NCBI GenBank assembly: GCA_963743915.1 | Contig: CAVURN010000002.1 | Coordinates: forward strand, 96,001-160,000 | Source: an uncultured Actinomycetota bacterium | GTDB lineage: Bacteria; Actinomycetota; Actinomycetes; JAHEKZ01 | Reading direction: 5' to 3' | Length of the DNA stretch: 64,000 nt | In this document: positions 1 through 64,000 of the stretch, one piece after another | How the letters are laid out: each line of letters starts with the position of its first letter | Position numbering within the stretch: the stretch's first letter is position 1 | Translations under genes and position numbers: made by a program | The notes under the pieces: generated by a model | The model's input: only the letters and a program-made list of their open reading frames with translations | What the model was told of the DNA's origin: nothing | The model's database searches: none

Positions 1-766
1 TGCCGACGGCGAGCTGGGCGGCCCGGTGGCGAAGAACCTTGCTGACGGTGAGCGGCTGGGGCTCGCCGAGGCCGTCGGGGCTGCTCCGGGCGACGCGGTC
101 TTCTTCGCAGCCGGCGACCGGCGGGCCGCGCTCGAGCTGCTGGGGGCGGCGCGGCTGGAGATCGGGCGTCGGTGTGAGCTGGTCGACGAGTCTGCATGGG
201 CGTTCCTGTGGGTGGTCGACGCGCCGATGTTCGAGCCCGACGGCGAAGGTGGCTGGACCGCCGTCCACCACCCGTTCACGGCGCCGAACGCCGACTGGCA
301 GGACGCCTTCGACGCCGATCCCGGACGTGCCCTCGCCTACGCGTACGACATGGTCCTCAACGGCAGTGAGATCGGCGGTGGGTCGATCCGTATCCATCGC
401 ACCGACGTGCAGCAGCGAGTCTTCGACGTGATCGGTCTGGAGCGGGACGAGGCCGACGCCAAGTTCGGGTTCCTGCTCGACGCCCTCCGCTACGGTCCAC
501 CACCGCATGGCGGGATCGCGTTCGGCCTCGACCGCCTCGTGGCGCTGCTCGCCGGGGCCAGCTCGATCCGCGAGGTGATCGCGTTCCCCAAGACCGCATC
601 CGGCGGCGACCCGCTCACGGGGGCGCCTTCGCCGATCACGCCCGCCCAGCGTGCGGAGGCAGGCGTCGACGCCACACCCGACCCCGACGAGGCGGCCCCT
701 GTGGCGAACAAGCCGGGCGGTGAGGCCCTGCTCGATCAACCTGGCCCCGACCAGCGTCGGGGATGA
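1..766 (+). CDS. aspS: Aspartate--tRNA ligase, C-terminal part (5' truncated by window)
   Basis: [24 protein letters not shown] and [12 protein letters not shown] motifs of AspRS. Confidence 0.97.
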
Positions 767-785
767 GCCCGCATAGGGTCGCACC

Positions 786-2141
786 ATGTCCTCTGGCCCC
801 GACCTCTTCGAGTCGGCTGCCGACGACCGGGGTGGTGGCCCCCTGGCCGCCCGGATGCGTCCGCAGTCGGTCGACGAGCTGGTCGGGCAGGAGCACCTGC
901 TGTCCGCCGGGTCGCCGCTCCGCCGGCTGGTCGAGGGTGACGCCCGGTCCGTCTCGCTGATCCTCTACGGACCTCCGGGCACGGGGAAGACCACACTGGC
1001 CCATCTGGTGAGCCGGGCCACGGGTCGCAGGTTCGCCGAGCTGTCGGCAGTGACCGCGGGAGTGAAGGACGTGCGTGCGGTCGTCGACGACGCTCGTCGC
1101 CGCCTCGGCATGGGCGAGGCGGAGACCGTGCTGTTCGTCGACGAGGTGCACCGGTTCTCCAAGACCCAGCAGGACGCACTCCTTCCCGCGGTCGAGAACG
1201 GCTGGGTGGTGCTCATCGCTGCCACGACGGAGAACCCGCACTTCGCGATCGTCGCGCCCCTGCTGTCGCGGTCGCTGCTCGTGACGCTGAGGCCGCTCGA
1301 CGCCGCCGCGCTCGAGACGTTGGTGCGGCGCGCCGTCACCGACGAGCGCGGTCTGGCCGGGGAGGTCGAGGTCACTGACGAGGCAGTCGAGGCGATCGTG
1401 CGTCTCGGCGGTGGGGACGCCCGCAAGTCACTCACGATCCTGGACGCCGCGGCCGCCGGTTCGGACGGAGTCATCGGCGCGGACGAGGTGGCGCGCGCCG
1501 TCGACCGGGCAGCGGTGCGGTACGACCGTGACGGCGACCAGCACTACGACGTGACGAGCGCCTTCATCAAGAGCATCCGCGGCAGCGACGTCGACGCCGC
1601 ACTCCACTACCTGGCGCGGATGATCGAAGCCGGCGAGGACCCACGATTCATCGCGCGGCGACTGGTGATCCATGCTTCCGAAGACATCGGGATGGCGGAT
1701 CCGACAGCGCTGCAGACCGCGGTGGCGGCACTGCATGCCTCTGCCTTCGTGGGGCTGCCCGAGGCTCGGATCCCGCTGGCCCAGGCGGTCATCCACCTGT
1801 CGACCGCACCGAAGTCGAACGCCGTGATCGTGGCGATCGACGCGGCGATCGATGACGTCCGACGGGGACGGATCGGGGCGGTGCCTGCGCCTCTGCGGGA
1901 CGCGCACTATCCGGGCGCGAAGACGCTCGGGGCGGGGCAGGGATACGCGTACCCCCACGACGACCCGCGCGGGGTGGTGCGCCAGCAGTACGCACCCGAA
2001 CCGGTCGTCGGTCGGCGGTACTACAGGCCGTCGCGCCACGGAGCCGAGGGCGCATTGTCCGAGCGGCTGGACAAGCTCCGTGCCCTCATCGACGGTCCGG
2101 GCGACGACGACCCCGACGGCCGGGCCCGCAGCGGGGACTGA
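786..2141 (+). CDS. rarA: Replication-associated recombination protein A (AAA+ ATPase)
   Basis: [40 protein letters not shown]. Confidence 0.95.
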
Positions 2142-2257
2142 CTCCGCACGCCCCGCGCGACCCGCCGGAAATGCGGTCGGGAGCCCACCGTCTCCTTCGG
2201 TAGGCTCGACGGTGTTCTGCGCCGCCACCCCAGATCTGCCCCGAGGAGTCGTTGTCC

Positions 2258-4927
<2,670 letters not shown>

Positions 4928-4931
4928 CCCG

Positions 4932-5429
4932 ATGAGCGGCGGCGCCCGGCAACGCGGGGTCTGGCTCGCGGTCGACCCTGGCGAGGTGCGCATCGGAGTG
5001 GCGGCCTGTGACCCCGAGCAGGTGCTCGCCTCGCCTGTGGTGACCGTGGCCCCTGGTGATGCCGTCGAGGCAGTGGTCTCACTGGTCGCCGATCGTGACG
5101 CGGCTGGCGTGGTGGTGGGGCTGGCCCTCTCGCTGTCCGGTGGTGAGGGAGCCGCCGCCGCGGCCGGGCGCCGCTGGGCCGGTCGGCTCGCTTCCCGGAT
5201 CTCCGAGCCGGTCTACCTGGTCGACGAGCGGCTCACCACGGTCAGTGCGAGCGCCAGCCTGCGCAGCGCCGGTCGCAGCGGGCGGAACGCCCGCGCTGTC
5301 GTCGACCAGGCTGCTGCGGCGGCGCTGCTGCAGGGCGTCCTGGACGCCGCGGCGTCCCGCGGCACCGACGTCGGAGCCGTGCTGGCCACCGGGCTCGGCG
5401 AGCGGGTGCCCGCGGGGGAGGTCTCGTGA
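4932..5429 (+). CDS. ruvX: RuvX/YqgF family nuclease
   Basis: AVDPGEVRIGVA, DERLTT, VDQAAA; alaS-ruvX-mltG order. Confidence 0.93.
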   Translation: MSGGARQRGVWLAVDPGEVRIGVAACDPEQVLASPVVTVAPGDAVEAVVSLVADRDAAGVVVGLALSLSGGEGAAAAAGRRWAGRLASRISEPVYLVDERLTTVSASASLRSAGRSGRNARAVVDQAAAAALLQGVLDAAASRGTDVGAVLATGLGERVPAGEVS

Positions 5430-6511
5430 CCGCGTCGACCGTGCATCCGCCGACCCGCAGACCACCCCGCCGCAACCCCGGTCACACGGCGGTCGTGGTG
5501 ATGGTGCTGCTCGCGCTGCTCGTCGGCGGTGCCTGGTTCGGCGTGCGCATCCTCGGGGATGCCCTCGGGGTGCTGGGGGGCGAGGACTACCCCGGACCTG
5601 GTAGTGGTGAGGTCGTGGTCGAGGTGTCTCCGGGCGACAGCACGTCAGCGATCGGCGAGACGCTCGAGGCGGCGGACGTCGTGGCGAGCAGCCAGGCGTT
5701 CGTCGACGTCGCGGCAGGCGACGAGCGGGCGCTCGGCATCCAGCCCGGCTCCTACACGATGCTGAAGCAGATGTCCGCGGAGGGCGCCCTGGAACGGCTC
5801 CTGGATCCCGCCTCCCGCGTCCAGACCGAGGTCGTGGTCCCGGAGGGGCTGCGCCTCAGCCAGGTCGTCGACCGGCTCGTCGCGGCGAGCGGCTTGCCGC
5901 CTGCCGACTTCGAGCGCGCCCTGCAGAGTCCTCGGGGCCTGGGCCTGCCGGAGTACGCGGACGGAGATGCGGAGGGCTTCCTGTTCCCCGCCACCTACAC
6001 ATTCGAACCTGACACCACGGCGCGCTCGATGCTCCGGCAGATGGTGCAACGGTTCGACCAGGCAGCGGCCGACGTCGGTCTGGTCGAGGGTGCGGCCGCG
6101 GCCGGGTACACCCCTCGCGAGGCGCTGACCATCGCCAGCCTGGTCCAGGCGGAGGTGGTCGAGCCGGACTTCGGCAAGGCATCCCGCGTGGTCGCCAACC
6201 GCCTGGCGGTCGGGATGAAGCTGCAGTTCGACTCGACGGTGAACTACGCCCTGGGTGAGGACGACCTGACGCTCGAGGACGATCAGCTCGCGACCGACTC
6301 GCCGTACAACACCTACCTGTACGCGGGGTTGCCGCCGGGTCCCATCAACTCACCGGGGGAGGCGGCGATGCGCGCGGCGATCGCACCGCCTCCCGGTGAC
6401 TGGGTCTACTTCATCGCGGTGTCGCCCGACAGCGACGCCACGCGGTTCACCGCCGACTACGACGAGTTCCTGCAGTGGAAGCGGGAGTTCTACGCGCAGG
6501 ACCCACCGTGA
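5426..6511 (+). CDS. mltG: Endolytic transglycosylase MltG
   Basis: N-terminal TM, EGFLFPATY, IASLVQAE, SPYNTY, GLPPGPI. Confidence 0.95.
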   Translation: MTASTVHPPTRRPPRRNPGHTAVVVMVLLALLVGGAWFGVRILGDALGVLGGEDYPGPGSGEVVVEVSPGDSTSAIGETLEAADVVASSQAFVDVAAGDERALGIQPGSYTMLKQMSAEGALERLLDPASRVQTEVVVPEGLRLSQVVDRLVAASGLPPADFERALQSPRGLGLPEYADGDAEGFLFPATYTFEPDTTARSMLRQMVQRFDQAAADVGLVEGAAAAGYTPREALTIASLVQAEVVEPDFGKASRVVANRLAVGMKLQFDSTVNYALGEDDLTLEDDQLATDSPYNTYLYAGLPPGPINSPGEAAMRAAIAPPPGDWVYFIAVSPDSDATRFTADYDEFLQWKREFYAQDPP

Positions 6512-7353
6512 TGCGGGCGGCGGTCCTCGGGCATCCGATCGCCCACTCGCTGTCCCCCGTGCTCCACCGCCGCGCCTACGACGAGCTCGGGCTCGACTGG
6601 GACTACCAGGCCGTCGACCTCACGGCCGACCAGCTTCCCGGATTCCTCGACTCGCTCGACGCCACCTGGGTCGGCCTCTCGCTCACCATGCCGTTGAAGG
6701 AGGCGGTGCTGCCCCTGCTCGACGACGTCGAGCCCTGGGCGGCGGTCACTGCTGCGGTCAACACGGTGCTGCTCGCCGACGGTCGTCGGCAGGGCATCAA
6801 CACCGACGTCACCGGGCTCCGCGGCATCCTGCGGGACAGCGGGGCGGTCAGCGCACCTCGTGCCCTTGTCATCGGCGCCGGCGCGACCGCCCGCTCAGCG
6901 GTCGCCGCGCTCGCCGCCGAAGGTGCCGGCTCGGTGGCGGTCAGCGCGCGCCGGTCTGATGCGGTCGAGGACCTGCGCAGCCATCTGTCCGCGCTGTCCG
7001 ACGTGCTCGGGCGCCCGCGTCCGACGATCGACGCCGAGGTCTGGCCGCCCCGGCTCCACACGTGGGACGTGGTGATCAGCACGGTGCCCGCCCGGGCCTT
7101 CGACGACAGCGCGGAGCTTCCCAGCAAGCCCTCCGGCGTCCTGCTCGACGTCATCTACGACCCCTGGCCCACGCCGCTGGCCATCGGCTGGGAGCGTGCG
7201 GGTGGCCACGTCGTCGGCGGACTCGAGCTGCTGGTCCGGCAGGCGGTCGAGCAGGTCGCGCTGATGACCGGGCGGCGCCCCACTGCCGGGCTCATGCGCG
7301 CCGCGGGGGAGTCCGTCCTGCGGTCCCGGAGATTCGCTCAAGAGGAGCAGTGA
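6508..7353 (+). CDS. aroE: Shikimate dehydrogenase
   Basis: GHPIAHSLSP, SLTMPLK, NTD, GAGATA. Confidence 0.94.
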   Translation: MMRAAVLGHPIAHSLSPVLHRRAYDELGLDWDYQAVDLTADQLPGFLDSLDATWVGLSLTMPLKEAVLPLLDDVEPWAAVTAAVNTVLLADGRRQGINTDVTGLRGILRDSGAVSAPRALVIGAGATARSAVAALAAEGAGSVAVSARRSDAVEDLRSHLSALSDVLGRPRPTIDAEVWPPRLHTWDVVISTVPARAFDDSAELPSKPSGVLLDVIYDPWPTPLAIGWERAGGHVVGGLELLVRQAVEQVALMTGRRPTAGLMRAAGESVLRSRRFAQEEQ

Positions 7354-7363
7354 CCCGGCCGAA
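7337..7363 (+). promoter_or_regulatory. FliA/WhiG (sigma28)-type promoter 1, upstream of the roadblock-DUF4388-GTPase operon
   Basis: CTCA(7337)-N17-GCCGAA(7358). Confidence 0.75.
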
Positions 7364-7437
7364 GCACCTTCAGAAGGTCCGGTGGGTGCTCTGGTGGGCC
7401 CCGGCGGACGACGCGGTTCGACCACTCGAGGTGCACC

Positions 7438-8174
7438 ATGTCAGACCCCTACGTCTCCGCCGTGAGCGGGGCTGCCGGACGTTCGACCCAGCTCGACCAG
7501 GTGCTGGGGACCCTGCTGCGTCAGGCACCGGACGTCGAGGCGGCTGCCGTGGTCTCGTTCGACGGCCTGCCCATGGCCTCGGCGTTGCCCGCCGGGATGG
7601 ACGAGGACCGAGTGGCCGCCATGTCGGCTGCCCTGCTCAGCCTCGGTGAACGTGCCGCCCAGGGCCTCGGTCGCGGCGACCTCTCGCAGGTCTACGTCGA
7701 GGGCGACTCGGGGACCGTCTTCCTGGTGAGCGCCGACGACGAGGCGGTTCTCGTCGCCGTGGCCCGGGCGGGGGCGAAGGTCGGCCTGATGCTCTTCGAG
7801 GTCAAGCAGGCCGCCGAGGCGGTCGCCACCGTGCTGCGGATCGAGGCGGACCCGCTTCCCCCGCTGGTGGTCGCCCCCACGGCCCCGCCGGTGCAGCAGC
7901 CCGTCCAGGAGCAGGTGCAGCAGCAGCCCACCCAGCAGGCCACGTGCCGCAGCCCGTCCAGGAGCAGGTGCAGGAGCAGCCGGTCCCCGTGGCCCAGACG
8001 GCGCACGACACCGACCCGCGATCGAACGGTCACGTGGCACCCGTGCCTCAGCCGACCCCCGCGCTCGAGCCGGACCCGCTCGGGGACCCGGTGCTGGAGT
8101 CCTCCTGGGACGCCGACCGGGCGCGGGACCGCCGTCCGGCGACCGTCGCCCCCGACGGGAGTGCCTGGTCCTAG
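7438..8174 (+). CDS. Roadblock/LC7 (MglB-like) protein with Q/P-rich C-terminal tail; probable frameshift near 7940
   Basis: AAAVVSFDGLPMAS, DRVAAMSAALLSLGERAA roadblock signature; tail continues in the 7944..8174 frame. Confidence 0.85.
7896..7973 (+). repeat. 25-bp direct repeat within the roadblock tail (QPVQEQVQ twice)
   Basis: gcagcccgtccaggagcaggtgcag at 7896-7920 and 7949-7973. Confidence 0.85.
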
Positions 8175-8239
8175 CCCGGGCTCCGGTGCCCGACCCCCTG
8201 ACCCCCGCCCGCACCTGTACCCGAGGAACGTGAACTGAC

Positions 8240-9469
8240 GTGAAGCTCGAAGGTTCGCTCGACGCCTTCAGTCTTCCGGACGTCTTCCAGCTGCTCAGCC
8301 TGACGAAGAAGTCCGGGGGACTTCACCTGACCAACGGTCAGGTCTCAGGCGTGGTGTATTTCGCCGGAGGCGCCGTGACCGGCGCCTCGTCCGACGCTTC
8401 CCGCCAGGCGCTGGCACGGCGCCTGGTCGGCCTGGGGGCAGCCGACGACGCGGCCCTACGGCGCGCCGTGGAGCGTGCGGCCGCGGACGGTGCCGGTGTG
8501 ACGCGGGCACTCGTCGAGGCCGGCGCCGTCGATCCCTCCGTCGTCCAGCGTCTGGCGCTCCAGCAGGTGGTCGATGCGGTGTTCGACCTGCTCCGGTGGC
8601 CGAACGGGGACTTCTCCTTCGCCATGGGCGAGGAGAACCCCGACGAGGTCGGCCTCTCGGTGCCCGCCGACCAGGTCGTCGGTGAGGCGGCCGCGCGTCG
8701 GGAGAGCTGGGAGTCGCTGTCCCGGCTGATCCCGAGCCCGGACGTGGTGCTCACCATGCCCGTGGTCGTGCCCGAAGGCACCACCGTCGCCCAGGACGAG
8801 TGGGCGCTGCTCTCCCTCGTCGACGGGGTGCGTCCCGTGGGTGAGCTCGTGGACGTCTCCGGGGCGGGACAGTTCGCAGTCGTCTCGACGCTCGGGGCGC
8901 TCCTGCAGCGGGGGCTGCTGGCGATCCGGGACGAGGAGTCCCCCGACCACATCGCGCTGGTCCGGCGGCGGCAGCAGCTGCTCGCCCCGCTGGAAGGCGG
9001 AGCCGAGGCGCCACCTGAGCCGGCCATGCCCGCCGCGGTGCCCTCCACCGATCCTGCCCCCCTCCCTTCAGGCCCGGTCGGCACCGTCGGCCTGCCCGCC
9101 TCACCTACCGCAGCCGCGGCCGCACCCCCGGCCGCCCCGGCGACCGCGCCGCTGGCCCCGGCAGCGTCCGCCGATCCCGGCGTCCTCCCGGGTGCGCACG
9201 ACCCCGCGGGCGTCGTGCCGCCCCGTCCTGAGCCGTTCCTGCCCAGACGCGAGGTCGACCACCCGGAGCCGGCCCGCGCGCCGTCCTTCGGAGCGCCCTC
9301 GGCAGGAGGGGCTCCTGTCTCGCCGCCGCTCACCGCACCGGCGGGTGCCACCGGCACCGTGGGCACGGCCACCGCAGCCCAGCCGGTGGCCGAGAGCGCC
9401 ATCGAACGTGATCCGACCGTCAACCGCAGCCTGATGCTGCGTCTCATCGCCGGTGTGCGGGGGCTCTAG
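8240..9469 (+). CDS. DUF4388 (PatA-N-like) domain protein with Pro/Ala linker and C-terminal helix
   Basis: LEGSLDAFSLPDVFQLLSLTKKSGGL start and WPNGDFSF are typical of DUF4388. Confidence 0.8.
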   Translation: MKLEGSLDAFSLPDVFQLLSLTKKSGGLHLTNGQVSGVVYFAGGAVTGASSDASRQALARRLVGLGAADDAALRRAVERAAADGAGVTRALVEAGAVDPSVVQRLALQQVVDAVFDLLRWPNGDFSFAMGEENPDEVGLSVPADQVVGEAAARRESWESLSRLIPSPDVVLTMPVVVPEGTTVAQDEWALLSLVDGVRPVGELVDVSGAGQFAVVSTLGALLQRGLLAIRDEESPDHIALVRRRQQLLAPLEGGAEAPPEPAMPAAVPSTDPAPLPSGPVGTVGLPASPTAAAAAPPAAPATAPLAPAASADPGVLPGAHDPAGVVPPRPEPFLPRREVDHPEPARAPSFGAPSAGGAPVSPPLTAPAGATGTVGTATAAQPVAESAIERDPTVNRSLMLRLIAGVRGL

Positions 9470-10045
9470 ATGGCAACGAAGCAGCGACGCAGGCACGGTG
9501 GACAGGCCGTCAAGGTCGTCATCACCGGGCCGTTCGCGGCCGGAAAGACCACCCTGATCCGGACGATCAGCGAGATCACCGTGCTCTCGACCGAGCGTGG
9601 TATCTCCGACCACACCCGGAGCCGCAAGAACGAGACCACGGTCGCGATGGACTTCGGCCGGATCACCATCGACCGCGAGCTCGTGCTGTACCTGTTCGGA
9701 ACGCCCGGGCAGGAGCGGTTCGACTTCATGTGGGAGATCCTCGGCGAGGGCATGCTCGGCTACGTGCTGCTGCTCGACGCCAACCGGCCCGAGTCGCTCG
9801 CGGAGGCCGTCGGGATCCTCGACGCCTTCCGGCGGATGGCCCGCGTTCCCTTCGTCGTGGCCCTGAACCGGACCGAGGGTGTCGACGAGGTCGAGGAGGC
9901 CCGGATCCGTCAGGCGCTCTCGCTGGACGCGGCCGTGCCCCTGGTCCCGTGCGACGCCACCGACAAGGAGTCGGTCAAGGCAGTGCTGCTGGCCCTGCTG
10001 TACGCCGTGCTCGACGAGGTCGAGACCGCCAAGGCCGGGGTCTAG
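9470..10045 (+). CDS. MglA-family small Ras-like GTPase
   Basis: G1 GPFAAGKTT, G2 TTVAMDFG, G3 GTPGQ, degenerate G4 NRTE, G5 CDA. Confidence 0.9.
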   Translation: MATKQRRRHGGQAVKVVITGPFAAGKTTLIRTISEITVLSTERGISDHTRSRKNETTVAMDFGRITIDRELVLYLFGTPGQERFDFMWEILGEGMLGYVLLLDANRPESLAEAVGILDAFRRMARVPFVVALNRTEGVDEVEEARIRQALSLDAAVPLVPCDATDKESVKAVLLALLYAVLDEVETAKAGV

Positions 10046-10057
10046 TCCGAGCCGGTC

Positions 10058-10336
10058 ATGCTGTGGACCAGGCGGCGTGTCCGCGAGCCGCGAGGACGAC
10101 ACCGGGCCGCGGCGACGACAGCCGTCCCGCCGGTCCCGGTCTCTCCCGTCCCGGTCCCAGCCGGCCGCCGTGCCAGCCGCCGCCCCGTCCTTGCGCCGCA
10201 CGTTCCCGCGTCGACCCCGGTCGAGCCTGGAAGCGGCGTCCACCTCGGCTTCGCCGACGGCTCGGCGCTGGAGCTGGGGTCGGGGGACCCGCGGGTCGGC
10301 GCGTTCCGCGCCGTCGCCCGGACCCTGCGCGGCTGA
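10058..10336 (+). CDS. Small hypothetical protein
   Basis: Co-oriented ORF 12 bp after the GTPase; ordered-looking C-terminus VHLGFADGSALEL...AFRAVARTL. Confidence 0.55.
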   Translation: MLWTRRRVREPRGRHRAAATTAVPPVPVSPVPVPAGRRASRRPVLAPHVPASTPVEPGSGVHLGFADGSALELGSGDPRVGAFRAVARTLRG

Positions 10337-10372
10337 GGCTGCGCGGCTGATGCTGCGCGGTTGACCCCGCGG

Positions 10373-10398
10373 CTCAAGGGAGCCGCGACGGCGCCGAT
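10373..10398 (+). promoter_or_regulatory. FliA/WhiG-type promoter 2, upstream of pilB
   Basis: CTCA(10373)-N16-GCCGAT(10393). Confidence 0.8.
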
Positions 10399-10467
10399 CT
10401 AGACAACGACGTCGGCACCTCCGGGGCGCACCCGCCTCGGTCGCAGCCGTGCGGGGAGGACACGCGC

Positions 10468-12135
10468 GTGAAGCAGCTGGGCGACATCCTGTTGCAGGAC
10501 GGTCTGGTCACCGAGGACCAGCTCTTTGCTGCGTTCCAGGAGCACAAGGAGCAGGGCAAGGCGCTGGGCCGGGTGCTCGTCGACCGTGGGTTCCTCACCG
10601 AGTCCCAGCTCGTCGCGGCCCTGGCCCAGCAGATCGGGCTCGAGTTCGTCGACCTGGCGGACTACCCGGTCGACGGCAGCATGATCGCCCGGGTGTCAGG
10701 GGCGATCTGCCGGAAGCACTCGGCGTTGCCGCTGCGGGCCGACGACGAGGGCAAGCTCATGCTCGCCATGGCCGACCCTGCGAACGTGTTCGCCATCGAC
10801 GACATCCGTTCCCTGACCGGGATGGACATCCGGCCGGTCGTGGCGACGCGCGCCGACGTGATCGCGGCCATCGACCGGTACTACCGGGCGGACTCGGAGA
10901 TCGACGACCTCACCGCGGCGATGGACAACGCCGACGACGACGAGGACCTGTCCAACCTCAAGGAGGTCGTCGAGGACGCCCCCATCGTCAGGTTCGTGAA
11001 CCTGCTGATCACGCAGGCGATCCAGGACCGCGCGTCCGACATCCACCTCGAACCGGGGGAGCACGCGCTGGTCGTGCGCTACCGGATCGACGGTGTCCTG
11101 AAAGACGTCATGAAGTCTCCGAAGAACATCCAGTCGGGCGTGATCAGCCGGCTGAAGATCATGTCGGACATCAACATCGCCGAGCGCCGGGTTCCGCAGG
11201 ACGGTCGGCTCTCGGTGACGCACCAGGGCAAGAAGATCGACCTCCGCGTGGCGACGTTGCCCACGGTCTGGGGCGAGAAGGTCGTCATGCGCATCCTGGA
11301 CAACTCGACGGCGCGGATGGAGCTGTCCGACCTCGGCTTCTCCGCCCTCAACTACGACATCTACTCGAAGAGCTTCATCAAGCCCTACGGGATGATCCTG
11401 GTGACCGGTCCCACCGGCTCCGGTAAGTCCACGACGCTCTATGCGACGCTGAACCAGATCGCGCGGCCCGAGGTCAACGTGATCACGGTGGAGGACCCGG
11501 TGGAGTACCGGCTCCCGGGCATCAACCAGGTGCAGACCAACGTCAAGGCAGGGCTGACGTTCGCGGCCGCCCTCCGGTCCATCCTGCGCTGTGACCCCGA
11601 CATCGTGCTGATCGGTGAGATCCGCGACCACGAGACGGCGCAGATCGCCGTCGAGGCGGCCCTGACCGGCCACCTGGTGCTCTCCACGCTGCACACCAAC
11701 GACGCCCCCTCGGCGGTCACCCGCCTGACCGAGATGGGTCTGGAACCGTTCCTCGTGGGCTCTGCCCTGGACTGCGTGCTCGCCCAGCGCCTGGCCCGCA
11801 GGCTCTGCAGCAAGTGCAAGGAGCCGTACGAGCCCTCGGCGGAGGCGCTGCTGACCGCCGGCTTCCCCTGGGAGGAAGGCACACCGCTGCCCACGCTGTA
11901 CCGCGCCGCTGGCTGCTCGGCCTGCTCCAAGACCGGGTACCGGGGTCGACTGGCCCTGCACGAGGTCATGGCGGTCTCCGAGACCATCGAGCGGCACGCC
12001 GTCGAGCACGCCTCAGCCACGGTCATCGCGCAGACAGCGAGGGACGAGGGCATGCGCACACTCCGCGATGACGGGATGCTGAAGGCCGCCGACGGGATCA
12101 CCACGATCGACGAGATCCTCCGCGTCGTCGTCTGA
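10468..12135 (+). CDS. pilB: Type IV pilus extension ATPase PilB with N-terminal MshEN-like domain
   Basis: ASDIH, RYRIDG, PQDGR, GPTGSGKST, GEIRD, STLHTN, two CxxC pairs; LGxxLxxxG repeats at N-terminus. Confidence 0.95.
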   Translation: MKQLGDILLQDGLVTEDQLFAAFQEHKEQGKALGRVLVDRGFLTESQLVAALAQQIGLEFVDLADYPVDGSMIARVSGAICRKHSALPLRADDEGKLMLAMADPANVFAIDDIRSLTGMDIRPVVATRADVIAAIDRYYRADSEIDDLTAAMDNADDDEDLSNLKEVVEDAPIVRFVNLLITQAIQDRASDIHLEPGEHALVVRYRIDGVLKDVMKSPKNIQSGVISRLKIMSDINIAERRVPQDGRLSVTHQGKKIDLRVATLPTVWGEKVVMRILDNSTARMELSDLGFSALNYDIYSKSFIKPYGMILVTGPTGSGKSTTLYATLNQIARPEVNVITVEDPVEYRLPGINQVQTNVKAGLTFAAALRSILRCDPDIVLIGEIRDHETAQIAVEAALTGHLVLSTLHTNDAPSAVTRLTEMGLEPFLVGSALDCVLAQRLARRLCSKCKEPYEPSAEALLTAGFPWEEGTPLPTLYRAAGCSACSKTGYRGRLALHEVMAVSETIERHAVEHASATVIAQTARDEGMRTLRDDGMLKAADGITTIDEILRVVV

Positions 12136-12180
12136 ACCAGCCACCGTTCGACCCGGTCGGACTAGTTCTCCTTGAGTCGG

Positions 12181-12207
12181 CTCAAGGGGTGACCCCCACA
12201 GGCCGAT
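12181..12207 (+). promoter_or_regulatory. FliA/WhiG-type promoter 3, upstream of pilT
   Basis: CTCA(12181)-N17-GCCGAT(12202). Confidence 0.8.
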
Positions 12208-12275
12208 GGTCGCTACAGGAGCACCACTGACGAGGTGGTGCACGTGGTGCGACGGCGCCCAAGGAGGCAACACTC

Positions 12276-13944
12276 GTGGAGACCACGAACTTCAGCGGCC
12301 CACCGCAGGGCGACGACGACGCGTCGGACGCCGGACGCGGCGAGGACCTCAACTTCTTCGCGCCGGCACCCGCGCCGACCACCGTCGCCGAACCGGCGGC
12401 TGAGCCTGCGCCTGAGCCCGAGTACCGCGCGGAGGCGGAGGCACCCGTCGAGTTCCAGCCCGAGCCGGTCTCCGAGCAGTCCGCCGAGCCTGCTCCGACC
12501 TTCGACCCCGGCGCTCTGGACGCCCCGAGTCTGCTCGCGCCGGAGGAGGTCGTGCCTGACGCCGGGTCCGGTCTGCCGATGTCGTTGGCGATCGCCGCAG
12601 AAGAGGCCGCCACGGTCGACGTCGAGAGCGCACCCGAACCCGCCGTCCTTCGACTACCAGGCCTTCATGGACCAGCCGGCCGATGCCGAGGCGGCTCCTG
12701 ACCCCGTCGAGACGGTGTCCGAAGCCGCACCGGTGGAGGAGGCAGCCGTCGACTACTCCGACCCGCAGCCGGCCCCCGTGGACTACGCGACCCCCGAGAC
12801 GATGGTCGAGCTCGCCGACTCAGAGGCCGAGGAGGCCGCGTACTCGCGCGTGACCACCGAGCCCACGCTGGGCGGCGAGGACATCGTCCTGGTCGACCTG
12901 CTGCTGCACATGCTGGAGATGGGCGCCTCCGACCTGCACATCACAGCGGGAGCACGCCCGGCGATCCGCGTCAACGGCGAGCTCTTCCAGATGGACGACT
13001 TCCCCGTCCTGACACCGCCGGTCATCCAGCGGGTCATGTACGCGGCGATCACGCAGCGCCAGCGGGAGATCTTCGAGGAGCAGCTCGAGCTCGACTTCGC
13101 CTACTCGGTCCCGGGGCGTGCGCGGTTCCGCGTCAACATGTACCGGCAGCGGGACTCGGTGGGTGCCGCTTTCCGCATCATCCCCTTCGAGATCAAGAAG
13201 CTCGAAGACCTGGGTGTCCCGCAGACGGTCGCCAACTTCGCCGCCCTGCCGCGTGGGTTCGTCCTCGTCACCGGTCCGACCGGTTCGGGCAAGTCCACCA
13301 CCCTGGCGTCGCTGCTCGACCTCGCGAACCGCACGCGCAAAGAGCACATCATGACGTGTGAGGACCCGATCGAGTTCCTCCACCGCCACCAGCAGTGCCT
13401 CGTGAACCAGCGTGAGGTGGGGGAGGACACCCACTCGTTCCAGAACGCGCTGAAGCACGTGCTGCGGCAGGACCCCGACATCATCCTGGTCGGTGAGATG
13501 CGTGACCTCGAGACCATCGGGGTCGCGCTGACCGCTGCAGAGACCGGTCACCTCGTCTACGCCACCCTGCACACGCAGGACGCGGCACAGACCATCGACC
13601 GTGTCATCGACGTCTTTCCTCCGCACCAGCAGCAGCAGGTTCGCGCGCAGCTCGCGCAGGCGATCCAGGGCGTGGTCTGCCAGACCCTGGCCCGGACGGC
13701 GGACGGCAAGGGCCGCGTGGTCGCCTGTGAGGTCATGGTGGCCACCCCGGCCATCCGGAACCTGATCCGTGAGGGAAAGACGCACCAGATCTACTCGGCC
13801 ATGCAGGCCGGCGCCAAGCACGGGATGCAGACCATGGACCAGCACCTGGCTGACCTGGTGAACAAGGGCCGGATCACGCACGAGACCGGCATCGAGAAGT
13901 GCCACCACATCGAAGACTTCAACCGGCTCACCGGCCGCGCCTGA
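12276..13944 (+). CDS. pilT: Type IV pilus retraction ATPase PilT with long acidic N-terminal extension; frameshift near 12630
   Basis: ASDLH, RFRVN, GPTGSGKST, EDPIE, GEMRD, AIRNLIRE; RBS AAGGAGG before GTG 12276. Confidence 0.93.
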
Positions 13945-13958
13945 CGGGAGCGTCACAC

Positions 13959-15179
13959 ATGGGAACCTCGACCTTCCAGTACCAGGTCCGCGACAAGACC
14001 GGGAAGATCGTCTCCGGCACGATCGAGGCGGAGTCACAGGCCGCGGTCGCGCAGAAGCTGACCAGCATGGGCTACGCCACGGTCAGCATCTCGCAGGCCA
14101 GTGCCGGCATGAAGACCGAGCTGAAGATCCCCGGCTTCGGCGGCAAGGTCAAGCTGAAGGACCTCGCGGTGATGTCGCGGCAGTTCGCCACGATGATCAA
14201 CTCAGGTCTCTCCCTGCTCCGCGCCCTGAACATCCTGGCCGAGCAGACGCCGAACAAGAAGCTCGCCGAGGTCCTGGCCGCCGTGCGCAACGACGTCGAG
14301 ACCGGCAACCCGCTGTCGGGGGCGATGGCGCAGCACCCGGACATCTTCCCGCCCCTGATGGTCAACATGATCCGGGCCGGAGAGGTCGGCGGCTTCCTCG
14401 ACGGCGTCCTGCTGCAGATCGCCGCCAACTACGAGGCCGAGGTCAGGCTCAAGGGCAAGATCAAGAGCGCGATGACCTACCCGGTCGTCGTCTTCGTCAT
14501 GGCCATCCTGGCCGCCATCGGGATGCTCATCTTCATCGTCCCGACCTTCGCCAAGATGTTCGAGGGACTCGGCGCCGAGCTTCCGGTGCCGACGCAGATC
14601 CTGGTCAACCTGAGCAACTTCATGAAGCAGGCGGCGCCGGTCCTGGTCGTGGCCTTCATCGGCCTGGTGTTCGCCTGGCGGAAGGTCAAGCGCACCGAGC
14701 GCGTCCGCAACATCGTGGATCCGCTCAAGCTCAAGCTCCCGGTGTTCGGCACGCTCTTCCAGAAGATCGCGCTGAGCCGGTTCACCCGCAACTTCGGCAC
14801 CATGCTGCACGCCGGTGTGCCGATCCTGCAGGCCCTCGACATCGTGGCCGACACCTCCGGCAACGTGGTCGTCGCCCGAGCCGTGCGCGACGTCCAGGAG
14901 AGCGTGCGCAGCGGTGAGTCGCTGACCGGGCCGCTGAGCCAGCACGCGGTCTTCCCGCCGATGGTGGTGCAGATGATGGCCGTCGGTGAGGACACCGGTG
15001 CGCTCGACGACATGCTGCACAAGATCTCGGAGTTCTACGACCAGGACGTCGAGGCGACGACCGAGTCGCTCACGTCGCTGATCGAGCCGCTGATGATCGC
15101 CTTCCTCGGCGGCATGGTGGGAAGCATGATCATCGCCCTGTACATGCCCATCTTCAAGGTGTTCGACCTCATCCAGTAG
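13959..15179 (+). CDS. pilC: Type IV pilus platform protein PilC (T2SSF family)
   Basis: RQFATMINSG, AGEVGG, KSAMTYP, VGEDTG, IEPL, LYMPIF. Confidence 0.95.
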   Translation: MGTSTFQYQVRDKTGKIVSGTIEAESQAAVAQKLTSMGYATVSISQASAGMKTELKIPGFGGKVKLKDLAVMSRQFATMINSGLSLLRALNILAEQTPNKKLAEVLAAVRNDVETGNPLSGAMAQHPDIFPPLMVNMIRAGEVGGFLDGVLLQIAANYEAEVRLKGKIKSAMTYPVVVFVMAILAAIGMLIFIVPTFAKMFEGLGAELPVPTQILVNLSNFMKQAAPVLVVAFIGLVFAWRKVKRTERVRNIVDPLKLKLPVFGTLFQKIALSRFTRNFGTMLHAGVPILQALDIVADTSGNVVVARAVRDVQESVRSGESLTGPLSQHAVFPPMVVQMMAVGEDTGALDDMLHKISEFYDQDVEATTESLTSLIEPLMIAFLGGMVGSMIIALYMPIFKVFDLIQ

Positions 15180-15202
15180 GTCGAAATCCACCCGGTCCAG
15201 TC

Positions 15203-15229
15203 CTAAAGACGGTGTCCGCGTGGGTCGAA
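15203..15229 (+). promoter_or_regulatory. FliA/WhiG-type promoter 4, upstream of riboswitch and major pilin
   Basis: CTAAAG(15203)...GTCGAA(15224), i.e. TAAA-N16-GTCGAA. Confidence 0.72.
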
Positions 15230-15251
15230 GTAGTACCCGTACAGAGCCAAC

Positions 15252-15342
15252 CGGCCAGAAAAGGCACACCTGCCGCAAGGCAGGGTCGCAAAGCCAGGGG
15301 ACCCTCCCAGCATTACCGGGGTCAGCCCAGCTGCCTCGGCTG
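15252..15342 (+). ncRNA. c-di-GMP-I (GEMM) riboswitch
   Basis: GGCACACC-TGCC-GCAA-GGCA-GGG-TCGCAAAGCC...GTCAGCCCAGCTGCC; GNRA-capped P2 and P1 pairing cggcc/ggctg match the GEMM-I consensus. Confidence 0.85.
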
Positions 15343-15416
15343 ATTCCTCTCTCCGGAGGGGATCACCCAAGGGCGAGCGCCGCACGGCTCACCGAACAGT
15401 GGGAAAGGGAACACAG

Positions 15417-15821
15417 ATGCTCGCTCGCATCCGCAAGGCCCAGGAGGAGCACGAGGGTGGCTTCACCCTCATCGAGCTCCTGGTCGTCATCATCATCATC
15501 GGTATCCTCGCGGCCATCGCGATCCCGGTCTTCCTGAACCAGCGCCAGAAGGGCTACGACGCCGCCGCCAAGAGCGACGTCAAGAACATCGCGACGCTGC
15601 AGGAGACCTACTTCACCGACAACAACAACTACGCAGCCAGCGTTGCGGCGCTGAACGCGCCGGCTCTCGCCGGTGAAGACCTCGCCGAACACCTCGGGTC
15701 ACACCACTGCGCCTGAGCGCGACGGTGCAACTCGTTCACGGTCCAGGTCGACTCCGACTCGGGCAACAGCTTCTGCTGGGACAGCTCCGGCGTTGCCGGT
15801 GCGGGTGTCTACTCCTGCTGA
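15417..15821 (+). CDS. pilA: Major type IV pilin (frameshifted in this assembly)
   Basis: Class III signal G|FTLIELLVVIIIIGILAAIAIP; reconstructed C-terminus SFCWDSSGVAGAGVYSC* with Cys pair. Confidence 0.88.
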
Positions 15822-15857
15822 CCTGAGCACGAAGCGGTGCAAGCTGCCGCACTCACG

Positions 15858-15891
15858 ACGAGGGGCCCGTACTCCGGTACGGGCCCCTCGT
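15858..15891 (+). terminator. Intrinsic terminator hairpin after major pilin
   Basis: acgaggggcccgtac-tccg-gtacgggcccctcgt. Confidence 0.85.
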
Positions 15892-16022
15892 TCGTCGTCG
15901 AGCCTGCGCTTCGTTCACCCGATCGGGCGTACCGGGTGCACAGCGTCCGGTATCCGAAACACAGAGAGCACACATTGTCATGCGTCTCGACCGGTCGGGA
16001 CCGAGCCACCACGGAGGGGGAG

Positions 16023-16508
16023 ATGCACCGAAGACAACGAGCCGGCCCTTGCCGCCGGCCCCACCACAACTGCATCAAGTGTCGTGAGCATCCCGAGAGC
16101 GGGTTCACGTTGATCGAGCTGCTGGTCGTCATCATCATCATCGGCATCCTGGCGGCCATCGCGATCCCGGTCTTCCTGAGCCAACGGGCCAAGGCCCACG
16201 AGGGTGCGGCCAAGACCGACATCAGAACCTGGCCACGCAGCAGGAGCTCTACCTGACCGAGAACCAGACGTACGGCGCCATCGCGACCCTGAGTCGCCGA
16301 CGGGATGGACATCCGGGTCGGTCCGAGGACATCACGCTGTCGGTGGTGCGCTTCGACACCGCGAACGTCCTTCTGCCTGTCGGCGTCGCACGCCGCTCCG
16401 GGGACGACGTTCTACTACGACAGCGCGGCTGGCGGACTGCAGCCCTCGGGATCGGCCGGCTGCCCGGTGACGGTCGCCGGGGCAGCCGGTGACTCCATCA
16501 CCGGCTGA
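16023..16508 (+). CDS. Second major-type pilin (frameshifted) with Cys/His-rich leader
   Basis: G|FTLIELLVVIIIIGILAAIAIPVFL identical to pilin 1; C-terminus SFCLSASH...YYDSAAGG...GCP. Confidence 0.8.
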
Positions 16509-16519
16509 CGATGACGCAC

Positions 16520-16560
16520 GCGTGAGCCGGGGCCGACGATCCGTCGACCCCGGCTCACGC
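16520..16560 (+). terminator. Hairpin after second pilin
   Basis: gcgtgagccggggccgacg-atc-cgtcgaccccggctcacgc (one mismatch). Confidence 0.7.
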
Positions 16561-16585
16561 TCAAGACCGGTCCCTTCCTGCCGAT
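16560..16585 (+). promoter_or_regulatory. FliA/WhiG-type promoter 5, upstream of minor pilin operon
   Basis: CTCA(16560)-N16-GCCGAT(16580). Confidence 0.8.
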
Positions 16586-16620
16586 AGGCCAGTAGGGCAG
16601 CCGTACCCCCAGGAGGCATT

Positions 16621-18244
16621 GTGATCGCCAGGATCCGACGTGGTCTGCAGCACGACAGCGGGTTCTCGCTGATCGAGCTGATCGTGGCACTGAGCATCGC
16701 CATGGTGATCTTCTCGGCGATGGCCGCTGCAGCGATCGCCGGAGTCCGGGCCTCGGTGGTGGCGCGGCAGAACCAGCAGGCGGTCGACGTCCTCAACGAG
16801 GTCGTCGAGGCCGGTCGCGGTGTCGACGTACGCCAATCTGGCGATGGTGACCACCGACCTCGGCGGGGACCCCGCGATCTCCGGCGAGCCCGACACCGAA
16901 GTACACCGTGCCGAACGGCGTCGGTGCCGAGGACGTCTGGGCACAGGCGACCGGGTCGATCAGCCCGCATATCACGACCGAGACCGGGTCGAACGGCCTG
17001 GATTACACCGTGGCCCGGTACGTGACCGTGCCGGCGGGAGTGACCTCGGACACCGCCGGCCAGCCGATGCAGAAGCGCTACACGGTGGTGGCCACCTGGA
17101 CGTCGTACGGGCAGACCCACGAGCGTGTCGTCTCCACCCTGGTCACCGAGACGCAGCGTGGCCTTCCGCTGCCGCGATACTCGGTGGCCGCGACGTCACC
17201 GCAGACTCAGACCAAGAACCCGAGCACGGTACTCACCTGGGGCTTCCAGGTCATCAACCGCGGTGCGCGCGACACCTTCAACATCTCGGCCTCGACGGGT
17301 ACGTGGGACTACTACGTCGATGCCAACTGCAACGGGGGCCTCGATGCCGGTGAGACCACGGCACTCACCAACACCGACTCCGCGACGGGGAACACGGCGC
17401 CCGACACCGGCCAGATCGAGCCGAACAACTACCCGCCGTACTGCGTGCTGGCCACCCGGACCATCCCCAGCACCGAGCTCGGCACCTCTTCGGTCGTCTT
17501 CACGCTGACCTCGTCCGCACAGCCCACCGCTTCCGGGGCCGTCGTCACGACACCGATCCTTCACGGTCAACGTGACGACCGGCGCGGTCGGCGGTGGCTC
17601 GAGCAGCGGCGGCAGCACCTCGCCTGACGCCTGCGTTCCGAGTGCCAGCCTTGCCGTGCAGGGCTCGGGCACCACGCTCACCGCGTTCGGCCTGAAGAAC
17701 GGTGCGGACCACTGGCGCCACGACAACCCAGCTGGTGAACCTCTTCGACCAGGCCACCTGTGCTCCGCAGTCCCAGGACTACAACTTCTCGACCGACGTC
17801 GCTGACGGGGCCACTGTCGGCCGTGCGCTGCAGGGCGGAGGCAGTGCGACCTCCGCGGTGGCGAGGCAGATGGGGGAGTGGCGCTGGAACCCGCCGGCGG
17901 ACCGCACCTTCAACGGAACCGCCTCCGCATCGCTCACCGTCAAGTGCCTGTCCTCCACGGGCAGTGCCACGATCAACGTCGCGCTGGGCACCTTCACGCA
18001 GAAGACGTCGACGTGGGCGAGCAAGGCGACCGGCACCAAGACCGTCACGTGTGCCACCACGACCAGCTGGACGACGGTCGAGGTGCCGCTGCCCATCAGC
18101 ACCGCCTTCGTCGTCAAGAACAAGGTCACCGGTCAGCCGCAGTACCTGTCGATGCGGGTGTGGTCCGCAGCTGGCAGCGCGAACCTGCGGATGAACTACG
18201 AGTCGCCCACCAACAAGTCCTTCCTCACCGCGTCGATGGGATGA
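16621..18244 (+). CDS. Large minor pilin / putative tip adhesin (~540 aa reconstructed across several frameshifts)
   Basis: G|FSLIELIVAL signal followed by Thr/Ser-rich beta-like segments in frames 16820, 16908, 17572 and 17702. Confidence 0.7.
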
Positions 18245-18879
18245 CGATGAGCCGCTTGCATGCAGCCCGGCAGACGCTGGTTGACCGGACGTCGCCCCAG
18301 GGTCGGGTGGACGCGGGCTTCACCCTGCCCGAGATGCTCGTCTCCATGATCATCATGGGCGATCTTCGGCACCCTGGCGGTCTTCGCTTGATCTCGGTCA
18401 ACGAGACCTTCCGGGTGACCGACGACGAGGCGACGGGCCTGGCAGACACACGGACCGTGGTCGAGCGGCTGGGACGTGACATCCGGGCGGCCCGCGGCGT
18501 GGACGCAGGGGCCACCGAGAGCACTCTGGTGCTGTGGGTGGACTACAACTCGGACTACATCCGCAGCCCGAGCGCCCAGCCGGACGAGATCGTGACGTGG
18601 TCGCTGGTGAGCCAGGGTTCGGGAAGCACGCAGTACAACACGCTGCGTTCGACTGCGGGTGGTACCGCGGTGGTGCAGGCCCGCACCCTCGTCTCCGACC
18701 TCGCGTTCTGCTACCAGAGCGAGCACGACCGCGCCCTGCTTCACGACTCCGCTGTCGGTCGCGGACGCGGAGGACACCCGACTCGTCACGGTCGACCTCG
18801 ACGTACGACTCGCTGGTCGTCCTCTGGCGGGGACGAGCGAACCACGTCGTTCTCCGAGCGGATCAGGAATGTGAGCTGA
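18241..18879 (+). CDS. Minor pilin (PilW-like), with internal frameshifts
   Basis: G|FTLPEMLVSM, ERLGRDIRAA, C-terminal IRN. Confidence 0.75.
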   Translation: MTMSRLHAARQTLVDRTSPQGRVDAGFTLPEMLVSMIIMGDLRHPGGLRLISVNETFRVTDDEATGLADTRTVVERLGRDIRAARGVDAGATESTLVLWVDYNSDYIRSPSAQPDEIVTWSLVSQGSGSTQYNTLRSTAGGTAVVQARTLVSDLAFCYQSEHDRALLHDSAVGRGRGGHPTRHGRPRRTTRWSSSGGDERTTSFSERIRNVS

Positions 18880-18880
18880 C

Positions 18881-20293
18881 ATGAACCGACGAAGTGCCTG
18901 CTGCGGCGACTCCGGGCCGAGGACGAGGGCATCGGTCTCATCCTGGTCATCGGACTGAGCGCGGTCATGGCGATCCTGATCACGGTCATGACGACCGTGG
19001 CCATCCGTTCCCTGAACTCGAGCAGCGACCACGTCCGGTTCGAGCAGTCGCTGGCAGCGGCCGAGGCCGGGATCGACCGCGAGCTGGCCAACATCCAGAC
19101 CGCCCGCAACCAGGTGCCACCGGTCGCCTACACCGGTACCGCCGGGTGCGTGCCCTCGGCGGCGCCGGCCGGGACGTTCTCGTCCGAGGCGAGCGAGAAG
19201 GCATGGGCGCGCACGGCGCTCGAGGCGCTCCCGACCTCGTGCACCGAGAGCAACGGAGAGGGCGAGTTCGTGGCCTTCAAGGATCCGGCGCGCCAGGTGG
19301 TGTACTCCCTGGGCTGGTCACCGGAGCGCTCGGCGGCGAATGCCAAGAGCCGGCTGCTGAAGGCCGAGTACATCTTCGCTCCCTTCCGGCCGGGTCAGGC
19401 GATCCTCACCGGCTGGTGACCTCGACTTCTCCGGGTCGGTCGCGGTGAACGCGATCGCGGGGCTGCCGGCAGACATCCACACGAACTCCAACGTCATCGG
19501 GATCAACAACAGCGTGAGCGCGACCGGTTCCCTCACTGCGTCGGGAACCCTCTCCGGCTGCTCGAGCGGCGTCGTCGGCGGCTGCACCGCGGGTCAGCCG
19601 CAGGAGCGGGTGCCGGTGGCGAACCCGCGCGCGGTCTACCAGGACTACGCGCTGACGACCTCCGCAGTGGTTCGACCTCTGCCCCGACGGCACCGTGCGG
19701 TCACCGTCGGCCGACACCGCTGCCACCACCGACGGGCCCTGCACCGGCAGCCTGATCGCCAACAGCCCCTACAACAACTGGGTCTACACGGCGGGGAACG
19801 CCACGACACCGGGCAAGTGGGTGGTCGACAATGCAGCCACCCAGTACCCGGGTGTGTACTACGTGTACGGCGCCAACGCCCAGCTGGGAGACAACGGCAA
19901 CTCCAATGACAGCGTGACCCTCACCGTCCTCGCCGAGTCGACGACGCCCGTCGGGTTACACGAATGCCGCCACGTGCAACAAGTACGGCGGCGACATCAC
20001 CTGGAAGCTGTTCAACGTCCAGAACTACCTGCGCGGGACCCTCTTCATCGCGGAGGGCTCGTTCTACGGCAGTGCCAACTCGATCGGCGTCGGCCGGTGT
20101 CATGCTCGCCGGCGACAAGATCGACCTCAACACCTCGAGCGGTACGGTCACCGGATCCGTGATCGCCAACAACACCTGCGCGGCGGCGGGAGCGAACGAG
20201 ATCCAGGGCATGACGGTGACCTACGACCAGTCGGTCGAGGCCCCCGTCTACAGCGTGGTGAACACCACGCTGTGGCTGGAGTACGTGGGCTGA
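18881..20293 (+). CDS. PilX-like minor pilin with large C-terminal domain (frameshifted)
   Basis: DEG|IGLILVIG signal lacking Glu5, and SLAAAEAGID PilX motif. Confidence 0.72.
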
Positions 20294-20342
20294 CGGCGCG
20301 CCGTCCGGCGTGCGCACCACTGCGATGAGTTAGATCGTCTCC

Positions 20343-21127
20343 GTGGAGATCTACTTCGGGGTGCTGCTCGCCGTCGTCGGCCTGCTCATCGGGTCGTTCC
20401 TCAACGTCGTCATCGCCCGCGTGCCGGCCGGGGAATCGGTGGTCAGCCCGCGCTCCCGCTGCCCTCGCTGCGGCACCGAGATCGCTGCGCGGGACAACAT
20501 CCCGGTGGTGTCCTGGCTGCTGCTGCGCGGGCGGTGCCGCTCGTGCGCGGAACCGATCTCGGTGCGCTACCCCTTGGTCGAGCTGGGCCACGCCGCCCTG
20601 TGGCTCGTCATGCTCGCGACGATCGGGTGGACCTGGGAGCTGCCTGCCTACCTCTACCTGGCCTCGGTGGGGCTGGCTCTGGCGGTCATCGACCTGGACA
20701 CCAAGCGGCTGCCCGACCCCCTGACCCTGCCGAGCTACGTGGTGGTCGGCCTGCTGCTGCTCCTTCCTGCGGTGGCCGACGGGGACTGGTCCGCCTACCT
20801 GCGGGCGTGGCTGGCGGCCGCCGCCCTGTTCGCCTTCTACTTCCTGCTCCTGGTCGTCTACCCCGGTGGGATGGGGTTCGGGGACGTGAAGCTGGCCGGC
20901 GTGCTGGGGCTGGCCCTCGGCTGGCTCGGGTGGGGAGTGCTCCTCGTGGGCGGCTTCCTGGGCTTCTTCCTCGGTGCCGTCGTCGGCGGCGCGCCTGATG
21001 CTCGTCCGGCGGGCGGGTCGGAAGTCGAAGATCCCGTTCGGCCCCTTCATGCTGCTCGGCACCCTGATCGGCGTCGCTGTGGGGCGAGCCGCTGTGGGAC
21101 GCCTACGTCTCCGCCATGGGTCTGTAG
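20343..21127 (+). CDS. pilD: Prepilin peptidase/N-methyltransferase (frameshifts near 20990 and 21083)
   Basis: GSFLNVVIARVP, two CxxC, GGMGFGDVKL, IPFGPF. Confidence 0.93.
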
Positions 21128-21159
21128 CACTCCCGGCCGACAAGAAATGTGAGTTAGCG

Positions 21160-21186
21160 CTCAAGGGCGGGGCCCGTCGCGCCGAT
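21160..21186 (+). promoter_or_regulatory. FliA/WhiG-type promoter 6, upstream of pilM
   Basis: CTCA(21160)-N17-GCCGAT(21181). Confidence 0.8.
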
Positions 21187-21258
21187 CATCCGGCAGACAT
21201 AGTCCAAAAGGACTCACCCACCTGGCGCAATGTCGCCGTCGGTGCGAAGGGGACAGAC

Positions 21259-22326
21259 GTGGCCGCACGAACCGCCATCGGCCTGGACATCGGCACGTCC
21301 GGCGTCCGGGCAGCCGAGCTCACGTTCGGCAAGTCAGGCATCACGCTCGACAAGTTCGGTCAGGTCGCGCTCCCTGAGGGCGCGGTCCGTGACGGCGAGG
21401 TCGTCCGACCGGCCGCCGTGGCCGAGGCGATCCGCCAGCTGTGGACGCACACCAAGTTCTCCGGCAAGGACGTCGTCGTCGGCGTCGCCAACCAGAAGGT
21501 GATCGTCCGCCAGCTCGACCTGCCGTGGCAGACGATGGACGAGCTGCGCAAGACGCTCCCGTACGCGCTGCCCGACGGCACCATCCCGATGTCCGTGGAC
21601 CAGGCGATCCTCGACTTCTACCCGCTCGACGAGCTCGCCTCGGACGACGGCACGCGGATGCTCCGCGGCCTGCTCGTGGCGGCGCAGCGCGACATGGTCG
21701 AGAAGCAGCTCGAGGCCGTGCACGCCGCCGGCCTCAAGCCGGTCATGGTCGACCTCACCGCCTTCGCCGTGCTGCGGTCGCTGGCCGAGAGCGACGACCT
21801 GGGCATGGGCAGCACCATGGAGGCCCTGGTCGACGTCGGTGCCCGCGTCACCAACATCATCGTCCACGAGGGTGGCATCCCGCGGTTCGTCCGCATCCTG
21901 CTGATGGGCGGCGCCGACGTCACCGACGCCCTCGCCGAGCGCACCGGCTCGGAGAACACCGAGGCCGAGGCCATGAAGCACGAGATGGGCATGACCACGG
22001 ACACCGGGGACGCGCGCGCGCAGGCTGCGGGTCGCGTCATGGAAGCAGCCGGCCAGGCGTTCATCGACCAGGTCCGTACCTCCCTGGACTACTACACCGC
22101 GTCCCCCGGCTCGCGTCCGATCGACCGGATCGTCCTGACGGGCGGAGGGTCGCGTCTCGTCGGCCTCGCCGAGCGGCTGCAGAACTCCACGCGGATCGAG
22201 GTCCAGCGCGGCACCGCCTTCGGCGAGCTCGCGATCGGCAAGACCGGCCTCAGCCGCGAACAGATGGAATTCGTCGAGCCCCTGGCCGCCGTGCCGGTCG
22301 GCCTCGCCCTGGGAGCTGCCTCATGA
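21259..22326 (+). CDS. pilM: Type IV pilus assembly protein PilM
   Basis: IGLDIGTS, VDVGA, LTGGGS, VGLAL actin-like motifs. Confidence 0.93.
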   Translation: MAARTAIGLDIGTSGVRAAELTFGKSGITLDKFGQVALPEGAVRDGEVVRPAAVAEAIRQLWTHTKFSGKDVVVGVANQKVIVRQLDLPWQTMDELRKTLPYALPDGTIPMSVDQAILDFYPLDELASDDGTRMLRGLLVAAQRDMVEKQLEAVHAAGLKPVMVDLTAFAVLRSLAESDDLGMGSTMEALVDVGARVTNIIVHEGGIPRFVRILLMGGADVTDALAERTGSENTEAEAMKHEMGMTTDTGDARAQAAGRVMEAAGQAFIDQVRTSLDYYTASPGSRPIDRIVLTGGGSRLVGLAERLQNSTRIEVQRGTAFGELAIGKTGLSREQMEFVEPLAAVPVGLALGAAS

Positions 22327-23018
22327 CCACCTTGACCCCCACCCGCCTGGCCGCGATGCCGCGGGTCAACCTGCTCCCGCCGGAGATCGCGGCTGCGGCC
22401 CGGCTGAAGCGGACCAAGGCGCTGCTCGGGTTCGTGATGCTCGCCGCCATGGCGGCCGTCGTCCTCGTCTACCTCGTCGTCAGCAGCCAGGTCGGCGGCG
22501 CCGAGGAGGAGCTCGCGACGGCCCAGGCGCAGGGCGCTGCCCTGCAGAGCCAGGTGAACGAGTACGCCGAGGTGCCGGAGGTCCTCGCGGCCGTCGACGC
22601 CGCGCAGGCCAACCTCACCACCGCGATGACGCCCGAGATCCGCTGGTCGTTCTACCTCAACGACCTGAGCCTCTCGATCCCCAAGACCACCCGTCTGGCC
22701 AGCATGACGGCGGTGAACACCGCGGCCGCCGCACAGCTCGACCCCGCGGCCGCGGCCCTGAACCCCTCGGTGACACCACTGGGTGAACCCACCATGGGCA
22801 CCGTCACCTTCACCGGCAGCGCGACGGACTTCGACGCGGTCGCGTCCTGGCTGCAGACGCTCGCTCGTCAGGAGGGCTACACCGAGCCCACCGTGACCAG
22901 CGTCCAGAAGTCCGACGCCGAGGACACCGTCGGTGAGTTCTACGAGGTCGAGACCTCCACCGCACTGACCCCTGAGGCGGCGTCCAACCGCTACCTCCAG
23001 ATCGCGACAGGTGAGTGA
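22323..23018 (+). CDS. pilN: Type IV pilus assembly protein PilN
   Basis: VNLLP motif, single TM, coiled coil. Confidence 0.88.
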   Translation: MTTLTPTRLAAMPRVNLLPPEIAAAARLKRTKALLGFVMLAAMAAVVLVYLVVSSQVGGAEEELATAQAQGAALQSQVNEYAEVPEVLAAVDAAQANLTTAMTPEIRWSFYLNDLSLSIPKTTRLASMTAVNTAAAAQLDPAAAALNPSVTPLGEPTMGTVTFTGSATDFDAVASWLQTLARQEGYTEPTVTSVQKSDAEDTVGEFYEVETSTALTPEAASNRYLQIATGE

Positions 23019-23019
23019 C

Positions 23020-23686
23020 ATGACCGTTTCCCGGAAATGGACCATGGGGACGGCCCTGGTGGCGCTCCTGGTGCTCGTCGCCGGCTGGTTCCTGCTCATC
23101 GCTCCCAAGCGGGGCGAGGTGGCGGACCTGCAGGCGCAGGCCGACGAGCAGCTGAGCACCAACAGCTCGCTGCAGATCCAGCTCGAGCAGCTCAAGCAGC
23201 AGAACAAGGACCTGCCCGAGAAGCAGGCCGAGCTCGCCGAGCTGCAGACCCGCATCCCGGAGACGCCCGACCTGACCGGCTACATCCGTGAGCTGCAGGA
23301 CATCGCTCGCCAGGCGGATGTCGGGCTGGTGTCGATGACGCCGGCGGCTGCTGTCACGTTGGGTCAGCCGGTCACCGAGCTCGGTGCGGGTCTGGCACCG
23401 GAGTCGCTGGCAGCGATCGACGTCGAGGTCGTCGTGGAAGGTGACTACACCGGCATCGAGCGCTTCTTCAACGAGATGGAGACGACCGAGCGCTACACCC
23501 TGGTGGGCGGCTACACGATCGCCGAGGTCGAGGACACCGAGGACACCAGCGGTGTCGCGGCGCCCGACGCTGACCGCCACGATCAACGCCCGCATCTACC
23601 TGGTTCCGACCACCCCCGAGGGCACCACGACCACCGCGCCCGCCACCGCGCCGACCCCGGCGCCGACCACGGCGACCGCCTCCTAG
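23020..23686 (+). CDS. pilO: Type IV pilus assembly protein PilO (frameshift near 23563)
   Basis: N-terminal TM, coiled coil, RIP, VEGDY..IERFF; follows pilN. Confidence 0.85.
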
Positions 23687-23694
23687 GAGCTCCG

Positions 23695-24381
23695 ATGTCA
23701 GACACCATTGCGCAAGAGCCCCTCGAGGGCCTGGACGACACCGCGAACGCCTCCGGCGGCAGCCGACGGCTCCTGATGCTGGTTGCGGGTGGCGCTGCGG
23801 TCCTCGTCCTCGCCCTGGCTGTGTACTTCCTGTTCCTGTCCGGTGGGGACGAGGAGGTGGCCGGCCCGGCCGCACCCGTTCCCGCGCCGACGGCGCCGGA
23901 GAAGACCGACAAAGGCGACAAGGACAAGGCCGGCTCCGACGTCCCCAAGGAGGTCGACGAGGACTTCGCCGTGGGGCGAGACCCGTTCCAGCCGCTCGCC
24001 GTCGAAGCCATCGTCGAGGAGGAGCCCGCGGTCACCGACACCGGCGACACCGGCACCGGTACCGACCCCGTGACCGACCCGGGCACTCCGGCACCGGCGC
24101 CCACCGTGGCACCGCAGCCGGCGCCGACCGTCGAACCGACCACCACCTACCAGGTGAAGCTCATCTCCGTCGACCTGGTCAAGGAGAAGGCCACCATCGC
24201 GGTGGACGGCAAGCGGTACGTGGTCGCCGTCCAGGTCACGTTCCCGAACACCAAGACCGGGCCGTTCCAGCTGACCAGCGTCGGGGAGCGCCCCTCGGGC
24301 AAGGACACCGCCACGGTGGTGTTCGGCTCCGACGCGCCCGTCGAGCTGGTCCAGCGGGACAAGGTGACGTTCGAGAACTGA
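23695..24381 (+). CDS. Membrane-anchored PilP-like protein
   Basis: Single TM, disordered linker with RDPF motif, C-terminal beta domain; occupies pilP position. Confidence 0.6.
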   Translation: MSDTIAQEPLEGLDDTANASGGSRRLLMLVAGGAAVLVLALAVYFLFLSGGDEEVAGPAAPVPAPTAPEKTDKGDKDKAGSDVPKEVDEDFAVGRDPFQPLAVEAIVEEEPAVTDTGDTGTGTDPVTDPGTPAPAPTVAPQPAPTVEPTTTYQVKLISVDLVKEKATIAVDGKRYVVAVQVTFPNTKTGPFQLTSVGERPSGKDTATVVFGSDAPVELVQRDKVTFEN

Positions 24382-24395
24382 ACACTCACTCCACA

Positions 24396-24433
24396 GCAGA
24401 CGGACGGCCCGCGCGAGCGGGCCGTCCGTCTGC
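24396..24433 (+). terminator. Hairpin terminator closing the pilus cluster
   Basis: gcagacggacggcccgc-gcga-gcgggccgtccgtctgc. Confidence 0.85.
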
Positions 24434-24492
24434 GTCCGCACCTGAAGGGGGACGACCGGGACGTCCGGGTGCGGTCTGGGAGACTGCTCCTC

Positions 24493-25667
24493 ATGCTGCG
24501 TTGGTTGACCGCCGGTGAGTCGCACGGCCCCGCTCTCGTCGCGGTGGCTGAGGGCTTCCCGGCCGGCATCGAGGTGACGACAGCCGACATCGACCGCGAG
24601 CTGGCGCGTCGACGACTCGGCCACGGTCGTGGTGCGCGGATGAAGTTCGAGCAGGACGCGGTGCGGATCCTGGGTGGCGTCCGGCACGGTCGGACCATGG
24701 GCGGGCCCGTCGCCATCGAGATCGGCAACAGCGAGTGGTCCAAGTGGGACACGGTGATGGCGGCCGACCCGGTCGACCCGGACCTGCTGGCCGAGCAGGC
24801 ACGCAACGCGCCGTTGACACGTCCGCGACCAGGTCACGCCGACCTGGTCGGCATGCAGAAGTACGACCTCGACGACGCACGCCCGGTGCTGGAGCGGGCC
24901 AGCGCGCGCGAGACCGCTGCCAGGGTCGCGCTGGGCGCCGTGGCGCAGGCCTTTCTCCGCCAGGTCGTCGGCGCCGAGGTGGTGAGTCATGTGGTGGCCA
25001 TCGGGCAGGCAGAGTCGACCAGCACCGAGCCTCCGACTCCTGACGACCGGTCCGCCATCGACGACGACCCCGTGCGCTGCCTCGAGCCCGGGGCCGCGCA
25101 GGCGATGGTCGACGAGATCGAAGCCGCCCGGAAAGCCGGCGACACGCTCGGAGGGGTGGTCGAGGTCGTGGTGCACGGGCTGCCGCCCGGTCTGGGCAGC
25201 CACGTGCACTGGGACCGCCGCATCGACGCGCAGCTCGCCGCGGCACTGATGGGAATCCAGGCGATCAAGGGCGTGGAGGTCGGTGACGGCTTCGACCTCG
25301 CCCGGCGTCGCGGATCGTCGGCGCACGACGAGATCGTCCCCACCGAGGAGGGGATCCGGCGGGCGACGGGTCGCTCGGGGGGCACCGAGGGAGGCATGAC
25401 CACCGGAGAGGTGCTGCGTGTCCGGGCTGCCATGAAGCCCATCTCCACCGTGCCCCGCGCGTTGGCGACCGTCGACGTCGCGACGGGAGAGCCGGCCAAG
25501 GCCATCAACCAGCGGTCGGACGTCTGCGCCGTACCTGCCGCGGCCGTCGTCGCCGAGGCGATGGTGGCGCTGGTGCTGGCCAGAGCTGTGCTCGAGAAGT
25601 TCGGTGGCGACAGCGTCGCCGAGACCGCCAGGAACGCGGCCGCATACCTCGAGCACCTCAGCATCCG

Positions 25668-25671
<4 letters not shown>
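24493..25671 (+). CDS. aroC: Chorismate synthase
   Basis: [26 protein letters not shown]. Confidence 0.97.
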
Positions 25672-27744
<2,073 letters not shown>

Positions 27745-27761
27745 AGCGGACGGGAGACGCC

Positions 27762-28847
27762 ATGGCGGTCGTGCACGAGCAGCGACGGACGCGGCTGGCT
27801 GCCGCCCTCACCTCGGCCGAGCTCGACGGCGTCCTGGTGAGCCATCTGCTCAACGTCCGCTACCTCACCGGCTTCACCGGTTCAGCCGGCCATGCCCTGC
27901 TCGGGGCCGACGGCAGCTGCGTGCTGGCCACTGACGCGCGCTACGACCTGCAGGCCAGCGACGAGGCACCGGACGTCGAGCTGGTCATCACCCGGCACGG
28001 GCTCTCCGACCTGGCGACGCGTGCCACTGACGCCGGGTGGTCCAGGACCGGCTTCGAGGACCTGCACCTGACCGTCGCGGACTGGAGAACCCTCGTCGAG
28101 CAGCGCGACGGCGAGCGCTGGCACCCCTGCGGGCGGCTGGTCGAGGAGCTCCGCGTCGTCAAGGACGAGGTCGAGCTGGACGCGTTGCGCCGTGCCTGTG
28201 CGATCTCCGACGCTGCGCTCGCCGCCGTGCTGCCGCAGATCGTCCCTGGCGTCACCGAGCGCCAGGTCGGGCGATGGATCGACGAGGGCCTGCGGGTGGA
28301 CGGCAGTGACGGACCCGGCTTCGACACGATCGTTGCGGCAGGGCCCTGGGGTGCGGTGCCGCACCACCAGCCCTCCGACTACCCGATCGCGGAGGGTGAC
28401 CTGGTCACGATCGACTTCGGAGCCCGGGTCGACGGCTACCACGCCGACATGACGCGCACCGTCCTCGCGGGTGAGACCCCCGACCCGTGGCAGGCGAAGG
28501 TCTACGCACTGGTGCAGAAGGCGCAGGCGGCCGGCGTCGAGGCCCTGTCGAGCACGACCACGCCGGCGATGGTCGACGCCGCGGCTCGGCAGGTCATCGA
28601 CGACGGGGGGATGGGGGACTACTTCACGCACGGTCTGGGGCACGGCGTGGGGCTGCAGATCCACGAGGCGCCGTTCCTGGGGTCCAGCTCCACCGATAAA
28701 CTCGGGGTCGCCGTGCCCGTCACCGTCGAACCCGGGATCTACGTCCCGGGACGCGGCGGGGTGCGGATCGAGGACACCGTCGTCGTCCATGCCGACCACG
28801 TCGAGCGCCTCACCACGACCACCCGCGACCTCATCGAGCTCGGCTGA
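27762..28847 (+). CDS. Xaa-Pro aminopeptidase (M24)
   Basis: [32 protein letters not shown]. Confidence 0.93.
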
Positions 28848-28881
28848 ACGGGCCGGCCCACCACTTGGGAGAGAACACACC

Positions 28882-29439
28882 ATGGCCACCACGAACGACC
28901 TGAAGAACGGCCTGGTGCTCAACCTCGACGGCGGCCTGTGGACCGTGGTGGAGTTCCAGCACGTCAAGCCCGGCAAGGGCGGGGCCTTCGTGCGCACCAA
29001 GCTGAAGAACGTGCTCTCCGGCAAGGTCGTCGACAAGACCTTCAACGCCGGTGTGAAGGTCGAGACCGCCAGCGTCGACAAGCGCGAGATGCAGTACCTG
29101 TACCAGGACGGCGAGGACTTCGTCTTCATGGACACCGCCTCGTACGACCAGCTCCACGTACCGGCACCGACGGTCGGGGATGCCGCGCACTTCATGCTCG
29201 AGGGCCAGACCGCCACCGTCGCCGTCCACGAGGGGACGGCGCTCTACGTCGAGCTGCCCGCCGCCGTCGAGCTCGAGATCACCTACACCGAGCCAGGGCT
29301 GCAGGGCGACCGCTCCACCGGCGGCAGCAAGCCCGCCACGCTCGAGACCGGCTACGAGGTCGCCGTCCCGCTCTTCATCACCCAGGGGGAGCGGATCAAG
29401 GTCGACACCCGCGACGGCAGCTACCTCGGGCGCGCCTGA
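28882..29439 (+). CDS. efp: Elongation factor P
   Basis: [26 protein letters not shown]. Confidence 0.97.
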
Positions 29440-29442
29440 CCT

Positions 29443-29835
29443 GTGGGCGCCCGGCACAAGGCGCGCAAACGCGCCCTCGACATCCTGTTCGAGGCCGACC
29501 AGCGTGGAGAGCCGATCGACAACGTGCTCGCCGACCGGGCGGCCCGTGGGGACGCGGCGGCCAACCCGTACACGCAGACGCTGGTGGCGGGCTTCGTCGC
29601 CCATCGGGACGAGATCGACGCGCTGATCGCCGAGCATGCGGTCGACTGGCCGCTGGACCGGATGCCGGCGGTCGACCGGGCGCTGCTGCGCCTGGCCACC
29701 TACGAGCTGCGCTGGGGCGACGAGGTCAGCCCGGCCGTGGCCATCGACGAGGCGGTCGAGCTGGCCAAGGAGCTGTCCACCGACGAGTCCCCGGGCTTCG
29801 TCAACGGAGTCCTGGGCCGCATCGCCGCCCCCTGA
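29443..29835 (+). CDS. nusB: Transcription antitermination factor NusB
   Basis: RHKARKRA, DRALLRL, EAVELAK, FVNGVL. Confidence 0.96.
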   Translation: MGARHKARKRALDILFEADQRGEPIDNVLADRAARGDAAANPYTQTLVAGFVAHRDEIDALIAEHAVDWPLDRMPAVDRALLRLATYELRWGDEVSPAVAIDEAVELAKELSTDESPGFVNGVLGRIAAP

Positions 29836-29948
29836 CCCCTTGGTGGGTGCGGTGCCACACCGCCTCCGTTCTACGAAGGGCTCGCCGCACCCATGGGCCC
29901 GCGGGGAGCATCTCAGCACCCCATCGGGACCCCCAACCGCCCCAGAAG

Positions 29949-30030
29949 TGCCCCGGGAGGGACTCGAACCCTCATGCCTCTCGGCAACGGATTTTGAGTC
30001 CGCCGCGTCTGCCAGTTCCGCCACCGGGGC
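29949..30030 (-). tRNA. tRNA-Leu(CAA), CCA not encoded
   Basis: GCCCCGG acceptor stem, anticodon arm GCGGA-CTCAAAA-TCCGT, long variable arm, GGTTCGAGTCC T-arm. Confidence 0.96.
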
Positions 30031-30234
30031 GCCAGCCGCTCACTGTAGTGAGCCACCGCCGGTGCCGTTCCACGAGGCGGTGACCCGGCGCGTCCTAGGT
30101 CACGATGCCGCAACGACCCGGCCACGGACGGCTACCGCGGGCTGCATCGGGCCCTGCGGGGGGCTAGTTTTCGGTGATCAACCGGTGAAACGCCGGGACC
30201 GGGGCCACCAGGCCCGATCGGCAAGGAGTGATGA

Positions 30235-31602
30235 ATGATCCGAGCAAACGCCACCTGGCGTCTGGTCGCGGTCGCGGGTGCTGCGGGGCTCGTGCTCGCG
30301 GCCTGCGGCAGCGACGACGGCGGGGAGACCACGGACGACGGCGGCGAACCCGCGGCGACCGGCACCCCCCTGTACTTCGTCGACGGAAACCTCGGCAACG
30401 GCCCCCTGGGCGAGCTCGCCCCCGGCACCCTCGAGGGTTCCAAGGGAACGCTGCCAGGTGCCCAGATCGACGACACGCTGAAGGAGCGCCTCAACGAGGT
30501 CGACCCGAAGCTGAAGAAGATCGGGTACTCGTACTCGCCCGAGTCGTACGACGCGGTCATCGTGGTCGCGCTCGCTGCCCAGCAGGCCAACTCGGATGCG
30601 GGCAAGGACATGGCTGCCGAGATGCAAGAGGTCTCGGCCAACGGCACCAAGTGCACCACGTTCGCCGAGTGCAACGCGCTCATCGCTGACGGCGAGGACA
30701 TCGACTACGACGGAGTCTCCGGCCCGATCGAGTTCGACTCCTTCGGTGACCCGACCTCGGCGTCCATCGGCATCTACCAGTACGACGCGCAGAACACCGT
30801 GCCTGGCTACAACGCCGACGGCGAGGCCCTGTCGTACCAGTCCGGTGACATCGCCCCCACCGAGGGCACCCCGCCGGCGCTGACCGACAAGACCAACTCG
30901 GGTGCTGACGGACAGCTGCAGATCGGTGGCTACCTGCCACTGACCGGTTCGCTCGCGTCCCTCGGCCCGCCCGAGGTCGCTGCCGTCGAGCTCGCGATCA
31001 GCGAGGTCAACGACGAGGGTGGCGTGCTGGGCAAGCCGATCGAGTGGTTCCCCGGTGACTCCAGCGACTCAGCCAACTTCGACAAGGGCGCGCAGACCAT
31101 CCAGGGCCACATCGCCAAGGGTGTCGACGCCATCGTCGGTGCTGCGTCGTCCAGCGTGAGCCTCAACACGCTCAAGCAGGTCACCGACGCCGGCATCCTG
31201 CAGATCTCGCCGGCGAACACCTCACCGGACCTGACCACGGCCAAGGACGGTGGGCTGTACTTCCGCACCGCTCCGTCGGACGTGCTCCAGGGCCGCGTGC
31301 TCGCCGACCTGCTGCTCGCCGATGGTCACACCAACGTCGCGATCATCTCGCTGCAGGACGCCTACGGCGAGGGTCTGGCGAAGTACACCACCATCCCGTT
31401 CGAGGAGGGTGGCGGCACGGTCGTGACCGAGCCGGACACCGAGGAGAAGGCCATCTTCTACGACCCCACCGCGCAGTCGTTCACCGCGGAGGTCACCGAG
31501 ATCGCCGGCCTCGACCCCGACGCCATCGTGCTCATCGGCTTCGATGAGAGCGCGAAGGTCGTCGAGGAGCTGGTCAAGCAGGGCATCGGTCCGAACAGCT
31601 GA
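30235..31602 (+). CDS. Branched-chain amino acid ABC transporter substrate-binding lipoprotein (LivJ-like), apparently circularly permuted
   Basis: LAAC lipobox; IGGYLPLTG, GGVLG, GAASS, ISPANTS, FRTAPSD in the C-terminal part, ESYDA and GPIEFD in the N-terminal part. Confidence 0.88.
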   Translation: MIRANATWRLVAVAGAAGLVLAACGSDDGGETTDDGGEPAATGTPLYFVDGNLGNGPLGELAPGTLEGSKGTLPGAQIDDTLKERLNEVDPKLKKIGYSYSPESYDAVIVVALAAQQANSDAGKDMAAEMQEVSANGTKCTTFAECNALIADGEDIDYDGVSGPIEFDSFGDPTSASIGIYQYDAQNTVPGYNADGEALSYQSGDIAPTEGTPPALTDKTNSGADGQLQIGGYLPLTGSLASLGPPEVAAVELAISEVNDEGGVLGKPIEWFPGDSSDSANFDKGAQTIQGHIAKGVDAIVGAASSSVSLNTLKQVTDAGILQISPANTSPDLTTAKDGGLYFRTAPSDVLQGRVLADLLLADGHTNVAIISLQDAYGEGLAKYTTIPFEEGGGTVVTEPDTEEKAIFYDPTAQSFTAEVTEIAGLDPDAIVLIGFDESAKVVEELVKQGIGPNS

Positions 31603-31624
31603 TGCGCTGACGACGCAAGTCAGA

Positions 31625-31656
31625 AGAAGGGGCCCGGCTCACGCCGGGCCCCTTCT
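31625..31656. terminator. Bidirectional terminator between convergent liv genes
   Basis: agaaggggcccggc-tcac-gccgggccccttct. Confidence 0.85.
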
Positions 31657-31715
31657 GCGTGTCTCGGGAAAGGCACGCCGACGACAGCTCTGCTCGCGGG
31701 GGGAGGGGAGGGTGG

Positions 31716-32552
31716 TCAGGCTTTGGCGAGGGTGCCCAGGTAGAGCTCGATGACCTTGGGATCCTCGAGCAGTCCGAGGCCGGTGCCGGTGTAGGCATTG
31801 CGCCCTTGGTCGAGGACATATCCCCGGTCACAGATCTGCAGGCATCGCCGGGCGTTCTGCTCGACCATGATGACGGTGACGCCGACGGCGTTGATCTGCT
31901 TGGTGCGGATGAACACCTCGTCCTGCAGCACCGGTGAGAGCCCGGCGGAGGGCTCGTCGAGAAGGATGACCGACGGGTCCATCATCAGGGCGCGGCTCAT
32001 GGCGACCATCTGCCGCTCGCCGCCGGACAGGGAGCCGGCCGGCTGCTTGCGGCGATCGGCGAGCGCGGGGAAGAGCGAGGCGACGAACTCGAACCGCTCC
32101 TTGAACTTCTGGGGTGCCTGGAACGCCCCCATCTGCAGGTTCTCCTCGATGGTCAGGCTCGGGAACACGTTGTTGGTCTGAGGGACGAACCCGATGCCCT
32201 GGCTGACGAGCTGGTTCGGCTTGACGTTGGTGATGTCCTTGCCGCCGAGCGTCACCGCACCTGAACGGACGTTGACGAGGCCAAAGAGCGCCTTCAGCAG
32301 GGTGGACTTACCGGCTCCGTTGGGGCCGATGATGCCGACGAGCTCCCCCTCCTTCGCGTAGAGGTCACAGCCGGTCAGGATGTCGACCCCAGGAAGGTAC
32401 CCCGCGACGAGATTGTCGGCGACGACCAGCGCGCCCTCGGCCCCCGCCAGATGGGCTGTGCGGTCGATTGCCGGACGCGTGTGGTCGTGGTCCTGCAGCA
32501 GTGCTTCCTCTGCGCGGTTGATGTCGCCCGCGGTCATGTCATCACTGGTCAC
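31716..32552 (-). CDS. livF: Branched-chain amino acid ABC transporter ATPase LivF
   Basis: GPNGAGKST, LSGGERQM, LDEPSAGL, VEQN. Confidence 0.92.
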   Translation of the reverse strand: MTSDDMTAGDINRAEEALLQDHDHTRPAIDRTAHLAGAEGALVVADNLVAGYLPGVDILTGCDLYAKEGELVGIIGPNGAGKSTLLKALFGLVNVRSGAVTLGGKDITNVKPNQLVSQGIGFVPQTNNVFPSLTIEENLQMGAFQAPQKFKERFEFVASLFPALADRRKQPAGSLSGGERQMVAMSRALMMDPSVILLDEPSAGLSPVLQDEVFIRTKQINAVGVTVIMVEQNARRCLQICDRGYVLDQGRNAYTGTGLGLLEDPKVIELYLGTLAKA

Positions 32553-33510
32553 GATGGTCCTCCGGACGTGCTGCCTCGGCCTCGAGGATCTCTGGTGCGT
32601 CGATCCCCTCCTCCTCGGCGATCTCGGCAAGGGACTGGTCGTGGTGAGCCCCGAGGTATGCGTCGATGACCCGCTGGTCCGCCATGACCTCGAGCGGGGG
32701 GCCCTCCGCGATCACCGCGCCCTGTGCCATCACGATGACCCAGTCGGAGATGTCGCGCACCATGTCCATGTCATGCTCGACGAACAGCACCGTCATGCCC
32801 TGCTCGCGCAGATCCTTGACGTGGCCCAGCAAGGACTGCGTCAGCGCAGGGTTCACGCCCGCCATGGGCTCGTCCAACATGACCAGCTCGGGCTCGACCA
32901 TCAGGGCCCGGGCCATCTCGAGCAGCTTGCGCTGTCCGCCCGACAGTGACCCGGCGAAGTCCTCACGCTTGGTGTCGAGCTTGAACCGGGCCAGCAGCTC
33001 GTCGGCTCGCTCGGTGATCTGCCGCTCCTGCTTGCGCCACAGCGTGGGGATGATGCTGGAGAGCAGCTTCTCCCCGCGCTGTGCCGTGGCGCCCAGGCGC
33101 ATGTTCTCGATGACCGTCATCTTCGAGAGCACCTTGGTCAGCTGGAAGGTCCGCACCATCCCCATGCGCGCCACCTTGTAGGGCGGGACGCCACTGAGGG
33201 AGGTGCCGTTGAACGACCAGGCGCCCTCATCGGGCTTGTCGAAGCCGGTCAGCAGGTTGAAGAAGGTCGTCTTGCCGGCACCGTTCGGCCCGATCAGAGC
33301 GGTGATGGCGTTGCGCTGGACCTCGATGTGATCGACGTTGACGGCCGTCAGCCCGCCGAACCGGCGCACGACGCCGTCGGCGATGAGCACGGGATCGGGT
33401 TTGGCAGCCCCGGGCTCGCGCGGGACGTCGGCGAGGGCCGCGGTCGCGGCGTCCTTGTAGGTCGTCGTCGTCACGGCAGCTCCGGGGGCAGGCGGGGTCT
33501 CAGCGGGCAT
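32542..33510 (-). CDS. livG: Branched-chain amino acid ABC transporter ATPase LivG
   Basis: FGGLTAV, GPNGAGKTT, RTFQ, VIDAYLG. Confidence 0.92.
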   Translation of the reverse strand: MPAETPPAPGAAVTTTTYKDAATAALADVPREPGAAKPDPVLIADGVVRRFGGLTAVNVDHIEVQRNAITALIGPNGAGKTTFFNLLTGFDKPDEGAWSFNGTSLSGVPPYKVARMGMVRTFQLTKVLSKMTVIENMRLGATAQRGEKLLSSIIPTLWRKQERQITERADELLARFKLDTKREDFAGSLSGGQRKLLEMARALMVEPELVMLDEPMAGVNPALTQSLLGHVKDLREQGMTVLFVEHDMDMVRDISDWVIVMAQGAVIAEGPPLEVMADQRVIDAYLGAHHDQSLAEIAEEEGIDAPEILEAEAARPEDHRDQ

Positions 33511-34489
33511 CGAGGGCGATCTCCCTCCGGTCTCCGAGGATTCCCTGCGGTCGGTAGATCATCAGCAGCATGAGTCCGACGCCGACGAGCACGAGACGGA
33601 CCTGCGCGGTCTCACTGCTGTCGAGGAAGGTGATGTAGTCGGCGCGGACGGCTTCCTTGAGCGCCTGGTCGACGAACTGGAAGAGGAAGGCGAAGATCAC
33701 GACGCCCAGGACAGGCCCCATGACCCGCGCCGCACCACCGAGGATCAGGATCGTGTAGATCGCGAAGGTGAGGGCGGTGGCGTAGGTGTCGGGCGACACG
33801 GCGTTGAAGAAGACCCCGAGGATGAACCCGCCGAAGCCGGCCACCACGGCGCCCAGGACCAGCGCCTGCATCTTGTACCAGTACACGTTCTTGCCGAGGC
33901 TTCGCACGGCGTCCTCGTCCTCGCGGATCCCCTTGAGCACCCGTCCCCACGGGCTGTGCACGAGCAGGTATGTGAAGACCGAGAACACGAGGATCAGCGT
34001 CCACCCCACGATCATCACCCACAGCTCCTGCTCGCTGAACAGGAACGGTCCCCAGTTCACCCTGGTCCCCTCGGGCACCGGGCTCAGCTCGTAGAACCGC
34101 TCGGCGAACTGCTGCAGTCCGTCCGAACCACCGAGGTCGTCCTTGAACTTCACCGAGCGGACGATGAGCCGTACCACTTCGGCCGCTGCGATCGTGACGA
34201 TCGCCAGGTAGTCCGCCCGTAGTCGCAGGGTGGGGATGCCCAGGAGCATCGCCAGGACGATGGTGGCCACCAGCCCCACGAACAGGCCCGCCCAGAAGGA
34301 GAGCCCGAAGGTCGTCACCGACACCGCGAGGCCGTAGCCTGCGGCGGCCAGGAAGGCGGCCTGGCCGAAGTTCAGCAGGCCGGTGTACCCGAACTGCATG
34401 TTCAGGCCGATGGCGGCCAGGCAGTACGCGACCGAGATGGCGCCGAGGGCGTAGGACACCGACGCGGTGAAGATGAAGTCCCAGTCCAT
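33500..34489 (-). CDS. livM: Branched-chain amino acid ABC permease LivM
   Basis: GYTGLLNFG, LRLRADYLAIVT, IREDE. Confidence 0.92.
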   Translation of the reverse strand: MDWDFIFTASVSYALGAISVAYCLAAIGLNMQFGYTGLLNFGQAAFLAAAGYGLAVSVTTFGLSFWAGLFVGLVATIVLAMLLGIPTLRLRADYLAIVTIAAAEVVRLIVRSVKFKDDLGGSDGLQQFAERFYELSPVPEGTRVNWGPFLFSEQELWVMIVGWTLILVFSVFTYLLVHSPWGRVLKGIREDEDAVRSLGKNVYWYKMQALVLGAVVAGFGGFILGVFFNAVSPDTYATALTFAIYTILILGGAARVMGPVLGVVIFAFLFQFVDQALKEAVRADYITFLDSSETAQVRLVLVGVGLMLLMIYRPQGILGDRREIALDAR

Positions 34490-34499
34490 CGTGGCCTCC

Positions 34500-35804
34500 T
34501 CAGCCGACCCGGCTCCGCCGGCCCAAGATCCCTTGAGGCCGGAAAAGGAGCACGAGGATGAGCACGAGCAACGCTCCGACGTTCTTCAGCTCCGGCGTCA
34601 TGCCGGGAATCAGGGTCGACAGGTTGATGAACAGTCCCACCACCAGGCTGCCGACGAGGGCGCCGAAAGCGGTTCCGAGGCCGCCGAGGGTCACCGCTGC
34701 GAAGATGAGCAGCAGGCTCTGCGCGCCCAGGAGCGGGAAGACTTGCTGGGTCATGCCTTGAAGGACACCGCCCAACCCGGCGAGGGCGGCGCCGACCACC
34801 CAGACCACCGTGATGACCCGCTCCACGTCGATCCCGCTGGACGCGGCCAGGGCCGGGTTGTCCGACACGGCGCGGGTCGCCTTTCCGATCCGGGTCTTGA
34901 GGAGGGCAAGCCCGGCGAGCGTGAGGACGACCGCCGCGATCACCATGGAGGCGATGTCCTTGGGGGTCAGGCTCACCGGACCGAACTCGAGGCCCGCCTG
35001 GGTCTGGAAGTCGGAGTAGGGACGGCTGGCACCGCCGAACATGATGAGGAAGACGTTCTGCAGGGCCAGGGCGAGACCGATCGACACGATCATCATCGCG
35101 ATGAGCCCGGTCTGGCGTCGGCGGAGCGGGTACCAGAGTCCCCTGTTGTTCACGTAGCCGAAGGCGCCGGAAAGGAGGATACCCAGCAGAGCGGCCGGGA
35201 TGAGATGGATGCCGACGGAGGCGTTGAGCCACCAGGTGACGATGGCGCCGAAGGTGACGATCTCGCCGTGCGCGAAGTTGGTGAGCCCCGTCGTCCCGTA
35301 GATCAGGGAGAGGCCCACCGCTGCCAGCGCGATGATCAGGCCGAACCGTAGGCCCTCGACCGTGAGCTGAGCCGCCTGGTCCCACTTGGTGGTGAGGTTG
35401 CGTTCACGCTCGCCGAGCGTGAAGAGCACCGTGCGCGGGGAGCCGGGGAAGGCCGTGACGTCGATCGGGTTCTTCGTCGGTTCGGCGACGCCGTCGGGCA
35501 ACGTGTCGACGTCGAGCTCGACCTGGTACTGGCCCTCGCCGGGCACCTCGACCATCCACTTGCCGGTGTCGTCGCTGGTGCCGGTGCCCGAGAAGCCCTC
35601 GGCGTCCGTGACCGTGACGTCGACGCCGGGCACGGGCGCACCGCTCAGGTCTCGGAGGAATCCCTGGATGATGCCGACCGGCTCGTCATCGGCGAGTGAG
35701 GCGTCGGTCGCGTACGCAGCTCCGGCGACGAAGGCGGCTCCGGACAGCATCCCGAGCACAGCGACCAGGAGGGCAACGGCACGGGTGACTGACCAGTGGA
35801 CCAC
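34500..35804 (-). CDS. livH: Branched-chain amino acid ABC permease LivH with N-terminal extracytoplasmic beta domain (start uncertain)
   Basis: GLSLIYG..G..NFAHGE, GKATRAV, FRPQG. Confidence 0.9.
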   Translation of the reverse strand: MVHWSVTRAVALLVAVLGMLSGAAFVAGAAYATDASLADDEPVGIIQGFLRDLSGAPVPGVDVTVTDAEGFSGTGTSDDTGKWMVEVPGEGQYQVELDVDTLPDGVAEPTKNPIDVTAFPGSPRTVLFTLGERERNLTTKWDQAAQLTVEGLRFGLIIALAAVGLSLIYGTTGLTNFAHGEIVTFGAIVTWWLNASVGIHLIPAALLGILLSGAFGYVNNRGLWYPLRRRQTGLIAMMIVSIGLALALQNVFLIMFGGASRPYSDFQTQAGLEFGPVSLTPKDIASMVIAAVVLTLAGLALLKTRIGKATRAVSDNPALAASSGIDVERVITVVWVVGAALAGLGGVLQGMTQQVFPLLGAQSLLLIFAAVTLGGLGTAFGALVGSLVVGLFINLSTLIPGMTPELKNVGALLVLILVLLFRPQGILGRRSRVG

Positions 35805-35932
35805 GCTCAATCTCCCTCGTCCGAGTGAGCGACCGCGGGTCGCCGTCACTGACGACGTCCTGCCGGTCGTGCCGGAGCATAGCCGGGCCGGTAGGGAGCG
35901 GCCATGTGTTCGGGTCACGAATCGGGAAAGGT

Positions 35933-36673
35933 TCACATGGTGAGCAGGGCGGTGGCGACAGGTGCGATGACCAGGGCCGGAAGCAGGTCGCCGACCGGCA
36001 CCGCACGGAGGCGGAGCAGTCTGAGGCCGACCCCCAGCAGCAGCACGCCCCCGGTGGCGGTCATGGCTGCGGTGGCGGCGTCGCTCATCACTTCGCCCGC
36101 AAGCACGCCGAGCATGGTGAGACCACCTTGCACGACCAGGACGGTGAGGGCGGACGCCGTGACGCCCCAGCCCAGGGACGCGGCGAAGGCAAGGGCGGCG
36201 AAGCCGTCGAGCACCGCCTTGAGCGTGAGCAGCTCGATCCCGTCACCCATTCCGTCCTGGAGCGAGCCCAGGACGGTCAGCGGCCCGACGCAGAAGACCA
36301 GTGACGCGGTGACGTAGCCCTCGACGAAGCGACGCCGCGCCTCGCCGCCCGTCTCGCCACGCGTGAGCCGACGCTGCAGGACCGCACCCAGACCCTCCAG
36401 GCGCGCCTCGAGACGCAGCAGAGCGCCGATGACGCCACCGGCCACGACCGAGCCGAGCACGACGAGCAACGGAGCCCCCCGGCTGAGAGGGGTGGTCAGC
36501 GCCGAGTCGGTGAGAGCGACGACGTTGAGCCCGGCGATGACCAGCGTCACGAGCCCGAGCCCGTCGGTGACCACGTCCCGCACGCGTGGAGGCAGTCGGT
36601 CACCGACCAGAGCGCCTACCGAACCGCCGATCAGGACCGTCAGGACGTTCAGCAGAGTGCCGAGACCGGGCAC
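35933..36673 (-). CDS. DUF554 family membrane protein
   Basis: GTLLN, SLVFCVGPLTVLGS, KAVLDG. Confidence 0.85.
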   Translation of the reverse strand: MPGLGTLLNVLTVLIGGSVGALVGDRLPPRVRDVVTDGLGLVTLVIAGLNVVALTDSALTTPLSRGAPLLVVLGSVVAGGVIGALLRLEARLEGLGAVLQRRLTRGETGGEARRRFVEGYVTASLVFCVGPLTVLGSLQDGMGDGIELLTLKAVLDGFAALAFAASLGWGVTASALTVLVVQGGLTMLGVLAGEVMSDAATAAMTATGGVLLLGVGLRLLRLRAVPVGDLLPALVIAPVATALLTM

Positions 36674-36775
36674 CTGACCTCCCTGGGTGACCTCGAGGAG
36701 TGGGAACGTGCGCAGGTACGCTTCCCTAGGCCACGGGGGAGCGTAGCCGCCTGTCCGAGAGGAGCACCGGTACCC

Positions 36776-37318
36776 GTGGTGACGGTCCAGACCCGTGAGG
36801 CGTCCGACGCCGACGTCGCGGCCATCGTCGACCTCTGGGACGAGCTGCGCGTCCAGGCGGGACGCGTCGGCCCCTTCGGCCCTCCCGCGTCCGCAGTCGC
36901 CATCCGCGACCGTCTGCGCAGCCTGCAGGCAGACCCCGCCCATCGGGTCATCGTGGCCGATGTCGAAGGCGAGGTGGTCGGCCTGGCGGTCCTCAGCCGG
37001 CTCCCGGTGACTCCGATCAGCGACGTCGAATCGGTGCAGATCTCGTTCATGCACGTCCGCGACGACCGGCGGCGGCGGGGCGTGGGGCGCGCCATCGTGA
37101 GCGCCTCCGCGAAGTTCGCGGGAGAGGTCGGTGCGGACTACGTCACCGTGGGCGTCTTCCCCGGCGCACGCGAGAGCAACCGCTTCTTCGCCCGACTCGG
37201 CTTCAGTCCCCTGGTGATGCGGCGCGCCATCGCGACATCGGCGTTGCAGAAGCGCCTCTCCGGCGAGCTCGGGCGCACGGATCGACGTCGGCGGCTGCAG
37301 CCCCGACGCGTGCTCTGA
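36776..37318 (+). CDS. GNAT family N-acetyltransferase
   Basis: V...RRRRGVGRA motif A, FFARLGF. Confidence 0.8.
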   Translation: MVTVQTREASDADVAAIVDLWDELRVQAGRVGPFGPPASAVAIRDRLRSLQADPAHRVIVADVEGEVVGLAVLSRLPVTPISDVESVQISFMHVRDDRRRRGVGRAIVSASAKFAGEVGADYVTVGVFPGARESNRFFARLGFSPLVMRRAIATSALQKRLSGELGRTDRRRRLQPRRVL

Positions 37319-37332
37319 CCGGTCGCGGAGGC

Positions 37333-37734
37333 TCAGGCCTGGTCAGTGATGAGGCACGTCACCCGAGCTGTGCACGTCAAGCGGCCGCTCTCGTCGCGCA
37401 GCTCGACCTGCCAAGTCGCCACTCGGCGGCCGAGGTGCTGCGGGGTGGCCCGTCCGGTCACCGTTCCGGACGTCACGGCACGGTGATGCGTCGCGTTGAC
37501 CTCGATCCCCACCACGCCGTGCCCGCCTTCGGAATGCAGTTTTGCGGCGTGAAGTGCTGAGCCGATCGAGGCCAGGCTCTCGGCGAGCACCACGGAGGCG
37601 CCACCGTGCAGGGCTCCGAACGGCTGCTCGTTGCCCGCCACTGGCAGGCTGCCGACGACCGACTCACTGCTTGCTTCGCTCACGGTGATTCCGAGTCGCT
37701 CATGGATGGGGACGCGGGGGAGATCTGCTGTCAC
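37333..37734 (-). CDS. Hotdog-fold (PaaI-like) thioesterase
   Basis: QPFGALHGG, AES, NATH. Confidence 0.9.
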   Translation of the reverse strand: MTADLPRVPIHERLGITVSEASSESVVGSLPVAGNEQPFGALHGGASVVLAESLASIGSALHAAKLHSEGGHGVVGIEVNATHHRAVTSGTVTGRATPQHLGRRVATWQVELRDESGRLTCTARVTCLITDQA

Positions 37735-37750
37735 AGGAGCACCCTACGAT
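37729..37750 (+). promoter_or_regulatory. PafBC/RecA-NDp-like promoter, leaderless polA
   Basis: TGTCAC-N10-TACGAT, ATG 6 nt later. Confidence 0.6.
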
Positions 37751-37756
37751 CGCCTC

Positions 37757-40423
37757 ATGGCCCCCGCCCCGACGCTCCTGCTGCTCGACGGCCATTCCCT
37801 GGCGTACCGCGCCTTCTACGCGCTCCCGGTCGAGAACTTCTCCACCGCGACCGGGCAGCCGACGAACGCGGTCTACGGCTTCACGTCGATGCTCATCAAC
37901 GCGCTGCGCGACGAGCAGCCGTCGCACCTCGCCGTCGCGTTCGACGTGTCGCGGCAGACCTTCCGCACCACCGAGTACCCCGAGTACAAGGCGAACCGCA
38001 CCTCCACCCCCGATGAGTTCAAGGGCCAGGTCAGTCTCATCAAGGAGGTGCTCGCCGCACTGCAGATCCCGGTCCTGGAGGTCGACGGCTACGAGGCCGA
38101 CGACGTCATTGCCACCCTCACCACGGAGGCCGCAGACGAAGGCTTCGACGTCGCCATCATCACCGGTGACCGGGACACGTTTCAGCTCGTCGACGACCAC
38201 GTCACCGTGCTCTACCCCCGCAAGGGAGTCTCCGACCTCGCGCGCATGACGCCGGCAGCCGTCGAGGAGAAGTACGGGTTGACGCCACGCCAGTACCCGG
38301 ATTTCGCTGCACTCCGCGGTGACCCGAGCGACAACCTTCCGGGCATCCCTGGCGTGGGGGAGAAGACAGCGAGCAAATGGATCCGCGAGTTCGGCTCCTT
38401 CGACGCGCTGGTGGATAGGGCGGACGAGGTCAAAGGCAAGGTCGGTGAGTCGCTGCGCACCCACCTCGCGCAGGTCATCACCAACCGCCGGCTCACCGAG
38501 CTGGTGCGCGACGTGCCGCTCGACCTCACCCCGGACGCTCTGGAGCGCAAGGACTGGGACCGCGAACTGGTGCACCAGGTCTTCGACGCGCTCGAGTTCC
38601 GCGTCCTCCGGGATCGTCTGGCCCAGACGTTGCAGAACGTCGACGAACCGGTGGACGAGGCGCCCGCGCTCGAGGTCGACCTCCTCACAGCGGCGTCGCT
38701 GGGCGAGTGGCTCACCGCGCACGGACAAGGCCGCGTCGGCCTCACGGTGCACGGACGTTGGGGGGCAGGAGCCGGAGCTGTCGACTCTCTGGGGCTTGCG
38801 GCGTCCGACGGCGCGGTCGGTTCCCTGTCGGTCGACGATCTCGATGACGCCTCATTGCGGACCCTGGCTGACTGGCTGTCAGACCCGGGTCGCCGCACCG
38901 TGATGCACGACGCCAACGGCCCGATGCTCGCCCTGGCGTCACAGGGTCTGCCGATCGCCGTCCCGGCCTTCGACACGGCGCTGGCCGCCTACCTGATCCG
39001 GCCCGACCAACGCAGCTACGACCTGGCCGACCTCGCGGTCCGCTGGCTGCACCGTGAGCTCGTCCCGGCCGAGGGCGATGGGCAGCTCAGCCTCGACACC
39101 GGTGCGGGGGAGTCCGCTGCCCACGTCATCGGCGCCGAGGCGCGCGCCACGCTCGACCTCGCAGCTGCGATGGAGCCGGCCGTGGCGGAGATCGGCGCTG
39201 AGCGACTGCTCCACGACGTGGAGCTGCCCCTCACCGGGCTCCTCGTCGGAATGGAACGCGTCGGAATCGGTGTCGACACCGACGCGCTGGATGCACTGCG
39301 CGCCGAGTTCGCCGCCGAGGTGAAGCGAGCGGCCGAGGCCGCCTACGGCGTCATCGGGCACGAGGTGAACCTGGGGTCGCCGAAACAGCTGCAGGTGGTG
39401 CTGTTCGACGAGCTCGGAATGCCCAAGACGAAACGCACCAAGACGGGCTACACCACCGATGCGGAGGCGTTGACGGCTCTCTTCGCCCAGACCGAGCACC
39501 CGTTCCTGGCGCACCTGCTCCGGCACCGCGATGTGTCCAAGCTGCTCGTGACCGTCGAGGGGCTGCAGCGGTCGCTCGCCGCGGACGGCCGTATCCACAC
39601 CATGTTCATGCAGACAGTGGCGGCCACCGGACGACTCTCCTCGACCGACCCGAACCTGCAGAACATCCCGGTCCGTACCGAGGAGGGCCGGCGGATCCGC
39701 GACACGTTCTGCGTCGGCGAGGGCTACGAGGTCCTGATGACCGCCGACTACAGCCAGGTGGAGATGCGGATCATGGCGCATCTGTCCGAGGACGCAGGCC
39801 TGATCGAGGCGTTCAACTCCGGTGAAGACCTTCACACCACGATGGCGTCCCGCGTCTTCGAGGTGGCGCCTGACGAAGTCACGCCTGAGATGCGCAGTCG
39901 GATCAAGGCAATGTCGTACGGGTTGGCGTACGGGCTCTCCGCCTACGGGCTCAGCCAGCAGCTCGGCGTCGGCCCGGACGAGGCGCGCGCGTTGATGGAC
40001 GACTACTTCGCGCGCTTCGGCGGGGTCCGCGACTACCTCGCCTCCGTCGTCGACGACGCTCGTCGCACGGGGTACACCGAGACGTTGCTCGGTCGTCGTC
40101 GCTACCTGCCAGATCTGACGAGCGACAACCGCCAGCGCCGTGAGATGGCGGAGCGGATGGCGTTGAACGCTCCCATCCAGGGATCGGCCGCCGACGTGGT
40201 GAAGGTCGCCATGCTCGGCGTGGACCGACGCCTCCGCGAGGCAGGTCTGAGCTCGCGGCTGCTGCTGCAGGTGCACGACGAGCTGGTGCTCGAGATCGCA
40301 CCCGGCGAGCGCGAGCCGGTCGAGCAGCTCGTGTGCGCCGAAATGATGGGTGCCTATCCGCTGTCGGTCTCCCTCGACGTCTCGGTCGGAGTCGGCCGCA
40401 CCTGGCACGAGGCCGCTCACTAG
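37757..40423 (+). CDS. polA: DNA polymerase I
   Basis: LDGHSLAYRAF, EADD, GDPSDNLPG, TGRLSS, DYSQVE, QVHDE. Confidence 0.98.
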   Translation: MAPAPTLLLLDGHSLAYRAFYALPVENFSTATGQPTNAVYGFTSMLINALRDEQPSHLAVAFDVSRQTFRTTEYPEYKANRTSTPDEFKGQVSLIKEVLAALQIPVLEVDGYEADDVIATLTTEAADEGFDVAIITGDRDTFQLVDDHVTVLYPRKGVSDLARMTPAAVEEKYGLTPRQYPDFAALRGDPSDNLPGIPGVGEKTASKWIREFGSFDALVDRADEVKGKVGESLRTHLAQVITNRRLTELVRDVPLDLTPDALERKDWDRELVHQVFDALEFRVLRDRLAQTLQNVDEPVDEAPALEVDLLTAASLGEWLTAHGQGRVGLTVHGRWGAGAGAVDSLGLAASDGAVGSLSVDDLDDASLRTLADWLSDPGRRTVMHDANGPMLALASQGLPIAVPAFDTALAAYLIRPDQRSYDLADLAVRWLHRELVPAEGDGQLSLDTGAGESAAHVIGAEARATLDLAAAMEPAVAEIGAERLLHDVELPLTGLLVGMERVGIGVDTDALDALRAEFAAEVKRAAEAAYGVIGHEVNLGSPKQLQVVLFDELGMPKTKRTKTGYTTDAEALTALFAQTEHPFLAHLLRHRDVSKLLVTVEGLQRSLAADGRIHTMFMQTVAATGRLSSTDPNLQNIPVRTEEGRRIRDTFCVGEGYEVLMTADYSQVEMRIMAHLSEDAGLIEAFNSGEDLHTTMASRVFEVAPDEVTPEMRSRIKAMSYGLAYGLSAYGLSQQLGVGPDEARALMDDYFARFGGVRDYLASVVDDARRTGYTETLLGRRRYLPDLTSDNRQRREMAERMALNAPIQGSAADVVKVAMLGVDRRLREAGLSSRLLLQVHDELVLEIAPGEREPVEQLVCAEMMGAYPLSVSLDVSVGVGRTWHEAAH

Positions 40424-40703
40424 CGCCGGGTGCCGCTCGCGAAGCCACCGACGGTCAGAAGCGGATCACCGACAACGTCTTGTCGAAGCCGTCCAGCAGT
40501 GCGAGCAGCCCGGTCCTCCTGTGCGGGGACCGGCTCAGCGCAGCCAGGTCTGCTTGTGCCGAATGCGTCGGAGGCGAGGGGCGCCACCTCCGCGAACGGG
40601 AGCACGAAGCGGCTCGGCGTGTGGCCGATACGGAATCGAGGGGTGCGACGCGAGGTGGTGACCCTGCGACCGCGTAGGAGTGGCGGGCGATGCCCGTGCG
40701 GCG

Positions 40704-42005
40704 CTACGGGCCTGGACCGGCCCTTGCTGCTGGGACCGTGCTGGTGAGGGTCTGTCCCCCTGGGCCGTGGAAGGTGAGGGTGCCGTTGGCGCCACGAGCC
40801 GGGTGAGCGGCATCGATGGTCCAGCCGCCTTCGTGGACCTGCCGGTGGTGGTGGCGGCAGAGAAGCAGTCCGTTGGCCAGGTCGGACGCGCCGCCTCTCG
40901 CCCAGGGCACCAGGTGGTGGGCATCGGTGTGGGCTGGCGGTCGGCCACACCCGGGGAACCGGCAACGGGTGTCGCGGGCGGCAAGGGCTCGGCGTTGGGT
41001 GGGCGTGAACACGCGCACGGCGCGTCCGAGATCGAGCGGGATGCCGGCCGGGTCGAGCAGCAGTCGGCGGACGGTGGCGTCGCACGCGAGGCGGGTGGTG
41101 GCCTCGGGGGTGAGCCAGACCGGCGTGGGGGAGGTGCCTGAGATTCGGGCCGGCGCGGTCCCCTCCCCGGTCAGGGTGGGCAGGTCGACGGTGACCTGGA
41201 GTGCGGCCGCGGTGCCGGAGAGGAGGGGGAGGTCTTCGGAGCGGACGGCGACGGCGACGATGTCGGCGAGGCCGTCGGCGCGCCGCTGGTCGGTCGTGCG
41301 GGTGTCGTCCGGCCCGGCAGGCACCAGGTGAGGGGCAAGGGCCGTGGTCAGCCGGGCCGCGGTCTCGGAGTCCAGGACGCCGGTGATCGAGGCCATGCCG
41401 TCGAGCATCGGCGCGAGGCTGAGCCACCGGCGCCCGTAGTCCTCTTCGGCGTGCCGGGCTGATCCGTCGGGATCGACGACATGCCGCAGGTGGCGCCCGG
41501 CCGCCCGCAGGTCGTCGACGCCGAGCTGGGTGGACAGTCGGGTCAGGTGGGTGGCGGCGTCGTCGCGTACTGAGGGGGGCAGCGCCCGCACCGTTCGGTG
41601 CACGGTCCGCACGTGGTCGTAGGACGCAGGGTGAGCCGGGTCGGCCAGGGCCGTCAGGGCGGTGGCGAGCTCGGCGCGTCCGGCGCGGGCGATGCGGACC
41701 CGCTCGGACGCCTCGCCGCCGGCCAGGCCGAGCGCCCCGCGCAACCACGAGGCAGTGCCGGCGGCTCCATGCAGGGTCTGTCCGTCACCGTGGGTGTCGA
41801 AATCGGACAGCACGGTGGTGAAGGTGGCCTCCGCGACGTCAATGATCTGTCGTAGGCCGGCCAGCCAGGCCGCCCGCTCCTCAGGGGTTGTGGGTCCGCC
41901 TTCCGCCGTCGCCGAGGCGCGTTCCGCCAGGCTCCGGACGTCTGCCAGCGCGGCAGCGACCGCCGATGGCAGGACGGGAGTGGGCAGCAAGGCGGGACCT
42001 TCCAC
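40704..42005 (-). CDS. DUF222 + HNH endonuclease protein (Rv1128c/13E12-like)
   Basis: RRADGL, RLACDA, RALAARD..CRFPGC, AHH..W..GG, N..LLC..HH..VH. Confidence 0.9.
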   Translation of the reverse strand: MEGPALLPTPVLPSAVAAALADVRSLAERASATAEGGPTTPEERAAWLAGLRQIIDVAEATFTTVLSDFDTHGDGQTLHGAAGTASWLRGALGLAGGEASERVRIARAGRAELATALTALADPAHPASYDHVRTVHRTVRALPPSVRDDAATHLTRLSTQLGVDDLRAAGRHLRHVVDPDGSARHAEEDYGRRWLSLAPMLDGMASITGVLDSETAARLTTALAPHLVPAGPDDTRTTDQRRADGLADIVAVAVRSEDLPLLSGTAAALQVTVDLPTLTGEGTAPARISGTSPTPVWLTPEATTRLACDATVRRLLLDPAGIPLDLGRAVRVFTPTQRRALAARDTRCRFPGCGRPPAHTDAHHLVPWARGGASDLANGLLLCRHHHRQVHEGGWTIDAAHPARGANGTLTFHGPGGQTLTSTVPAARAGPGP

Positions 42006-42107
42006 GACGACGGGATGTACTGCCCTGACCGGGGGACCGGTGCCGGGGTCGCGTCGTGGATGCTGCTCGGGTGTCTCCGTGAGTCAGTTCCGGCCTGTGC
42101 TCCGCGT

Positions 42108-42123
42108 TCGAACACATGTTCGA
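42108..42123. promoter_or_regulatory. LexA (SOS) box
   Basis: Perfect TCGAAC-ACAT-GTTCGA upstream of the DUF222-HNH gene. Confidence 0.88.
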
Positions 42124-42209
42124 GTGTACGGTCTGCGAACTTCACGGTCAACCCCTGTGCGGAAGGAATCTGCATCCCGCGGGCAGCCGCCAGTGGCGGC
42201 CGAATCCGA

Positions 42210-43028
42210 TCAGCCACTCGCCAGGATGACGAGCGTGCCGGGGATCACCGCCCCGCGGAGCGGGCTCCAACCGCCCCACACCTGGTCGTTGCCCGGCTTC
42301 CACGGCGGCTCGACGAGCCGCTCCAGCGTCAGGCCGGCGCCCACGACGAGGTCGACCCAGTCGCCGACCGTGCGGTGGTGCTCGACGTAGGTGACGCGAC
42401 CCGCCTCGTCCGTCTCTGCGTAGGGAGTCCGGTCGAAGTACGAGCGGACGGCGGTGAGGCCGCCCTCGCCGGGGTCGTCGCGGAAGGCCCAGCGGACGGG
42501 GTGTGTCACCGAGAGGGCGACCCGGCCTCCGGGGGCGACCACCCGGGCGACCTCGGCCAGCACGCGGTCTGCGTCGGCGACGAACGGAAGTGCGCCGTAC
42601 GAGCTGGCCACCACGTCGAACGACGCGTCGCGAAAGGGGAGGGCGCCTGCGTGCGCCAGGACGGTAGGGGTCCGCCAGCCCTGGGCGTCGTCGAGCCGTC
42701 GGCTGTGCTGCAGCATGCGGAAGGACAGGTCGAGTCCGACGACGCGGGCTCCCTGGGTGGCCAGCCAACGGGCGCCGGACGCCGCACCGCAGCCCAACTC
42801 GAGCACCCGTCGTCCGGCCACGGGTCCGATCAGACCGAGATCAGCCTCGTCCCACCCTTCGGGGCCCCAGAGCCAGCGTGCGGCGCCGAGCAGCTCCCCG
42901 TGCTCGGCGAGGTAGTCGTCGGCCTCCGCGTCCCACCACCGGCGGTGGGCATCGACGCTGGTCAGGGCGTCGACCCGGTGCCGACCGGGACCTCCGGTGC
43001 CCGGATCACCCTCAATTGACCCTGTCAC
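42210..43028 (-). CDS. Class I SAM-dependent methyltransferase (start uncertain)
   Basis: WWDAEADDY, VLELGCGAA, LPFRDASFD; usual rpsA neighbour. Confidence 0.88.
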   Translation of the reverse strand: MTGSIEGDPGTGGPGRHRVDALTSVDAHRRWWDAEADDYLAEHGELLGAARWLWGPEGWDEADLGLIGPVAGRRVLELGCGAASGARWLATQGARVVGLDLSFRMLQHSRRLDDAQGWRTPTVLAHAGALPFRDASFDVVASSYGALPFVADADRVLAEVARVVAPGGRVALSVTHPVRWAFRDDPGEGGLTAVRSYFDRTPYAETDEAGRVTYVEHHRTVGDWVDLVVGAGLTLERLVEPPWKPGNDQVWGGWSPLRGAVIPGTLVILASG

Positions 43029-43045
43029 GGCGGCCACCGTAGACT
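43016..43045 (+). promoter_or_regulatory. SigA-type promoter for rpsA
   Basis: TTGACC-N18-TAGACT. Confidence 0.7.
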
Positions 43046-43198
43046 GCCCGTTGCGCTGTGGGCCGGCGCGTCCTCGGACGGAGCAGGCTCGCGCTCGCAC
43101 TTTGTCGGTTTCCACCTGTTGCCAGGAGGTCTCGGCACGCGAAAGACGGCCCTCCGCGCGCACGTCCTCGACACCTGTCCGCTCGGAGCCCCGACTAC

Positions 43199-44752
43199 AT
43201 GTCCAACACTGCCATGACCAGCAGCACCGAAGTAGCCCCCAGCCTCACCACCCCCTCGACCTCCGGGGACGAGATCCCCGCAAGCACCACGGGCGGCACC
43301 GTGCAGGTGGCGGTCAACGACATCGGGTCCGAAGAGGCCTTTCTCGCGGCGATCGACGAAACGATCAAGTACTTCAACGACGGAGACATCGTCGAGGGCA
43401 CCATCGTCAAGGTCGACCGCGACGAGGTCCTGCTCGACATCGGCTACAAGACCGAGGGTGTCATCCCCTCGCGTGAGCTCTCGATCAAGCACGACGTCGA
43501 CCCGTCCCAGGTCGTCTCCGTCGGCGACGAGGTCGAGGCGCTCGTCCTCCAGAAGGAGGACAAGGACGGCCGCTTGATCCTGTCGAAGAAGCGCGCCCAG
43601 TACGAGCGCGCCTGGGGCACGATCGAGGAGATCAAGGAGGCCGACGGCGTCGTCAAGGGGTCGGTCATCGAGGTCGTCAAGGGCGGCTTGATCCTCGACA
43701 TCGGCCTCCGGGGCTTCCTCCCGGCGTCGCTCGTCGAGATGCGTCGGGTCCGCGACCTGCAGCCGTACGTCGGCCAGGAGATCGAGGCCAAGATCATCGA
43801 GCTCGACAAGAACCGCAACAACGTGGTGCTGTCGCGTCGGGCATGGCTCGAGCAGACGCAGTCGGCCGTTCGCCAGGACTTCCTGACGCAGCTGCAGAAG
43901 GGCCAGGTCCGGAGCGGCGTCGTCTCCTCCATCGTGAACTTCGGCGCGTTCGTCGACCTCGGTGGCGTCGACGGCCTCGTCCACGTCTCCGAGCTCTCCT
44001 GGAAGCACATCGACCACCCGTCCGAGGTCGTCGAGGTCGGTCAGGAGGTCACCGTCGAGGTGCTCGACGTCGACATGGACCGGGAGCGGGTCTCCCTGTC
44101 CCTCAAGTCGACGCAGGAAGACCCCTGGCAGCAGTTCGCCCGGACCCACCAGATCGGGCAGGTCGTCCCCGGACGCGTCACCAAGCTCGTCCCCTTCGGC
44201 GCCTTCGTCCGCGTGCAGGAGGGCATCGAGGGCCTGGTGCACATCTCCGAGCTCGCGGAGCGTCACGTCGAGATCCCCGAGCAGGTCGTCCAGGTGGGCA
44301 CCGAGATCTTCGTCAAGGTCATCGACATCGACCTGGAACGCCGTCGCATCTCGCTCTCGCTGAAGCAGGCGAACGAGGGCGCGTCCGATGCCGTCGAGTT
44401 CGACCCCACGCTGTACGGCATGGCCGCCACCTACGACGAGGCGGGCAACTACGTCTACCCGGACGGCTTCGACTCCGAGACCGGCGAGTGGAAGCCGGGC
44501 TTCGAGTCGGCGCGCGAGGAGTGGGAGCGCCAGTACGCCGAGGCGCAGGCCCGCTTCGAGGCGCACAAGAAGCAGATGGGCGAGGCGCAGAAGGCGGACC
44601 AGGAAGCCGCACTCGAGGCCGGTAGCACGCCGTCCACGTACTCGTCGGAGTCCGCGGAGGAGACCGTGGACGAGGAGCCGGCCGGTGGGTCACTGGCCAC
44701 CGACGAGGCTCTCGCCGCACTCCGCGAGAAGCTCACCGGCGCGGGCGAGTGA
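43199..44752 (+). CDS. rpsA: 30S ribosomal protein S1
   Basis: Four S1 repeats (DIGYKTEG, GFLPAS, GLVHVSE, GLVHISE), LAALREKL end. Confidence 0.98.
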   Translation: MSNTAMTSSTEVAPSLTTPSTSGDEIPASTTGGTVQVAVNDIGSEEAFLAAIDETIKYFNDGDIVEGTIVKVDRDEVLLDIGYKTEGVIPSRELSIKHDVDPSQVVSVGDEVEALVLQKEDKDGRLILSKKRAQYERAWGTIEEIKEADGVVKGSVIEVVKGGLILDIGLRGFLPASLVEMRRVRDLQPYVGQEIEAKIIELDKNRNNVVLSRRAWLEQTQSAVRQDFLTQLQKGQVRSGVVSSIVNFGAFVDLGGVDGLVHVSELSWKHIDHPSEVVEVGQEVTVEVLDVDMDRERVSLSLKSTQEDPWQQFARTHQIGQVVPGRVTKLVPFGAFVRVQEGIEGLVHISELAERHVEIPEQVVQVGTEIFVKVIDIDLERRRISLSLKQANEGASDAVEFDPTLYGMAATYDEAGNYVYPDGFDSETGEWKPGFESAREEWERQYAEAQARFEAHKKQMGEAQKADQEAALEAGSTPSTYSSESAEETVDEEPAGGSLATDEALAALREKLTGAGE

Positions 44753-44762
44753 GCGCCGGCGC

Positions 44763-45596
44763 GTGACGGACCACCACGCCGACCCAGCCGAACTCGGTCT
44801 GGGCCAGGCTTTCGACGAGGAGATCCTCGGTGAGGAAGTCCTCGCCGACGACGGGCGGCTCGCTGCGGCGATCGCCTCCGCCGCGGGGCGCGCGCTGATG
44901 GAGCTCCGTCACCGGTTCGACAGCGGTGACGGCAAGGCCCTCAAGGACGCGGGAGACCGCCTCGGGCATGCGCTGATCACCGCCACGCTCAAGGCGTACC
45001 GTCCGTCGGACGCGGTTCTCTCCGAGGAGGGCGCCGACGACCTGGCCCGACTCGACGCCGACCGCGTGTGGATCGTCGACCCGCTCGACGGGACCCGCGA
45101 GTTCTCCGAGCCGCCTCGGGACGACTGGGCGATCCACGTCGCCCTGTGGGAGCGCGGTGCGGGCACCTCCGGTGTGGGCGAACTCACGGCTGGCGCTGTG
45201 GCACTTCCCGCCAAGGACCTCACCCTCGCCACCTACGATGTACCGGTACTGGCACCGTCCCGGTCGGGTCGTCCCCGCTTCATGGTCAGCCGCACGCGGC
45301 CCCCCGCCGAGGCTGAGCACGTGGCGCAGTCGTTGGGGGGCGAGCTGGTCCCGATGGGGTCGGCCGGGGCGAAGGCCATGGCCGTCCTTCTGGGTGAAGG
45401 TGACGCCTATGTCCACTCAGGGGGCCAGTACGAGTGGGACAGTGCTGCACCGGTGGCAGTGGCCCGCGCCGCTGGGCTGCACTGCAGCCGGATCGACGGC
45501 AGCCCGCTGGTCTACAACCAGGCGGACACGCTGCTGCCCGACCTGGTGATCTGCCGTCCGGAGCTTGCGGAAGGTGTCCTCGCGGCATTGGCGTGA
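44763..45596 (+). CDS. cysQ: 3'(2'),5'-bisphosphate nucleotidase CysQ
   Basis: LSEEG, WIVDPLDGTREF, GSAGAK, EWDSAA. Confidence 0.92.
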   Translation: MTDHHADPAELGLGQAFDEEILGEEVLADDGRLAAAIASAAGRALMELRHRFDSGDGKALKDAGDRLGHALITATLKAYRPSDAVLSEEGADDLARLDADRVWIVDPLDGTREFSEPPRDDWAIHVALWERGAGTSGVGELTAGAVALPAKDLTLATYDVPVLAPSRSGRPRFMVSRTRPPAEAEHVAQSLGGELVPMGSAGAKAMAVLLGEGDAYVHSGGQYEWDSAAPVAVARAAGLHCSRIDGSPLVYNQADTLLPDLVICRPELAEGVLAALA

Positions 45597-45639
45597 CGGG
45601 TCGGCCCGACGGCCGGCCGACGGAACAAGGAGAGAAAGC

Positions 45640-46554
45640 GTGTCCTCGATCGACTACCAGCTTTCCCAGCTGGACCTGCTCGAAGCCGAGTCCATCCACA
45701 TCATGCGTGAGGTGGCAGCGGAGTTCGAGCGTCCTGTGCTGCTCTTTTCCGGAGGCAAGGACTCCATCGTCATGCTCAGGCTCGCCGAGAAGGCGTTCTG
45801 GCCGGCGAAGATCCCCTTCCCGTTGATGCACGTCGACACCGGGCACAACTTCGACGAGGTGATCGAGTTCCGCGACCGTCGCGTCGAGGAGCTCGGAGCC
45901 CGGCTGATCGTGGCCTCCGTCGAGGACGCCATCGCCGAGGGCCTCGTCACGGACCCCACCGGCCCGCGTGCGTCTCGCAACAGCATCCAGACCGTGCCGT
46001 TGCTCAAGGGCATTGTCGACAACAAGTTCGACGCCGTCTTCGGCGGTGCGCGGCGCGACGAGGAGAAGGCACGCGCCAAGGAGCGGGTCTTCTCGTTCCG
46101 GGACGAGTTCGGCCAGTGGGACCCGAAGGGTCAGCGTCCGGAGCTCTGGAGCCTGTACAACGGCCGGCACCGCCAGGGTGAGCACATTCGCATCTTCCCG
46201 CTGTCGAACTGGACCGAGCTCGACATCTGGCAGTACATCCAACGCGAAGAGCTCGAGCTGCCGTCGATCTACTACGCGCACAAACGTCCGGTGTTCGTGC
46301 GCGACAACATGCTGATGGCCGTCACTGAGGTGACGCCCCCCGACGAGGGCGCCGACGTGTTCGAGGCGCAGGTGCGGTACCGCACCGTCGGGGACATGAC
46401 GTGCACCGCCGCCGTCGAGTCGGACGCGGACACCGTGGAGAAGATCATCGAGGACGTCGCCGCCAGCCGGATCACCGAGCGCGGCGCGACCCGAGCAGAC
46501 GACCGGGCCTCCGAGGCCGCAATGGAAGACCGTAAGCGCGAGGGGTACTTCTGA
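45640..46554 (+). CDS. cysD: Sulfate adenylyltransferase subunit 2
   Basis: LFSGGKDS, GARRDEEKARAKER, MEDRKREGYF. Confidence 0.97.
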   Translation: MSSIDYQLSQLDLLEAESIHIMREVAAEFERPVLLFSGGKDSIVMLRLAEKAFWPAKIPFPLMHVDTGHNFDEVIEFRDRRVEELGARLIVASVEDAIAEGLVTDPTGPRASRNSIQTVPLLKGIVDNKFDAVFGGARRDEEKARAKERVFSFRDEFGQWDPKGQRPELWSLYNGRHRQGEHIRIFPLSNWTELDIWQYIQREELELPSIYYAHKRPVFVRDNMLMAVTEVTPPDEGADVFEAQVRYRTVGDMTCTAAVESDADTVEKIIEDVAASRITERGATRADDRASEAAMEDRKREGYF

Positions 46555-47810
46555 TGGAGCTGCTGAGACTGGCCACCGCTGGCTCGGTCGACGACGGCAA
46601 GAGCACGCTGATCGGACGACTGCTCTACGACAGCAAGTCGATCTTCGAGGACCAGCTCGAGGCCGTTGAGCGCACGTCCCGTGACCAGGGGGCCGACTAC
46701 ACCAACCTTGCGCTGCTGACCGACGGTCTCCGTGCGGAGCGTGAGCAAGGCATCACGATCGACGTCGCCTACCGGTACTTCGCCACACCCAAGCGCAAGT
46801 TCATCATCGCCGACACCCCGGGTCACATCCAGTACACCCGCAACATGGTGACCGGCGCCTCCACGGCCAACCTCGCGATGATCCTCGTGGACGCGCGCAA
46901 CGGCGTCATCGAGCAGAGTCGCCGTCACGCGTTCCTCGCGTCGCTGCTGCGGGTTCCGCACGTCGTGATGCTGGTCAACAAGATGGACCTCGTCGACTAC
47001 GACCAGGCAGCGTACGAGCGGGTCGCCGACGACTTCCGGGCGTTCGCCGCCAAGCTCGACATCCCGGACCTCACCATCATCCCGATCTCGGCGCTCAAGG
47101 GGGACAACGTCGTCACCCGCTCGGCGAGCATGCCGTGGTACGAGGGCTCGTCGCTCCTCCACCACCTCGAGAACATTCACATCGGCTCGGACCAGAACCT
47201 GATCGACGTCCGATTCCCGGTGCAGTACGTGATCCGTCCCCAGTCCGATGCCTTCCACGACTACCGCGGCTACGCGGGCACCGTGGCCGGCGGCACGATC
47301 AAGGTGGGCGACGAGGTCATGGTGCAGGCGAGTGGCCTCACCTCACGCGTGGTCGGCATCGACCTGTTCGGGCAGGAGCTGCAGGAGGCACACCCACCCA
47401 TGTCGGTGGCCCTGCGCCTCGCCGACGACCTCGACGTCAGTCGCGGTGACATGATCTGTCGCCCGCACAACCACCCGCACGCGACGCAGGACCTCGACGC
47501 GATGGTGGTGTGGATGCAGCAGGGCACCCGCATCCAGGAGGGCAACCGCTACATCATCAAGCACACCACACGGACGGCCAAGACGATCGTCAAGGATCTG
47601 CAGTACCGCCTCGACATCAACGACCTTCACCGTGACGAGAAGTCCACCTCGCTCGGGCTCAACGAGATCGGTCGACTCACCTTCCGCGTCACGCAGCCGC
47701 TGTTCGTCGACGAGTACCGGCGGAACCGGCTGACCGGGTCGTTCATCCTGATCGATGAGGGGTCGGGCGCGACCGTCGCGGCGGGGATGGTCGTCGACAC
47801 CGACGTCTGA
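46554..47810 (+). CDS. cysN: Sulfate adenylyltransferase subunit 1 (no fused APS kinase)
   Basis: GSVDDGKSTLIGRL, EREQGITID, DTPGH, NKMD. Confidence 0.96.
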   Translation: MELLRLATAGSVDDGKSTLIGRLLYDSKSIFEDQLEAVERTSRDQGADYTNLALLTDGLRAEREQGITIDVAYRYFATPKRKFIIADTPGHIQYTRNMVTGASTANLAMILVDARNGVIEQSRRHAFLASLLRVPHVVMLVNKMDLVDYDQAAYERVADDFRAFAAKLDIPDLTIIPISALKGDNVVTRSASMPWYEGSSLLHHLENIHIGSDQNLIDVRFPVQYVIRPQSDAFHDYRGYAGTVAGGTIKVGDEVMVQASGLTSRVVGIDLFGQELQEAHPPMSVALRLADDLDVSRGDMICRPHNHPHATQDLDAMVVWMQQGTRIQEGNRYIIKHTTRTAKTIVKDLQYRLDINDLHRDEKSTSLGLNEIGRLTFRVTQPLFVDEYRRNRLTGSFILIDEGSGATVAAGMVVDTDV

Positions 47811-47846
47811 CGGCACCCGACCGGACGTGGGTGCGTCCGAGAGCGC

Positions 47847-49208
47847 TCACGGTGTCACGGCGCCGAGTCGGACCAGCGCGTCGTACACCTCGTCCACGCA
47901 GTCCTCGATGCTGCGTCCTGTGGTGTCGATGACCACCTCGGCGTCGGCCGGCTCCTCGTAGGGGTCGGAGATCCCGGTGAACTCGGGGATCTCGCCGCGT
48001 CGCGCCTTCGCGTACAGGCCCTTGCGGTCGCGGCGCTCGCACTCCGCGAGCGGGGTGGCCACGTGGACGAGCACGAACATCCCGTGCTCCTCGACCATCG
48101 CGCGTACCTCGCGACGCGTCGCGTCGTAGGGGGCGATGGGGCAGCAGACCGCGATGCCTCCGGCCTTGGTGATCTCACTGGCCACGAACCCGATCCGCAG
48201 CACGTTCGTGATGCGGTCCGGCCGACTGAACCCCAGACCCTTGGACAGATGGTGCCGGACCACGTCGCCGTCGAGGAGACTGACCGACCGGCTCTCGTGC
48301 TCGACCAGGCGGACCGCCAGTGCCCTCGCGACGGTGGACTTGCCGGACCCGGAAAGCCCCGACAGGAGCACGGTCAGCCCGGTGCGCGAGGTCGGCCGGT
48401 GCAGACGCCGGAGCTCGTCGGCGACAGGCGGCTCGGCCGCCCAGGACGGCAGCGGGGTTCCGTCGAGGACCCACGCGTCGAGCAGGTCCTCGGGGACGAC
48501 GACCTGATCCGCGGCGACGTCCAGCGGTCGGAGCGGGACCGCCGGGTCCGCCGGGAGCTCGTCCACCAGGCCCGGGACGACGAGCAGCTCGTCCGCACCG
48601 TAGGCGGCGGCCAGCTGGGCGCGGAGCCGCAGACCGGGCGCGTCCCAGGGGAGCGGAGGTGCGGGGATCACGACCAGACGGTCGACGGGACGTCGCGTGG
48701 TGGCGGCCACGGCGAGCCGCACGGGTGCGTTGGCGGCCCTGCTGGTCTCCCGTCCGGCCGGGACCGGTGCGAGCTCGAGGATCGTGGCGCCCGATGCCTC
48801 CGCCTGTGCCCGGGCCGCGAGCCGCACGGCGTGGGTCGTCGGGGTGGGAGTCCAGAGGGCCCAGACCGGGCCGTCGCCGGTGGAGTGCGACAGCTCCGCC
48901 GGCGTGCGGCGGAGGGAGACGTGGTCGACGACGCTGAACCCGGACTGCGCGCGGACGGATCCGGACACCCATCCGTCTCGCACGGTGTCCACCGTCACGG
49001 TCGCGAGGGTGACGCCCTCGGGGTCCAGCAGGTCCACCTCGTCGGGGGCGGCACCTTGCGGCGCCGGTGTCGAGAGGAACAACGTCGGGGCCAGCGTCGC
49101 CGGCGAGGGCAGCAGATAGCGGGCGGGCAACGCGCCGTCGAGCATCAGCTGCAGATACGAGAGATCGTCCCCGTGGAGCGTATGCTGCAGGCGTTGGTCG
49201 TGGGTCAC
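47847..49208 (-). CDS. cysC: Adenylyl-sulfate kinase with degenerate N-terminal Sat-like domain
   Basis: [31 protein letters not shown]; N-terminal L.DPEG..LA PUA-like segment. Confidence 0.9.
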   Translation of the reverse strand: MTHDQRLQHTLHGDDLSYLQLMLDGALPARYLLPSPATLAPTLFLSTPAPQGAAPDEVDLLDPEGVTLATVTVDTVRDGWVSGSVRAQSGFSVVDHVSLRRTPAELSHSTGDGPVWALWTPTPTTHAVRLAARAQAEASGATILELAPVPAGRETSRAANAPVRLAVAATTRRPVDRLVVIPAPPLPWDAPGLRLRAQLAAAYGADELLVVPGLVDELPADPAVPLRPLDVAADQVVVPEDLLDAWVLDGTPLPSWAAEPPVADELRRLHRPTSRTGLTVLLSGLSGSGKSTVARALAVRLVEHESRSVSLLDGDVVRHHLSKGLGFSRPDRITNVLRIGFVASEITKAGGIAVCCPIAPYDATRREVRAMVEEHGMFVLVHVATPLAECERRDRKGLYAKARRGEIPEFTGISDPYEEPADAEVVIDTTGRSIEDCVDEVYDALVRLGAVTP

Positions 49209-49448
49209 GGGGAACTCCGGTGTGGGCGGCGCGCGGGTCGTGCGCCGGGGGGCGAACGAGTGTCGCGGAAACGCTAGTGGAGCCCTTCGCGGGCGCGTGG
49301 ACCCGGTCCCGTGACTGGCGGTGACCTGTGACTAACGAATTGTGACCTTGTCGTGGTGGTCGGGTGAATGACAGCGGTCGTGTCGACGAAAGTCGCCCCG
49401 GCGGTGCCGATGACGGGGCAGACTCGGCTCAGCGACCTAAGGGGGGTC

Positions 49449-51014
49449 ATGCGTCACGTTGATGAACCGGAGATGACGGCCGCGCAGGACGCCGTCGTCG
49501 ACGTCGAGCCGACCGTCACCGGGCCCACACCGGATGACTTGGCGGTGTACACCCGACTGCCCGCCGCGGCTCAGGGCCCGACCACCACCGATCCGCGCGA
49601 CTACGCGTTGCTGGGGCCTGTCGTCGAGGCGGCCCCTCGCTGGCTGCCCCGCTACACCATGGCGGTGGTCCTCGCCGACCTGGTGGCTGCACTGGTGTCG
49701 GCGATCATCGCCGTCTCTGTCCCGTTGACGGGCGAACATTGGGTGGACGCCTGGGTGGTGGCGCTCTTCCCGCCAGCGTGGGTCGCCGCCCTGGCCGTGG
49801 GTCGCACCTACGAGCACCGGTTCGTGGGCAACGGCAGCGAGGAGTACAAGCGGCTCTTCCACACCAGCGTCGCCTTCCTCGCCGTCATCGGCACCTTGGC
49901 GTACGCCTTCAACCTCCAGCTCACCCGCGGTGTCGTCGTCGTCGGGCTGCCTCTGGCCATGCTGCTCTCGCTCGTCGGCCACTGGGTGGCTCGCCAGATC
50001 CTGCACGCGGCCCGCGGTCGAGGGCGCTGCATGCAGCGCGTCGTGGTCGTCGGTCTCGAGCGGTCCGTCGCCGAGCTCATCCGCTCGGTGCGGCGCGAAC
50101 CGCACGCGGGACTCCACATCAGCGCCGTCTGCATCGACCGGCCCCGAGGCGACAGCGTCGAGGGCGTGCCGGTCCTCGGCGACAGCGACCATGTGCTGGA
50201 GGTACTCCGCGAGGTGGGTGCCGACACGGTGGCCGTCACCGCGTGGTCCGACGTGTCCCAGAACGACCTCCGCCGTCTCTCGTGGGACCTCGAGGGCTCG
50301 GGAGTGACACTGCTGGTGGCGCCCCGACTCACGGACATCTCCGGCCCACGCATCCACATCCGGCCGGTCGCCGGGCTTCCGCTGCTGAACGTGGAGGAGC
50401 CGGAGTTCTCCGGGGTCCGCCGCATCGTCAAGGGTGGGCTCGACAGGTTGCTCGCCCTCTTCGCGATCGTGCTGCTCCTTCCGGTGCTGGCCGGCATCGC
50501 CCTTGCGGTGGCCGCGACGTCGCGCGGGCCGATCCTGTTCCGCCAGGTGCGGATCGGTCGGCACGGCGAGCCCTTCGTGATCCACAAGTTCCGCAGCATG
50601 TACTGCGACGCCGAGGAGCGCCTGGCCGAGCTCGAGCACCTCAACGAGGCGGACGGGACTCTCTTCAAGGTGCGTGACGACCCGCGGGTCACCCTCGTGG
50701 GGCGGTACCTGCGCCGTTTCAGCCTCGACGAGCTGCCGCAGTTCTTCGACGTGCTCCTGGGACGCATGTCGCTCGTCGGTCCCCGTCCGCCGCTGCCCAC
50801 CGAGGTCGACCGCTACGCCTCGTTGGTGCGCCGTCGTCTCGTCGTGAAGCCAGGCATCACCGGGTTGTGGCAGGTGTCGGGCCGCTCGGACCTGTCGTGG
50901 GACGAATCGGTGCGCCTCGATCTGCTCTACGTCGAGACGTGGTCGCTCGCCCTCGACATCACGATCATGCTGAAGACCGTGCTGGCGGTGCTCAGGCGGC
51001 GCGGCGCGTACTAG
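49449..51014 (+). CDS. Polyprenyl glycosylphosphotransferase (WcaJ/WbaP-type priming sugar transferase)
   Basis: Multiple TM, KFRSM, DDPRVT, SLDELPQ, MSLVGPRP, KPGITGLWQV. Confidence 0.93.
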   Translation: MRHVDEPEMTAAQDAVVDVEPTVTGPTPDDLAVYTRLPAAAQGPTTTDPRDYALLGPVVEAAPRWLPRYTMAVVLADLVAALVSAIIAVSVPLTGEHWVDAWVVALFPPAWVAALAVGRTYEHRFVGNGSEEYKRLFHTSVAFLAVIGTLAYAFNLQLTRGVVVVGLPLAMLLSLVGHWVARQILHAARGRGRCMQRVVVVGLERSVAELIRSVRREPHAGLHISAVCIDRPRGDSVEGVPVLGDSDHVLEVLREVGADTVAVTAWSDVSQNDLRRLSWDLEGSGVTLLVAPRLTDISGPRIHIRPVAGLPLLNVEEPEFSGVRRIVKGGLDRLLALFAIVLLLPVLAGIALAVAATSRGPILFRQVRIGRHGEPFVIHKFRSMYCDAEERLAELEHLNEADGTLFKVRDDPRVTLVGRYLRRFSLDELPQFFDVLLGRMSLVGPRPPLPTEVDRYASLVRRRLVVKPGITGLWQVSGRSDLSWDESVRLDLLYVETWSLALDITIMLKTVLAVLRRRGAY

Positions 51015-51037
51015 GCCACGTGCCGCTCCTCAAGGGC

Positions 51038-51322
51038 TCAGGGCATCCACCGTGCCAGCGCGAGCAGCACCACGCCGAAGAGGGTGAGGACCAGCAACGC
51101 GGAGACGACGCCGACCTCGAGCACCTGCAGCAGGGGATGGTCCGCCCAGCGAGGACGCCGGGTCGGCGCTCGGGTCGCTTCGGGGACGACCGTGCGGGTG
51201 GAAGCCCGGTGACGAGCAGGGGCGTCGGCGGGTCGGCCGCCCCAGAGCAACGGGACCTGGAGGACTGTCGCCACGTCCGACTCGGGCAGGTCGTCGTAGG
51301 AGCGGAGAGGCGCCTCGGTCAC
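51038..51322 (-). CDS. Small hypothetical membrane protein
   Basis: C-terminal hydrophobic helix; TAGCGT -10 just upstream of GTG. Confidence 0.5.
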   Translation of the reverse strand: MTEAPLRSYDDLPESDVATVLQVPLLWGGRPADAPARHRASTRTVVPEATRAPTRRPRWADHPLLQVLEVGVVSALLVLTLFGVVLLALARWMP

Positions 51323-51396
51323 GGCACCAACGCTAGCCGTTGACCGCCGCGACGCCTCGACCACCGGAACCTCCTGACCTGGTCCAGAATGGGCGT

Positions 51397-52035
51397 GTGA
51401 CGCGTCTGCCGAACCGCCGGGTGCTGCTGACCGGCGGGATCGGGTCCGGCAAGTCCGCCGTCGGCCGGCTGCTGGCGGAGTGGGGTGCCTACGTGGTCGA
51501 CGCCGACCAGCTGGCGCGTGAGGTGGTGGCGCCGGGGACGGCCGGACTCGCGGCGGTCGTGCAGGAGTTCGGACCCGGCGTCGTCGGCGTCGACGGGGCA
51601 CTGGACCGTGCGGCCCTCGCCGAGCTGGTCTTCGGCGACCCGGAGCGGCTGGCGGCACTCGAGGCCATCGTCCACCCGCTCGTCCGCCAAGCCGCCGAGG
51701 CCCGGTTCTCGCTCGCGCCCCCTGGTGTCGTCCAGGTCTACGAGGTACCCGTCCTGCGTGAGCGCGAGCCGGGGGACTGGGTGCTGCTCGTCGAGGCGCC
51801 CGTGGAGGTGCGACGCGCCCGGTTGCTCGCACGCGGGCTCAGCGAGGACCAGATCACTGCACGGATGGCTCAGCAGCCGGACGCCGAGGGGTGGCGAGCA
51901 CTGGCCGACCGGGTGATCCGCAACGACGGTGACCTGCGATCCCTGGCGGACGAGACCCGCCAGGCCTGGCAGGAGGTCCTCGCTGAGGAGCCCCCGGAGT
52001 CGGACGCGGAGGACGTTGTCGGGGCGGCGGACTAG
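51397..52035 (+). CDS. coaE: Dephospho-CoA kinase
   Basis: LTGGIGSGKS, DADQLAR, LDRAALA, IVHPLV. Confidence 0.93.
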   Translation: MTRLPNRRVLLTGGIGSGKSAVGRLLAEWGAYVVDADQLAREVVAPGTAGLAAVVQEFGPGVVGVDGALDRAALAELVFGDPERLAALEAIVHPLVRQAAEARFSLAPPGVVQVYEVPVLREREPGDWVLLVEAPVEVRRARLLARGLSEDQITARMAQQPDAEGWRALADRVIRNDGDLRSLADETRQAWQEVLAEEPPESDAEDVVGAAD

Positions 52036-52038
52036 CGT
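52017..52038 (+). promoter_or_regulatory. PafBC/RecA-NDp promoter, leaderless uvrB
   Basis: TGTCGG-N10-TAGCGT, GTG 6 nt later. Confidence 0.8.
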
Positions 52039-52044
52039 GGAGTC

Positions 52045-54157
52045 GTGCGTCCCACCACCGACATCACCCGAACCGTAGCCCCGTTCCAGGTCGTCTCCGA
52101 CTTCGAGCCGAGTGGGGACCAGCCGCAGGCGATCGACGAGCTCGAACGCCGCATCCGGGCCGGTGAGCCCGACGTCGTGCTGCTCGGTGCGACGGGCACC
52201 GGCAAGTCGGCCACCACGGCCTGGCTCGTGGAACGGCTGCAGCGGCCGACGCTCGTCATGGCCCCGAACAAGACCCTGGCGGCCCAGCTGGCGAACGAGT
52301 TCCGCGAGCTCCTTCCACAGAACGCGGTCGAGTACTTCGTCTCGTACTACGACTACTACCAGCCCGAGGCGTACATCCCCCAGACGGACACCTACATCGA
52401 GAAGGACACCGCGATCAACGACGAGGTCGAGCGGCTCCGCTACTCGGCCACCAACAGTCTGTTGACCCGCAGGGACACCGTCGTGGTGGCCACGGTGTCC
52501 GCCATCTACGGCCTCGGCACGCCGCAGGAGTACGTCGACCGCATGGTGCGGCTCCGGGTGGGCGACACGATCGACCGGCAGTCCCTGCTTCGACACCTCG
52601 TCGACGTGCAGTACACGCGGAACGACCTCGCCTTCACCCGCGGCACCTTCCGGGTGCGTGGGGACACCGTCGAGGTGATCCCCGTCTACGAGCTCCACGC
52701 GGTGCGGATCGAGTTCTTCGGCGACGAGATCGAGCGGCTCTCGACGCTGCACCCGCTCACCGGCGAGGTCCTCACCGAGGACGACGAGATCTACGTGTTC
52801 CCGGCCTCGCACTACGCGGCCGGACCGGAACGCATGGAGCGGGCCATCACCGACATCGAGGCCGAGCTCGCCGACAGGCTGGCCGAGATGGAGCAGCAGA
52901 ACAAGCTGCTCGAGGCACAGCGGCTGCGCATGCGCACCACCTACGACCTCGAGATGATGCGGCAGATCGGCTCCTGCTCGGGCATCGAGAACTACTCGCG
53001 ACACATCGACGGCCGGGCCGCCGGCACGCCGCCGAACTGCCTCCTCGACTACTTCCCCGAGGACTTCCTGCTGGTCATCGACGAGTCCCACGTCACCGTG
53101 CCGCAGATCGGGGCGATGTACGAGGGCGACATGTCGCGCAAGCGCACGCTGGTCGACCACGGTTTCCGGCTCCCCAGTGCCATGGACAACCGTCCGCTCA
53201 CGTTCGACGAGTTCGTGGACCGCATCGGCCAGACCGTCTACCTGTCCGCCACCCCCGGGTCCGTACGAGCTCGGTCGCGGGCAGGGCGTCGTGGAGCAGA
53301 TCATCCGTCCGACCGGACTGGTCGATCCCGAGGTCGTCATCAAGCCGACCGCGGGCCAGATCGACGACCTGCTCCACGAGATCCGCCTGCGTGAGGAGCG
53401 CTCGGAGCGCGTCCTGGTGACCACCCTCACCAAGAAGATGTCGGAGGACCTCACCGACTACCTGCTGGAGCTCGGGGTGCGGGTCCGCTACCTGCACTCC
53501 GAGGTCGACACGCTCCGCCGCGTCGAGCTCCTGCGCGAGCTGCGCATGGGCGAGTACGACGTGCTCGTGGGCATCAACCTGCTCCGGGAGGGCCTCGACC
53601 TCCCGGAGGTCTCGCTGGTGGCGATCCTGGACGCCGACAAGGAGGGCTTCCTGCGCTCCGGCACGTCCCTCATCCAGACCATCGGCCGGGCCGCCCGCAA
53701 CGTCTCCGGTCAGGTCCACATGTACGCCGACACCGTGACGCCGTCCATGCAGCACGCCATCGACGAGACCAACCGTCGACGTGCCAAGCAGGTCGCGTAC
53801 AACACCGCGAACGGGATCGACCCCGAGCCGTTGCGCAAGCGGATCGGTGACATCACCGAGATGTTGGCCCGTGAGATGGCGGACACTGCTGATCTCCTCG
53901 GTGGTTCGGGCCGCACCCAGAGTCGCGGCAAGGCACCTGTCCCCGGCCTCAGCTCGCGCGCCACGGACATCGGTCGCCACTCGGCTGATCTCGCGACGTT
54001 GCCGAGCGCCGACCTCGCCGATCTCATCCAGCAGCTCACCGACCAGATGCAGGCTGCGGCCGCCGAGCTGCAGTTCGAGGTGGCGGCGAGGCTCCGCGAC
54101 GAGATCGGGGAGCTGAAGAAGGAGCTCCGGGGGATGCGTGAGGCCGGCGTGCAGTGA
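52045..54157 (+). CDS. uvrB: Excinuclease ABC subunit B (frameshift near 53255)
   Basis: [44 protein letters not shown] domain. Confidence 0.96.
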
Positions 54158-54207
54158 TGCACCACAATGGCTCCCCTGTGCATCCTGCGCCCTAGCCGAG
54201 GAGTCCG

Positions 54208-55190
54208 GTGGACATCAGCCCCCAGATGTGGGCCGTCACGCTCTGCTGTCCTCGTGGCCGTGCTGGTCCTCGACTTCTTCCTCGCCGCCCGACGTCCGCA
54301 TGCCGTGTCGATGCGCGAGGCGTCCCTGTGGACGGTCTTCTACGTGTCGACGGCGGTGGCGTTCGGTGGGTTCATCGCGGCGCAGTTCGGCGGCGGCTAC
54401 GCGCGGGCAGTTCTACGCCGGCTGGCTGACCGAGTACTCGTTGTCCGTCGACAACCTGTTCGTCTTCGTGATCATCATGTCGCGGTTCCGGGTGCCCCGT
54501 CAGAGCCAGCAGTTCGTGCTGCTGGTCGGCATCGCCCTGGCGCTGGCCATGCGGGCCATCTTCATCGCACTGGGCGCGGCCGCCATTGCCCGCTTCTCGT
54601 GGGTGTTCTACCTGTTCGGCGTCTTCCTCATCTACACCGCGTGGCACCTGTTCCGCCACGACGAGGAGGAGTCCGAGGAGTTCCGCGAGAACCGCGTCAT
54701 CCGGTGGGTGCGGGCGGTGCTGCCGACCACGGAGACCTACGACGGCAACCGGCTCCGCACGGTGGTCGACGGTCGCCGCCTCTTCACGCCGATGCTGGTG
54801 GTCATGGTGGCGATCGGCACCACCGACCTGCTCTTCGCGCTGGACTCGATCCCGGCGATCTTCGGGCTCACCCAGGAGCCGTACCTCGTCTTCACGGCGA
54901 ACGCCTTCGCGCTGATGGGCCTGCGGCAGCTGTACTTCCTGCTGGGCGGTCTGCTGGACCGGCTCGTCTTCCTCAGCATCGGTCTGGCGGTGGTGCTCGG
55001 CTTCATCGGCGTCAAGCTCATCCTCGAGGCACTGCACACGAACTCGCTGCCCTTCATCAACGGGGGAGAGCCCGTCGCCTGGGCGCCGGAGATCCCGGTC
55101 ACCGTCAGTCTCGGCGTGATCGTCACCGTGCTGACGGTCACCGCGGTGGCGAGCCTCCTGCACACGCGCCGCCAGAGCCGCCTCCCGTAG
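54208..55190 (+). CDS. TerC family membrane protein (frameshifts near 5' end)
   Basis: EYSLSVDNLFVF, DLLFALDSIPA, NAFALMGLR. Confidence 0.92.
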
Positions 55191-55257
55191 ACTCACGAAG
55201 CAGGCTTCGTACGTCTACGCTAGGCTGAGGCGATCGGCACCACGGAGAGGACGGTTG

Positions 55258-56290
55258 GTGGACGTCTCGCTGGGCATGTGGCTCGGCACGGTCGGCCTGG
55301 TCCTCGTGCTGCTGACCCTCGACTTCGTGGTGGGCCGCAACCCCCATGACGTGTCGATGCGGGAAGCCACCCTGTGGTCGGTCTTCTACGTCGGGCATCG
55401 CCCTGGCGTTCGGCGTCCTGGTGTGGACGCAGGCAGGAGCCGACTACGGCACGCAGTACTACGCCGCCTGGCTGGTCGAGAAGAGCCTGTCGGTCGACAA
55501 CCTCTTCATCTTCGTCATCATCTTCGCGAAGTTCGCCGTCCCCTCCGAGCTGCAGCAGCGGGCGCTGCTGATCGGCGTCGCCCTCGCACTGGTGCTCCGC
55601 GCGATCTTCATCGCGATCGGCGCCGCCGCTCTGGAGCTGTTCGCGTTCACCTTCGTGATCTTCGGGATCTTCCTGATCTGGACGGCAGTCCAGCTCTTCC
55701 GCCACCGTGACGAGGACGCGGACCTGGACGACAACGCGGTGCTTCGGGTCGCCCGGCGTCGCCTCTCCATCACCGACGAGTACCACGGCAACCGGCTGCG
55801 CATCACACAGGACGGCGTGCGGGCCTGGACGCCGATGGCTCTGGTGCTGGTGGCGATCGGCTCCACCGACCTGCTCTTCGCGCTGGACTCGATCCCTGCC
55901 ACCTTCGGAGTCACGTCCGAGCCGTTCCTCGTCTTCGCGGCCAACGCGTTCGCACTGCTCGGTCTGCGCGCGTTGTTCTTCGTGCTGCACAACCTGCTCG
56001 ACAAGCTCGTGTACCTGGCCATCGGACTGTCGGTGATCCTGGGGTTCATCGGGATCAAGCTGATCCTCACCTTCGTGCACGAGGTGGTGCCCGAGGTGCC
56101 CAAGGTCCCGACGAGCCTGTCCCTGGCCTTCATCCTGCTGACGCTCACCGTGACCACGGTGGCGAGCCTGGTGAAGGCTCGCCGGGATCCCAGCGCGCAC
56201 GCCCACAGCGGCGCGCTGCACGGCCACCGGACCACCGGTGCGTCGGCGTCGGACGAGTCGACGGGGGACCGGCCGACCACCGCGTCCTAG
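55258..56290 (+). CDS. Second TerC family membrane protein (frameshift near 55395)
   Basis: EKSLSVDNLFIF, DLLFALDSIPA, NAFALLGLR. Confidence 0.92.
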
Positions 56291-56299
56291 AGTCACCTC

Positions 56300-57106
56300 G
56301 TGCCTCTTCCCACCTTCGTGATCCCGGGCGTCCAGAAGTCGGGCACCACGACGCTGCACGACCTGCTGGGCCACCACCCCAGGATCTGGGTCTCGCGGCC
56401 GAAGGAGCTGCACTTCTTCGACCAGCACCGCGACCGCGGACTCGAGTGGTACGCGGACCAGTTCACCCCACAGCCAGAGGACGTCGCGTGGGGTGAGTCG
56501 ACCCCGCTGTACCTGTACAACGACCGGGTCCGGACGGACATGGCCCGCTCGCTCCCGGACACGAGGTACGTGGTGATGCTCCGCGAGCCGGTCTCTCGTG
56601 CCTACTCCCAGTACTGGTTCGCACGGAGCAAAGGGGTCGAGACGCTGCCGACATTCGCCGACGCGGTCGCCGCCGAGCCCGCGCGGCTGGCGAGACGACG
56701 GGACCGGCAGCCGGCGAAGTTCTCGTACCTGGACCGCGGGCACTACCTGCGTCAGCTGCGCTCGCTGGAGGACCTCGTCGGCCGGGAGCGCATCCTCGTG
56801 CACCTGCTCGAGGACCTCACGGCCGATCCGGTGAAGGTGGCGCAGCAGACCTGCAGCTTCCTGGGCGTCGACCCCGAGCCTCTGGAGACGGTCCAGCCCG
56901 CGGCCCGGAACACCTTCGCCGATCGCACGCTGAACCGGGCACCCGAGGGTGCCCGGGTCACCGCGGACGAGCGGGCCGAGGGAGTGCCGCGGGACGCCTA
57001 CCCACCGCTCGACCCCGACCTCGAGCAGGAGCTTCGAGGCATGTTCCGCGACGAGAACCGCGCGCTCGCCGAATGGCTCGACCGAGACCTGTCCACCTGG
57101 TGGTGA
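56300..57106 (+). CDS. PAPS-dependent sulfotransferase
   Basis: 5'-PSB GVQKSGTT, KELHFF, ESTPLY, 3'-PB LREPVSRAYS. Confidence 0.9.
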   Translation: MPLPTFVIPGVQKSGTTTLHDLLGHHPRIWVSRPKELHFFDQHRDRGLEWYADQFTPQPEDVAWGESTPLYLYNDRVRTDMARSLPDTRYVVMLREPVSRAYSQYWFARSKGVETLPTFADAVAAEPARLARRRDRQPAKFSYLDRGHYLRQLRSLEDLVGRERILVHLLEDLTADPVKVAQQTCSFLGVDPEPLETVQPAARNTFADRTLNRAPEGARVTADERAEGVPRDAYPPLDPDLEQELRGMFRDENRALAEWLDRDLSTWW

Positions 57107-57130
57107 CGGCGCACGCCACCGGCGTGCCGG

Positions 57131-57781
57131 TCACCATCCGCGGGCGCGCCACTCGGCGAGGTGGGGGCGCTCGGCGCCCAGGGTCGTGTCGCGACCGTGG
57201 CCCGGGTAGACCCAGGTCTCGTCCGGGAGGCGGTCGAAGAGACGGGTGACGACGTCCTCGAACAGCTGGGGAAACGTCTCGTCGGTGGTCTTGCCCACGC
57301 CGCCCGGGAACAGGCTGTCACCGGTGATCAGGTGAGGCGGTCCCGCAGGGTCGTCGTAGAGCAGTGCGATGCCACCCGGTGTGTGTCCACGCAGGTGGAT
57401 GACCTCCAGCATGACGTCACCGACGCGGATGGTGTCCCCGTGCTCGACGAGCAGGTCGATGTCGACGGGCAGCTCGGGGGCGTCCAGTGGATGCGCCACC
57501 GTCGTGGCCCTGGTCCGCTCGACCATCGCCGGGAGCGCCTGCCAGTGGTCGCCGTGACGGTGCGTGGTGACGATCGACTCGAGCCCGTCCTCGCCCACGA
57601 GCACGCTGAGCACCTCGGGCTCGTCAGCTGCGTCGACGAGCAGCTGTGCCCCGGTGCGGCGACAGCGAAGCAGGTAGCAGTTGTTGTCGTACGGACCCAC
57701 CGCGACCTTGCTCAGCACCAGGGCGGGCAGCTCCCGGACGTGGGCCGGACCCCCCACGACGACGTCACCGGTGTAGCCCAC
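57131..57781 (-). CDS. MBL-fold metallo-hydrolase
   Basis: THRHGDH, GHTPG, GDSLF, YPGHG. Confidence 0.9.
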   Translation of the reverse strand: MGYTGDVVVGGPAHVRELPALVLSKVAVGPYDNNCYLLRCRRTGAQLLVDAADEPEVLSVLVGEDGLESIVTTHRHGDHWQALPAMVERTRATTVAHPLDAPELPVDIDLLVEHGDTIRVGDVMLEVIHLRGHTPGGIALLYDDPAGPPHLITGDSLFPGGVGKTTDETFPQLFEDVVTRLFDRLPDETWVYPGHGRDTTLGAERPHLAEWRARGW

Positions 57782-57794
57782 GCGTTCTCCTTCG

Positions 57795-58518
57795 TCAGAC
57801 CCATGCGGGAGCTGCGGGCAGGGGGGTTCCGTCGGTGGTGTGGACCCCTGGATGGGCCCGTCCCAGCAGCCAGGCGAGCAGGTCGGCCTCGGTGCCGACG
57901 ACGTCCGGCCCGGATCGACCGACCTGCCAGCACCTTCCGGTGTCGGTGCACCGAAGGGTGTGGGCGGGCACCTCGCGTCGACTGCGGAAGAAGGGGGTGA
58001 CCTGGTCGAGGGTGCGGACGGTGAAGGCAGGCGACCAGTCGACCGGTCGGTACTCGGCTCCGAGGTCGACGCGGTGGACCTCGATCTCACGGATCCGGAC
58101 GGCGGCGAGCTCCCACGCGCCGATCTCCGCGCCCGATCCCAGCCGCAGGGTGCGGGCGCCCAGAGGCTCCCGGAGCCGGTCCAGGGCGAGGCCCAGCTGC
58201 TCTGCGGTGAGGCGCGCCTCCGCGACCAGCTCGGACCAGGGCAGCGCGGCGCGCCGGTCGATCTCGGCGGAGCGCTCCTCCGGGGACCCGTACATCGGGG
58301 TCTGGACCCCGGACTCCGCCCACCGGACGAGGTTGAGCAGACCGAGCGCGTTCCCCGCCAGGTGGCCCACCACGTGGCTGCGCGTCCACCCGGCAGCGCG
58401 GACGGTGCGGCAGCCCAGGCCTGGTCCCGTCCGCCGAGGTCGGCGCTGAGGGCGGCCTCGGACGCGGCCAGCTCGACCAGGTGGGTGCGGGGCAGCGCAG
58501 TGAGGACGGGGCGGTCAC
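57795..58518 (-). CDS. Mycothiol-dependent maleylpyruvate isomerase family protein (frameshifted 5' part)
   Basis: LPGWTRSHVVGHL, REIEVH.VDL, LLAWLLGR. Confidence 0.85.
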
Positions 58519-58560
58519 GGTCCGACGCTACTCCAGCGGGAACCGGCTTCGGGAAGAACC

Positions 58561-58582
58561 TGTCGGAGCCCGTGGTTAGGCT
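58561..58582 (+). promoter_or_regulatory. PafBC/RecA-NDp promoter, leaderless uvrA
   Basis: TGTCGG-N10-TAGGCT, ATG 6 nt later. Confidence 0.82.
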
Positions 58583-58588
58583 GGACCG

Positions 58589-61459
<2,871 letters not shown>

Positions 61460-61475
61460 CCCGGGCGAGCGCCGC

Positions 61476-62189
61476 TCAGAGCACGCCGAGGGCCACTGCG
61501 AGGGCGAAGCCGGCCACCACGAAACCACCCGTCCAGGTGCGTTCGACGGCGTACGAGTCCGGGAGCATCGTGTCGGCCACCATGGTGAGCAGGGCACCGG
61601 CGGCGAACGCCTCGGGGAGCCCGCCGCCGTCGGTCTCGAGCAGAAGGTAGCCCAGACCGGAGGCGACGGCCGATACCACCATCACGGCGCTCCACATGCC
61701 GATGATCCGGCCCGCCGGCCATCCGGACGCCCGCAGACCCGAGGTCGACGCCATCCCCTCGGGCAGGTTCGAGAGGGCGACCCCCGCCAGCAGCGGGATG
61801 CTCACGCCCCCCTGCAGCACGGTGAGCCCGAGGACGAACGACTCCGGGATGCCGTCCAGCACGGAGCCGAGGACGATGGCCAGGCCACGCGACTCGTCCT
61901 CGGGGCCGCCCGGGTGCTTGCGGCGCCCTCCGCCCGCCCGCTCGATCAGACGGGCACCCACCAGGAAGACGCCCGAGCCGAGGAACATCGCCAGCGAGAC
62001 CTGCCAGAGCGGGATGGAGGCCACAGCGTCGTCCACGAGCTCGTAGGCCACCGACCCGATGAGCACACCCGCGCCGAGCGCCATGACGACCGCTCCGGTG
62101 CGGACACTCGGTCGGGCGACCAGGGCGATCAGCGCGCCGATCAACAGGGTGCCGGCCGCGGCGGCACCGACCAGCAGGGCCTCAGACAC
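61476..62189 (-). CDS. ZIP family metal transporter
   Basis: LDGIPES, SNLPEG, AFAAGA.L.M; multiple TM. Confidence 0.85.
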   Translation of the reverse strand: MSEALLVGAAAAGTLLIGALIALVARPSVRTGAVVMALGAGVLIGSVAYELVDDAVASIPLWQVSLAMFLGSGVFLVGARLIERAGGGRRKHPGGPEDESRGLAIVLGSVLDGIPESFVLGLTVLQGGVSIPLLAGVALSNLPEGMASTSGLRASGWPAGRIIGMWSAVMVVSAVASGLGYLLLETDGGGLPEAFAAGALLTMVADTMLPDSYAVERTWTGGFVVAGFALAVALGVL

Positions 62190-62229
62190 CGGTCACCACG
62201 GCGCCACTGTGCCAGACGTCCCCCGTCTG

Positions 62230-62592
62230 TCAGACCGGTCCGGCCACCAGCCCGATGACGGTGAGCACGGTGAACCACAGGCCGATCAGGAGGGCGAGCA
62301 CAGCCGGGACGACAGCGCGACGGTCACCCACCCGGTAGGCCCGCCAGCCGTAGAACCCGGCGGTGACGCTGGGTACGAGCATGACGAGCAGGGCGGGCAC
62401 GCTCGCGGCCAGATTCACCCAGAACGGCGCGTCGGCGTTCTCGGGCTGGTAGCCGAAGAGGGCGTAGAGGCTCTCGCCGACCGCCATGGCCAGGATGAGG
62501 AAGAGCGGGACGAGGGCGAGGGAGATCCAGGCGCGGGTGACCGAACGGCCATCCCGCGAGGCGTCGCGCGAAGTCTCGGGCAGGGTCTGCAT
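62230..62592 (-). CDS. Hypothetical three-TM membrane protein
   Basis: RBS AAGGAG; three hydrophobic segments. Confidence 0.6.
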   Translation of the reverse strand: MQTLPETSRDASRDGRSVTRAWISLALVPLFLILAMAVGESLYALFGYQPENADAPFWVNLAASVPALLVMLVPSVTAGFYGWRAYRVGDRRAVVPAVLALLIGLWFTVLTVIGLVAGPV

Positions 62593-62674
62593 GACGTGCT
62601 CCTTCCGCCGGGACAAGCCTGTGACACTGCGTGATCCGGCCCCAGAGGCCTTGGGCCCGGCCGGAGGACGCAGT

Positions 62675-62696
62675 GGTCGGCGGACGGACGTAGGCT
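62675..62696 (+). promoter_or_regulatory. PafBC-like promoter upstream of Rieske-uvrC
   Basis: GGTCGG-N10-TAGGCT (one mismatch). Confidence 0.5.
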
Positions 62697-62728
62697 CGGA
62701 ACGCGACCCCCGGCCGAGAGGACTCCCC

Positions 62729-63223
62729 ATGGACCAGCGCAGCGACGAGCGACTGTCCGGACTGGTACCGCGCCGCACGATGCTCCGCGGTGTGGCTGCG
62801 GGCGGGGCAGCAGTGGCCGGGGGAGCACTGCTCGCCGCCTGCGGCGACGACACGACCGGTGACGGCAGCCCTTCGCCCGCGCCGGCACCGACCTCGGAAC
62901 CGTCGACCGAGCCGGGGGGCAGCGGTGGTGGCGGCGCCGACGTGCTGGTGGCCACCGCGGAGGTTCCCGAAGGTGGCGGCGTGATCCTGTCCGACGCCGA
63001 GGTCGTGGTGACGCAGCCCACGGCCGGCGACTTCAAGGCGTTCTCGGCCATCTGCACGCACCAGGGCTGCACGGTTGGGGATGTCGCCGGCGGTGTCATC
63101 GTCTGCCCCTGTCACGGATCGCAGTTCTCCGTCGAGGATGGCTCGGTGACGGCAGGGCCAGCCCCCAGCCCGCTGCCGGAGGTCGCCATCACCGTCGACG
63201 GCAAGAACGTGGTCCGCGCCTGA
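62729..63223 (+). CDS. Tat-exported Rieske 2Fe-2S lipoprotein
   Basis: RR twin-Arg, LAAC lipobox, CTHQGC and CPCHGS. Confidence 0.92.
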   Translation: MDQRSDERLSGLVPRRTMLRGVAAGGAAVAGGALLAACGDDTTGDGSPSPAPAPTSEPSTEPGGSGGGGADVLVATAEVPEGGGVILSDAEVVVTQPTAGDFKAFSAICTHQGCTVGDVAGGVIVCPCHGSQFSVEDGSVTAGPAPSPLPEVAITVDGKNVVRA

Positions 63224-63226
63224 CCC

Positions 63227-64000
63227 GTGGACCCCGCCCTCTACCGACCAGCCCCCGGCAGCGTTCCCGACCGGCCCGGCGTCTACCGGTTCCTCGACGC
63301 GGAGTCGCGCGTCGTCTACGTGGGCAAGGCCAAGAGCCTGCGCAGCCGGCTCGCGCAGTACTTCCAGGATCCGGAGGCGCTGCATCCGCGCACCCGGTCG
63401 ATGGTGTGGGCCGCGGCGTCCGTCGAGTGGACCGTGGTGGCGACCGAGGTCGACGCCCTGCAGCTGGAGTACGCCTGGATCAAGGAGTTCGATCCTCGCT
63501 TCAACATCAAGTACCGGGATGACAAGTCCTACCCGTTCCTGGCGGTGAGTGTCGGTGAGGAGTTCCCTCGTGCCCTGGTGATGCGCGGCGCCAAGCGCAA
63601 GGGAGTTCGCTACTTCGGGCCGTACTCCCACGCCTGGGCGATCCGCGAGACGCTGGACCAGCTGCTGCGGGTGTTTCCGATCCGGTCGTGCAGCGCGGGC
63701 GTCTTCCGCCGTGCCGGACAGATGGGGCGTCCCTGCCTGCTCGGGTACATCGACAAGTGCACCGCCCCGTGTGTCGGACGGATCTCACCCGACGAGCACC
63801 GCGCGCTCGTCGACGATCTCTGCGCCTTCCTCGCCGGAGACGCCGCTCGCTTCATCAAGCAGCGTGAGCGGGAGATGCGCGAGGCGTCCGATGCCCAGCA
63901 GTACGAACGTGCGGCAAGGATGCGTGACGACATCAGGGCCCTCGAGCGCGCACTGGAGCGGAATGCCATCGTGCTGCCCGATGACACCGATGCCGACGTC
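63227..64000 (+). CDS. uvrC: Excinuclease ABC subunit C (3' truncated by window)
   Basis: Hand translation from GTG 63227: [32 protein letters not shown]. Confidence 0.95.

Follow-up and report, generated by a model that had tools for sequence, protein, structure and literature searches.

A four-gene unit encoding a roadblock/LC7 protein, a PATAN/DUF4388 protein, a small GTPase and a small conserved protein lies directly upstream of a type IV pilus cluster in the window, a stretch of 64,000 nucleotides from an uncultured Actinomycetota bacterium. Judging from its sequence and by analogy with characterised systems, it probably (we would put the probability at about 0.7) constitutes a small-G-protein module dedicated to the pilus and co-transcribed with the genes of the type IVa pilus under the cell's single FliA/WhiG-type sigma factor. 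A dedicated pilus module of the MglA/MglB kind had been proposed in a preliminary description of this DNA; the linkage to pilus genes and the shared promoter bear out the tie to the pilus, whereas the GTPase is not an MglA of the Myxococcus type.

To our knowledge, almost nothing is known of when and where cells that lack an outer membrane, actinobacteria especially, build and retract type IV pili, and the outputs of conservon G-protein systems are still obscure. The operon is a compact candidate pilus regulator found across the phylum, and it would unite three separate fields: polarity control by MglA/MglB, the cyanobacterial PATAN regulators that contact PilB, and the conservon G-protein systems. 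With an output that may be read from gene order and a single system per organism, it would offer a cleaner setting for studying the mechanism of a roadblock protein, middle protein and GTPase than Streptomyces with its 13 conservons. The WhiG/FliA-controlled pilus regulon would likewise gain a regulatory gene set.

Organisation of the locus

Pfam searches uphold the gene content and order given in the preliminary description, from the roadblock gene to pilMNO between aroE and aroC. The genes are as follows.

6475..7353, + strand: aroE (shikimate dehydrogenase), upstream flank; Pfam Shikimate_dh_N, E 2.7e-23
7438..8174, + strand: roadblock/LC7 gene (MglB/CvnB-like); Pfam Robl_LC7, E 2e-18
8240..9469, + strand: PATAN/DUF4388 protein gene; Pfam DUF4388, E 4.8e-25
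9470..10045, + strand: small GTPase of GTPGQ type, in the broadly defined MglA family; ATP_bind_1, E 7.5e-21; Ras, E 2e-6
10058..10336, + strand: small conserved ORF, 92 aa; no family, conserved by tblastn
10468..12135, + strand: pilB, extension ATPase; T2SSE, E 6.6e-138; MshEN, E 6.7e-24; TIGR02538, 654 bits
12276..13944, + strand: pilT, retraction ATPase; TIGR01420, 487 bits against a cut-off of 319
13899..15179, + strand: pilC, platform protein; T2SSF, E 1e-67
15417..17025, + strand: three pilin/minor-pilin genes; N_methyl matches, prepilin signals at 15459, 16101 and 16660 (motif scan)
17026..20340, + strand: ORFs that match no family, probably encoding accessory proteins or minor pilins; gene boundaries uncertain
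20343..21152, + strand: pilD, prepilin peptidase; A24_N_bact, E 4e-35; Peptidase_A24, E 1.4e-14
21280..24381, + strand: pilM, pilN-like and pilO-like genes, starts approximate; PilM_2, E 4.6e-49; PilN, E 4e-5; T2SSM/PilO weak
24469..25671, + strand: aroC (chorismate synthase), downstream flank; Chorismate_synt, E 3e-116

The first four genes of the block, from roadblock to small ORF, are closely packed behind a single conserved sigma-28-type promoter, and the start of the GTPase gene abuts the stop of the PATAN gene. Robl_LC7, DUF4388 and the pilus-linked GTPase family are each represented once in the genome.

The pilus is of the retractile type IVa kind, with PilB, PilT, PilC, PilM/N/O, a prepilin peptidase and pilins bearing a class III signal. 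A search of the genome (90% complete) revealed no secretin, as is expected of a cell without an outer membrane. The N-terminus of PilB carries an MshEN-type motif for binding c-di-GMP (NF053729, 63 bits against a cut-off of 38), and PilT has an acidic, disordered N-terminal extension. Among the ORFs at 17026..20340, the frame indicated by GC3 switches often, and there is one weak N_methyl match, in 17878-18879.

Two genes are interrupted by frameshifts. The roadblock ORF as printed, 7438-8238, is shifted near 7938-7944, and the GC3 frame switches; its corrected end is 8174, giving the C-terminus '...DGSxWS', and the frame stays open both in the orthologues and in contigs from three other metagenome runs. 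At this shift, indels of +10, -2 and +10 nt are seen in the contigs of X1, X2 and X14, respectively, all equivalent to +1 modulo 3. In pilT there is a one-base shift near 12639-12646; the ORF is continuous in loci L021 and L024, and the contigs of X2 and X14 omit one base. Because three other runs read through, the shifts in the window are read as assembly errors, although they may instead reflect gene decay in this strain.

The small ORF is a genuine conserved gene in close relatives. It has homologues (tblastn E <= 0.001) in 19/80 loci, always directly behind the GTPase gene, and matches no Pfam or NCBIfam family. The protein has a basic N-terminus, a proline-rich middle and the conserved C-terminal sequence '...GFADGS..L....DPR..AFRA.A..L'.

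Linkage to pilus genes across the Actinomycetota

A neighbourhood survey had been suggested in the preliminary description, with a lack of linkage in related genomes counting against its proposal; the trio is in fact linked to pil genes. Across 58 actinobacterial GTPase loci, pilB lies downstream of the GTPase gene on the same strand in 52, at distances from 15 bp to 7.3 kb and often of only 15-80 bp. Of the remaining six, three do not extend far enough for a judgement, and the other three lack pilB within 3 kb or more; in one of these exceptions, L038, pilB is found 11.5 kb downstream, behind an insertion. The roadblock and DUF4388 genes are upstream of the GTPase gene in all 49 loci with enough flank, and in most actinobacterial loci the roadblock gene is preceded by aroE.

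A second sample comprised 300 other genomes drawn evenly across the phylum, with the GTPase called at E <= 1e-45. It is present in 49, and in 46 of them the contig that carries it also has pilB, no more than about 2.5 kb away; of the other three, two end at contig edges and one has no row among the matches listed. When six unpublished genomes are left out, the figure is 40/43. In the sampled genomes a GTPase orthologue occurs only where pilB is present or the contig is cut, the latter being a single contig-edge case. The converse is not true: about 168 of the 216 pilB-bearing genomes in this sample are without the module, which is therefore accessory and not a core part of the pilus. In one genome of the same class (G141), pilB-pilT-pilC-pilD adjoin aroE, and mobile-element-like ORFs stand in place of the trio.

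Promoters and sigma factor

The preliminary description held that the GTPase operon and the pil genes share a sigma28-type promoter, and this is substantiated by the following candidate sites and their conservation.

7337..7365, + strand: sigma-28/WhiG-type promoter candidate before the roadblock gene, overlapping the end of aroE; CTCAAG-N15-GCCGAAGC
10373..10400, + strand: sigma-28-type promoter candidate before pilB; CTCAAG-N14-GCCGATCT
12181..12209, + strand: sigma-28-type promoter candidate before pilT; CTCAAG-N15-GCCGATGG
15204..15231, + strand: one-mismatch sigma-28-type site before the first pilin gene, a weaker match; TAAA-N16-GTCGAAGT
16560-16587, + strand: CTCAAG-type site in the pilin region
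21160..21188, + strand: sigma-28-type promoter candidate before pilM; CTCAAG-N15-GCCGATCA

The published promoter consensus is T(A/C)AA or CTCA, N16-17, GCCGA (PMC12871210). Six sites of the form CTCA-N16-17-GCCGA occur on the + strand of the block, against about 0.47 expected from the rate in the rest of the genome (Poisson P ~1e-5). CTCAAG is common to five of the six, and the extended motif CTCAAG-N14/15-GCCGA, an extension chosen only after the block had been inspected, occurs at 17 sites in the genome, five of them in the gaps before the roadblock gene, pilB, pilT, a pilin gene and pilM. The short consensus is common in this genome of 70% G+C, with 165 sites in total.

In orthologous loci the strict motif is present within 200 bp 5' of the roadblock gene in 33 of 48, against 305 of 11000 random 200-bp windows (2.8%). 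It precedes the DUF4388 gene in 0/49 loci and the GTPase gene in 2/54, and is retained before pilB in 14/44; a motif is also found in the pilB-pilT gap in 27/49. The genome encodes one FliA/WhiG sigma factor (284 bits), and neither flagellin (at 90% completeness) nor an RsiG-type motif was found in it. Membership of a WhiG/FliA regulon is suggested by a consensus promoter within 200 bp of the start codon together with a cognate sigma factor in the same genome. In a metatranscriptome run, near-identical contigs cover the roadblock gene, the junction of the GTPase gene and small ORF, and the 5' region of pilB; this is a weak observation, as DNA can occur in such libraries.

Pilus clusters driven by WhiG/FliA have been documented in Rubrobacter and Actinoplanes (PMC8325347, PMC12871210), where, as here, the same consensus recurs several times within an actinobacterial pil cluster. 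Outside their supplementary tables, the text of these papers that is available does not mention roadblock, GTPase or PATAN among the targets (0 occurrences).

The GTPase and the roadblock protein

In the GTPase the P-loop is intact, G2 contains Thr-Thr, and G3 reads GTPGQ, which is invariant in 32/32 aligned sequences. The arginine finger beside the G2 threonine is absent, its position being occupied by Thr ('ETTVAMDFG'). By the definitions of Wuichet and Sogaard-Andersen 2014 (PMC4316618), a roadblock gene two genes upstream, seen in 49/49 loci, places the GTPase within the broadly defined MglA family (Groups 1-5), while GTPGQ in G3 and Thr for Arg in G2 are the signature of Groups 2-5. MglA proper (Group 1) is ruled out by GTPGQ in place of TVPGQ and by Thr in place of the arginine finger.

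The G4 motif is NR[T/S/A/P]x, without Asp, in the class Actinomycetes (NRTE in the window), NKxx in Nitriliruptorales-type sequences and NKQD/TKQD in Chloroflexota homologues; the canonical form, on which assignment to Group 5 depends, is [NT]KxD. As G4 is degenerate compared with NKxD, the guanine specificity of the GTPase is not assured.

Identity is 73-79% across families of the class and 43-49% to conservon GTPases. A phylogeny against CvnD, also called for in the preliminary description, sets the window GTPase apart: ten conservon-type paralogues form their own clade on a long branch (SH-aLRT 100), and the window GTPase falls outside it. Membership of CvnD (Group 2) is ruled out by this tree and by G4, which is NRTE here against NxFD in CvnD; in L131, a true conservon with HATPase_c/HAMP, Robl, DUF742 and GTPase genes, it is NCFD.

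The roadblock protein consists of a Robl domain, a linker rich in Q, P and V, and a conserved C-terminal '...DGSAWS' ('...DGSxWS' in orthologues). It carries the conserved Asp-Gly pair ('FDGLP') described for roadblock proteins (Wuichet and Sogaard-Andersen, PMC4316618). Among solved structures it is far nearer to those of CvnB type (phmmer E 3.5e-11 to 3leq and 5e-10 to Rv3364c) than to MglB (E 0.25-0.8), and the GTPase matches solved MglA at E 0.002. The term MglAB-like, used earlier for this pair, is thus apt at the level of the superfamily but does not extend to GTPGQ, the missing arginine finger or the CvnB-type roadblock.

The PATAN/DUF4388 protein

Membership of PATAN/DUF4388 is indicated by Pfam PF14332 (88 bits against a cut-off of 25) and by helices 57-118 inserted between the strands. 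The PATAN domain with its helical insertion (residues 1-158) is followed by a winged helix (~162-235), a disordered linker rich in P and A, and a C-terminal helix ('...IERDPTVNRSLMLRLIAGVRGL') that is invariant in the alignment. The AlphaFold model has pLDDT >93 for residues 1-250, and the winged helix (residues 162-236) gives VIA Z 9.4-8.3. The top fold matches of the helical insertion are the N-terminal domains of MshE and PilB/PilF, though these are weak (Foldseek probability 0.87-0.97, E 0.65-0.9 over ~52 residues; VIA Z 5.0-4.0). The winged helix is also compatible with DNA binding and a transcriptional role.

PATAN domains of Synechocystis bind the N-terminal domains of PilB1 and PilC (bioRxiv 10.1101/2021.06.11.447907); these are the known partners of the cyanobacterial PatA-type PATAN-REC regulators (PixG, PixE, LsiR, TaxP), whose role is to steer pilus assembly. 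The protein described here shares with them a PATAN domain with an alpha-helical 'alpha-clip' insertion. Unlike them, it has no receiver domain, so that input would come from the GTPase and not from phosphorylation, and its additional parts are the winged helix, the lengthy disordered linker and the helix conserved at the C-terminus.

Proposed function and alternatives

In the mechanism that we favour, the GTPase would act as a switch and the roadblock dimer as its GAP, as MglB does for MglA and MfpD for MfpB. In the Mfp system MfpB has as its GEF MfpC, a DUF742 protein (PMC11343762), and the PATAN protein, whose gene stands where conservons encode the GEF CvnC/MfpC, may also be a GEF. It is also predicted to link the switch with the pilus motor through contacts to the N-terminal portion of PilB and/or PilC, in the manner of cyanobacterial PATAN domains. 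The output would be the timing or the placement of pilus building by PilB, and might amount to polarity, to reversal or simply to activation. No description of the module was found in the literature searched and, in agreement with the preliminary description, no characterised actinobacterial example.

Could this be a true polarity switch of the MglA/MglB style, with the GTPase at one pole and the roadblock GAP at the other, such that switching moves PilB/PilT and the cells reverse? The roadblock protein has an extended C-terminal tail whose end is conserved, reminiscent of the regulatory helix at the C-terminus of Myxococcus MglB. As in Myxococcus xanthus and Thermus thermophilus, a Ras-like GTPase gene stands beside a roadblock/LC7 gene of the same superfamilies, with a tie to type IV pili and, here, linkage to both pilB and pilT; MglA/MglB position pili in those organisms, and PATAN genes are sometimes nearby (PMC4316618). 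The same source describes mglBA as unlinked to partner genes, whereas the present module sits inside the pilus cluster. Given also the missing Group 1 features and the marginal similarity of both proteins to solved MglA and MglB, we regard such a switch as unlikely.

Less probable still is a kinase-less, conservon-like module that acts on transcription or another non-pilus process through the PATAN winged helix, and that adjoins the pil genes only as an old resident of the aroE-aroC gap. Its gene order is that of cvnB-cvnC-cvnD; its GTPase, with GTPGQ and a DAT/DAR-type G5 motif, approaches those of conservons (AGPS; CvnA-D, MfpB-E) in the identity given above, its roadblock protein is nearest CvnB-type structures, and a winged helix is present, as MfpC has a predicted DNA-binding domain (PMC11343762). 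The closest Chloroflexota homologues have no pilus link and the module is therefore able to work elsewhere, which cuts both ways for this explanation. Against it stand the restriction of the GTPase to pilB-bearing genomes, save the one contig-edge case, the promoters shared with pil genes, the short spacing to pilB, and the ties that PATAN domains otherwise have to pilus motors in the work available. Unlike conservons, moreover, the module has no CvnA kinase, a PATAN domain in its middle protein, a separate GTPase clade, one copy per genome and an output tied to pili. In the available text of a 2026 survey of AGPS (PMC13343842) the words PATAN and DUF4388 do not occur, and type IV pili come up for Bdellovibrio MglA only.

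Relationship to conservons

Pfam finds neither a kinase nor DUF742 in the aroE-aroC block, as had been noted earlier, and no DUF742 match exceeds the cut-off genome-wide, nor even reaches E <= 1. The absence of DUF742 is nevertheless to be qualified, as the PATAN protein fills the slot of CvnC, and its winged helix and C-terminal helix align weakly to DUF742. It is conceivable, although we lean against it, that the pilus-linked operon of roadblock protein, PATAN protein and GTPGQ GTPase is an older, kinase-less form of the actinobacterial conservon. If so, the CvnC/DUF742 GEF would derive from a PATAN protein stripped of the domain that binds the pilus, of which it would represent the C-terminal half, CvnD would be a fast-evolving offshoot of a slowly evolving pilus-linked GTPase, and the Streptomyces conservons and mycobacterial Mfp would descend from a type IV pilus regulator. 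Today's PATAN protein would then be a motor-anchored GEF, with the GTPase switched on at the base of the pilus.

The alignment to DUF742 (hhalign), although weak, is collinear and end-to-end, with P 0.014 for the winged helix and 0.061 for the C-terminal helix. Chloroflexota homologues with a short linker match DUF742 at E 1.2e-4 and a probability of 55% over 73 columns. In both cases part of the similarity may be generic to winged helices.

Gene content and gene models

The window comes from an assembly of 2.9 Mb (70% G+C, five contigs, 90% complete), whose nearest relatives are found in the Actinomycetes ('Candidatus Nanopelagicales', Sporichthyaceae, Frankiales and Motilibacteraceae) and are nearly all metagenome-assembled. 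Gene models built from GC3 frame analysis together with Pfam and NCBIfam matches uphold the gene list of the preliminary description. A trio of roadblock, DUF4388 (PATAN) and small GTPase genes, followed by a small ORF, forms a module that heads a pil cluster, and the block lies between aroE and aroC:

upstream of aroE, + strand: mltG
6475-7353, + strand: aroE
from 7438, frame-corrected end 8174, + strand: roadblock/LC7 gene (Pfam)
8240-9469, + strand: DUF4388/PATAN gene (Pfam)
9470-10045, + strand: small GTPase gene (Pfam)
10058-10336, + strand: small ORF of 92 codons
10468-12135, + strand: pilB
12276 to 13944, + strand: pilT
13899-15179, + strand: pilC
between pilC and pilD, + strand: three genes carrying prepilin signals, and some ORFs without a known family
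20343-21152, + strand: pilD
after pilD, to 24381, + strand: pilM, pilN-like and pilO-like genes
downstream of the pilO-like gene, + strand: aroC, aroK and aroB

No secretin was found in the 90% complete source genome.

The reading frame is interrupted in two of these genes. As printed, the roadblock ORF (7438-8238) ends in an Arg/Ser/Pro-rich stretch that is implausible; near 7930 the GC3 signal leaves frame 0 for frame 2, and the orthologues end in '...RRPA.VA.DGS.WS', which is exactly the frame 2 translation of the window up to 8174. At 7938-7944, contigs of three other metagenome runs (X1, X2 and X14) differ by +10, -2 and +10 bases, each of which is +1 modulo 3 and yields a single frame. 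The acidic N-terminal extension of PilT begins at 12276 in frame 2 and goes on in frame 0; PilT is one ORF in the orthologous loci L021 and L024, and one base is absent at 12639 or 12646 in two of these runs (X2 and X14). Real decay in this one strain would also interrupt both genes, but with the frames intact in other runs and in orthologues, the shifts are read here as probable indel errors of the source assembly. The GC3 frame switches frequently in the second pilin gene (about 15822-16470) and in the ORFs at 17-20 kb, so more indel errors in the window are likely.

Linkage of the module to pilus genes

A search with the window GTPase across species-representative genomes gave 80 loci, which were compared by tblastn with the window proteins. 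In 52 of the 58 Actinomycetota loci pilB lies downstream on the same strand, at a distance of 15 bp to 7.3 kb (median about 0.5 kb), and is usually followed by pilT and pilC; three loci are too short to judge, and three are without pilB within 3 kb or more. The exceptions are L038, whose contig has pilB 11.5 kb downstream, and L074 and L094, a divergent pair on a long branch of the GTPase tree. Roadblock and DUF4388 genes precede the GTPase gene at all 49 loci with enough flank. The arrangement extends to Nitriliruptorales and to 'Candidatus Solincola' (Geothermincolaceae); 'Solincola'-type loci (L061, L063, L064, L069, L070) have two tandem roadblock genes, a PATAN protein of 1081-1273 residues, and aroE between the GTPase gene and pilB. 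Among the 22 loci from other phyla (Chloroflexota, Aquificota and one unassigned), pilB was found at none of the 14 with at least 3 kb downstream. Chloroflexota paralogues that are closer still occur as PATAN-GTPase pairs, and no pilus gene lies within 10 kb of them.

As a second, independent sample, 300 additional genomes with completeness of 90% or more were taken evenly across the phylum. The GTPase is present in 49 of them (E <= 1e-45) and pilB in 216 (E <= 1e-80). Among the matches listed, with coordinates compared by hand, 46 of the 49 GTPase-bearing genomes have both genes on one contig, about 2.5 kb apart or less; in the other three the GTPase is at a contig edge (G107, G182) or pilB is not among the matches listed (G239). 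Six of the 49 genomes are unpublished (G272, G261, G215, G062, G092, G046), and excluding them the linkage is 40/43. Complete genomes that carry the module include G206, G111, G255 and G316. In a gene-neighbourhood survey of the kind that the preliminary description proposed, the GTPase gene is linked to pilB in both samples.

About 168 of the 216 pilB-bearing sample genomes are without the module, and G141, from the same class, has retained aroE and pilB-pilT-pilC-pilD (pilB and pilT at 73-78% identity) without the trio. The module is therefore an accessory that only some actinobacterial pilus systems have. It was never found apart from pilus systems in the Actinomycetota samples examined.

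The position of the trio in G141 (L139, G141:C1:1250300-1270200, at 5400-9990) is occupied by two ORFs whose translations read as a putative group II intron reverse transcriptase and a putative transposase. In three other loci (L042, 10576-16587; L047, 10576-17922; L038, 10546-20546), 6 to 11.5 kb of inserted DNA separates the small ORF from pilB, and the genes in it look like putative polysaccharide synthesis or export genes.

Candidate sigma-28-type promoters

The consensus reported for actinobacterial WhiG/FliA promoters is T(A/C)AA-N16-GCCGA or CTCA-N16-17-GCCGA (PMC12871210). It occurs 165 times in the G+C-rich source genome, so that a single match carries little weight. The + strand of the 17-kb block has six matches, where the frequency in the remaining genome predicts 0.47 (P about 1e-5). 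Five of the six have an extended CTCAAG box, an extension that was picked after inspecting the block, which inflates its P value:

7337, + strand: CTCAAG-type site before the roadblock gene
10373, + strand: CTCAAG-type site before pilB
12181, + strand: CTCAAG-type site before pilT
16560, + strand: CTCAAG-type site before a minor pilin gene
21160, + strand: CTCAAG-type site before pilM

The sixth site (10909, within pilB) is probably a chance match. A one-mismatch TAAA-type site is found at 15204, ahead of the first pilin gene.

Conservation across loci is a stronger argument for the promoter than site counts in the block. Within 200 bp upstream, the strict motif precedes the roadblock gene in 33 of 48 orthologous loci, DUF4388 in 0 of 49, the GTPase gene in 2 of 54 and pilB in 14 of 44, against a background of 305 in 11000 random 200-bp windows from the same loci. 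Between loci the two boxes are kept while the spacer is free to vary, and several of the 15 loci without the strict roadblock motif have one-mismatch versions. Since the motif is frequent before the roadblock gene and nearly absent before DUF4388 and the GTPase gene, the pattern suggests a single promoter serving all three; pilB appears to have its own promoter in some lineages and is probably transcribed by read-through where the gap is just 15-80 bp. Count and conservation together sustain the earlier claim that the GTPase operon and the pil genes share a sigma-28-type promoter. Pilus clusters have been shown or predicted to be under WhiG/FliA control in Rubrobacter, Actinoplanes and several other families (PMC8325347, PMC12871210); the new point is that a regulatory operon headed by the trio is part of the same set.

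A single FliA/WhiG sigma factor is encoded in the source genome, at G000:C1:725323-726000 (284 bits to TIGR02479, cut-off 190), and no flagellin was found in it at 90% completeness. A search of all ORFs of at least 60 aa in the same 90% complete genome with the RsiG c-di-GMP motif E-x3-S-x2-R-x3-[QH]-x3-D recovered no RsiG: six ORFs carry the motif, and the only one with coding-like GC3 resembles an HNH nuclease and was rejected. CTCAAG-type sites number 17 genome-wide, and the 12 outside the block are mostly inside genes or ahead of ORFs without an assigned name. One of them is 35 nt ahead of an ORF of 138 codons whose N-terminus has a hydrophobic segment (G000:C3:358690-359138), which may be a further sigma-28 target. 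Five identical TCAA-type matches on contig C5 were set aside as chance, being inside tandem paralogous genes on the opposite strand. These three to five paralogues of about 550 codons (G000:C5:228689-233625, minus strand), each yielding a chance TCAA-N16-GCCGA match on the opposite strand, have a conserved region that resembles the signalling domain of methyl-accepting chemotaxis proteins. Such putative chemoreceptors might feed into pilus control in this genome, given that no flagellin was detected.

The small GTPase and its relationship to MglA and conservons

In an alignment of 32 GTPase sequences the P-loop (GPFAAGKT) is intact, G2 has Thr-Thr, and the G3 motif GTPGQ does not vary. True MglA, Group 1 of Wuichet and Sogaard-Andersen, is described as having TVPGQ and an arginine finger (PMC4316618, section 15). 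By these criteria the GTPase is excluded from Group 1 and placed with Groups 2-5, and its G5 motif, DAT or DAR, is like that of Groups 2 and 3. The best phmmer matches to solved structures are weak (IFT22, 5.5e-5; MglA, 0.002), and the roadblock protein matches MglB at only E 0.25-0.8. The label 'MglAB-like' holds at superfamily level, not in the sense of a true MglA. G4, the guanine-specificity motif (NKxD), is canonical in Chloroflexota (NKQD or TKQD) but degenerate throughout class Actinomycetes, where it reads NR[T/S/A/P]x (NRTE in the window, 9866-9880); Nitriliruptorales-type sequences have NKxx, and a true conservon GTPase has NCFD. The nucleotide preference of the Actinomycetes proteins may have changed.

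For a maximum-likelihood tree, two shortened loci without a P-loop (L062, L075) and eight further rows (an IF2-like match, L077_3902, which is without the PGQ motif, and six duplicates of twice-fetched loci) were dropped and identical sequences merged, giving 96 rows. Ten conservon-type paralogues from relatives form one clade on a long branch (SH-aLRT 100); one of their loci, L131, was confirmed as a complete conservon, with HATPase_c/HAMP kinase, Robl, DUF742 and GTPase. The pilus-linked GTPases have short branches and are highly conserved, at 73-79% identity across families of the class against 43-49% to the conservon paralogues. A search with the GTPase for Group 1 MglA in five Chloroflexota/Aquificota genomes returned only GTPGQ-type paralogues and unrelated GTPases. 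The tree is thus without true MglA, and its root, one Rup-like row with a branch length of 10, is unreliable, so that the apparent nesting of CvnD among pilus-linked sequences gives no direction of descent. Of the comparison with MglA and CvnD first envisaged, the separation from conservons is what the tree bears out.

The roadblock protein, small ORF and PATAN protein

The nearest solved structures to the roadblock protein are a 'Robl_LC7 domain' protein (7f8m, E 3e-22), CvnB5 (3leq, 3.5e-11) and Rv3364c (5e-10). The Asp-Gly pair described in the partners of Group 2-5 GTPases (PMC4316618) is present, and at most Actinomycetes and Nitriliruptorales-type loci the protein carries a long low-complexity tail with a conserved Trp-containing end motif. 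The small ORF has no family match in Pfam or NCBIfam; its C-terminal 35 residues are conserved among close relatives. Populations differ at the 3' end of this ORF (10325-10338): run X1 lacks 14 bases there and X14 has 2 extra.

The architecture of the PATAN protein was taken from an alignment of 29 sequences and an AlphaFold model (pLDDT > 93 for residues 1-250). The model predicts a PATAN domain (residues 1-158) with a four-helix insertion (57-118), and a winged helix (about 162-235), after which come a helix and then a disordered linker rich in Pro and Ala. The linker varies greatly in length and includes the semi-conserved stretch 'VVPPRPEPFLP'. The last helix is nearly invariant ('...ERDPSVNRSLLLRLIAGVRGL') and is retained in Chloroflexota homologues as '...KRSLVSRIINRIRGM'. 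The winged helix (162-236) matches those of GATOR1/SEA subunits and others with VIA Z scores of 9.4-8.3, a GATOR1 chain being best, and many MarR/AsnC regulators at about 6; as this is a common fold, no function is drawn from these matches. The helical insertion has its best fold matches, at low scores, in N-terminal c-di-GMP-binding domains of MshE, Xanthomonas PilB and Thermus PilF, which fits what Makarova et al. and Han et al. reportedly say of the 'alpha-clip'. The whole protein gave no Foldseek match at E <= 0.001 and VIA matched only its winged helix; the core sheet alone gave nothing above Z 5, and no claim of a new fold is made. A complex prediction of PilB 1-300 with PATAN protein 1-260 (29-row alignments each) returned no answer (score 0.00) and is evidence neither way.

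The PATAN gene occupies the slot of the conservon gene cvnC and its mycobacterial counterpart mfpC. Pfam DUF742 does not match the PATAN protein, and a full-length hhalign comparison of the two alignments gives only E 0.28. The winged helix and last helix nevertheless align collinearly to the DUF742 alignment (P 0.014 and 0.061), flush at both C-termini, DUF742 proteins ending in '...NLKVLESVLNGISAL'; with short-linker Chloroflexota homologues, one hhalign alignment spans both parts (E 1.2e-4, probability 55%, 73 columns). Part of this score may be generic winged-helix likeness; a DUF742 profile also matches an unrelated 66-residue winged helix at 1.5e-4. If the likeness is real, conservons could derive from the pilus-linked module, a possibility that we regard as rather unlikely.

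Proposed mechanism and relation to published work

Comparative support for a pilus-dedicated role of the module is very strong. This part of the preliminary interpretation is carried by the gene linkage and the promoter; its other part, polarity reversal, has no specific support. The operon is the sole small-G-protein system in the source genome. In mycobacteria, MfpD is reported to be a GAP and MfpC a GEF (PMC11343762), while Synechocystis PATAN domains are reported to bind N-terminal parts of PilB1 and PilC and to suffice to redirect pilus assembly (bioRxiv 10.1101/2021.06.11.447907). Starting from the observed gene linkage, shared conserved promoter and domain make-up, we infer by analogy the following mechanism. 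The module, abutting pilB, would be co-expressed with the pilus genes. The roadblock protein would act as a GAP, as MglB and MfpD do. Given its CvnC/MfpC slot and the Synechocystis binding data, the PATAN protein would anchor the switch at the pilus motor and might load the GTPase with GTP there, and the state of the GTPase would set PilB activity or placement.

In a metatranscriptome run (X17), contigs that differ from the window at 2-4 positions cover part of the roadblock gene (7477-7853), span the GTPase/small-ORF junction (9869-10114) and run from 10378 into pilB. They show neither strand nor start, and DNA is possible in the library, so they are only a hint of expression.

Neighbourhoods of MglA/MglB homologues with PATAN genes (PMC4316618) and the link between PATAN and PilB in cyanobacteria (bioRxiv 10.1101/2021.06.11.447907) are already in print. 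No text was found in the literature on a roadblock-PATAN-GTPase operon fused to actinobacterial pilus clusters, and the available text of the 2026 AGPS paper and of the WhiG papers of 2021 and 2026 mentions neither DUF4388/PATAN nor roadblock/GTPase together with pili; supplementary tables may list the genes. The module combines known kinds of component in a new way.

PilB has a tandem MshEN-type c-di-GMP-binding motif (window 10468-10630, residues 1-55; NF053729, 63 bits), and pilus extension may be directly controlled by c-di-GMP. In a Nitriliruptorales MAG (L059, 6905-7583), the N-terminal extension of PilT resembles a GspE_N/MshEN-type domain, unlike the acidic disordered tail found in the window's clade.
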